Origin: an uncultured archaeon | GTDB taxonomy: Archaea; Iainarchaeota; Iainarchaeia; Iainarchaeales; 0-14-0-20-30-16 | DNA: 32,000 nucleotides | Direction of reading: 5' to 3' | Assembly: GCA_964480435.1 (NCBI GenBank) | Contig: CAYZSS010000002.1 | Location: forward strand, 1 to 32,000 | Shown here: positions 1 to 32,000 of the stretch, piece after piece | How positions within the stretch are numbered: the stretch's first letter is position 1 | How the letters are laid out: every line of letters begins with the position of its first letter | Notes under the pieces: model-generated | Seen by the model: the letters and a program-made list of their open reading frames with translations, nothing else | What the model was told of the DNA's origin: nothing | The model's database searches: none | Translations under genes and position numbers: made by a program

Positions 1-440
1 TATTCTCAATTGCACATGAATTTATTGGCATCGCATACAAATTACCCAAAAAAGAAATTTCGCAACTCCAAAAATATGGGAAAGAACTAGGCACATTCTA
101 TCAATATGCAAATGATTTCCATGATTCTTTTAGCATCCCCACAGCAGTAAGAGGGTCTACTGAAGAAAAATCGCGAATTACATTATCAATGCCCTTAATA
201 CTTGCAATAAAAGAAAACCCCAAATATTATACAAAACTTATTGGAGAAGAAGTACCCAGAAAAGAATTAGAAAAAATTTATAATAAAATGAAGAAAGACG
301 GAATTGAAGAAAAATCAAAAAGTCTTTTGAACTCTACCAAAGAAAATATCATAACAATTTATGGGAAAGAAAACAAAGAATTAGAATCTTTACTCAATAT
401 CATTGGAAGTGCTTCTTTTTGGAGCTATAAATATAAATAA
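1..440 (+). CDS. Polyprenyl (isoprenyl) diphosphate synthase-like protein, C-terminal part; the 5' end lies outside the window
   Basis: The frame starting at nt 3 is open with no stop until 438-440, so the ORF-track Met at 189 is internal. The translation ...KYGKELGTFYQYANDFHDSF...RGSTEEKSRITLSMPLILAI... resembles the second Asp-rich motif region (here NDFHD) and the following K-x-T-L helix of trans-isoprenyl diphosphate synthases. Confidence 0.5.
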   Translation, partial: FSIAHEFIGIAYKLPKKEISQLQKYGKELGTFYQYANDFHDSFSIPTAVRGSTEEKSRITLSMPLILAIKENPKYYTKLIGEEVPRKELEKIYNKMKKDGIEEKSKSLLNSTKENIITIYGKENKELESLLNIIGSASFWSYKYK

Positions 441-491
441 TAACTATTTACTCCACAAAAACTATTTATATCTTAAAGCGCTAAATAGATC

Positions 492-1943
492 ATGAAAAAA
501 ATTATTATCTTCTTTGTTATTATTCTTATTTTCATGTTATCTGGATGCGTTATGGACAACTTTCCTGAGCAAAAAAAAACCTGCCCATTTGAATGCTGTT
601 ATAACGACTCAACATATTTAGATAAGAATTGCCCAGATAGACTAAGTTGTGGTGAGTTTCTAAAGTGTGTAAACGAAACTAATACAAATAACCAGACAAC
701 AAAAGAAAACGATTTAAACACAGCAACAAAAAGCACAGAACAAATAGATAAAAACAACCCCAATACAAAATCTAACAGCATTCTCGCCTGCCCATACCAA
801 TGTTGCGAGGATTACAAAGGATTTGAAAACAAAAACTGTGATAACAAACATTACTGCGACAATGGAAACTGTTTCTTAAAAGATGGCTGCAAATACAACA
901 ACCCAAGTTGTGGCAGCCAGTATAATTGTGAAAATAATGTTTGCATTTTAGAAAGTGAAAAATGTGAATTTGACCAAGATTGTAAAGATTGGGAATATTG
1001 CGAAACAAATAATGCCTGCCAACTTACTTCTGGAGCCTGCAATACAGATTCTGATTGTTTATCAGGATTAGTTTGTAGCAACAATTATTGTGAAGAAGAA
1101 ACACACCAAGAAATAAATTATGGCAACGCCTTACAAGATGTTTTTAGTATTACAGAACTTAAAGAATACCCATTTAATTGTGCAACCCCAGATTATATAA
1201 AAAAATGGTATTATACAGATTTAAACATTAATACAGAAGAAATAAGTTTTGAAGCAAGAGGAGTAGACGTTACTATCTTTGTTCCAGAGCCAAACACAGA
1301 AAAATTAGATCTTGCTAATCAAGGAAAGATAATATTAGAAAGTTATTTGCCGAAAATCCAAGATTATTTTGGACCTTACCCTTGTGACAATTTAATTGTA
1401 CAAGCATATAGCGACGCAGCACTAGGCAGCCCAGGATCAATAATAATTGGAGGGGACGGAGGACTAAACCACCCTTGGCTTTTGGGGCACGAGTTAATAC
1501 ATTCTTATTTTTTTACAGGGGTTTATCCAGAATGGTTCACTGAAGGACCATCCAGCACAGTACCATTTATTTTACTAGATGATTCAAGAAACACTTTGGA
1601 GTCAGCAGGAATAGGGAACACAGATTTAATTATTTTAGACGATTATAAATCAGGAATAAACACTAAACTTTTAGACATGGATTTTAATAGACCTGTTTGT
1701 GAATTAAGCGGAATGAAATCAAGTTATGCAGGGCGTTATTTAATATTAGAATATTTATATTTCAACATAGGAAAAGAAAACTTACTTAATATTATTAGAT
1801 TAGCATGGGAAAAATACAAATACACAAACAAAAAAGTCAACAATGCTGATTTTTGCAAGGCGGCATTATATTTTACACCTGAGGAACAGAAAGAAAAAGT
1901 AAAAGAATATTTAAATTATATGCTTTGTGGGGCCTGTGATTAA
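492..1943 (+). CDS. Secreted or lipid-anchored Cys-rich protein with an MA-clan (HExxH...E) zinc metalloprotease domain
   Basis: 483-aa ORF. The hydrophobic signal peptide ends in a lipobox-like LSGC (Cys19 at nt 546-548). Residues about 31-200 carry multiple Cys-rich modules (CP[FY][EQ]CC...KNC...C...C twice, then C-x5-DC-x5-C-x5-C type repeats). HELIH lies at nt 1488-1502 and is followed by WFTEG, as in Peptidase_MA_2-like gluzincins. Confidence 0.75.
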   Translation: MKKIIIFFVIILIFMLSGCVMDNFPEQKKTCPFECCYNDSTYLDKNCPDRLSCGEFLKCVNETNTNNQTTKENDLNTATKSTEQIDKNNPNTKSNSILACPYQCCEDYKGFENKNCDNKHYCDNGNCFLKDGCKYNNPSCGSQYNCENNVCILESEKCEFDQDCKDWEYCETNNACQLTSGACNTDSDCLSGLVCSNNYCEEETHQEINYGNALQDVFSITELKEYPFNCATPDYIKKWYYTDLNINTEEISFEARGVDVTIFVPEPNTEKLDLANQGKIILESYLPKIQDYFGPYPCDNLIVQAYSDAALGSPGSIIIGGDGGLNHPWLLGHELIHSYFFTGVYPEWFTEGPSSTVPFILLDDSRNTLESAGIGNTDLIILDDYKSGINTKLLDMDFNRPVCELSGMKSSYAGRYLILEYLYFNIGKENLLNIIRLAWEKYKYTNKKVNNADFCKAALYFTPEEQKEKVKEYLNYMLCGACD

Positions 1944-3139
1944 TCTTTATCATCCAGATAATCCAAGACTTTATCATTATCTCCATCTTTCAGATAATCA
2001 TATACCACTTTTAAATCAAATGATTTCTTAAAACCAGAACTATAAATATTTTCAATAAATGCTTTTTCTGCCATATCCAGCGCGGATTCTTTAGTAGCCC
2101 TAAAATCAATTTCTTTTATTTTTTGTTCAATTATTGAAATATCTTTTTCAACATCTAATATTATGCCTTCTCTTTTCTTTGCCAAAACTAAGATTTCTTT
2201 TTTATGCTCTTCTAAATCCCCAATTATCTTTAGCTTTAAGTAGGGCTCAAGAGGCACATCTTTCCCAAATATAGAATACGTTTGTGTTGGTTTTTTTGCA
2301 AAGTCATCAATTACTACCGTAATGTCCTTATCAACATCTACATCAATATAAGCATATTCCCTTTGTATTGGGATTTCTATATGTTCTAGTGCCCCTGTTT
2401 CAGTATCATAGAGCACAAAGCCCTTCTTTTGCTTCATTTCCTGCTTTCTTACCTGGGTTATTATTGTAGAGCCAGGTAATAGGAATTTCCCAAAGCCCAA
2501 ATCAAATATCTTATGCGCATGTATATGACCATTTACATAAAGATCAAAACCCTCTGGCAAATTCTTAAATTCCAGAGTTGCAACCATATCATCATTAAAC
2601 GGCAACAATTCCTTAAAAGATTGATGTAAAATAAGAATATTTTTTCCTTTTTGTGGTTTGAAATCTAATTTTGCTAAAGCATCTTTAGCAACTTGCTCCG
2701 GAACCCCCTTCATTCCAAAAATATTCAGAGTTTCATTTCCTTTTTGTATTGTGCAAAAACCAGCGTGCAAACAAATCAAGCAACCAGCATTCTCTAGAAC
2801 TTCTAAAGGCCCATCTTCCTTTGCTTTATACTCATGTGTTCCTGGAATAGATATTATTGGGTAGTCAAAGATACTATGCCCATTATGCTCATGCTTATCT
2901 TCAACCTTAATTACTTTTGCTTCAGAATGAATACTAGCAAATTGTTGTAATAAAGAGAATACCTTTGAAAGGCAATCTTCACCTGGCCCAGAGCTATCAA
3001 AAATATCACCTGGCAGAACAATAACATCTGCTTTTTCTTTTGCTATTTCAAAAGCCTGTTTAGCATAGATATATGAATCATATTCTCTTTTGTGCTTAGA
3101 AAAACCAAAATGAGTATCAGAGATAAATGCAAGTTTCAT
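1940..3139 (-). CDS. mre11: Mre11/SbcD-family calcineurin-like metallophosphoesterase (DNA double-strand-break repair nuclease)
   Basis: 399 aa. The phosphoesterase motifs appear in order: DTHFG, GDIFD, PGTHE (normally GNH[DE]), ILILHQ, NGHIHAH and PGS. By eye it is collinear with the archaeal Mre11 N-terminal nuclease plus capping domain. Confidence 0.8.
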   Translation of the reverse strand: MKLAFISDTHFGFSKHKREYDSYIYAKQAFEIAKEKADVIVLPGDIFDSSGPGEDCLSKVFSLLQQFASIHSEAKVIKVEDKHEHNGHSIFDYPIISIPGTHEYKAKEDGPLEVLENAGCLICLHAGFCTIQKGNETLNIFGMKGVPEQVAKDALAKLDFKPQKGKNILILHQSFKELLPFNDDMVATLEFKNLPEGFDLYVNGHIHAHKIFDLGFGKFLLPGSTIITQVRKQEMKQKKGFVLYDTETGALEHIEIPIQREYAYIDVDVDKDITVVIDDFAKKPTQTYSIFGKDVPLEPYLKLKIIGDLEEHKKEILVLAKKREGIILDVEKDISIIEQKIKEIDFRATKESALDMAEKAFIENIYSSGFKKSFDLKVVYDYLKDGDNDKVLDYLDDKD

Positions 3140-3169
3140 ATAACCACAAGAATATAATTGTTTAATTAA

Positions 3170-3835
3170 TCAAATAAGCCTATCTGCTTTTTTCTCGATT
3201 TTATTCTTATTTACTAAATAGATCTTGTCTGCTTGCCCAATAAATAGGCCCGTTTCAAATACACCTGGAATTTGCCTTGTTTTGTAATCTAAATCATCAA
3301 AAGAGATTCTTTTATTTAATTCCAAGTCAATTAAGTAATTTCCACCAACAGTCCTGGCCAGTTCAGAACCTTTCTTTCTTAATGTTACTTCTCCAAAAGC
3401 GCTTAAATTATTAAGAGTATTTTTTACACAAAAGGTAGATACTTCAAAAGGCACCTTTAAATCATAATAATTTTCATAACGTCCCGATTCTAAAAATACA
3501 ACTACCTTAGAAGCCATATTTGTAATAATTTTATCAATAACTAATGAAGATGTATCCGTTTTTACATAATTAAAGAAAGAATCTGCAAAGCTTGCAAATT
3601 CTATAACCAAATCAATGTGGTCACCGGGCTTAGATAAAGGAATATCAAAATCATTAAGAGTGTGGGCTATCTCAAGAGAAGTAGGAACCACCTTTAGTTT
3701 TAAGTCTTTTATTATATTATGTAACGCCATTTGTTTTATTACCTTAAGAGATGTTTTTGAAGTGCCTAAGGCAACAACTTTATTTTTGTCCAAATGTTTT
3801 TCCAGGAACCCTTCAATAAAAGTATAAGATAACAT
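3170..3835 (-). CDS. Ribose-5-phosphate isomerase A-like protein with a divergent active site
   Basis: 221 aa and collinear with RpiA: VVALGTSKTS vs GxGTGST, KVPFEVSTF vs PLPVEV, TVGGNYLIDLEL vs TDNGNxILD, and QIPGVFETGLF vs IPGVVxxGLF. However, the DGADE and KGxGGA motifs are replaced by IEFASF and KTDTSS. Confidence 0.6.
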   Translation of the reverse strand: MLSYTFIEGFLEKHLDKNKVVALGTSKTSLKVIKQMALHNIIKDLKLKVVPTSLEIAHTLNDFDIPLSKPGDHIDLVIEFASFADSFFNYVKTDTSSLVIDKIITNMASKVVVFLESGRYENYYDLKVPFEVSTFCVKNTLNNLSAFGEVTLRKKGSELARTVGGNYLIDLELNKRISFDDLDYKTRQIPGVFETGLFIGQADKIYLVNKNKIEKKADRLI

Positions 3836-3919
3836 TGTATAATATACACAAACTTGGTTTTTATAACTTTCTAGATATTTTAAGAAAAAGCAGAAATAAT
3901 AATTAAAAAAGGAAAGGAT

Positions 3920-4264
3920 TTAGTTCTTAAATATATTACCCATATTGCTTATTGTGCTATGTGTTCCTTTAGCTATGGCCTTACCTACACCAGTTGGCTT
4001 GTTACCTTTAAGTATATTCTTAGTAACCTTTCCTGCATCCTTAAGCATATTATCTACTATCCCTTCAGGACATTTTATACTATCAAAGTCAACTTCCTTA
4101 AGTTCAACAAATTTCTTAAGGCTAACTGCATTATCCTTTGCCCCTTGTAATAGGTTAAATAAAAGATATACCCCTAAAAGAATTAGACCGATGTTCAGTA
4201 AAGAACCATTGTTCATTAATCCAAATACTAATATTCCTAATAACAAAGCAATTAATAATTTCAT
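3920..4264 (-). CDS. Small membrane protein (2 predicted N-terminal TM helices plus a Lys/Gly-rich soluble tail), function unknown
   Basis: 114-aa ORF on the same strand as the upstream block. The N-terminus MKLLIALLLGILVFGL...IGLILLGVYLLFNLL is strongly hydrophobic. A TATA-like ATTATAT (about nt 4285-4295) lies about 26 nt upstream of the ATG. Confidence 0.55.
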   Translation of the reverse strand: MKLLIALLLGILVFGLMNNGSLLNIGLILLGVYLLFNLLQGAKDNAVSLKKFVELKEVDFDSIKCPEGIVDNMLKDAGKVTKNILKGNKPTGVGKAIAKGTHSTISNMGNIFKN

Positions 4265-4368
4265 ATCAAAACACTACTCGTTTAATATCATATAATATGA
4301 ATAAAGATATCTTTATAAAGGTTCCCTGGTGTTTTCTTCAGGGCACAAGGGAAAATAAAGGTAAATTA

Positions 4369-4689
4369 TTATCCACCCAATCCCTTCAGAAGATCACCAT
4401 ATTGGTCGCCCATTCCACCAACACCATCTTGATCTTCACTAGCGCCATCCTTGTTAAGTATCAAATAAACAACAATAAGAACAGCAGCAACATATATTCC
4501 ATAGCTCTCATAAGCAGACCCAGAAATAAAGTATATTATAACTCCATATAAACCCAGAATAATAAATACTTTTTTTTCCTTAGATATAAAACCAGCAACA
4601 CCAGCAACAATAAGCATCATCCAGTATAGTTTATACTGCGAAGCAATCATCATTACGAAGATAGAAACAATAAAAGAGAAAATTTCCAT
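4369..4689 (-). CDS. Small polytopic membrane protein (about 3 TM) with an acidic Gly/Asp-rich C-terminal tail, function unknown
   Basis: 106-aa ORF, 5 bp downstream of the preceding ORF. It is almost entirely hydrophobic helices and ends in DGASEDQDGVGGMGDQYGDLLKGLGG. Confidence 0.6.
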   Translation of the reverse strand: MEIFSFIVSIFVMMIASQYKLYWMMLIVAGVAGFISKEKKVFIILGLYGVIIYFISGSAYESYGIYVAAVLIVVYLILNKDGASEDQDGVGGMGDQYGDLLKGLGG

Positions 4690-4694
4690 CCTGA

Positions 4695-4961
4695 TCAGCT
4701 CTTAAATATCTCCTTTCCATAGGTCTGATACAAATAAATCGCTAAAACAATCCAAATTAAGGTGTCGTGTTGATAGAAAACTAAAAACATTATTATTAGA
4801 GTATACAATATAGCTACTTCAGGACTTCCTAATTTCCCTTTAGCCCAGGAAAATAAAAAAATGCTTATATAAAGGAACAAGGCAAGCCAAATATCCCCTT
4901 TAAAAGTCCCAATATCCGCAAATAAAAGTATCCAGTTCATAATTCCCACTATATAATGCAC
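4695..4961 (-). CDS. Small polytopic membrane protein (about 3 TM), function unknown
   Basis: 88-aa ORF, hydrophobic throughout, 42 bp downstream of the previous ORF and 5 bp upstream of the next. Confidence 0.55.
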   Translation of the reverse strand: MHYIVGIMNWILLFADIGTFKGDIWLALFLYISIFLFSWAKGKLGSPEVAILYTLIIMFLVFYQHDTLIWIVLAIYLYQTYGKEIFKS

Positions 4962-5003
4962 TATTTTGTTTTTATAATTATCTAATTTTTAAGCAAAAGA
5001 GGG

Positions 5004-5348
5004 TTATTCTGCATGCCCCTTACTTGCTCTAAACTTCCCTCTAAAGAATGCTGATCCCCAAACCACTGTTGAAGTAAATCCCGCACCCATAAGAAATATC
5101 AGCACATAAAAACTTGCTGCCATTTCAACATACTTCCAAGCAAGGAAATAAACCAATATTGCAGATAGAATCCAGAAAGTAACCCCTTCTATCCCCATAT
5201 TTTTCAGGTAACCCATGATTAAAAAAGCAATTATTACCTGGAATAAAGGTCTTGATATTGAATATACTTGCATAAAAACTATTGGCAAAAGAATTATTAC
5301 TAAAAAACCTATTCCAATTATTCCAAATAATCCACCTTTATTATTCAT
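5004..5348 (-). CDS. Small polytopic membrane protein (about 4 TM), function unknown
   Basis: 114-aa ORF, 4 bp downstream of the preceding ORF, with four hydrophobic stretches and a short basic C-terminus. Confidence 0.6.
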   Translation of the reverse strand: MNNKGGLFGIIGIGFLVIILLPIVFMQVYSISRPLFQVIIAFLIMGYLKNMGIEGVTFWILSAILVYFLAWKYVEMAASFYVLIFLMGAGFTSTVVWGSAFFRGKFRASKGHAE

Positions 5349-5352
5349 ATCT

Positions 5353-5778
5353 TCACCGTCTCATAAATGGATTCATTCCAGGGTTTTTCACTGTCTGAGA
5401 ATTCATTCTTCTCTGGGCCACATCAACCCCACTACTAAGAGGGGTTGTTCCAGGAGCTGTTAAATTCTGCTGCTTACCTTGTTGTTCTGCCTGCTTTTCA
5501 CCAGTTACCTGCTGACCTACAAAGAATAAATCTACCATAGTTCCAGCAACTCCAATTCCTAGCAAAGTATAAATTATAAATACAGGCCCAAATGTAGACC
5601 AACTTGCTATTAATATAAAATACCCCATAAACACAACCATAAGAATTTTTATTAGTTTATTTTGGATATACTTGTTTACAAAGCCAAGAATAGCAACAAA
5701 TGCAAAAATTTTGATGATGAAGGACATATCTGAAAAAAAACCAAATATACCAAATATATCCAATATTACCAAAGCCAT
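5353..5778 (-). CDS. Small polytopic membrane protein (about 4 TM) with a Gln/Pro/Ser-rich disordered C-terminal tail, function unknown
   Basis: 141-aa ORF starting 16 bp after the stop of the 2,227-aa gene. It has four hydrophobic helices followed by GEKQAEQQGKQQNLTAPGTTPLSSG... Confidence 0.65.
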   Translation of the reverse strand: MALVILDIFGIFGFFSDMSFIIKIFAFVAILGFVNKYIQNKLIKILMVVFMGYFILIASWSTFGPVFIIYTLLGIGVAGTMVDLFFVGQQVTGEKQAEQQGKQQNLTAPGTTPLSSGVDVAQRRMNSQTVKNPGMNPFMRR

Positions 5779-5794
5779 GCTTACACCATCAATA

Positions 5795-8700
5795 TTATTT
5801 TATCATATCTAATAACTTTACAGGGTTATAATAATATTCGCTTCCACCCTCTACAGATTTGTAACAAACATTTCCTTTACTTATTTGATTGTATAGACTT
5901 TCTAAATTATCTATGGATAATCCAGTTATTTCTTTTGCTACATTCAGAGCAGATAAGTTTACTGCATTACTATACACAATTCTCTCTATTGTTTTTTCTA
6001 CATTTGTTAAATTAATTATTTTTAATTCCTTTATCTCCCCATTTTCAACAATTTCAAATCTTATTCCATCATTTTCTGCGTAGATATATTCCCCTTCTGT
6101 TTTTTCCACAGTCCAGCCATGCAATAATATTTCACATAATTCAGAGCCATATTCTGGCACATCACTACAATTCAGAGTTATATTTTCATCCTTAGGAATT
6201 GTTTCTGTTAATTTAAATATTTTCATTGGATTATAATATATCAAATTATCATTAAAATAGCCTGAAAATACAGAGCCTATTTCAGTTGTGTTAAGTTCTT
6301 TAAATGAATAATTTTTTACTTCATATTGCTTTAATGCGGATTTATCCTCATCACCTACAAGAGAAAAAACCCCTTCCGACCCAGCAGCATAACTTAACTG
6401 TTTATCTACTGCAGTACCAACACCAGATATTAATCCTGAGCCAGTATTATCAACAGGCATATAATAAAATATATGGTTTGGGCTATAACTTGAAACATAT
6501 GCCAAGTAAACATCTAAGTCATTATCTTTTTGTACTATATTTACATTATAAATTCCAGGATTCAAAACACCAATTGGGTTTCCACTATAATCCAAAATTC
6601 TTATATTATCAAAGTTTGTAAAGAAAGCTGCATTTTCTGTTGCTTTCAAAGCAGATTCAGAATAATTATCATACATTAATTTTACTTGGAATTCTTTTTG
6701 GTCTTGTTTTTCTATTACCTTTGCAAATTGCAATAAATCACAAGCAGTTGTTCCTGCATAATTCTCATCCTTTACAACACAGAACTCTTTATCAACTAAG
6801 TCACCCCAAGTATAATTTATTGTTGGCTTAAATTCAGAACCTGTATTTCCACCATACGGACAAGAGCCTAAATTAGACTCAAAAAAATAATCTTTGCTGC
6901 TGTCGGTAGTATGATATAATTTTATTGTTTCTGCATCAGCCCCATTAAAAGAACCAGATATTTCCAAATTAGTAGTAGAATTAAAATTATAACCCTGTAC
7001 AAAACTTGCAAGACTTAATTCTAACCCTGTTTTTCTGCAAATTAAAAGTTGGGCATAAGTTGTTGCACCTTCATCATTCTTACCAATATCAGTATCAAGA
7101 TCTACTTGCCCACCATAAATAAAGGATTGCACACCATTTTGTTCATCAGTATAAAGGTTATTTCCTGTGCTATCTGTTTGTCCAGATTTATCGCGATGAA
7201 ATTCTAAATCTACTGGTTCAAAACCAGGAGGACAAAAAGTATATGAATAAACTGTTCGCTTGCCCCCACTATCTCCTTCAACCCCCGCAGTTGCAAGATT
7301 AACAAAATACGGGGCAGATATATTTGGTCCCATTTTATTAATTAGACCATAAAAATCAAAAAAATCTGGTTCTTTTGCCTCACCAGCCACAGTTCCATGG
7401 GTCCCACCAAGAGTATCAAAATTATAATTTAATTTAAATTCATTTGAGTTATCTGGCAAACTACCTGACCAAATCCAATACTGACCAGTAGTTGATTCAT
7501 CATCATTACTGGTTTTTCCCCCCTTATGCTGATCTATATTTCCCGCAATTAGAATCCAGTTAGGGTCTTTTATTATTGTTTGGCTATCTGTAAGTTTGGA
7601 TATTTCAGAGTCATCAAAATTACGATAAAAACCCTTTGTTTCGTTTTGACCAATTGCATAATATTCAGCATCAAGATAACCATCAGAGCTAGCAGTAACA
7701 GTATCTAAAATTTGATATCTTTTTGCTGCACCAGATGGATCTGAATTCACTATATTAAAATTAAAATTATTTTCCCAACCAGTAAAATCTGGATAAAGTT
7801 CATTTATAAATACTTTTATATCTCCTGAGTTATTAGTAATAAATGGGTTTACTACAAAATATTTATCACCTTTAGAAGATTGCACAGCAATTTTTACATT
7901 TTTTATATAATTATATTCTTGGGACACATCGTCTTTAACACTTAAAGGAATTACTAAAGCTCCTGAAAAATAAGTAGGCCTCATAATATCAAAATCAATT
8001 GAATTTTCTTCTCCTGGTTTTAAATCCAAATCTCTATTAAATATATCATCCCACGACAAATACATTCCATTAACTTTACAATAATTGGAATCCGGAACTA
8101 GAAACTTATCACACAGCTTTATTTTCAAATCAATACCACAATTATTTATTATTGTTAATGGCAAAGTATCTTTTTTATAAGAAGATTCATATTTTGGCAA
8201 TTCAATATCATCGATACCTACTACATCCAGAGTATTAGCTCTTGGTTTTGTTGTGCCCCCTTCTTTCTCATAACCAAATCTAATAATAGAAGGGTCTGCA
8301 CTTAAATAATTTTCAGGGTCATCACTATCAGCAGATAATCCAAAAGTTAAACACTCAGAAATATCCTTTTCGGAAACAGTAACATTAACATTAGCAGAAG
8401 ATAAATTTGCTAAGCCATTTTCCCCTATATTTTTTTTATAATATGGTGTCAGAGTAAATTTTATTGTTGTATCATTTCCAAAATTATACCCATCAAGTTT
8501 ATTGTATGTAATTTTATAAATATAAGGGCTATTTGATCTTTCTTTTGGAGCAATTAAAGACGCTGATTTTGACCCTTCTATGCCAAACAATTTATATGCT
8601 TCAGTTGAAGAAACATCAGTGTAACCATCAATATTTACAGTAAACCCACCAGGTATATTTCCAGGAGCAGACTGCATTTCTGCATTCAAATCTATTTTTT

Positions 8701-11700
8701 CAAAAGAATAATCTCCTGCTCCATTATAACAATAATTTTCAATTACCAAATAAGATACAGGATCTTTACCATTCAAGAAAACTGCTGAAATATTCTCACT
8801 TAATTCCCCATTAGCCTCATTTGTTAGATATGCATTAAAACAATCTGGCTCTAAAGGACTATTATCAAAATCAATAGTAATATTAAAATTAACTTCCTTA
8901 ACAAGTTCATCAGATGAATTTGGCGCAAATAAATGCAGCATGGCTGAGACCCCATTTATTGGTGTTACTGACGGCAGACCAGATACTGTTGCTTCGTCAT
9001 AAACAACATTAAATTCTAAATTTTTTGCATCGCCTGACAATATTTTTGGATCGTTAAAATAATTTTGCATTTTATTTACGTCATATAATAAAGAAAATAA
9101 ATATTCTAAATCAACAGGCCCATAAAATTCAGCTTGTTTTATTGTAAAATCTAAATTAGTTTTATTTTCTATATTTAGATTTCTAGAAACTGAGCTTGGC
9201 TCTTTAGGAGCAGTAATATACAAGTCAGCAACATCAGTAGTATCAAATAATAAGTTTGTCACATCTAGTGCCACATTAGCAGACAAATAACCTGTTTTTT
9301 CTGCAACAATAGTTACTTTAGTATCTTTTGGTAAAGAACGAATATTTATAGTTATTTTTCCATCAAGATCTGAAACACCAGTATTATATTGTTGGTTTTG
9401 CAAATTAAAACCAACCCCTTCAGAAATATATACTTTTATTGATACCCCTGCAATTTTATCAACACCAGATTTTATAACTACTGGGATAGTATTAGCAATA
9501 TTTGGAGTTAATAAATGATTATCAGTTAAATAATCAATCCCATTTTCTTCATATAGCTCTAAAGGCTCTGCTGCCACTGTTTGTAAATCCACATGTTTTG
9601 TTACTGCTGCAGAATCCTCATCTTCAACAGTAGATTTAAAATAAAAATAAAGTCTTGAGCTATTTGGTTCTAATAAACTTATTTTTGATTTAAATTCTAA
9701 ACTATTATTTATTGCATAATTTGAAATTGGATACTCCTTAAGAAATAAAGGTGTTGATTCAAAAGGCGGATTTATTAACAGCTGCGAAGATGTAATTTTA
9801 TTTAGAGTTAAAAATTTATTAGTTAAATCAATAGAAAACTCTTTTAAGTCATCAAAGTTTCCTGAAAAAATATTTAGATTACTATTGAAAATAGAAAATT
9901 TATTTGTGTTTAATGCAGGCGCTTTTTCTCCTTTCATTAAATTAACTATAATATTATTATCAACACCAGGAGTAAGATTAATTTCGTTTGAGGACCCACC
10001 TAGAAAACTACTTGCAGACAAACCATTAATATAAGTATCGACACACACATCCTCTTTTGAGTTGTTAGAACCTTCACAAGATGCTCTTTTTCCCAAAAAA
10101 TTTATTATTTCGGTTGCATTTTTAAAAAACGGAACATAGCCAGAAGGAACATTTTTTGTGGTACCATCAGCCAAGTTATATTTTAAAGCATAATAAAAAT
10201 ATAATTTTTCTCCTACTTTAGGAATATCTGTTGATCTTAATTTTACTGCTACCCTTGTCACATAAGAGTTTCCATTAAAAGTTTCAGAAAACCATTTTGC
10301 ATTTGTTACGCCGGTATCATCTTGATTAGCAAAAGAAGAGTCAATTTTTGGTTCCGCATATAATTGTTCAAATTGTTCAGTTCCAAAGCCTAATACATCC
10401 CTTAAAATTAAATCACTTTCAAAAACACTCAAATCTTTTCTTCCTGCAGCCCCATAAAGAGTTACAGCTGATATTTTTTTATTTTCAGAACTAAATTCAG
10501 GGACAAAAATATCAAAGACATAATAAAAATCAATTTTATTATCTATAACAGGCAAACCCTCCGTTGTTTGAGAGTCTTTGTACATCCCAACAAACTTAAT
10601 TTCTGGATTTCCGGCCAAATATTTTTCTTTAGAATAAAGAGTAACTTCTTGATCAAAGGCATCTCCTTTTTTTAACATAATTTCCTGACTATAATAATCC
10701 AAATACCCTGCACAAGAAACTTTAAAATAAATATCATGGAATGCCTCTACTGTTAGTTCCTTACTTGTTTCTCCCCCAATAATAGACATGGAACCATAAT
10801 AACTTGAATCCATATACACATTAATATCTACATTAGTAAGAGGCTTTTTATCTTCATCCACTACGGATACTTTTAGTGTTGCTTTACCAACTTCTACAAC
10901 TATTTTTGCATCAACTTCAGGCAATTTTATTGCAGCAGGGTTATCCATAAGAGTTACTATTTCAGGAGTTTTGTAATTATCATACCAAGAATTATATGCC
11001 ACGATTTTATATGAACCTGTTGGAATTGGTGGCAGACTTACAAACCCATTAGAATCTGTTTTTTGCTGAGTGGCAAAGGTATAGTCAAGATCAGCAAATT
11101 CCCCATCATTATGTTCTACCCTTATTTTCATTTCAGGAAGTGGTTTTTCTACACCATCTTTTAATTTTACTACTTTTAAATTAATTTTCGTATTATTAAA
11201 ATAACTTAATTTTTGTAATTCTAGTTCTACTAATTTATCACCAGATTGTTGGTCATATTCTCTTTGTTCTTCAAGCGAACTATAATTCATATCATATTCC
11301 ATATAAGGAGTAACTTGGAAAAAATAATTTCCTTTTGTATAAACACCAACCTTATACTCTTCCCCAGTGTTTACATCACGAGTATCAATAACATTATTAT
11401 TAATATCTCTTACAAATAAAACTGCCTGAGCAAACCCATTATTGTCTTCTGTTTTTACTTTTATTTTAAAGTACCCCAACGGAGGCACAGCCATTGTAAC
11501 ATTAACTACTACTGGATTGCCAGCAGTAACTTCTAAATCCTGACTATAAGTTACTAAAGTGCCTGTAGGATCTGAAACATAAAGTTTGTATTTACCAACA
11601 GTAATTTCATCAAATGTGTAGCTTCCAAATTCAGTTGTTTTTCCTTGATCTACAATATCTGTAACACTCTCAAGATTTGTTATTTTTACATCAAATCCCT

Positions 11701-12478
11701 CTAATGATACTTTTTTATTATCCATTACATAAACAACAACTTTATTCTTTGGAAAATTATCCATTATTGTTGTTGCAGAAGTAGTTCCTTCTTCATCTAA
11801 AATTACTTTACACAACGCTGTATCACAAGTTTGTTTTTTTGTTACATAACCAGGAATAGTTGTTAATAAATCTAAATAAGTGCAGTTTTCAGGAACAGGC
11901 ACTTTTTGGAAACCATCAATAATAGTTAACTCTTTTTCAAAACCATCACAACTTGCTTTCACTGTTGCTTGATCCTTAATCATAGTTCCAGATTTTTCTA
12001 ATAGATAAATAGTAATATCTTTATTTTTATTATTCCCCGCCAAAGCAGCAACATCTAACTGTGGGAGATTCACTTTAATAATATTAGAATTAATTTCATA
12101 AGTTTTTGTAAAACTATATGGTTCTGTAATTTTTACTGTTGCATATTCGCCCTTACTAAGATTTACTTGCAATATCCCATCTGAAACAATCAAATCTTTA
12201 TTAAATCCTTTAGCAGTTATATTCGCAGTAAAATCGCCATTTACTAAACTATTATCAACATAAAATTGAAATGTAATTTGGGATGTTGAAAAACTTGCAA
12301 TTATTAACCAAACAATCAAACCAATTATTACAAGAGAAAGAACTGAAAAGAAAATCATAGATGGCATAACCTTGTCTATTTGGTCAGTAAGTTTATGTAT
12401 TGGGATAGTATTATTTATTTTATCCAGTAAAGCATAATACTTGTCTTCTAAACCATAATAAAATTCTTTTAATCCCAT
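5795..12478 (-). CDS. Giant (2,227 aa) type-II membrane-anchored surface protein with tandem carboxypeptidase-regulatory/PEGA-like beta-sandwich repeats; paralog of the upstream giant gene
   Basis: A 6.7-kb uninterrupted ORF in AT-rich DNA. The N-terminal 45-aa conserved module is followed by one TM helix (MPSMIFFSVLSLVIIGLIVWLIIASF). Repeats have the G.Y......GY signature (VGKYKLYVSDPTG, TGSYKIVAYNSWYD, CAGYLDYYSQ, KTGYLSANVAL). There are many N-x-S/T sequons and conserved Cys pairs. It is collinear with ORF 12575-19894. Confidence 0.9.
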   Translation of the reverse strand: MGLKEFYYGLEDKYYALLDKINNTIPIHKLTDQIDKVMPSMIFFSVLSLVIIGLIVWLIIASFSTSQITFQFYVDNSLVNGDFTANITAKGFNKDLIVSDGILQVNLSKGEYATVKITEPYSFTKTYEINSNIIKVNLPQLDVAALAGNNKNKDITIYLLEKSGTMIKDQATVKASCDGFEKELTIIDGFQKVPVPENCTYLDLLTTIPGYVTKKQTCDTALCKVILDEEGTTSATTIMDNFPKNKVVVYVMDNKKVSLEGFDVKITNLESVTDIVDQGKTTEFGSYTFDEITVGKYKLYVSDPTGTLVTYSQDLEVTAGNPVVVNVTMAVPPLGYFKIKVKTEDNNGFAQAVLFVRDINNNVIDTRDVNTGEEYKVGVYTKGNYFFQVTPYMEYDMNYSSLEEQREYDQQSGDKLVELELQKLSYFNNTKINLKVVKLKDGVEKPLPEMKIRVEHNDGEFADLDYTFATQQKTDSNGFVSLPPIPTGSYKIVAYNSWYDNYKTPEIVTLMDNPAAIKLPEVDAKIVVEVGKATLKVSVVDEDKKPLTNVDINVYMDSSYYGSMSIIGGETSKELTVEAFHDIYFKVSCAGYLDYYSQEIMLKKGDAFDQEVTLYSKEKYLAGNPEIKFVGMYKDSQTTEGLPVIDNKIDFYYVFDIFVPEFSSENKKISAVTLYGAAGRKDLSVFESDLILRDVLGFGTEQFEQLYAEPKIDSSFANQDDTGVTNAKWFSETFNGNSYVTRVAVKLRSTDIPKVGEKLYFYYALKYNLADGTTKNVPSGYVPFFKNATEIINFLGKRASCEGSNNSKEDVCVDTYINGLSASSFLGGSSNEINLTPGVDNNIIVNLMKGEKAPALNTNKFSIFNSNLNIFSGNFDDLKEFSIDLTNKFLTLNKITSSQLLINPPFESTPLFLKEYPISNYAINNSLEFKSKISLLEPNSSRLYFYFKSTVEDEDSAAVTKHVDLQTVAAEPLELYEENGIDYLTDNHLLTPNIANTIPVVIKSGVDKIAGVSIKVYISEGVGFNLQNQQYNTGVSDLDGKITINIRSLPKDTKVTIVAEKTGYLSANVALDVTNLLFDTTDVADLYITAPKEPSSVSRNLNIENKTNLDFTIKQAEFYGPVDLEYLFSLLYDVNKMQNYFNDPKILSGDAKNLEFNVVYDEATVSGLPSVTPINGVSAMLHLFAPNSSDELVKEVNFNITIDFDNSPLEPDCFNAYLTNEANGELSENISAVFLNGKDPVSYLVIENYCYNGAGDYSFEKIDLNAEMQSAPGNIPGGFTVNIDGYTDVSSTEAYKLFGIEGSKSASLIAPKERSNSPYIYKITYNKLDGYNFGNDTTIKFTLTPYYKKNIGENGLANLSSANVNVTVSEKDISECLTFGLSADSDDPENYLSADPSIIRFGYEKEGGTTKPRANTLDVVGIDDIELPKYESSYKKDTLPLTIINNCGIDLKIKLCDKFLVPDSNYCKVNGMYLSWDDIFNRDLDLKPGEENSIDFDIMRPTYFSGALVIPLSVKDDVSQEYNYIKNVKIAVQSSKGDKYFVVNPFITNNSGDIKVFINELYPDFTGWENNFNFNIVNSDPSGAAKRYQILDTVTASSDGYLDAEYYAIGQNETKGFYRNFDDSEISKLTDSQTIIKDPNWILIAGNIDQHKGGKTSNDDESTTGQYWIWSGSLPDNSNEFKLNYNFDTLGGTHGTVAGEAKEPDFFDFYGLINKMGPNISAPYFVNLATAGVEGDSGGKRTVYSYTFCPPGFEPVDLEFHRDKSGQTDSTGNNLYTDEQNGVQSFIYGGQVDLDTDIGKNDEGATTYAQLLICRKTGLELSLASFVQGYNFNSTTNLEISGSFNGADAETIKLYHTTDSSKDYFFESNLGSCPYGGNTGSEFKPTINYTWGDLVDKEFCVVKDENYAGTTACDLLQFAKVIEKQDQKEFQVKLMYDNYSESALKATENAAFFTNFDNIRILDYSGNPIGVLNPGIYNVNIVQKDNDLDVYLAYVSSYSPNHIFYYMPVDNTGSGLISGVGTAVDKQLSYAAGSEGVFSLVGDEDKSALKQYEVKNYSFKELNTTEIGSVFSGYFNDNLIYYNPMKIFKLTETIPKDENITLNCSDVPEYGSELCEILLHGWTVEKTEGEYIYAENDGIRFEIVENGEIKELKIINLTNVEKTIERIVYSNAVNLSALNVAKEITGLSIDNLESLYNQISKGNVCYKSVEGGSEYYYNPVKLLDMIK

Positions 12479-12574
12479 AAAATCACTTCTTATATTTTTT
12501 GGACCTGTTTTGATTTCCCTTTTTCGGAAATCACAAACTCGCCCATAATAACACCCTAATTTCTTATTTCTATC

Positions 12575-15500
12575 TTATTCTGCTTCTTCTGCCTCTTCTT
12601 TGTATTCATTCCAAAATACATTCATCCATTGGCTTGTTGAATTAATACACAATTTTTCACCAGAGATATCAGTAAACACATCTTGTAAAGTTTTTCCTGT
12701 GCCTTGTTTTGATGTTGGATTACCATTAGACAACATATTTATTGGTGATTTATATGATACAGTCCCAGCATTTTCTTTTGTGTATATGTATGCGTACAGT
12801 TCTATATCTTTGGTATCAGAAGTTACTGATTCTTGATTGTATTTTATTCCAGATTGATTTCCACAAACATTTGGTTCAGAACTTTTTGGATAATTATCTG
12901 CCAATTTTTGGCCTGTGAAATCCAATAAGTTAGCGTCCTTTGCAAAGAAAGGTAATACTGAATCAGGGCTATCATAAGTTTGAGAATCAACTAAAACAGA
13001 GTAACAAAACTTAGTATCTCCTGTAGGATTTACTTTCACAGTTGAATCAATTTTTGTTTGCATTAAAGGAACAAAGTTAACTGATACAAAACCATCTGCA
13101 ATTTTATCAATACTTAAAACACTTCCTCTGTCTATTTTATTTGCTTTTACAAAGCTATAATCATTACTTGTGTCCAAAGTATTTATTGGATTAGATGTAG
13201 AGTCTGTTGTTGCTTTTTTCAGATAGTCACCCATTTTAAACAAGTCAATTGTGTTTCCTGAAAAATCAACACCATAACCTTGTCTATCAACTACATAGTT
13301 TGTTATTCCCACAGGGCCATCCAAAGGCATATAATATAGAATATTATCTTGCACAGGAGTTTCTGCTTTTTCCAATAAAATGTATATATCTTTTATTTCT
13401 AAATCCATATTATCATAGGTAATTATTGTTCTAACAAGATACTTTCCAGGCCCACTCAAAGTTTTTGTGCCATCTACATTTAAAATTTTTAGTTTTCCTG
13501 ATTTCAACAATGGTAAATAAGTTGAAATTATATGATCTGGGCACTCGAAAAAGTCATCATTACAGGCATCAACAAAATCATTAATAAAATCTTCTCCAAA
13601 TCCATCTTTCATTAAATCTGCTTGGAAATAAATTTTATCTTTTGCAGCATTTAATTTATCATTAGTTTCTTTTGGAATTTGTCCATTCACATCTAAGAAA
13701 TAATTTGAAATTTGCATCATACCATTATTTATTTCTGTAGATAATGGAATATTCATCGCAGTTTGTGGTAATGGAGGATAATACTTAAACTTTACTTTTA
13801 CTAATAAAGTTTTTGTTTTTGCAGCATTCACATTTACCACATTCAAAATAAACTCTTTTTCAATATTATTTAAATCACTATATTTTTTAACATCAGTTAT
13901 CAAAGTAAACAGATAGATATTTGGATTTGTTTCTGATAAGTTTACCAGATCTTGTATATCAATTCCAGTACCCGAAACAGAAATTTTGCTAATATTGGAA
14001 TCCTGTGTTTTTGTTACTATAAAATACACTTCTTTGGTATCAGGATTCTGTTGCACACGCATATTAGTTACCCCTATTTGTTCTGCTACTGCATCAAGAT
14101 AATTAATATCCACATCTACACCTTCAGGAATAGGTGGAAGCATAGGCACAGACAACGCCCCAAGAGTTTTTATATCTTTATTAAATGTATCAATTCTGTT
14201 AAACATATTCATCAATAATTGTGTAGAATCGCAGTAATTATCTTCTCCACAAAAGGCCAATTTTTTATATGGGCCTGCGCCATCTTTCCAACTCCAATTA
14301 TATTCGATTTTTGGAGCTGCATTTTCCCCAGTAAAACCTAAAACATCTCCCTTAGAGTTTGTACAAGGGGCACCTAATGGAATACTTTTTTGCTCTTCTT
14401 GTAGAGGATTATATAGAGCTACCCTATAATTATATTTTGTTCCTTCTGTATCAAGAGAATTTTCCATATTAAAACTAATATCAAAGTAATTATTTCCAGG
14501 CAATAATGACTCTGTTGGTTTTGTGAAAATTACCCTTGCTAATCCAGTTCCAGGAAGCCCATAAGGGATACCTTTGAATTGTTCTGAAAGCCAAGTTTTA
14601 TTATCCATTTTACATAAAACATAAACATTGGACTTTAACTCAAAACCATCCAAAAATCCAGCGCCACTACAATCAGGTTTAAATTCAACTGAGTTTCCTG
14701 TTATTTCATATGGTTTTTCTGGCCAACCACATATCTGTTTTTTAGTATCATGTATAATTATCCCTGGTTCGTATACTTCGTATCCTGGTCCACAACTAAC
14801 TTTAAACCATAAATCCTTTTTGTGGTCACCATCAGTAAAACCTACAGACCCGGCAACTTGTTTATTTACATGATATAATCTAAAATATGCCTCACCAGTT
14901 AAATCCATAGATTTGATTATGTCCTCAGACAACACTTTTTCTACCCCAAGAGTATCAGTTAATTTACCTGTGTCCAAGTCTATTCTATATGGTGGTATTG
15001 TTACATCCCCATTATTATAAATAAAATATTCAGTGCTTTGTTCAAAATCAGATATTGCCGCAACTATAACCATAGTTGCTGCTGCTGCTGCAGCAATACC
15101 ACAGATAATCCATCCCGCAACAGGAATTGGAGCAGTTGCTGCCGCAGTAATTAACAAAGCCCCTGTTGCTGACATATAAGTTGTTGCAGCAATAGTAGGC
15201 AAAGTAAGAGCAATTGCTGCAAAGGTAATAGCACCAGCTGTTGTAGTTGCCGCACTAGCAATAAAAACAGCTGCTCTTGCATCCGCATCGTTATCTACTT
15301 TATCTCCAGAATAAGTGCCTAAATTACTACTAAAATTCAACCTATCTAGAGAATCCCAACAGCCAGACTCCTCCCCCTCACAAGTGTTAATCTTGCTTAA
15401 CACTTCTAAATCCATTAAACTGTAAAGTCGCACATCAGTGTTAAATAAATACATTACATCAGAATTACCATCTGTATTTACTTGTAAAAAAGGGCTATAA

Positions 15501-18500
15501 CTAAACAACCCATAACCAGATGTTGTTTGAACATTTGTTTTCAAATCATAAATCTTTTTGAAACCAAATTGGTCTGGAGTTCTTAACCAAATATCCAAAG
15601 CATATGCACCTGGAATTGAAGGTCTATATATTTCTATTTCTTTACTTTCTCCACCAACTATTTTTACACCATCAGTTAACTTATCATCTGAAAATCTAAG
15701 CCTTGCTTCTGTGTTTTCATTTCCACAGCCAGCACTAAAATTTGGAGGATATTCATTATCTTTACAAACTCTTACAAATAAAGTTGAACCAACACACTCA
15801 TTCTTTATTTCTATTTCTTTTGATGGTCCATTAATTTTTTGCCCTATATTTTCAAAAGAGGATAAATAAGCTGTGCTATCAAATACTTCAAAATCAAGCT
15901 TTTCTATTTTTTCTCCTTCTGTGTCATAAACCCCAATACAATCTGCCAAATTCATTGCAGAAACATTTATTTCTATTTTATTGGATTCTATTTTTGCAGG
16001 GCCTGATTCAGTATTAACATAACCAATCAATTTTATTCCAATTTTTTGTGTTCCTTTTGTTGTTCTAGGAGTAATACCTAAACCGGCAATAATTGGATTA
16101 AAATCAGCCTTCCAATTTTCAAAAACCAAAGTTGGGAAGCCTATATCAAGAGTTGCAGACATTTTATCAGGAATACTTATTGTATATCCGGCAACACCAT
16201 AACTACCATCTTCTAAAGACAATTGCACAAATGCTTTATCTAAAGTAGCAAGTTTGACATTTGCCACATCAAGCAGACAGGAATTTACAATTTCCACTTG
16301 GGCACTAATTTCTTTTTCCAAATAGAAATCTGTTTGATTGTCAACCATAGAAATACTTAAACATTCACTTGCATTTTCCGGATAAGAATCTAATCTAAAT
16401 GTTATTGTAAATGGTATCTCCAAAACAATATCACCAGGGCTAGTAGATAAATGTAATTTTATTTTACCACTAATCTTATCAACAGGGATTGTGTTAGTTG
16501 AACTTTCTTTTGCAATTACTTTAAAGAAATATTGCAAATTTGTTTCATTTGGTTCCATTCCTTCTTCCATACCATAAATTACTTTTCCATTAAATTCTGA
16601 ATTAAAATAAGATTCCATTGCTTCCCAATTCAGCAAATATTTAGAATCTTGGGAATATTTATCAAAAATAATTTCAGCATTTTCCAAAATTAAATCTTGC
16701 GCGCTTGCATTAGTTATTTCTAAGTCCGCAGTTTTCACTTTTTCTTTTGGATATGCCAAATCAATTTCTAATTTTTCAGGATTAAAAGTAACAATTTCAG
16801 CTAATACTTTCAGGTCCGGAGTTAAATCCTTATGCTTATAACTTTTATAACCAGGTTTATATGCCAAAATTTGGATAAAAGTTCCTTTTTCTAAAGGAGG
16901 AAGTTTGCATAAAATCTTTCCTTCATAATCAGTTACCATATTAACACAGGAATCAGATTGCACAGCATAATAACCATCATCAGACTGCCCTTTTTTGAAA
17001 ATGCTAACTACTGCATCTTTTATTATGGACCCAGTTTCATCATAAACATAAACTTTTAGGTCTTGTGCTTTAGTTGGAACTAAAACAGTGTTTGGGAAAA
17101 ACTTAATTGCTAAAGAATGTGCAGCATCAGGAATAAAAGAATAATTAAATGCAGGTTCCCCTCTTACAGGCACTTGTTTATCTGTATCAATTATCCAAAA
17201 ATTCAAATAATTTGCTTTATCAGTTGTGGGAATAAAATCAAAATTTCCATTTATTGTTTTATTAGCAAAGAAATTTGTAAATTCATACTTGTCAACTAAC
17301 ATTGATTTTGCTGAAGACCAGTTTTGAGATTGAGTATTTGGACCGGATAAAGTTATGTTTGTAAAATTAAAATAATTATAATTATCAAGATCATTTTCAA
17401 CAACTAAAAAACTTTGGCCTGGGGCATTTGCAGTGTGTGCTTTCAGATATCCATTTTTTATTTCTCCATCTGTTGCAGTAATACCATTCATCAAAGTAAA
17501 TTCCGTTTTGTATCCTTTTCCAATAACTAAAGAATATTTTTGTTCATTCTTATTTACATTTCCAAGATTCTCTAGATACAATTGACTTTCTAAATCAAGC
17601 ACAGATGTTTTTGCACAAAACATATCAGTACAATCTAGTGAACTGCCTAAAAAGTATTGCTTTTCTTCATGTGATTCTGACACAGAACTATTATCTAAAA
17701 ATAATTCCCAGCTTACATTTAAAGAAGAATATAATGATACAGAGGAGTCATTTCTTACTTTTATTTTTATATAAATTCTGTAAGTTCCTTTTTCAACATC
17801 ACTACCCTCAACCCCTTTATTCCATTTTGCAGTTAAAACTTTTCCTTCATCTTCAGTAGGATTGTTTTTTTCAAAATCCTCATACATTGAATCTATCTGG
17901 GAAGATGCATAATCCCCAATTATAAACAACGGATCTTGCTCTACATCTGTGGAATTAGTGCCTGTGATATATTGGAATTCCATTTCACTTACATCTTGAT
18001 ACAAATGAATATCATATCCCAAATAAACTTCTTTTCCAATTTCAAAGGATGTTTTTTCGCCACCCATAGAATCAAAAATACCTAAAAATGTTACTCTTGC
18101 TTTTTCTTCATCATCTTTAAATTTTTGTGGTTCTAAATTTACATTTCCGTCCCAAATAATTTGTGGGGTTAATACTCTTGATTCACTAAAGAATGGTAAA
18201 TAACCCTCACTTTTAACTTCAAAAAACTTTTTTGTCCCTGCTTTCAAAGAAAAAGTCATTTTTCCTTTGTTATCCGAAAGTTTTGAACCCAATTTTTCTA
18301 TATTTGTGCTTTTATTAAAAAAAGAAAATTCTGCAAAAGGAATAGGATAGCCTAAGTCATCTAAAACAGAAATATCAAAACTTCCATTTCCTAAATATAA
18401 AAATACTTTTACTTCTTCTTGTGGTATTTCAGTATTACTTGTTTCAGTTACTTGGACTTGATCACTCATTCCTTCAGAGTATCCTTTATAAGCCCTAAAA

Positions 18501-19885
18501 AGATATGCCCCATCTTGAGAGATTGTTACATGTGTATAACCATTAGTATCTGTTTCTGGGATAACATAGCTAAATATTTCAAACCCAGTAAATAAATCTT
18601 GAACAAATACATTTGCTCCTTCAATTGGTTTTTCATCTTCATCAAGCAATCTTATGTTAAATTTTTTAGAATTAAAAGAAGTTATTTCTTTTACGTCAAC
18701 AACAATTTCTTGTTGACCTGCAACAATGTTTATTTCTTTATTTGCAATAACACCATAGTTTCCATCTTTAGGGTTTATATCCACTAAATATTTACCGTAG
18801 GCATATATTGGCAGAATTGCAGCATTATTTTGGCTATCTCCAGAAAATAAAATTTCATTAGTCAAAGTTTTTAAAACAACAGAAAAATTAATATCTTCAT
18901 CTAATTTTAAAACAAAGTTCCCTAAAGTATTTTTTTCTACAATTATTTTTGATGATACTCCTGGTTCAGTTAAAGTAATTGTTTGGTTAGTAGTCAAATA
19001 GCCAGTAACAGTAACATAAACTTTGTAAATTCCTACAGGAAGAGCCTTTGATTTGTAAGACCCACTCACTGAGTAATCAATTTCAACAGGAGTGATTAAA
19101 TCTTTTACATTATATACAGTTACTGTTCCATCCTTTGACGCATCTACAGAATCAACAATGGTTAATGAAATAAAAGCAGTAGGAATTTCGCTTGTGCCTC
19201 CCAAATTAGCTTGAGTTAAGCTACTAAATGTAACAATACAAGAGGTAGAATCACAACTTTTTTGTGCTTGAGAATACCCTTCCGCACTAGCAACAATATT
19301 CAAAGTGCCACAATCATCAGGAACCTCTACTTCAACATATGCATTAGTAGTTGTTTTTGATTTTTCAGAGTCTGGCAAAGTTACATTTTCACATTCAAAA
19401 TATGCGCTTGCAGAATTTACATTATCGTATCCTGACTTAAAAAATACCTCAACAGGTATTATTTTTTTCTTAGCAGTTAGAATAACTTTGATTTCATCTG
19501 CAAAAGAAAAGGTATCATCTATGCCATACTTAGCAGTATCCACTTTTATCCTATATGAATCACTTTTAGGCACAGCCCCTGAGAAAGTTCCATCTTTTGC
19601 TTCAAAAGAGTAATTATTATCTCCAACAAATAACGAAAATTGCAAATTATCTGCAATTTTTATTGGACCATTAAAGAATGAAATTGTTACATTTGTGTAT
19701 GATGGAATTAAAGCCCAAACAACTAAACCGATAATTATCAAAAAAAGAATAAAGAAAAATATCATTGACGGCATAATTTTATCTATTTTGTCTACAATTG
19801 CATGTGCAGGAAAAATAGTGTCTAAACTATCAATCATTTTGTAGTATTTATCTTCCAAACCAAAATAGAAATCCTTAAAGCCCAT
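12575..19885 (-). CDS. Giant (about 2,436 aa) type-II membrane-anchored surface protein with beta-sandwich repeats and an internal Ala/Thr-rich hydrophobic insertion; paralog of the downstream giant gene
   Basis: A 7.3-kb uninterrupted ORF. The ORF-track start at 19894 is GTG. The ATG at 19885 gives MGFKDFYFGLEDKYY, which aligns with the paralog's MGLKEFYYGLEDKYY, so I prefer it. One TM helix follows the N-terminal module. CarboxypepD_reg-like repeats are present (e.g. LLDEDEKPIEGANVFVQD...TDTNGYTHVTISQDGAYLFRAYKGY). The tail is acidic (EYKEEAEEAE). Confidence 0.9.
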   Translation of the reverse strand: MGFKDFYFGLEDKYYKMIDSLDTIFPAHAIVDKIDKIMPSMIFFFILFLIIIGLVVWALIPSYTNVTISFFNGPIKIADNLQFSLFVGDNNYSFEAKDGTFSGAVPKSDSYRIKVDTAKYGIDDTFSFADEIKVILTAKKKIIPVEVFFKSGYDNVNSASAYFECENVTLPDSEKSKTTTNAYVEVEVPDDCGTLNIVASAEGYSQAQKSCDSTSCIVTFSSLTQANLGGTSEIPTAFISLTIVDSVDASKDGTVTVYNVKDLITPVEIDYSVSGSYKSKALPVGIYKVYVTVTGYLTTNQTITLTEPGVSSKIIVEKNTLGNFVLKLDEDINFSVVLKTLTNEILFSGDSQNNAAILPIYAYGKYLVDINPKDGNYGVIANKEINIVAGQQEIVVDVKEITSFNSKKFNIRLLDEDEKPIEGANVFVQDLFTGFEIFSYVIPETDTNGYTHVTISQDGAYLFRAYKGYSEGMSDQVQVTETSNTEIPQEEVKVFLYLGNGSFDISVLDDLGYPIPFAEFSFFNKSTNIEKLGSKLSDNKGKMTFSLKAGTKKFFEVKSEGYLPFFSESRVLTPQIIWDGNVNLEPQKFKDDEEKARVTFLGIFDSMGGEKTSFEIGKEVYLGYDIHLYQDVSEMEFQYITGTNSTDVEQDPLFIIGDYASSQIDSMYEDFEKNNPTEDEGKVLTAKWNKGVEGSDVEKGTYRIYIKIKVRNDSSVSLYSSLNVSWELFLDNSSVSESHEEKQYFLGSSLDCTDMFCAKTSVLDLESQLYLENLGNVNKNEQKYSLVIGKGYKTEFTLMNGITATDGEIKNGYLKAHTANAPGQSFLVVENDLDNYNYFNFTNITLSGPNTQSQNWSSAKSMLVDKYEFTNFFANKTINGNFDFIPTTDKANYLNFWIIDTDKQVPVRGEPAFNYSFIPDAAHSLAIKFFPNTVLVPTKAQDLKVYVYDETGSIIKDAVVSIFKKGQSDDGYYAVQSDSCVNMVTDYEGKILCKLPPLEKGTFIQILAYKPGYKSYKHKDLTPDLKVLAEIVTFNPEKLEIDLAYPKEKVKTADLEITNASAQDLILENAEIIFDKYSQDSKYLLNWEAMESYFNSEFNGKVIYGMEEGMEPNETNLQYFFKVIAKESSTNTIPVDKISGKIKLHLSTSPGDIVLEIPFTITFRLDSYPENASECLSISMVDNQTDFYLEKEISAQVEIVNSCLLDVANVKLATLDKAFVQLSLEDGSYGVAGYTISIPDKMSATLDIGFPTLVFENWKADFNPIIAGLGITPRTTKGTQKIGIKLIGYVNTESGPAKIESNKIEINVSAMNLADCIGVYDTEGEKIEKLDFEVFDSTAYLSSFENIGQKINGPSKEIEIKNECVGSTLFVRVCKDNEYPPNFSAGCGNENTEARLRFSDDKLTDGVKIVGGESKEIEIYRPSIPGAYALDIWLRTPDQFGFKKIYDLKTNVQTTSGYGLFSYSPFLQVNTDGNSDVMYLFNTDVRLYSLMDLEVLSKINTCEGEESGCWDSLDRLNFSSNLGTYSGDKVDNDADARAAVFIASAATTTAGAITFAAIALTLPTIAATTYMSATGALLITAAATAPIPVAGWIICGIAAAAAATMVIVAAISDFEQSTEYFIYNNGDVTIPPYRIDLDTGKLTDTLGVEKVLSEDIIKSMDLTGEAYFRLYHVNKQVAGSVGFTDGDHKKDLWFKVSCGPGYEVYEPGIIIHDTKKQICGWPEKPYEITGNSVEFKPDCSGAGFLDGFELKSNVYVLCKMDNKTWLSEQFKGIPYGLPGTGLARVIFTKPTESLLPGNNYFDISFNMENSLDTEGTKYNYRVALYNPLQEEQKSIPLGAPCTNSKGDVLGFTGENAAPKIEYNWSWKDGAGPYKKLAFCGEDNYCDSTQLLMNMFNRIDTFNKDIKTLGALSVPMLPPIPEGVDVDINYLDAVAEQIGVTNMRVQQNPDTKEVYFIVTKTQDSNISKISVSGTGIDIQDLVNLSETNPNIYLFTLITDVKKYSDLNNIEKEFILNVVNVNAAKTKTLLVKVKFKYYPPLPQTAMNIPLSTEINNGMMQISNYFLDVNGQIPKETNDKLNAAKDKIYFQADLMKDGFGEDFINDFVDACNDDFFECPDHIISTYLPLLKSGKLKILNVDGTKTLSGPGKYLVRTIITYDNMDLEIKDIYILLEKAETPVQDNILYYMPLDGPVGITNYVVDRQGYGVDFSGNTIDLFKMGDYLKKATTDSTSNPINTLDTSNDYSFVKANKIDRGSVLSIDKIADGFVSVNFVPLMQTKIDSTVKVNPTGDTKFCYSVLVDSQTYDSPDSVLPFFAKDANLLDFTGQKLADNYPKSSEPNVCGNQSGIKYNQESVTSDTKDIELYAYIYTKENAGTVSYKSPINMLSNGNPTSKQGTGKTLQDVFTDISGEKLCINSTSQWMNVFWNEYKEEAEEAE

Positions 19886-19910
19886 AAAAATCACGGTACA
19901 AGATTAAAAC

Positions 19911-19920
19911 TATATATAAA
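19911..19920 (-). promoter_or_regulatory. TATA-box-like element upstream of the first giant gene
   Basis: The minus strand reads TTTATATATA, centred about 30 nt upstream of the ATG at 19885. This would give a leaderless or very short-leader mRNA. Confidence 0.35.
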
Positions 19921-19983
19921 TAGTTATATGTATTAAAAAGATTACCTTTTTTGCAGTTTATTTACAGAAAAATACGGGCTTTA

Positions 19984-20460
19984 TCAAATTCTAAGAATAT
20001 AAGGTCTTACTCCTTTACCAAGAGGATATTTTTCAAAGCCAAGTTTTTCATAAAATCCCTGTGCATCTTCTGTAGAATTAAGCATAATTCTTTTTAACCC
20101 ATTCTTTACTGCAAAGTCTTTTACTTTATTTACAAGCAATTTGCCTATTCCAAAATGTCTCAGAACACTTGGTTTATTACCTATCTGCCCCACATAAAGA
20201 TTCTGTATTATTAGTACATCTTTTACAATACAAAAATCCATCGCCCCCAAACCATTTGGCAAGGTAATTTTATATTGCCCAGGACGAGAAAACGCTGATT
20301 CAATTTTTGCCTTAGACCACAATACATCAAGAAGTTCATCTTTTCTTTTTGACAATTCATCTATAGCCAAAGAATACATTAAACCTTTTTCTGGATTCCG
20401 TTCAGTTATTCTTCTTTTAAGTGTTTCTATATCTTGTGCATGTATTGTTCTATGAGACAT
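19984..20460 (-). CDS. GNAT-family N-acetyltransferase
   Basis: 158 aa. The acetyl-CoA binding motif A is RHFGIGKLLVNKVKDFAVKNGLKRIML, followed by GFYEKLGFE. A TATA-like TTTTTATTAT lies about 25 nt upstream of the ATG. Confidence 0.8.
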   Translation of the reverse strand: MSHRTIHAQDIETLKRRITERNPEKGLMYSLAIDELSKRKDELLDVLWSKAKIESAFSRPGQYKITLPNGLGAMDFCIVKDVLIIQNLYVGQIGNKPSVLRHFGIGKLLVNKVKDFAVKNGLKRIMLNSTEDAQGFYEKLGFEKYPLGKGVRPYILRI

Positions 20461-20520
20461 ATAGGAAAAAGACCAAGAAATAATAAAAATGTATTACAAA
20501 ATTAGAAGCCTTCAAACTTA

Positions 20521-20686
20521 GGTTTTGGCAAACCTAACATTTTTTCAAAAGGCTGGACGCAGGGAGAGGGATTCGAACTGCCCTTTTAGGAAAAGGGTAA
20601 GTTGCCCAAAAATGAATCCCTCTACATGAGGTTTTGGCAAACCTAGCATTTTTTCAAAAGGCTGGACGCAGGGAGAGGGATTCGAA
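20521..20686 (-). repeat. 57-nt direct repeat (20521-20577 and 20630-20686, 1 mismatch) covering the tRNA-Ser 3' end plus its trailer
   Basis: gttttggcaaaccta[a/g]cattttttcaaaaggctggacgcagggagagggattcgaac occurs twice, 109 nt apart. The single difference is at 20536 versus 20645. Confidence 0.9.
20557..20576 (-). pseudogene. Isolated copy of the tRNA-Ser 3' fragment (T-loop to discriminator, positions about 54-73) preceded by a leader-like hairpin
   Basis: On the minus strand, TTCGAATCCCTCTCCCTGCG is identical to the 3' end of the tRNA-Ser at 20666-20749. It sits inside a 57-nt direct repeat. No 5' tRNA body lies upstream of it. Confidence 0.5.
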
Positions 20687-20749
20687 CCCTCGCCTCCTTT
20701 CAGAGACTGGCTTTCCAGACCAGCGCGTTGAACCGCTTCGCTACCCCTG
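20666..20749 (-). tRNA. tRNA-Ser (anticodon GGA), no intron, CCA not encoded
   Basis: Hand-folded cloverleaf. Acceptor GCAGGGG/TCCCTGC. 3-bp D stem GCG/CGC with a large loop. Anticodon stem CTGGT/GCCAG with loop CT-GGA-AA. Long variable arm CTCT-GAAA-GGAG. T arm GAGGG-TTCGAAT-CCCTC. Discriminator G. Confidence 0.85.
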
Positions 20750-20971
20750 CCTGCCCTTTTTACAAAAAGGGTGAGTGGCCCAAAAAAGGCCATATCCGCA
20801 AATCAAAGATTTGGGATATTCCTTATTAAAGATATTATTCCTGGGCAAATTAATAAAAATACATCCATAAAAACAATATAAAAATCGTTAAGGAGTTTTA
20901 TACCTCCAAATTCTTTCTTTTTAGCAAACCAGAAAAGGGCCTTTATGGCCCATGTTTTCTTTACAGACTGT

Positions 20972-20996
20972 AGCTTTCTTTTTTGAAAAGAAAGCT
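20972..20996. terminator. Palindromic hairpin with T/A runs immediately downstream of tRNA-Gly
   Basis: AGCTTTCTTTTTTGAAAAGAAAGCT lies 7 nt beyond the tRNA-Gly 3' end on the minus strand. Confidence 0.4.
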
Positions 20997-21002
20997 TAGG
21001 TA

Positions 21003-21074
21003 TGCGGCCGTCGGGATTCGAACCCGAACGAACGGCTTGGAAGGCCATTATGCTAACCGTTACATCACGGCCGC
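21003..21074 (-). tRNA. tRNA-Gly (anticodon UCC), no intron, CCA not encoded
   Basis: Hand-folded cloverleaf. Acceptor GCGGCCG/CGGCCGC. D stem ATGT/GCAT. Anticodon stem ATGGC/GCCGT with loop CT-TCC-AA. T arm TCGGG-TTCGAAT-CCCGA. Discriminator A. Confidence 0.85.
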
Positions 21075-21126
21075 TCTAGTCTTTTAAAAAAAAGCTTTTA
21101 AAGTAATAAACATAAATATGGAAATA

Positions 21127-21136
21127 TTTTTATATA
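21127..21136 (+). promoter_or_regulatory. TATA-box-like element upstream of the GGDEF gene (suggests a leaderless transcript)
   Basis: TTTTTATATA is centred about 25 nt upstream of the ATG at 21156, and there is no Shine-Dalgarno-like sequence in between. Confidence 0.35.
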
Positions 21137-21155
21137 GATTTAATTTATATTTGTT

Positions 21156-22145
21156 ATGGTTCCAAAACCCAAGAGAGTAATACCTAAAGCAGGACAAACA
21201 CAATTACCAGGCGTAGGTGCAAAATTTCTTGGGAGACACCATGAACAAAGGGTAATGAGAGCAATATATACTAAAACAAAAGATCCTAAAGCACCGATAG
21301 ACCGAAGAATACACCCAAAAAACAGCCCAATGGGTAGAGCACAACTACTTGATTTTATAATAGAAAACCACGACCTTCTAAAAGATAGAGCAATAGGCGA
21401 ATTTTATGAAGATATAAGAGGCATGACCCAAACCGAAATAAAATCACGAAAAGAAGAGTTAGATTCTTTTTTAAGGGTTTTAGATGAAACATATAAAAAA
21501 ATAAGAAAAGGAAATCTTGAAACTTTAGTAAATTACGCCGAAAGAGATGAAAAAACGCTATTATTAACTGCACAAGGATTTATTACAAGAATAAGGCAGT
21601 ATGTAACTAATCCACACAGAGTATTTGGCTATTTTGTAATTGATATGAATAATCTAAAAAGAATTAATGATGGGATATCACATACACTTGGAGACAGTTA
21701 TCTTAGGACAATGGGTGAAATTGGATTAGAATTACAAAAAATATATGCTCAGTCAAATATTAAGTTCACTTTTGCAAGAACTGGCGGAGATGAATTTGAA
21801 ATTTTGTTAAGCATGCCCAGAGATAAAGGATATAATTATGAAGAAACTGCAAAAAACTTTATTAGACAAATTAGAGCAATAGGAAAAAAAAGATGGGATG
21901 AAAAAAGAACAAGAGTAGCAACCGAATTAAGAATTGCAGAAGAGAATATACCTGAAATATCTTTCGCAGTTGGCTCTTTCATTGATTTAAAAACTTGCCC
22001 AATAACAATAACAGACCCAGGAAGTTATGAAAGAATTACTCCAGAACAAAGAGATAATATTGACCTATACATTGAAGACATAAGAGATAAAGCAGATAGA
22101 CACATGCAAGAAAATAAAGCAGAAATGAAAGAAAGAAGGAGATAA
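21156..22145 (+). CDS. GGDEF-domain protein (putative diguanylate or other dinucleotide cyclase) with a basic N-terminal extension
   Basis: 329 aa. The motifs appear in order: LLLTAQGFITRI (cf. D-LTGL-NR), FVIDMNNLKRINDGISHTLGDSYL (cf. DxDxFKxxND..GHxxGD), an intact GGDEF at nt 21783-21797, and the C-terminal ADRHMQENK (cf. ADxAMYxAK). There is no RxxD inhibitory site five residues upstream of GGDEF. Confidence 0.8.
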   Translation: MVPKPKRVIPKAGQTQLPGVGAKFLGRHHEQRVMRAIYTKTKDPKAPIDRRIHPKNSPMGRAQLLDFIIENHDLLKDRAIGEFYEDIRGMTQTEIKSRKEELDSFLRVLDETYKKIRKGNLETLVNYAERDEKTLLLTAQGFITRIRQYVTNPHRVFGYFVIDMNNLKRINDGISHTLGDSYLRTMGEIGLELQKIYAQSNIKFTFARTGGDEFEILLSMPRDKGYNYEETAKNFIRQIRAIGKKRWDEKRTRVATELRIAEENIPEISFAVGSFIDLKTCPITITDPGSYERITPEQRDNIDLYIEDIRDKADRHMQENKAEMKERRR

Positions 22146-22148
22146 TAT

Positions 22149-22904
22149 TTGCCTAAACCCTACGACCCACATAAACACTTCACAAGTATAATGAATAGGG
22201 AGCAAACTAATTCTATTGATATCCTATTAAAAGCGATCTTAGAAAGTGGAGTAAAACAGGGCATGAGTCAGGAAATGACTTACAAATTATTGGAAGCAGC
22301 AAGAAGGCTTAAAGACCAAAGGCTTAGAAGAAAAAGATTAAAGGTAACATCAAAAAAAGAAGGGCTCTCATTTTGGGAAGTTAAAAAAAGAACTAATGTT
22401 TATTCTTTTAAAGAAACAAAGGAATGGACTTATAGAGATTACTATAATCCGGATTATGTTAAAAACTCTATTTTATCTGCCAGCGTTAAAGGACCACACT
22501 TAGTATTATATGACAAAACAGGAAATCCAAGATTTGTTTTAGGATATGATTTAAACTACTGGAGGAATACTATAATCTATGCAATTCAGAAAGTAAGAAC
22601 AAAAAATGCATATAGTGCAGATACCTCCGGATATTTTACTGAACGAAAAGAATATAGACACAAGCTGGAAGAAGAGGAAACAGAAAAATTTAAACAAGAA
22701 TTAGGAATGTATCCATCCGAGTTTTTATTGTCAGAGTTTATTTTAAGAAACAGAGCACAATTGTCAACAGGAAACAAAATTTTCTTTAGGGTTGCAAAAC
22801 ACGACCCAATATATGCCCCCCTTATTAGTAGATTCTGTAAAAATGAGGACATTCAAGAAATAGATGTAACCAAAAAAAGAGTAAGAGAGATTCTTGGGCT
22901 TTAA
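22149..22904 (+). CDS. Hypothetical basic protein, tightly linked downstream of the GGDEF gene; I recognise no family
   Basis: 251-aa ORF beginning 3 nt after the GGDEF stop. The ORF-track start at 22149 is TTG. The first in-frame ATG is at 22191, so the start is uncertain. It is Lys/Arg-rich (RLKDQRLRRKRLKV) and its stop overlaps the convergent deaminase stop. Confidence 0.6.
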   Translation: MPKPYDPHKHFTSIMNREQTNSIDILLKAILESGVKQGMSQEMTYKLLEAARRLKDQRLRRKRLKVTSKKEGLSFWEVKKRTNVYSFKETKEWTYRDYYNPDYVKNSILSASVKGPHLVLYDKTGNPRFVLGYDLNYWRNTIIYAIQKVRTKNAYSADTSGYFTERKEYRHKLEEEETEKFKQELGMYPSEFLLSEFILRNRAQLSTGNKIFFRVAKHDPIYAPLISRFCKNEDIQEIDVTKKRVREILGL

Positions 22905-23368
22905 TATCTCTTCAATTTTACTTTTTTTAATAAATTAAAAGCTTCTTTTCCTTCTTCAACTTCACATCTATTTTTTTCAATTATTCCTAAGTGTGCTTCC
23001 CTTATCATTTTATCATTACTAAGGGCTATTTCATCAAACCCTGCTTTTTTTGCATCAATTATGCTTGTTGAGAAATATACTTTTTTTATTCCTGCCCAGT
23101 GAATCGCGGATAAACACATAGGACATGGTTCAGTAGAAGAATATAATTCTGCAGTTTCTAATTTTATTTTTTTCAATTTTCTACAAGCTTTAGAAATACA
23201 ATTTATTTCTGCATGTCTTGTTGGATCTTTTTTTTTCAAAACTGTGTTGTGTGCCTTGAATACTTTGCCATTTACCACAATAACCGCACCAAAAGGTCCA
23301 CCATGTTTTTTCTTTACTGCTTTTTTTGCTTCATCAATAGCCATTAGCATATATTTTTTTTCGTACAT
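22901..23368 (-). CDS. CDA-fold zinc deaminase (guanine deaminase GuaD / TadA-like nucleoside-nucleotide deaminase)
   Basis: 155 aa. It carries GGPFGAVIV, the HAE zinc/catalytic motif (PTRHAEINCI) and PCPMC (TEPCPMCLSAIHWAGIKKVYF). Confidence 0.8.
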   Translation of the reverse strand: MYEKKYMLMAIDEAKKAVKKKHGGPFGAVIVVNGKVFKAHNTVLKKKDPTRHAEINCISKACRKLKKIKLETAELYSSTEPCPMCLSAIHWAGIKKVYFSTSIIDAKKAGFDEIALSNDKMIREAHLGIIEKNRCEVEEGKEAFNLLKKVKLKRY

Positions 23369-23428
23369 GTTAAATATAGAATGCCACCATATATAAAATT
23401 AATTATTACATAAGTTATTAGGGATTAC

Positions 23429-23875
23429 ATGTTACAAACTCTTAGCAAAAAAGACATAAAAGAACTTAATGAAAAAATCAAAGTGTACAATTTAGAAATC
23501 AGTACAAAAGAAAGGGTACAAAGAATAAACAATATAATTATACAAAATAATGTGCCACTATTTTTTGAATTAGATAACAAAATTATCCCAACACTAAAAA
23601 ATAATAGTTTAACATTTCCAAAAGTATACATTGACCGAGGAGCAATACTGTTCATAGTAAAAGGAGCAGACCTAATGAAACCAGGTATTGTTTCAAATGA
23701 AGAATTTAAGAAAAATGACCTCGTTTTCATAGCTGACTCAGAACATAAAAAGAACCTTGCTCTAGGGATCGCCCTATTTGATTCAGCTGAGTTAAAAGAG
23801 ATTGAAAAAGGAAAGGTAGTAAAGAATATTCACTTTGTAGGAGATGCAATCTGGAATTTTGCCCTAAATAAGTAA
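23429..23875 (+). CDS. PUA-domain RNA-binding protein
   Basis: 148 aa. The C-terminal half has a PUA signature: VYIDRGAILFIVKGADLMKPGIV...NDLVFIADSEHKKNLALGIAL....GKVVKNIHFVGD. Confidence 0.7.
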   Translation: MLQTLSKKDIKELNEKIKVYNLEISTKERVQRINNIIIQNNVPLFFELDNKIIPTLKNNSLTFPKVYIDRGAILFIVKGADLMKPGIVSNEEFKKNDLVFIADSEHKKNLALGIALFDSAELKEIEKGKVVKNIHFVGDAIWNFALNK

Positions 23876-23880
23876 CAAGG

Positions 23881-23890
23881 TTTTATTAAA
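23881..23890 (+). promoter_or_regulatory. TATA-box-like element upstream of tRNA-Trp
   Basis: TTTTATTAAA is centred about 33 nt upstream of the mature tRNA 5' end (23919), consistent with a short leader. Confidence 0.3.
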
Positions 23891-23955
23891 GTATCCTTAC
23901 TTTTTTATTATATCTTATGGGGTTATAGTGTAGCGGCTAGCACTTCAGGCTCCAG

Positions 23956-24340
23956 ACGCAACCTTTTCTTTCTTTGAAAAGAAAGAAAATCTTAGCTTCA
24001 CCAAAAGAAAGAAACATAACCTTTTGGGGAGTGAGTGTGATGGCGGAGTTAATTTGTAAAAATTAGCGATGATGATAATTGCAGGTAATAAACTTTATGT
24101 TTAGTCAATTAAGGGTTGCCAAGCTGAACACAGCGAAGGCTGACCCAATTTTGGCAGACGGTGCCTTTCAAGAAGCCAATTTTGTGAAAACAAAATTGCT
24201 TCAGGACCTAAAGAACTCTTTTGGAAGAAGCAAATTCCCTTAGGGAATTTCTTCAGCCACAGAAATACTTTTGCTTTACACAAAAGTAATTTCTTTGCAA
24301 GAGCAAAAGGTTCTTTTTGTTATTAAAAGGCTCGGGAGAC
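23956..24340 (+). other. Archaeal BHB-type tRNA intron, about 385 nt, with a structured core
   Basis: The central 4-bp helix is CTCC (23950-23953) paired with GGAG (24335-24338). The 3-nt bulges are A-G-A (23954-23956) and A-C-A (24339-24341). The outer helix is CG..CCTTTT (23957-23967) paired with AAAAGG..CG (24325-24334). The boundary is ambiguous by +/-1 nt because an A flanks both junctions. Confidence 0.7.
23964..24015 (+). repeat. Intron-internal copy of the tRNA-Trp 3' trailer (the partner copy is at 24379-24437)
   Basis: TTTTCTTTCTTTGAAAAGAAAGAAAA-TCTTAGC-TTCACCAAAAGAAAGAAAC matches TTCTTTTTCTTTCTTTGGAAAAGAAAGGAAAAA-GCATAAG-TTCACCAAAAAGAAAGAAAC. Confidence 0.8.
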
Positions 24341-24460
24341 ACCTGCGGACCAGGGTTCGAGTCCCTGTAACCCCACTATTCTTTTTCTTTCTTTGGAAAA
24401 GAAAGGAAAAAGCATAAGTTCACCAAAAAGAAAGAAACTAGTGAATAAAAAAACAGCAGA

Positions 24461-24470
24461 TTTATTAAAT
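24461..24470 (+). promoter_or_regulatory. TATA-box-like element upstream of the CYTH gene (suggests a leaderless transcript)
   Basis: TTTATTAAAT is centred about 25 nt upstream of the ATG at 24490. Confidence 0.3.
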
Positions 24471-24489
24471 CAAAAACTTATTATATACA

Positions 24490-25020
24490 ATGATGGAAGA
24501 AATTGAAATAAAAATTCTTGAAATTAACAAAGACGAAGTCATAAAAAAACTAATTAAATTAGGTGCAAAAAAAGTATTCGATGGCCCAATGAATTCAATT
24601 TATTTAGATAGAGATAAAGAACTAAGAGATACAAAAAAAACTTTAAGAATCCGTCAAAAAGGAGACAAATGCATTGTTACTTTTAAAATAAAAAAAGAAG
24701 ACAGAGATGTAAAAATTGCAGACGAATATGAAACAGAAGTTAAAGACTTTGAAGAAGCAAAACTAATTTTTAAAAATTTAGGATTCGACGAATATAAAAC
24801 AGATTTCAGAAACAGAGTTTCCTATAAATTAAAAAATTCATTAGTTGAAATTGACACTTTCCTTAAAGCCCATAATTACGTACCAACATTTTTAGAAATT
24901 GAATCTCCAAATAAAGAAGAAATAAAAGAAGTTGCTAAACTATTGGACTTTTCAGAAAATCAATTAAAACCATGGTCTGGAAAAGAAGTTTTAGAATATT
25001 ATAAAAAAAAGAAAAAATAA
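24490..25020 (+). CDS. CYTH-domain protein (triphosphate tunnel metalloenzyme / CyaB-like class IV adenylate cyclase family)
   Basis: 176 aa. It has the N-terminal EIEIK signature (ExExK) and alternating charged beta-strand patterns (TLRIRQKGDKCIVTFK, VEIDTF, FLEIE) typical of the CYTH tunnel fold. Confidence 0.75.
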   Translation: MMEEIEIKILEINKDEVIKKLIKLGAKKVFDGPMNSIYLDRDKELRDTKKTLRIRQKGDKCIVTFKIKKEDRDVKIADEYETEVKDFEEAKLIFKNLGFDEYKTDFRNRVSYKLKNSLVEIDTFLKAHNYVPTFLEIESPNKEEIKEVAKLLDFSENQLKPWSGKEVLEYYKKKKK

Positions 25021-25034
25021 AAAAAAGAATTAAA

Positions 25035-25118
25035 CCACGAAGTGGCTTTTTCGCGAACCTTTTGGAAAAAGGCTCCCACGAAGTGGCTTTTTCCCAAGGC
25101 TTTTTTGAAAAAAGCCTT
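25035..25118. terminator. Cluster of hairpins with oligo-T/oligo-A runs between convergent genes (candidate bidirectional terminators)
   Basis: CCACGAAGTGGCTTTTTC occurs twice (25035-25052 and 25076-25093). Palindromes are CCTTTTGGAAAAAGG (25058-25072) and AAGGCTTTTTTGAAAAAAGCCTT (25096-25118); the latter overlaps the thermosome stop codon. Confidence 0.5.
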
Positions 25119-26742
25119 AATCCATGTCGCCCATTCCAGGAGGCATGCCTCTTGGGCCTTTTGATCTTCCGCTTCCTGCAATTATATCATCAATTCTTAG
25201 AATCATTTGTGATACTTCTGACCCTAAGTTTATTGCTTGGATTTTTATGTTTGTTGGTTCAATTACATTAAGTTTTTCCATGTCAGCAATTGTGCTATTC
25301 AGAACATCAACACCGCAGGCAACTTCTCCTTTTTTATGTCTATTTTTCAAGGCAACTAAAATATCTAAAGGATTCATACCAGCAGATTCTGCCAAAGTTC
25401 TAGGAATTATTTCCAAAGCACTTGCAAACGCATCTATTGCCAATTGTTCTCTTCCGCCAATTTCTTTTGCATATTCTCTTAATCTAATTGCAACTTCCAT
25501 TTCGCAGGATCCACCACCAGCAACATATTTACCTGATTTTAATGAAGAAGTTACTGCGCCTAAAGCATCAACGATTGCTCTTTCTGCTTCATCCACAACG
25601 TGATCTGTTCCGCCTCTAACAAATATTGTTACTGCTTTTGCATCTTTACAGCCTTCAATAAATACCATTTCTTCTCCAGATATTTTTTTTTCTTGAACAA
25701 TATCTGCATTCCCTAAATAGGTTTTATTTATTTCTTTTATTCTTGATGCAATTTTTGCACCTGTTGCTTTTGATAGTTTATCAATATCAGATTTTTTTAC
25801 TCTTCTTATTGCCATAATTCCTGCTTCAGATAAAAAGTGTTGTGCTAAATCATCAATTCCTTTTTGGCAAATTACTACATTTGCTCCAGATGCTTTTATT
25901 TTTTCTATCATATCAGAAATCATTCTTTCTTCTTGTTCTAAGAATTGTTCTAATTGTTCAGGACTACTAATTTGCACTTTAGTATCTGTTTCTGGACTTT
26001 TTATTTCCAGAGCAACATCCAATAAAAGTATTTTTGCGTTACTTATTTTTTTTGGCATGCTGTTGCTTACAATTTCTTTATCAATTACTATTCCTTTAAT
26101 CAATTCGCTGTCCTCTAAACTTCCACCAGATTTTTTTTCTATTTTTATGTAGTCGTTATCATAAATAACTTTATTGTCTTCAATAACAATAATTTGGGAA
26201 ACTGCATCAATTACTAACTTAGCAAATTTTTGACAAGATTCTGCTGCCTTTCCAGTCATTGATGTTATTGCAATGTTATATAATTTCTTTTCATCTTTGT
26301 GGTCTACTTTGTATGAAATGTCATTGTAATATTCAATTGCTTTTGTTGTAGCCAATCTGTAACCATTAATTATACTTGAAGGGTGTATTCCATTATCCAA
26401 AAGTTTTTCTGCTTCTCCTAATAACTCTCCAGCAACCACTACAGCTGTTGTTGTTCCATCCCCTATTTCAGAGTCTTGGGTTTTTGCAATATCAACCATC
26501 ATTTTTCCAACAGGGTGCTCAATAGCTATTTCCTTTAGAATTGTTGCCCCATCATTTGAGATTGTAACATCTCCCATTTCATCAACAATCATCTTGTCCA
26601 TTCCTTTAGGACCCAATGTTGACCTTACTGCGTTGGCCACTGCTCTAGCAACCAAAATATTTACTCTTTGAGCATCTTTTCCTCTAATTCTCTTTGATCC
26701 TTCTTCTAAAAAGGCATTCTGTTGATTCTGCATTTCTGCCAT
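25117..26742 (-). CDS. ths: Thermosome subunit (group II chaperonin, Cpn60/TCP-1 family)
   Basis: 541 aa. It carries [23 protein letters not shown], the GDGTTT ATP-binding motif and VAGGG, and the C-terminal tail is [13 protein letters not shown]. Confidence 0.95.
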
Positions 26743-26745
26743 TAT

Positions 26746-26753
26746 ATCACCCC
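26746..26753 (-). promoter_or_regulatory. Shine-Dalgarno-like GGGGTGAT upstream of the thermosome ATG
   Basis: The minus strand reads GGGGTGAT-ATA-ATG, which is complementary to the generic archaeal 16S 3' end (..GAUCACCUCC). Confidence 0.4.
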
Positions 26754-26833
26754 AATAATAATAATTTCTAATAATTAGTACAAATATAGGAGTTAAAATC
26801 TTTAAAAAGCTTCCTGATTTAATAAATTACAAT

Positions 26834-27361
26834 TTAACCCATAAATTCTCTTTTAAGAATACCAAAATAATAGGCATCCACTTCTTTACCTTTTTCAAAA
26901 AAGTATGCCCTGATGACTCCTTCTTTTTTTGCCCCAAATTTCATTAAAGATCCCTCTCCTCTCGGGTTATCTGATCTTACTCTAAAATACACTTTATTAC
27001 AATTCAATTTAAATAAATAAGATAAAAATAATTTTAAAATTTGGTGAAAATGACCTTTACCCCAATACTCCTTTGCCAAGTAATAGCCTAATTCACAATT
27101 TTTATTTAAATAATTTGGGGTAGCTGTAATAGTACCAATAAAGTTATTTTCAAAAAGTATTCCATACTGATATTTTTTTTTATTATTCATTTCTTTCCAG
27201 CTTTGTCTAATATCTTGTTTAATTGACTCTTGCGTTTCAATTGGTTCATTATAGCTTTTGTGCATTTCATTTACTTGCTTAAAAATTGTCGATGCATCAG
27301 CTAATTTAAGTTTTCTGAAAACAATTTTATCTAAAACTATTGATTCGTCAAGATAATTCAT
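26834..27361 (-). CDS. GNAT-family N-acetyltransferase (RimJ/RimL-like)
   Basis: 175 aa. ELGYYLAKEYWGKGHFHQILKLFLSYLF...VYFRVRSDNPRGEGSLMKFGAKKEGVIR matches the Acetyltransf_3 / RimJ-type pattern. Confidence 0.75.
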   Translation of the reverse strand: MNYLDESIVLDKIVFRKLKLADASTIFKQVNEMHKSYNEPIETQESIKQDIRQSWKEMNNKKKYQYGILFENNFIGTITATPNYLNKNCELGYYLAKEYWGKGHFHQILKLFLSYLFKLNCNKVYFRVRSDNPRGEGSLMKFGAKKEGVIRAYFFEKGKEVDAYYFGILKREFMG

Positions 27362-27396
27362 AATATATGGAGCGCAATAAAGATTAAAAAGGTTAA

Positions 27397-27768
27397 TCAG
27401 GAAAGCTGTTTTTTCTTATTGTACCACCCAAAGATAAACAAAACCCCGATAACAAAGGCAAACCCTGAAATCTGTATAACCCAGGATAAAACATACCATT
27501 CAAAAGGGATTCTTATTATCAGAATTATGTAAAGAATACCTGCAAGAATAAAGATAATACCACCAACTATCTCATACTTCCAGGATATGATTACAGCTAC
27601 AAGTAAGATTAAAGCAGGCACGTTATGTATAAAAAGAGCAAAGACAGTTTGCCAAAACCCCAATCCATTACCAAAAACATCCAAAGACATCAAAAACAAG
27701 AAACAGACAAAGATTATTGCCAATATTCTGGGAGTCCAGTATAAAAACTTGCTAACTTTTCTATCCAT
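27397..27768 (-). CDS. Small integral membrane protein (about 4 TM), function unknown
   Basis: 123-aa ORF with four long hydrophobic stretches. Confidence 0.55.
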   Translation of the reverse strand: MDRKVSKFLYWTPRILAIIFVCFLFLMSLDVFGNGLGFWQTVFALFIHNVPALILLVAVIISWKYEIVGGIIFILAGILYIILIIRIPFEWYVLSWVIQISGFAFVIGVLFIFGWYNKKKQLS

Positions 27769-27857
27769 TTCTAGTATATACTCCCTACCTATTTAACCCT
27801 TACCTTATCAGCGTTTTTTCCCTTTTCTTTAATAACATTTCGGAACTTTGTTATCCT

Positions 27858-29768
27858 ATGGAGAAAATAGAATTACTTTTACCAGCAGGGAACTGGAGTT
27901 GCATTAGGGCAGCAGTAGAGAATGGAGCAGACGCAATTTATTTTGGTACTACTGAATTTAATGCCAGACGAAAAGCAGACAACTTCTCAATAGAGGATGT
28001 GAAAAAGGTTGTTTTTTATTGTCACAAAAACGGAGTTAAAGTATACTGCACATTAAATGTACTTGTAAAAAATAGCGAAATTACCAGTTTTTTTGCAACA
28101 GTAAAAACACTTTATTTAGCAGGTGTAGATGCAGTAATAGTACAACATATTTCTTTTATTGATATTATAAAACAAAACTTTCCTGGCATGGAAGTACACC
28201 TTTCAACACAGGCAGCAATTAGTAATTCATATTTCTCAGAATTAATAAAAGGTGCAGACAGAGTTATTCTACCAAGAGAATTCAGTCAAAAAGAAATAAA
28301 AGATTTTATTAAAAAAACGAAACTTCCTGTTGAAATCTTTGTGCAGGGGGCATTATGTTTTTCTTACAGTGGGAAATGTTTATTTTCTAGTTTTCTTGGC
28401 GGTCGATCAGGAAATAGAGGCTTGTGTGCTCAACCCTGCAGAAAAATATTTTCGGGGTCACGTTTATTAAGCATGAAAGAGTTAAGTTTAATTCAAAAAA
28501 TCCCGCAAATTATTGATAGTGGAGTTTCTTGTGTAAAAATTGAAGGACGATTAAGAAACGAAAAATATGTAGCAGCAGCAACAAGAGTTTATAGACTTGC
28601 AATTGATTCTTATTACAAAGGAACATTTAAAGTAAATCCCGAAAGTTTTAAAGAATTAGAATTTGCTTTTAATCGTGAATTTACAGAGGGTTATTTTTCT
28701 GAAAAGAAAGATTTAGTTTCTCCAGAGAATGCAATGTCACGGGGATTATATTTAGGCACTTTAGAAGAAGGAAATTTAATAAAAATTACAGAGGATTTAT
28801 CTGTTGGAGATGGCCTGGGAATTTGGTTAAAAAACAAAGTGGATGGAGCAAAGGTAAAAAAAATGGAACGTGATGGAAAACCCATTACTGATGCACGAAT
28901 GGGAGATACAGTAAAAATTAATATAAAAGCGCCGGCAGGAACAAAAATTTACAAAACATCATCCCAAAAAGAGCTTACCGCCAGAGAAATAAGGTTTGAT
29001 AAGAGAGCACAAATTTTTGTAAGAAATAGAGAAAATAATCCACTTGTTTTACCTGCTATTTTGCCACAAAGATCAAAAAACCAAGAGATAATTGTAAAGA
29101 TATACTCAACAGAAGAAGGCAATAAGGCATTAGATACAGGAGTAAAAGTATTTTATAATATTTTTGAAAAAGATTTTGATTCTAAATTTGGTGCTTTTGT
29201 TCCAAGAATATTATCTGATTTTGATGTTGAAAAAGCAGTTGAATTAATTAAAAGCCTTAAAGTTAAAGACGTTCTTATTGGAGATTTAGGAGTATATGCT
29301 TTACTAAAAGATTCTGGATTAAATTTGTATTTAGATTATTCTGCAAATGTCTTTAATGATTATGATATTTTGTTTTTCAAAAATGCAATTCCAATTGTTT
29401 CTCCTGAACTTTCTTTTAGAGAATTAGGAGAATTTAAAAACAAGAATTTTGTTGTACTAACACACGGAAAAATAGTTTTTATGAACACAAAGTATAACCA
29501 ACTTCCAAGTTCATTAACTGATGAAAAAAATTATATTTTTCCAGTTAGAAAAGAGTATAATTATTATCAAATTTTAAACAGTGTAGATTTAGGATTAGTT
29601 TACAAAGTAATGGGGTTAAAAGACATAAAAATAAACAAATTCTTTTTAGATTTAGAATATGATGTTTCAGAAACAATAAAAATGTACCAAGACATTCTAG
29701 CAAGTAAAAAAGTAAATGCTGAGAAAAACAAATACACCAAAGGGCACTGGGAAGAAGGGGTACTTTAA
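27858..29768 (+). CDS. Peptidase U32 family protein (collagenase-like / RlhA-TrhP-type RNA hydroxylation family)
   Basis: 636 aa. The N-terminus is ELLLPAGNWSCIRAAVENGADAIYFG..FNAR. The U32 signature EIFVQGALCFSYSGKCLFS is followed by GNRGLCAQPCR. Confidence 0.85.
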   Translation: MEKIELLLPAGNWSCIRAAVENGADAIYFGTTEFNARRKADNFSIEDVKKVVFYCHKNGVKVYCTLNVLVKNSEITSFFATVKTLYLAGVDAVIVQHISFIDIIKQNFPGMEVHLSTQAAISNSYFSELIKGADRVILPREFSQKEIKDFIKKTKLPVEIFVQGALCFSYSGKCLFSSFLGGRSGNRGLCAQPCRKIFSGSRLLSMKELSLIQKIPQIIDSGVSCVKIEGRLRNEKYVAAATRVYRLAIDSYYKGTFKVNPESFKELEFAFNREFTEGYFSEKKDLVSPENAMSRGLYLGTLEEGNLIKITEDLSVGDGLGIWLKNKVDGAKVKKMERDGKPITDARMGDTVKINIKAPAGTKIYKTSSQKELTAREIRFDKRAQIFVRNRENNPLVLPAILPQRSKNQEIIVKIYSTEEGNKALDTGVKVFYNIFEKDFDSKFGAFVPRILSDFDVEKAVELIKSLKVKDVLIGDLGVYALLKDSGLNLYLDYSANVFNDYDILFFKNAIPIVSPELSFRELGEFKNKNFVVLTHGKIVFMNTKYNQLPSSLTDEKNYIFPVRKEYNYYQILNSVDLGLVYKVMGLKDIKINKFFLDLEYDVSETIKMYQDILASKKVNAEKNKYTKGHWEEGVL

Positions 29769-29819
29769 ATAGATACATATATATATTTTTTAGTTAATAT
29801 AGGATATTAAGGTGTTTTT

Positions 29820-32000
29820 ATGGGCAATGAAAGCAGTGCTATAAAAAAAAAGGATAATCTTTTAACTTATGATAGTAATAACAAAGAAAAAACAAATAGC
29901 ATTAGAAGACACCCACAAAAAGCAGAAATTACAACAAAAAAATTAATAATTGCATTAAGCATAATAGCAATTATTGTTATTTTATTAGTAGCAGGATATT
30001 TCCTATTTTTCCATAAAAATACAGCAAAAACACAACAAGCAGTTATTTTTAATAACGGGATATTTATAAAAAAAATCCTGCCAGGAAACCCAACCACAGA
30101 GTTTTTGACTTTAGATAATGCACAAGACTATTTTTTAATTGCTTTTTCTCCAACTGATTCCAAATTAAAAACAGACAATGCAATATTAACCCTAGAAAAA
30201 AACATCTACTTAATTGCAACCACAAATATTTTTGACATAGAGTTAACCTACAATTCAAAAAGTTGCGGGCTATATTTGCCAATAAAAACAGCAAATTATA
30301 ATGATTTTACAGAAGAAGAAAGAACAGAATTAATCAATAAAATAAAAGAAGAATATTACCCTGAACTAGATTGCGACTTAGTTAATGTATTTGAAAAAAG
30401 CATTATTGAAGAGTTAAATAACGAAATTGTAAAAGGCAATTTAAAAGCACAAAAAAATACAATAATTTATCTAGCTGCTAAATCAGATGCATTTACTACA
30501 TACTTAGATGCAATAACCAATTCTGCAAATAATGAACTTAAAAAAGCAAGGATAACAAAACAGTATTCAGCCATACCTTTAGACATCAGTTTGGAAGTAA
30601 ATAAAAATAGCATAAATCCGATTGATGATGATTTTGTAATAAAAATTACTGCAAATAAACCACTTTTTAAAGAAGACTATATTCTAAATGTTGTAGAAGT
30701 AACAAATAAAGAGACATACCCTTTAGCAACAGAATCCAGCCCATATCAAGAACAGCCTTTTGTTGCAACAAATTATTGGGATGGTAGCATTAACCAAGGA
30801 AAGTTTGGATTAAAATATAAAAAAGCAACATATAATTTAGAAGTAATTAGTAAATCCACAAACCAGGTACTTGCAAAAACAACAATAAACACAGACCCAG
30901 GGGACCTGTATACAATAGAATACAATTACTATGATTTAAAAAAAGCAATACCCCCCGAAAAGTATTCCCAATTAAGTTTATATAACCAAGAATCAGAAAA
31001 GATACCTTTAATCTTTGATAAACTAGAAAGCAACCCACAAATTGCAAGCACAAACCCAGAAATAAAAATAACAACACATAAGACTTATCAAATCCACCCA
31101 AAAAGTATTCCGGCTTATAAATTTACACCTTCTGAAACAGAAGTCATTAAATTATTAGAACAGTTACCATTTTTGGAAAATATGGAGAATTTATTTTTAA
31201 GAGAGCAAGGGGTTTTTGAAAAAAATCTAAACCCTGCACAATTTAAAGCCTTAAATGATTTAGTTGAAAAAAATGTTATTTATTTAGGACAGCCATACAT
31301 TGCAACAGTAACTCCCGATTTTACAGAAAGAGATAATTTAATAGACACATCCACATTAACTACTTCTTTTTTCGACATAAAACAAATTGAAATAAACACA
31401 TTTCTTTTTTCACACCCATGTGCAAACAAAGACGACACTGTTTGCTTAATGCAAGCCGCATATTTGCGCCAATTACCAAAGGATGGTGATATAGGCGGTT
31501 ATGCAAACTTAGAAAAAAATGCAGATATTAACAAAGATTTTATTATTACTGCAAAAGAAGGAACCAACAAAGATTGGTTATTTATTGCCCCACACGGTGG
31601 AGTAATAGAACCAGGAACAGACCTTCTTGCAGCGGATTTAGCTAGCGAGGGTAATTATGGGCTATATACTTTTGTAAGCAATAATCAGGTTTGTTTTGAA
31701 AATGAGTGCAGGTCAATGCATATGACATCAACACAATTCGATGAGCCAAGCATGTTTAAATTAATAGATGATTATAATGAAGGAGTTGCAATATCTTTAC
31801 ACTGTTATGGAAGTAATGCAAAAGATGATCCTTACCCTGGAGAAGAAAATGAACATATAGTAATTGGTGGACAAAACCATAATTTACAAATACTAATGGT
31901 AAAAGAATTAACTCAATTAGGATTTACGGGGTTAGAAATAAGAGCAAAAGATTATGCTGACAATTTAACTGAATTAAATAAACTTAGGGCTGCTGTCCCA
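29820..32000 (+). CDS. Membrane-anchored protein with a C-terminal poly-gamma-glutamate hydrolase (PghP/YjqB, UPF0714)-like zinc hydrolase domain; the 3' end lies outside the window
   Basis: This ORF is not in the ORF track because it has no stop. The frame is open from the ATG at 29820 to nt 32000 (727 codons). An AAGGTG Shine-Dalgarno-like element lies at 29809-29814. A TM helix (KKLIIALSIIAIIVILLVAGYFLFF) maps to about nt 29940-30015. The C-terminus reads WLFIAPHGGVIEPGT (His at 31593-31595), HMTSTQFDEPS, VAISLHCYG, VIGGQN..LQILMVKELTQLGF, matching PghP-family motifs including the H/E/H metal triad. Confidence 0.75.
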   Translation, partial: MGNESSAIKKKDNLLTYDSNNKEKTNSIRRHPQKAEITTKKLIIALSIIAIIVILLVAGYFLFFHKNTAKTQQAVIFNNGIFIKKILPGNPTTEFLTLDNAQDYFLIAFSPTDSKLKTDNAILTLEKNIYLIATTNIFDIELTYNSKSCGLYLPIKTANYNDFTEEERTELINKIKEEYYPELDCDLVNVFEKSIIEELNNEIVKGNLKAQKNTIIYLAAKSDAFTTYLDAITNSANNELKKARITKQYSAIPLDISLEVNKNSINPIDDDFVIKITANKPLFKEDYILNVVEVTNKETYPLATESSPYQEQPFVATNYWDGSINQGKFGLKYKKATYNLEVISKSTNQVLAKTTINTDPGDLYTIEYNYYDLKKAIPPEKYSQLSLYNQESEKIPLIFDKLESNPQIASTNPEIKITTHKTYQIHPKSIPAYKFTPSETEVIKLLEQLPFLENMENLFLREQGVFEKNLNPAQFKALNDLVEKNVIYLGQPYIATVTPDFTERDNLIDTSTLTTSFFDIKQIEINTFLFSHPCANKDDTVCLMQAAYLRQLPKDGDIGGYANLEKNADINKDFIITAKEGTNKDWLFIAPHGGVIEPGTDLLAADLASEGNYGLYTFVSNNQVCFENECRSMHMTSTQFDEPSMFKLIDDYNEGVAISLHCYGSNAKDDPYPGEENEHIVIGGQNHNLQILMVKELTQLGFTGLEIRAKDYADNLTELNKLRAAVP

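What the first reader, a model, noticed from the sequence alone, without database searches (positions are those of the whole stretch)
3920..19894. Two tandem giant paralogous surface proteins followed by a tight array of tiny polytopic membrane proteins: candidate undescribed cell-surface or cell-cell interaction apparatus
Seen in the sequence:
- ORFs of about 2,436 aa (12575-19885) and 2,227 aa (5795-12478) lie on the same strand, 96 bp apart. Together they take up 44% of the window.
- They are collinear paralogs along their whole length. The N-termini are nearly identical (MGFKDFYFGLEDKYY...IDKIMPSMIFF vs MGLKEFYYGLEDKYY...IDKVMPSMIFF, each followed by one TM helix). Shared islands include VPDDCGTL...EGYSQAQKSCDSTSC vs VPENCTYL...PGYVTKKQTCDTALC, YFLGSSLDCTDMFC vs NFLGKRASCEGSNNSKEDVC, ILYYMPLD vs IFYYMPVD, and FTDISGEKLC vs YNQISKGNVC near the C-termini.
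- The first third of each consists of repeated beta-sandwich units with a carboxypeptidase-regulatory/PEGA-like signature. I recognise no motif in the remaining roughly 1,500 aa.
- Directly downstream, with gaps of only 16, 4, 42 and 5 bp, are four ORFs of 141, 114, 88 and 106 aa made almost entirely of TM helices. Two of them carry Gln- or Asp/Gly-rich soluble tails. A fifth ORF (114 aa, 2 TM) follows after 104 bp.
- The block contains no ATPase, pilin, secretin, archaeosortase or glycosyltransferase gene.

Inference: the spacing suggests co-transcription. The small proteins may form a dedicated membrane platform, anchor or insertion complex for the giant ectodomain proteins. In a small-genome archaeon, spending 14 kb on these genes suggests host or partner attachment.
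Basis: partly seen in the sequence, partly recalled or inferred. Interest (0 to 1): 0.8.

Follow-up and report, generated by a model that had tools for sequence, protein, structure and literature searches.

The report
Conserved giant-protein and small-membrane-protein cluster
Two tandem 2,200-2,400-residue membrane-anchored surface proteins and the five tiny membrane proteins after them form a gene cluster kept in the same order across Iainarchaeota (Diapherotrites, DPANN) archaea; it is probably one uncharacterised cell-surface complex, and only the giant proteins have been mentioned before, in one sentence of one paper.

Summary
Giant A (12575-19885, 2,436 aa) and giant B (5795-12478, 2,227 aa) are paralogs on the minus strand. 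Five small 2-4-TM proteins follow them.

The window comes from an Iainarchaeota/Diapherotrites archaeon. The same order, giants then s141, s114a, s88, s106 and a fifth 2-TM protein, recurs in about 25 further loci, some with giants only 20-25% identical. In 20 of 21 metagenome loci with enough flank a giant lies upstream of the s141 homolog. In 16 of 17 the small genes follow in the same order.

The small proteins are under purifying selection and are better conserved than the giants. The giants share three features:
- a conserved 40-aa cytoplasmic N-terminal motif plus one TM helix;
- a run of CarboxypepD_reg-type beta-sandwiches;
- in giant A, a 630-aa C-terminal module found in 692 database clusters and matching no solved structure.

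No secretion, pilus, sortase or defence family matches.

Best reading: the giants are N-anchored surface glycoproteins that work with the five small proteins as a membrane base. Whether this serves cell-cell contact or a structural coat is untested. Probst and Banfield (2018) noted the giants in Ca. Forterrea. The small-protein array, N-motif and C-module appear undescribed.

The parts
12575..19885 (-). Giant A (2,436 aa): type-II (N-in, C-out) membrane protein
   Evidence: ORF. Identical protein P0001 is in public collections. It has a 55-57% identical ortholog in Ca. Iainarchaeum MAG GCA_028710695.1.
19766..19885 (-). Giant A cytoplasmic N-terminal motif (aa 1-40): MGFKDFYFGLEDKYY..IDKIMPS
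   Evidence: Best conserved stretch among the giants compared in A1/A2. Y7, E11, Y15, D19, P26 and P39 are invariant in 11 divergent giants. It is present in 81 of 112 full-length family members, and the rest carry a shortened form.
19706..19765 (-). Giant A signal-anchor TM helix (aa 41-60)
   Evidence: Hydropathy. An N-terminal TM helix occurs in 108 of 112 family giants.
18098..19216 (-). Giant A array of CarboxypepD_reg-like beta-sandwich units (aa 224-331, 395-497, 491-596); a fourth unit lies at aa 932-1053 (16727-17092)
   Evidence: Pfam PF13620, E 1.2e-12. Iterated domain profile. The family profile matches NOMO2 (9c7v_B, E 3e-6) and SlaB (8qox_B, E 5e-4).
15041..15268 (-). Giant A internal Ala/Gly-rich hydrophobic segment (aa 1540-1615), probably a membrane hairpin with a P-x-P-V-A-G-W turn
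   Evidence: Hydropathy. Comparable segments lie at 45-85% of the length in 49 of 112 family giants, and at the start of the C-terminal half where the gene is split.
12587..14488 (-). Giant A conserved C-terminal module (aa 1800-2433) with motifs NW.W, YCD.TQF, LMKDGF..DF.NDF, YYMP.DG.VG and RQGYG.DF
   Evidence: Alignments A3, A4 and A10. 692 clusters at E<=1e-3, always at the C-terminus of giants. AF2 model pLDDT 70.9. No PDB or BFVD match.
5795..12478 (-). Giant B (2,227 aa): paralog of A with the same N-motif (12359-12478), TM helix (12287-12358) and beta-sandwich array; divergent C-terminal half
   Evidence: Its ortholog in L001 is 45% identical. No C-module profile hit.
5353..5778 (-). 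s141: 3-TM protein with a Gln-rich, basic C-terminal tail; first gene of the small array
   Evidence: 58% identical to the L001 ortholog, dN 0.35. Homologs sit directly after the last giant in about 40 loci.
5004..5348 (-). s114a: 4-TM protein, distant paralog of s141
   Evidence: hhalign of A6 vs A7 gives probability 94%, E 1.4e-7. Always second in the array.
4695..4961 (-). s88: 2-3-TM protein; true start probably the ATG at 4940 (81 aa)
   Evidence: 78% identical to the L001 ortholog. Start inferred. Third in the array.
4369..4689 (-). s106: 3-4-TM protein with an acidic Gly-rich tail ending Q.GDLL.GLGG
   Evidence: Alignment A9. 74% identical to the ortholog. Fourth in the array.
3920..4264 (-). 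s114b: 2-TM protein with a Lys-rich tail holding a PEG...MLKD.GK motif; fifth gene, after a 104-bp gap that may hold its own promoter
   Evidence: 73% identical to the L001 ortholog. A 2-4-TM protein of 114-156 aa holds this position in the other loci and shares the motif.
19911..19920 (-). TATA-like box TTTATATATA, 31 bp upstream of the giant A start codon (candidate promoter)
   Evidence: Read directly from the sequence. This is an inference only.

Best explanation
The block encodes a multi-subunit cell-surface complex specific to Iainarchaeota.

- Each giant is inserted as a type-II membrane protein. The conserved 40-aa N-terminal motif stays in the cytoplasm, one TM helix anchors the protein, and the remaining 2,200-2,400 residues lie outside the cell.
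- The external part is a glycosylated, disulfide-containing chain of beta-sandwich domains.
- In giant A the chain returns to the membrane through a Gly/Ala-rich hydrophobic hairpin and ends in a conserved 630-aa head module of unknown fold.
- The five small polytopic proteins are obligate partners. They most likely form a membrane base that binds the giants' N-motif and TM segment through their TM helices and their tails (predicted cytoplasmic). This base would hold, organise or assemble the paralogous giants.
- The outward-facing complex most likely mediates contact with other cells or surfaces.

Shown: the gene content, paralogy, domain hits, conserved order, purifying selection and phylum-wide distribution. 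Inferred: the topology, the physical interaction, co-transcription and the biological role.
For: - Conserved order from giants to the fifth small gene in the window, L001, L002, L009, L015, L084, L085 and about 20 metagenome loci, at giant identities down to 20-25%.
- 20 of 21 s141 homologs with enough flank have a giant upstream (19 scored automatically; L068 added by inspection because its giant overlaps s141 by 16 bp). 16 of 17 are followed by s114a, s88 and s106 in order.
- Junctions are short, with medians of 3-53 bp.
- The small proteins are 58-78% identical to their L001 orthologs, with dN 0.15-0.35 and saturated dS. The giants are 45-57% identical.
- The cytoplasmic N-motif is the most conserved stretch of the giants compared in A1/A2, which implies a conserved partner on the cytoplasmic or membrane side. 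The only genes recurrent across the loci with predicted cytoplasmic tails are the small proteins.
- Extracellular location is supported by N-x-S/T sequons at 12-14 per 1,000 aa against 0-4.5 in the window's cytoplasmic proteins, by 21-29 cysteines per giant with several Cys columns invariant in the 18-giant alignment, and by the Ig-like and CarboxypepD_reg domains.
- The family is large and confined, where named, to Diapherotrites/Iainarchaeota.
- A different 1,039-aa protein has been modelled as the Iainarchaeota S-layer lattice. This leaves the giants as an additional surface structure.
Against: - There is no expression, localisation or interaction data.
- Topology rests on hydropathy and the positive-inside rule only.
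- The small proteins match no known family, so a 'platform' role has no precedent to lean on.
- The fifth gene has a 104-bp gap with promoter-like and hairpin sequences and may be transcribed separately.
- Some N-motif giants in other genomes are not followed by the array (L014, L020, L022, L024), so not every giant needs an adjacent copy.
- The strong conservation and core-genome position fit a structural coat as well as a contact organ.
Confidence: 0.55

Rival explanations
1. The giants form the cell's main protein coat, a 'colossal' S-layer-like canopy, and the small proteins act as its membrane anchors. The role is structural rather than contact with partners.
For: - Giant Ig-rich membrane-anchored S-layer proteins now have a precedent: the 292-kDa, 19-Ig-domain PySLP of Pyrobaculum (bioRxiv 10.64898/2026.08.21.746120).
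- The family profile matches the Ig region of the S-layer stalk protein SlaB (8qox_B, E 5e-4).
- The cluster is phylum-wide, sits in the core genome and keeps a fixed architecture.
- Cysteines are conserved and sequons are enriched.
- The mid-protein hairpin returning to the membrane suggests an arch rather than a free fibre.
Against: - A separate 1,039-aa Diapherotrites protein gives a confident p6 lattice model.
- The defining PySLP features are absent: no cleavable signal peptide, no C-terminal TM helix and no basic tail.
- Two to five divergent paralogs per genome would be unusual for a lattice protein.
Confidence: 0.2
2. The small proteins are not stable partners. They form a dedicated export, insertion or maturation device for the giants, comparable in logic to the accessory Sec system or to extended signal peptides of giant bacterial adhesins. 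The N-motif would be its recognition signal.
For: - The N-terminal extension ahead of the hydrophobic helix is conserved.
- The coupling of giants and small genes is strict.
- No other conserved accessory genes are present.
- The analogy to extended signal peptides of very large secreted proteins rests on general knowledge.
Against: - There is no ATPase, SecY/SecA-like, YidC-like or Tat-like protein among them.
- Proteins of 81-141 aa with 2-4 TM helices have no precedent as translocons.
Confidence: 0.15
3. The hydrophobic hairpin and C-module insert into or bind the membrane of a partner cell, so the complex forms an intercellular bridge for taking up lipids or metabolites.
For: - Gly/Ala-rich glycine-zipper-like hairpins occur in many family members.
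- Ca. Forterrea lacks lipid and nucleotide synthesis and was inferred to depend on a host.
Against: - Only 49 of 112 giants have a hairpin that passes the hydropathy threshold, and gB has none.
- In split genes the hairpin follows a signal peptide, which fits an anchor in the cell's own membrane.
- No lipid-transfer or pore-forming fold was detected.
Confidence: 0.07
4. The small ORFs are unrelated housekeeping membrane proteins, or spurious ORFs, that merely lie next to the giants.
For: None beyond the absence of any functional annotation.
Against: The order is conserved across about 25 divergent loci, the ORFs are under purifying selection, and four of the five are independently called in public collections.
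Confidence: 0.03

Closest known systems
Large membrane-anchored proteins of Ca. Forterrea multitransposorum (Probst and Banfield 2018, PMC5905446)
   Same: They belong to the same protein family. Locus L030 on CP045477.1 carries N-motif giants, and its 964-aa gene matches the C-terminal part of the giants. The paper reports five proteins over 1,800 aa in one 42-kb region and proposes cell-cell interaction.
   Different: The paper gives one sentence and one figure legend. It does not describe the N-motif, the C-module, the small-protein array or the phylum-wide conservation. In Forterrea-type genomes at least one of the giants is split into a 1,867-aa N-part and a 964-aa C-part.
PySLP-type colossal S-layer proteins of Thermoproteota, and the SlaA/SlaB system
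   Same: Size of 2,400-2,700 aa, long arrays of Ig-like domains, a membrane anchor and conserved cysteines. The family profile weakly matches the SlaB Ig region.
   Different: PySLP has a cleaved signal peptide, a C-terminal TM helix and a basic tail. The giants here have an N-terminal signal-anchor with a cytoplasmic motif and no C-terminal TM helix. They occur as 2-5 tandem paralogs, giant A and most family members end in a non-Ig head module, and they come with five small TM proteins.
NOMO, the rod of transthyretin/CarboxypepD_reg-like domains in the eukaryotic BOS complex (NOMO-NCLN-TMEM147)
   Same: It is the best solved-structure match to the family profile (9c7v_B, E 3e-6), with faint Pfam NOMO hits. 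The overall logic is similar: a long beta-sandwich rod on one side of a membrane, working with a small polytopic partner.
   Different: The similarity is limited to about 200 aa of repeated domains. NOMO is C-terminally anchored. No NCLN or TMEM147 homologs are present.
Giant bacterial surface adhesins with special N-terminal signals (extended signal peptide regions, YSIRK or KxYKxGKxW signals, accessory Sec substrates)
   Same: Very large Ig-rich surface proteins with a conserved N-terminal extension ahead of the hydrophobic helix, and accessory genes next door. The comparison rests on general knowledge. Weak SpaA, SdrD_B and Big_1 domain hits were found.
   Different: There is no sequence relation of the motif, no LPXTG sorting signal, T1SS signal, SecA2/Y2 or sortase. 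The organism is an archaeon with a single membrane.

Membership tests
PySLP-like colossal S-layer proteins | Cleavable N-terminal signal peptide | tested here: not met
   A 40-aa conserved hydrophilic motif precedes the only N-terminal hydrophobic helix.
PySLP-like colossal S-layer proteins | C-terminal TM helix followed by a basic tail ending in Lys | tested here: not met
   Neither giant has a hydrophobic segment at the C-terminus. gA ends ...EYKEEAEEAE. gB ends in Lys but has no TM helix.
PySLP-like colossal S-layer proteins | Tandem Ig-like domains forming stalk and lattice | tested here: inconclusive
   Beta-sandwich units are detected in the first third and at aa 932-1053, and there is a weak SlaB match. 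Lattice formation cannot be tested here.
CarboxypepD_reg (PF13620) domain-containing proteins | Pfam PF13620 match above the gathering score | tested here: met
   48.4 and 49.3 bits against a cut-off of 32.3. 17 of 18 family giants match. This is membership at the level of a domain only.
Alpha-2-macroglobulin / thioester proteins | Thioester C-x-E-Q motif and a TED domain | tested here: not met
   bMG3 and MG4 domain hits occur in relatives. There is no C.EQ motif and no TED family hit in gA or gB.
Sortase- or T1SS-dependent bacterial adhesins | C-terminal LPXTG sorting signal or RTX/T1SS signal, with cognate genes nearby | tested here: not met
   The only LPGTG is internal, at aa 1777, with no TM helix or charged tail after it. 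No sortase, ABC or MFP genes are present.
Type IV pilus / archaellum-like systems | Class III signal peptide on subunits, plus an assembly ATPase and a platform protein | tested here: not met
   The N-terminal extension is 40 aa long and conserved. No ATPase, PilC/FlaJ or prepilin peptidase family is found in the block.
Anti-phage defence or phage-derived modules | A match to PADLOC or PHROGs families | tested here: not met
   No hits for any of the seven proteins. GC content is uniform and the neighbours are housekeeping genes.

The most novel reading that the evidence does not exclude
The five small proteins and the cytoplasmic N-motif would form a previously unknown machine that assembles and anchors colossal type-II surface proteins. 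The giants' Gly/Ala-rich hairpin and unclassified C-terminal head would engage a partner cell's envelope, providing the physical link through which these reduced-genome archaea obtain lipids and metabolites.
Probability: 0.1. Interest if true: 0.9.

Novelty: new variant of a known kind. Interest (0 to 1): 0.62.

Why it matters
DPANN archaea are widespread but almost uncultured, and how their cells are built and how they touch other cells remain open questions.

This cluster takes up 2-5% of very small genomes and is conserved across a whole phylum. Its parts match nothing characterised: a cytoplasmic N-terminal motif, a 630-aa head module without a solved-structure match, and five orphan membrane-protein families.

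The work gives concrete targets for cryo-ET, metaproteomics and complex prediction. It also turns a one-line remark about 'large extracellular proteins' into a defined multi-gene system with testable parts.

Tried and rejected
- **Concatenated small-protein query.** All five small proteins joined into one homologous-protein query found nothing, not even themselves. Four of them are in the collection, so this was a technical failure and not evidence of absence.
- **N-motif profile search.** It returned only 58-115-aa fragments.
- **Structure prediction.** A 4-sequence alignment gave an unusable model with pLDDT 45, and its Foldseek hits were noise.
- **Other profile searches.** NCBIfam, PADLOC, PHROGs and PDB sequence or profile searches gave nothing for the small proteins or the C-module.
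- **Thioester adhesin.** Rejected. YCDSTQ is not a C-x-E-Q motif, and the neighbouring conserved cysteines suggest disulfides.
- **AsmA/TamB-like lipid bridge.** Rejected for lack of any domain support.
- **Pilin or class III signal.** Rejected because of the motif's length and the absence of assembly genes.
- **Mobile element or prophage.** Rejected because composition is uniform and the neighbours are housekeeping genes.
- **Downstream genes as part of the system.** The conserved downstream genes in other loci are PolB, an M24 peptidase and a protein of about 500 aa. They reflect genome synteny, not membership of the system.

Full report
**Observation**

The window is AT-rich (about 31% GC) and composition is even. 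It carries archaeal housekeeping genes: a thermosome, an Mre11-like phosphoesterase, RpiA, and tRNA-Ser and tRNA-Gly.

On the minus strand lie giant A (12575-19885, 2,436 aa), giant B (5795-12478, 2,227 aa) and five small ORFs of 141, 114, 88, 106 and 114 aa.

Hydropathy gives each giant one N-terminal TM helix after a 40-aa hydrophilic segment. Each small protein has 2-4 TM segments. Giant A also has an extra Ala/Gly-rich hydrophobic stretch at aa 1540-1615.

BLASTP confirms paralogy, but it is strong only for the first 640 aa or so (26% identity, E 2e-43). Two weaker collinear blocks follow. Giant B lacks the internal hydrophobic stretch and the C-terminal module of A.

The 88-aa ORF more likely starts at the ATG at 4940, giving 81 aa.

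**Origin**

Giant A is identical to a protein in public collections. It has a 55-57% identical ortholog in a 'Candidatus ainarchaeum sp.' MAG.

A scan of species-representative genomes with the N-terminal motif gave 36 loci. Wherever a taxon is named, it is Iainarchaeota/Diapherotrites, and the set includes the complete genome of Ca. Forterrea multitransposorum.

**Synteny**

- In the closest genome (L001) the layout is giant, giant, then proteins of 139, 119, 81, 112 and 114 aa, each homologous to its window counterpart.
- In L002, L009 and L015, where the giants are only 20-25% identical, homologs of s141 and s114a (and in L009 also s88 and s106) follow the last giant.
- A metagenome scan with the s141 subfamily gave 40 more loci.
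- Of 21 loci with at least 1.5 kb upstream, 20 have a family giant directly upstream. One of these is counted by inspection because of a 16-bp overlap. Of 17 with enough downstream sequence, 16 show s114a, s88 and s106 in that order, and a fifth 2-4-TM protein usually follows.
- Two further long contigs show the full common form. L084 reads: a protein of about 594 aa, giant 2,578, 165-aa polytopic protein, giant 3,253, giant 2,487, then 111, 111, 74, 107 and 117 aa. L085 reads: three giants, then 157, 106, 95, 106 and 150 aa.
- Junctions are short across loci, with medians of 3-53 bp.
- Genes further downstream in those loci are housekeeping (PolB, an M24 peptidase). The cluster therefore sits in the core genome and not in an island.

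**Selection**

Against the L001 orthologs the small proteins are 58, 66, 78, 74 and 73% identical, with dN 0.15-0.35 and saturated dS. The giants are 57% and 45% identical. The small genes are thus real and are better conserved than the giants.

s141 and s114a are distant paralogs (hhalign probability 94%). No relation was detected for s88 or s106.

**Anatomy of the giants**

- *N-terminal motif.* FY.x.E[DE]K[YW]Y..LD...IP.Y..VD.IDK[VI].PS[FM] followed by a TM helix is the best conserved part of the giants compared. Of 112 full-length family members, 108 have the N-terminal TM helix and 81 have the full motif. The rest carry a shortened version.
- *Beta-sandwich array.* Pfam finds only beta-sandwich families: CarboxypepD_reg in 17 of 18 members, plus bMG3, Big_1, SpaA, SdrD_B and MG4. 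A domain profile finds four units in giant A.
- *Solved-structure matches.* The family profile's best matches are NOMO2 of the BOS complex (E 3e-6) and SlaB, the Sulfolobus S-layer stalk protein (E 5e-4).
- *Hydrophobic hairpin.* About 60-65% of the way along, many members have a Gly/Ala-rich hydrophobic hairpin (49 of 112 at the threshold used). Where the gene is split, this segment lies near the start of the second half, after its own signal peptide.
- *C-terminal module.* The last 630 aa or so of giant A form a conserved module with invariant Asp, Tyr, Arg and Gly residues and conserved Cys positions.
- *Family size.* An exhaustive profile search found the module in 692 clusters at 50% identity (413 at E<=1e-30). 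Among the 150 best listed, nearly all hits are at the extreme C-terminus of 2,100-3,250-aa proteins or in split forms of about 950-1,000 aa. All named members are Diapherotrites 'hypothetical' or 'carboxypeptidase regulatory-like' proteins.
- *Fold.* With a 35-sequence alignment AlphaFold2 gave a usable model (pLDDT 70.9, pTM 0.67). Foldseek found no PDB or viral-structure match below E 1e-3, and profile searches of PDB sequences found none.
- *Extracellular signature.* Sequons are three to four times denser than in the window's cytoplasmic proteins, and several cysteine positions are invariant across the family. Both fit an extracellular glycoprotein.

**How it probably works**

The giants are signal-anchored. 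The motif stays inside and everything else is outside.

The conserved cytoplasmic motif needs a conserved partner. Across loci, the only recurrent genes in the cluster with predicted cytoplasmic parts are the small proteins. These parts are the basic Gln-rich tail of s141, the acidic Gly-rich tail of s106 and the Lys-rich tail of the fifth protein.

I therefore favour a stable membrane base made of the five small proteins that holds and organises two or more paralogous giants (confidence 0.55). Three steps in this chain are inferred and not shown: the topology, the physical contact and co-transcription.

A TATA-like box lies 31 bp upstream of giant A. Both giants have GTGAT just before the ATG. 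The 104-bp gap before the fifth gene contains a hairpin and TATA-like sequences.

**Role: contact organ or coat**

Probst and Banfield (PMC5905446) noted five membrane-anchored proteins over 1,800 aa in a 42-kb region of Ca. Forterrea and proposed cell-cell interaction. L030 shows these belong to this family.

Colossal Ig-rich S-layer proteins are now documented in Thermoproteota, and the core-genome conservation here would suit a structural coat. Against that rival, the defining anchoring features of those proteins are absent. A different 1,039-aa Diapherotrites protein has also been modelled as a p6 S-layer lattice.

Whether Iainarchaeota are free-living or host-dependent is itself disputed. 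I rate the S-layer reading at 0.2, a dedicated export or maturation device at 0.15, and a partner-membrane-inserting bridge at 0.07.

**Novelty**

The giants were mentioned once in the literature. I found no description of the small-protein array, the N-motif, the C-module or the phylum-wide conservation.

Giant Ig-rich archaeal surface proteins are a known kind. This is a new variant of that kind, with N-terminal anchoring, tandem paralogs, a head module that matches no solved structure, and five dedicated orphan membrane proteins.

Noticed in passing
window 29820-32000 (+), runs off the window end: An ORF of at least 727 aa with an N-terminal segment of about 40 aa, one TM helix and an ectodomain ending in a poly-gamma-glutamate hydrolase domain (PF05908, E 2.7e-23). 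This is a second membrane-anchored extracellular protein, possibly acting on polymers of other cells. No homolog was found in the fetched loci.
   Followed up: partly
window 492-1943 (+): A 483-aa protein with a lipoprotein-like N-terminus and 31 cysteines (6.4%). It has only weak cystine-knot-type hits (Dickkopf_N, Squash) and no homolog in any fetched locus.
   Followed up: partly
window 21156-22145 (+): A 329-aa protein with a GGDEF diguanylate-cyclase domain (PF00990, E 1.1e-9). To my knowledge such proteins are uncommon in archaea. It is followed by a 251-aa ORF with no family match.
   Followed up: no
window 19984-20460 (-); L007 193-1227: A GNAT acetyltransferase lies directly upstream of giant A on the same strand. 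The giant A ortholog in L007 is also preceded by two GNAT paralogs, 38-40% identical. A link to the giants, for example N-terminal acetylation, is pure speculation.
   Followed up: partly
L002 131-1567 and 8794-9288; L084 1-1407 and 9410-9907; L030 1192-2871: Two further recurrent components are absent from the window. One is a single-TM protein of about 475-600 aa upstream of the first giant (12 loci). The other is a 4-5-TM protein of about 150-165 aa between the first and second giants.
   Followed up: partly
L004 10001-17732; L030 10001-18536 (also L027, L028, L032): In some genomes a giant is split into an N-part (1,537-1,867 aa, with the N-motif) and a C-part (about 960-1,005 aa). The C-part has its own signal peptide, the Gly-rich hydrophobic hairpin and the C-module.
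   Followed up: partly
L009 giant at 10001-17101 (aa 1502-1533); family members P0092 and P0097: The turn of the internal hydrophobic hairpin often carries a W-C-P-x-C or C-G-P-G-C motif. This is a CxxC pair that would face the cytoplasm if both flanks are outside. Its meaning is unknown.
   Followed up: no
window 4326-4355 (-): An inverted repeat TTCCCTTGTG...CACCAGGGAA lies between s106 and the fifth small gene, after a T-rich run. Oligo-T runs follow the stop of the fifth gene at about 3880-3919. These may be terminator and promoter elements.
   Followed up: no

Follow-up and report, generated by a model that had tools for sequence, protein, structure and literature searches.

A 385-nt intron in an archaeal tRNA-Trp(CCA) gene is an oversized variant of a known intron type

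Two halves of a tRNA-Trp lie on the plus strand of an archaeal, AT-rich stretch of DNA of 32,000 nucleotides (31% GC), referred to here as the window. An earlier note on this DNA had read the halves as one tRNA-Trp(CCA) gene, separated by about 385 nt of intron with a canonical helix-bulge-helix-bulge-helix (BHB) splice motif. Two origins had been proposed there for the intron: that it probably carries a functional RNA of its own as cargo, or that an insertion left it as a footprint.

Default ARAGORN and the Rfam tRNA model returned tRNA-Ser(GGA) and tRNA-Gly(UCC) as the sole tRNA calls in the window. Both missed the tRNA-Trp gene. Once introns were allowed, tRNA-Trp(CCA) was called at 23919..24376 with a 385-nt intron at position 37/38, in agreement with the spacing that had been reported for the two halves. 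Segments 23919-23955 and 24341-24375 were joined, and the resulting 72 nt were called by ARAGORN as an intron-less tRNA-Trp cloverleaf, as predicted from a 37/38 intron. On direct reading the joined exons contained U8, A14, G18G19, a TTCGA T-loop and discriminator A73. The gene and its surroundings comprised the following:

23883..23892, plus strand: putative TATA-like promoter box, TTTATTAAAG, 27-36 nt 5' of the tRNA start
23919..23955, plus strand: tRNA-Trp 5' exon, tRNA positions 1-37 (ARAGORN -i)
23952-23954, plus strand: anticodon CCA
23956..24340, plus strand: intron, 385 nt, at the canonical position 37/38 (ARAGORN -i)
24341..24375, plus strand: tRNA-Trp 3' exon, positions 38-73, discriminator A, CCA not encoded (ARAGORN)
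25117-26742: thermosome gene

The upstream box is a putative promoter element. Its counterpart at the equivalent site of the tRNA-Trp genes of two relatives (L027 and L026, below) is TTTATTAAG.

The longest sense-strand ORF in the intron was 54 aa (24079-24243, plus strand), and an antisense ORF of 60 aa was present at 24101-24283 on the minus strand. Both start with TTG and neither gave a significant Pfam match. No ORF or remnant of a homing endonuclease, LAGLIDADG or other, was found in the intron by the ORF list and Pfam. An Rfam search of both strands of 23850-24480, at the gathering threshold and at E-values up to 10, returned noise only, comprising miRNA and sRNA hairpin look-alikes and a partial tRNA match of 14.9 bits. 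Neither EndA nor RtcB was identified within the 32-kb window.

The splice motif was examined by direct reading and with a BHB scan. Its two strands were as follows:

23946..23967, plus strand: 5' strand of the hBHBh' motif, comprising anticodon stem, CTCC, AGA (cut after 23955), CG and CCTTTT
24325..24345, plus strand: 3' strand of the hBHBh' motif, comprising AAAAGG, CT, CG, GGAG, ACA (cut after 24340) and CCTG

The central 4-bp helix is formed by CTCC (23950-23953) and GGAG (24335-24338). It is flanked by the 3-nt bulges AGA (23954-23956) and ACA (24339-24341), each with its predicted cut after the second nucleotide. The intron-side helix begins with CG/CG and continues, after a small internal loop, with CCTTTT (23962-23967) paired to AAAAGG (24325-24330). 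This is the helix-bulge-helix-bulge-helix that the earlier note had described. The exon-side helix is the anticodon stem, with 4 bp and a U27.C43 mismatch. The same mismatch is present in L011 and L027 and is therefore a lineage trait, not a sign of decay. A loose BHB scan gave 46 matches in the real 600 nt and approximately 19 per mononucleotide-shuffled 600 nt. The motif alone is not significant, because such a scan gives many chance matches in AT-rich DNA. Its weight comes from the exact placement at 37/38, the perfect tRNA that it yields and its conservation in relatives; the window motif is the most canonical among five lineages, and 20/21 nt at 24316-24340 are identical to L027 by pairwise alignment. 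A nested or second BHB within the intron was also sought; the loose-scan matches all lay in low-complexity T/A runs and were uninformative.

A fold constrained to contain both the cloverleaf and the BHB was feasible at -141.8 kcal/mol. This fold lay 12.7 kcal/mol above the unconstrained minimum of the precursor, in which the 5' exon and anticodon loop are predicted to pair with GGGGAG inside the intron. Guide-like pairing that competes with the BHB is known from the pre-tRNA-Trp of other archaea. The competing minimum-energy fold was treated as a caveat on the predicted precursor structure and was not counted as a rejection of the BHB.

The comparison with related tRNA-Trp loci that the earlier note had called for yielded four syntenic relatives:

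L011: MAG 'Candidatus ainarchaeum sp.', Iainarchaeota, DPANN; intron 88 nt
L026: Logan contig; intron 90 nt
L009: JGI contig, gene inverted; intron 105 nt
L012/L027: JGI and ENA contigs; intron 213 nt

Two further contigs (L001 and L003) came from near-identical strains, which occur in several metagenomes, and carried an intron identical to that of the window. In the distant relatives the order nucleoside deaminase, PUA-domain gene, tRNA-Trp is kept. Flanking-gene DNA is approximately 71-72% identical to that of the window, and the deaminases are 66-72% identical. The 5' exon is identical or nearly so in all four relatives and the 3' exon matches L027 at 34/35 nt. In the acceptor stem, a compensatory change replaces T6-A67 by C6-G67 (GGGGTTA/TAACCCC versus GGGGTCA/TGACCCC). 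One short-intron orthologue was mis-called as tRNA-Arg by ARAGORN.

The lineage is sparsely sampled: a scan with the 5'-exon pattern gave one match among genome contigs, two among metagenome contigs and none among viral contigs. The downstream CYTH gene was tried as a synteny anchor, and 0/5 homologues had tRNA-Trp upstream, an outcome explained by L026 and L027, in which no CYTH gene separates tRNA-Trp from the thermosome gene. More distant PUA homologues showed no synteny. A gapped core pattern gave at least 120 matches in viral contigs, all attributed to chance, as none combined the K-turn and GCAGG with a Trp exon. Judged by exon identity and gene order, the window gene is the regular tRNA-Trp gene of its lineage, and its 385-nt intron is homologous to the approximately 90-105-nt tRNA-Trp introns of the relatives. 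The length series suggests that the intron grew stepwise from an ordinary intron of about 90 bases.

What has been kept throughout this growth is a short core, which in the window comprises the following:

24044..24075, plus strand: K-turn motif, with D'-like CGGA at 24044-24047 and C'-like GAUGA at 24071-24075
24048-24067, plus strand: K-turn hairpin, 8 bp with a GUAA loop, followed by the 3-nt bulge GAU at 24068-24070
24081..24086, plus strand: GCAGGT, candidate guide element complementary to tRNA positions 38-43
24089..24103, plus strand: hairpin h0, conserved in position and not in sequence

All five lineages share one architecture: CGGA, a GNRA hairpin, an NNN bulge, GA(U/C)GA, 4-5 nt, GCAGG, N4 and h0. 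The K-turn was the single match on both strands of the window, with 0.01 expected per shuffled window. The same scan found it in L009, L011 and L012, and the architecture scan showed that L027 and L026 carry GACGA at the C'-like box. Pairing in the K-turn stem is kept despite sequence changes (U.G/U-A in the window versus C-G/U.G in L011), and L009 and L026 have a different, 6-bp variant. The hairpin is essentially a sense-strand structure, with a fold energy of -6.1 kcal/mol versus -0.1 for the antisense strand. Against L027 the core matches at 52/56 aligned positions. The core has probably retained a function, because it is near-invariant in five lineages though the flanks are only approximately 71-72% identical.

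Positions 38-43 of the tRNA are the 3' strand of the anticodon stem, with which GCAGGT can pair over 6 bp in Watson-Crick terms and over 8 bp with G.U. The complementarity of GCAGG had a shuffle p of about 0.05 per sequence. GCAGG is invariant in 5/5 lineages, 4-5 nt after GA(U/C)GA, and can pair with positions 39-43 in general and with 38-43 in the window. Hairpin h0 starts 4 nt past GCAGG in all five lineages, each of which has its own h0 sequence. Counted back from h0, the fifth nucleotide is in every case the G opposite C39, a spacing that suits the known target at position 39, but h0 does not constitute a D box. In the short introns a 'GGAUGAU' lies close to the 3' end; it was considered as a second C-type box and rejected, being the 3' strand of h0.

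The sequence upstream of CGGA differs between lineages. In L009 an 8-bp complement to tRNA positions 31-38 lies within 12 nt upstream of CGGA and places C34 opposite the fifth nucleotide counted from that box (shuffle p 0.002). An equivalent C34 guide, with one G.U, was read by eye in L026. Six extra nucleotides precede CGGA in the other lineages (UGAUGG in the window, UGAAGA in L012/L027, UGAAGG in L011), and the complementarity upstream does not exceed that of shuffles; the longest Watson-Crick match to the tRNA in the window is 4 nt. As judged from these pairings, the C34 guide is lost or eroded in the window and intact in L009 and L026. The guide in the latter two obeys the box C/D N+5 rule, and Cm34 is a known target of tRNA-Trp introns (PMC7714728, PMC7994747).

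The core has a single K-turn with C'/D' polarity, the D-type box lying 5' and the C-type box 3'. No terminal pair of C box (RUGAUGA) and D box (CUGA) was found, and no D box follows GCAGG in 5/5 lineages. A loose scan of the window for a canonical free-standing C/D sRNA gave one match, inside a coding region. By these features the core is not a complete C/D sRNA. It is similar to the internal, C'/D' half of the box C/D guide found in tRNA-Trp introns, and probably works like, and descends from, such a guide. Its K-turn is a candidate site for L7Ae binding, and the core may direct methylation.

The introns of Haloferax volcanii and Pyrococcus (sR50) guide Cm34 and Um39, and the excised intron is a stable circle. 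Compared with secondary descriptions of these C/D introns, the window intron sits in the same tRNA, at 37/38, within a BHB. Both have a K-turn of C'/D' polarity and, past the C-type box, a sequence that can pair with the anticodon-stem 3' strand. The N+5 C34 guide upstream of the D-type box is present in L009 and L026 and appears lost in the window. The window intron differs in having only one K-turn and no terminal C/D pair, in having CGGA in place of CUGA as its D' box, and in closing that box with a GNRA hairpin where the known introns have a short loop. After the position-39 element it has a hairpin and no D box, and it holds approximately 260 nt of extra sequence (U element, H-a and palindrome block). 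It also differs in length, at 385 nt versus a range of 11-129 nt for archaeal tRNA introns and a median of 65 nt for tRNA-Trp, the latter because of the nested C/D sRNA (2014 review, PMC4090602). The tRNA-Trp intron is 103-105 nt in Haloferax and 65 nt in Sulfolobus, both stable circles (PMC7714728, PMC3326292), and C/D guides that target C34 and U39 are nested in tRNA-Trp introns (PMC7714728, PMC3326292, PMC4090602). The literature thus agrees with the background given in the earlier note, that these introns are short and carry C/D guides. Full-text literature searches yielded no description of a tRNA intron comparable in size.

The extra sequence falls into three parts, the U element, H-a and the 153-nt block, listed here with their internal features and with a second U element that lies outside the intron:

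23964..24015, plus strand: U element, a T-rich/A-rich perfect hairpin (TTTTCTTTCTTT-GA-AAAGAAAGAAAA), a 13-nt spacer and a second A-rich arm
24383..24438, plus strand: second copy of the U element, directly 3' of tRNA-Trp, with a T5 run inside
24104..24155, plus strand: H-a, 52 nt, a three-helix hairpin with a conserved UUAA/AAUU internal loop
24167..24319, plus strand: 153-nt block, absent from L027 (pairwise alignment, folds)
24172-24202, 24227-24254 and 24261-24294, plus strand: block hairpins, near-perfect, 12-13 bp
24211-24216/24310-24315, plus strand: closing stem of the block, enclosing hairpins

The U element begins 8 nt into the intron. Its copy at 24383-24438 is a direct repeat of 23964-24015, 77-100% identical piecewise, and is probably the terminator of the tRNA-Trp gene. 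Similar elements lie 3' of tRNA-Gly in the window and in L011, and between the convergent CYTH and thermosome genes (25096-25118). Within the intron the element is present in L012/L027, reduced to the hairpin in L009, and absent from L011 and L026. The length of its T run varies, from T4 in the window to T5 in L009 and T6 in L027. It folds equally well on either strand and looks like a bidirectional terminator of this genome. Such an element inside the intron counts, as a caveat, against continuous transcription of the precursor.

H-a is common to the window and the 213-nt intron of L027, and both fold identically. All 17/17 pairs are kept in both, of which four are changed on both sides and three are changed to G.U. 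In slid controls pairing was only 21-47%, and no pair was altered on both sides. This covariation comes from two sequences only, and 35/500 shuffles reached the observed score. The H-a fold is more stable on the sense strand (-20.6 kcal/mol) than on the antisense strand (-15.9), and its G.U pairs exist on the sense strand only. Its 3' strand (22 nt) and the stretch past it (GACCCAATTTTGGCAGACGGTG) are invariant between the window and L027. Taken together these data suggest, with the modest statistics that two sequences allow, that H-a is an RNA structure under selection. Assignment of H-a to the H/ACA or K-turn class was checked by eye and gave no fit.

The 153-nt block is of a different nature. 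The L027 intron is otherwise collinear with that of the window, and its junction without the block lies between GGTGyCT and TTATTAAAAGG, with a 2-nt (TT) ambiguity. The block folds at -50.2 versus -52.2 kcal/mol on the two strands, with one G.U in 56 pairs. It probably consists of young, neutral, DNA-level palindromes, produced by template switching or by a small mobile element; on the available alignment, loss in L027 would be as parsimonious as gain in the window lineage. The two origins proposed in the earlier note, functional RNA cargo and insertion footprint, each gained support, for different parts of the intron: the near-invariant K-turn core and the covarying H-a are candidate cargo, and the strand-symmetric block missing from the collinear L027 intron fits an insertion footprint.

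We consider it likely that this locus is the working tRNA-Trp(CCA) gene of a DPANN-type archaeon, present once and spliced in cis, with an expanded intron; the copy number is judged from 32 kb of genome. The gene would be transcribed as one precursor, in which both exon-intron junctions would fold into the canonical BHB. The archaeal splicing endonuclease would cut after 23955 and after 24340. An RNA ligase would join the exons into the 72-nt tRNA, and the 385-nt intron would probably be circularised. The predicted spliced exon junction is …GGCTCCAG joined to ACCTGCGG…, and the predicted chiastic junction of the circular intron is …CGGGAGAC joined to ACGCAACC…. Growth to 385 nt would have occurred by additions at places where splicing tolerates them. 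These would comprise the terminator-like T/A hairpin of the U element, H-a, which would predate the divergence of the window and L027 lineages and be held by structural selection, and the 153-nt palindromes, which would reflect a gain in the lineage of the window or a loss in that of L027 and are most likely neutral.

The position of the U element invites another arrangement, a cis-encoded split tRNA in which the 5' half ends at the U element, the 3' half is made from an internal promoter, and the two are paired through the BHB and spliced in trans as in Nanoarchaeum equitans. The candidate promoter is an AT box, TTTTTGTTATTAAAAGG, at 24314-24330 near the intron 3' end, where the TATA-like TTATTAAAAGG resembles the upstream box TTTATTAAAG. 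Elements like the U element also follow complete tRNA genes and separate convergent genes, and the T6 and T5 runs of L027 and L009 would suit termination, but runs of T4-T6 are common in a 31% GC genome. The split tRNAs of Nanoarchaeum equitans and Caldivirga share with this locus BHB joining at 37/38 and a terminator-like element after the 5' half. In the window, however, the halves lie on one strand, 385 nt apart and in the right order with a conserved intron between them, and orthologues with short introns are organised in cis in the ordinary way. In L009 the hairpin of the U element lies in an intron of 105 nt, with no space beside the core for a second promoter. The halves of known split tRNAs are held by 12-14 bp GC-rich helices, whereas a transcript starting approximately 25 nt past the internal AT box would lose the AAAAGG strand and leave approximately 6 bp. 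We regard trans-splicing as very unlikely. That an insertion killed the gene and another copy is used appears more improbable still. Rejection of the locus by default tRNA finders and the 32 kb of genome examined would be compatible with such a pseudogene, yet DPANN genomes usually have, in our experience, one gene per tRNA. The exons are intact and essentially the same as in four relatives, with compensatory changes, and the BHB is more canonical here than in any of them. An intron far longer than any in the 2014 review (PMC4090602) could also be taken as a sign of disruption, but the 213-nt intron of L027, with the same ends and domains, indicates that long introns persist across substantial divergence.

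Two further readings concern the extra sequence itself. It could encode an independent product, either a small protein or a small antisense RNA made from a separate promoter, since ORFs of 54 aa and 60 aa exist on the plus and minus strands and the extra region folds well on the minus strand (z = -5.4). Both ORFs, however, have a TTG start, lack a Pfam match and cross hairpins, and most of both is missing from L027. No Rfam family rose above noise on either strand and sense-strand folding of the conserved parts is the more stable, so that we give this reading the least credence of all. A MITE-like miniature mobile element is compatible with the cis-spliced gene favoured above and bears on the origin of the 153-nt block only. 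The clean presence and absence relative to L027, the TT junction ambiguity and the perfect, strand-symmetric palindromes would fit such an element. The block also has weak terminal inverted similarity, with a score of 9, but this was reached by 4.4% of shuffles and is barely above chance. No clear target-site duplication was seen. No second copy was found in the other approximately 31.5 kb of the window or in the fetched loci, except in near-identical strains. Palindromes made by template switching fit equally well, as does deletion in L027, and a mobile element is accordingly given only a small chance.

Among long archaeal introns, the rRNA genes of Desulfurococcus and Pyrobaculum contain BHB introns of hundreds of nucleotides with a homing-endonuclease ORF. 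The window intron shares with them the predicted excision through a BHB and a length of several hundred nucleotides; it differs in that its host is a tRNA and not an rRNA, and in having no ORF or endonuclease remnant. The intron is thus an oversized variant of the known tRNA-Trp intron type and not a new type, though its size would surprise specialists. At 385 nt it is approximately three times the published maximum of 129 nt for archaeal tRNA introns (2014, PMC4090602), a maximum that the 213-nt orthologue also exceeds.

The finding is useful for annotation. In a 2026 preprint tRNA-Trp went undetected in 40/208 complete Nanobdellota genomes, comprising 30/123 Woesearchaeales, 9/54 Pacearchaeales and 1/31 Maxwellarchaeales, and the choice between loss, split genes and detection failure was left undecided (bioRxiv 10.64898/2026.05.13.725050). 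The window gene, missed by default ARAGORN and by the Rfam tRNA model, illustrates one way in which detection fails, and oversized introns offer a concrete, testable explanation for the undetected genes. A bolder set of proposals is put forward tentatively, with the balance of probability against it: that after splicing the 385-nt intron remains as a stable, circular RNP built on its K-turn; that H-a has a function of its own beyond tRNA-Trp methylation, as a new intron-hosted ncRNA in DPANN archaea; and that runaway growth of tRNA-Trp introns explains the 'missing' tRNA-Trp of many complete DPANN genomes. For the lineage itself, the series of 88, 90, 105, 213 and 385 nt would represent steps by which a spliced-out guide-RNA intron grows, with the K-turn core frozen while one guide decays, a structured domain becomes fixed and palindromic DNA accumulates.

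Gene ends in the genome of the window were marked by perfect T-rich/A-rich hairpins with GAAA-type centres. Hairpins of this kind were located at the following positions:

20972-20996, T-rich/A-rich hairpin, 3' of tRNA-Gly
25096-25118, T-rich/A-rich hairpin, in the intergenic space where the CYTH and thermosome genes converge
24383-24438, imperfect copy of the T-rich/A-rich hairpin, just 3' of tRNA-Trp
L011 (a related locus with a short tRNA-Trp intron) 5250-5315, T-rich/A-rich hairpin

A hairpin scan of the 32 kb returned nine perfect hairpins of at least 9 bp, four of which were T-rich/A-rich; this count includes the copy in the intron and leaves out the 24383-24438 copy, which is imperfect and absent from the scan's list. 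The placement of these hairpins at gene ends suggests that they are bidirectional terminators.

The duplicated hairpin element 3' of tRNA-Trp precedes the following gene in the window:

24490-25020, CYTH (class IV adenylate cyclase-like) gene

The corresponding position in two related loci, L026 and L027, contains no CYTH gene, and tRNA-Trp is followed directly by the thermosome gene. The closest CYTH homologues were found in unrelated contexts, one of them (L019) adjoining an integrase and an Hjc gene. In L024, the called gene at 3-275, just upstream of a CYTH homologue, may encode the C-terminal end of RtcB (the tRNA ligase), a resemblance judged by eye only.

Among the short-intron relatives, the L026 tRNA-Trp gene (reverse complement of 1041-1204) was mis-called by ARAGORN (-i) as tRNA-Arg(CCT) with a shifted intron, and the introns of L009 and L011 were put at 35/36. 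The bulge-helix-bulge motif in the window is less relaxed than those of these relatives. The L009 gene (1885-2061) lies on the strand opposite to the PUA-domain gene, which indicates a local inversion.

A second tRNA locus in the window carries a repeat:

20667-20750, tRNA-Ser(GGA), with a repeat region downstream at 20518-20690 (minus strand)

The final ~20 nt of the tRNA and ~38 nt of trailer recur as a direct repeat ~112 nt downstream. The leader hairpin, ACTyACCCTTTTnnTAAAAGGGCAG, occurs again ahead of the repeat. The arrangement has the appearance of an att-site-like remnant or of a partial tandem duplication, i.e. a tRNA 3'-fragment pseudogene.

Other open reading frames in the window were as follows:

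5795-12478, minus strand, giant ORF of 2227 aa
12575-19894, minus strand, adjacent giant ORF of 2439 aa
21156-22145, plus strand, 329-aa protein with a GGDEF (diguanylate cyclase) domain by precomputed Pfam hits

To our knowledge, the GGDEF domain is uncommon in archaea.

Five independent metagenome contigs from near-identical strains (L002, L004, L005, L007 and L008) each have one terminus within the palindrome-rich part of the tRNA-Trp intron, at breaks corresponding to 24205-24253 of the window. Because all five break within this part, the intron also fragments assemblies.
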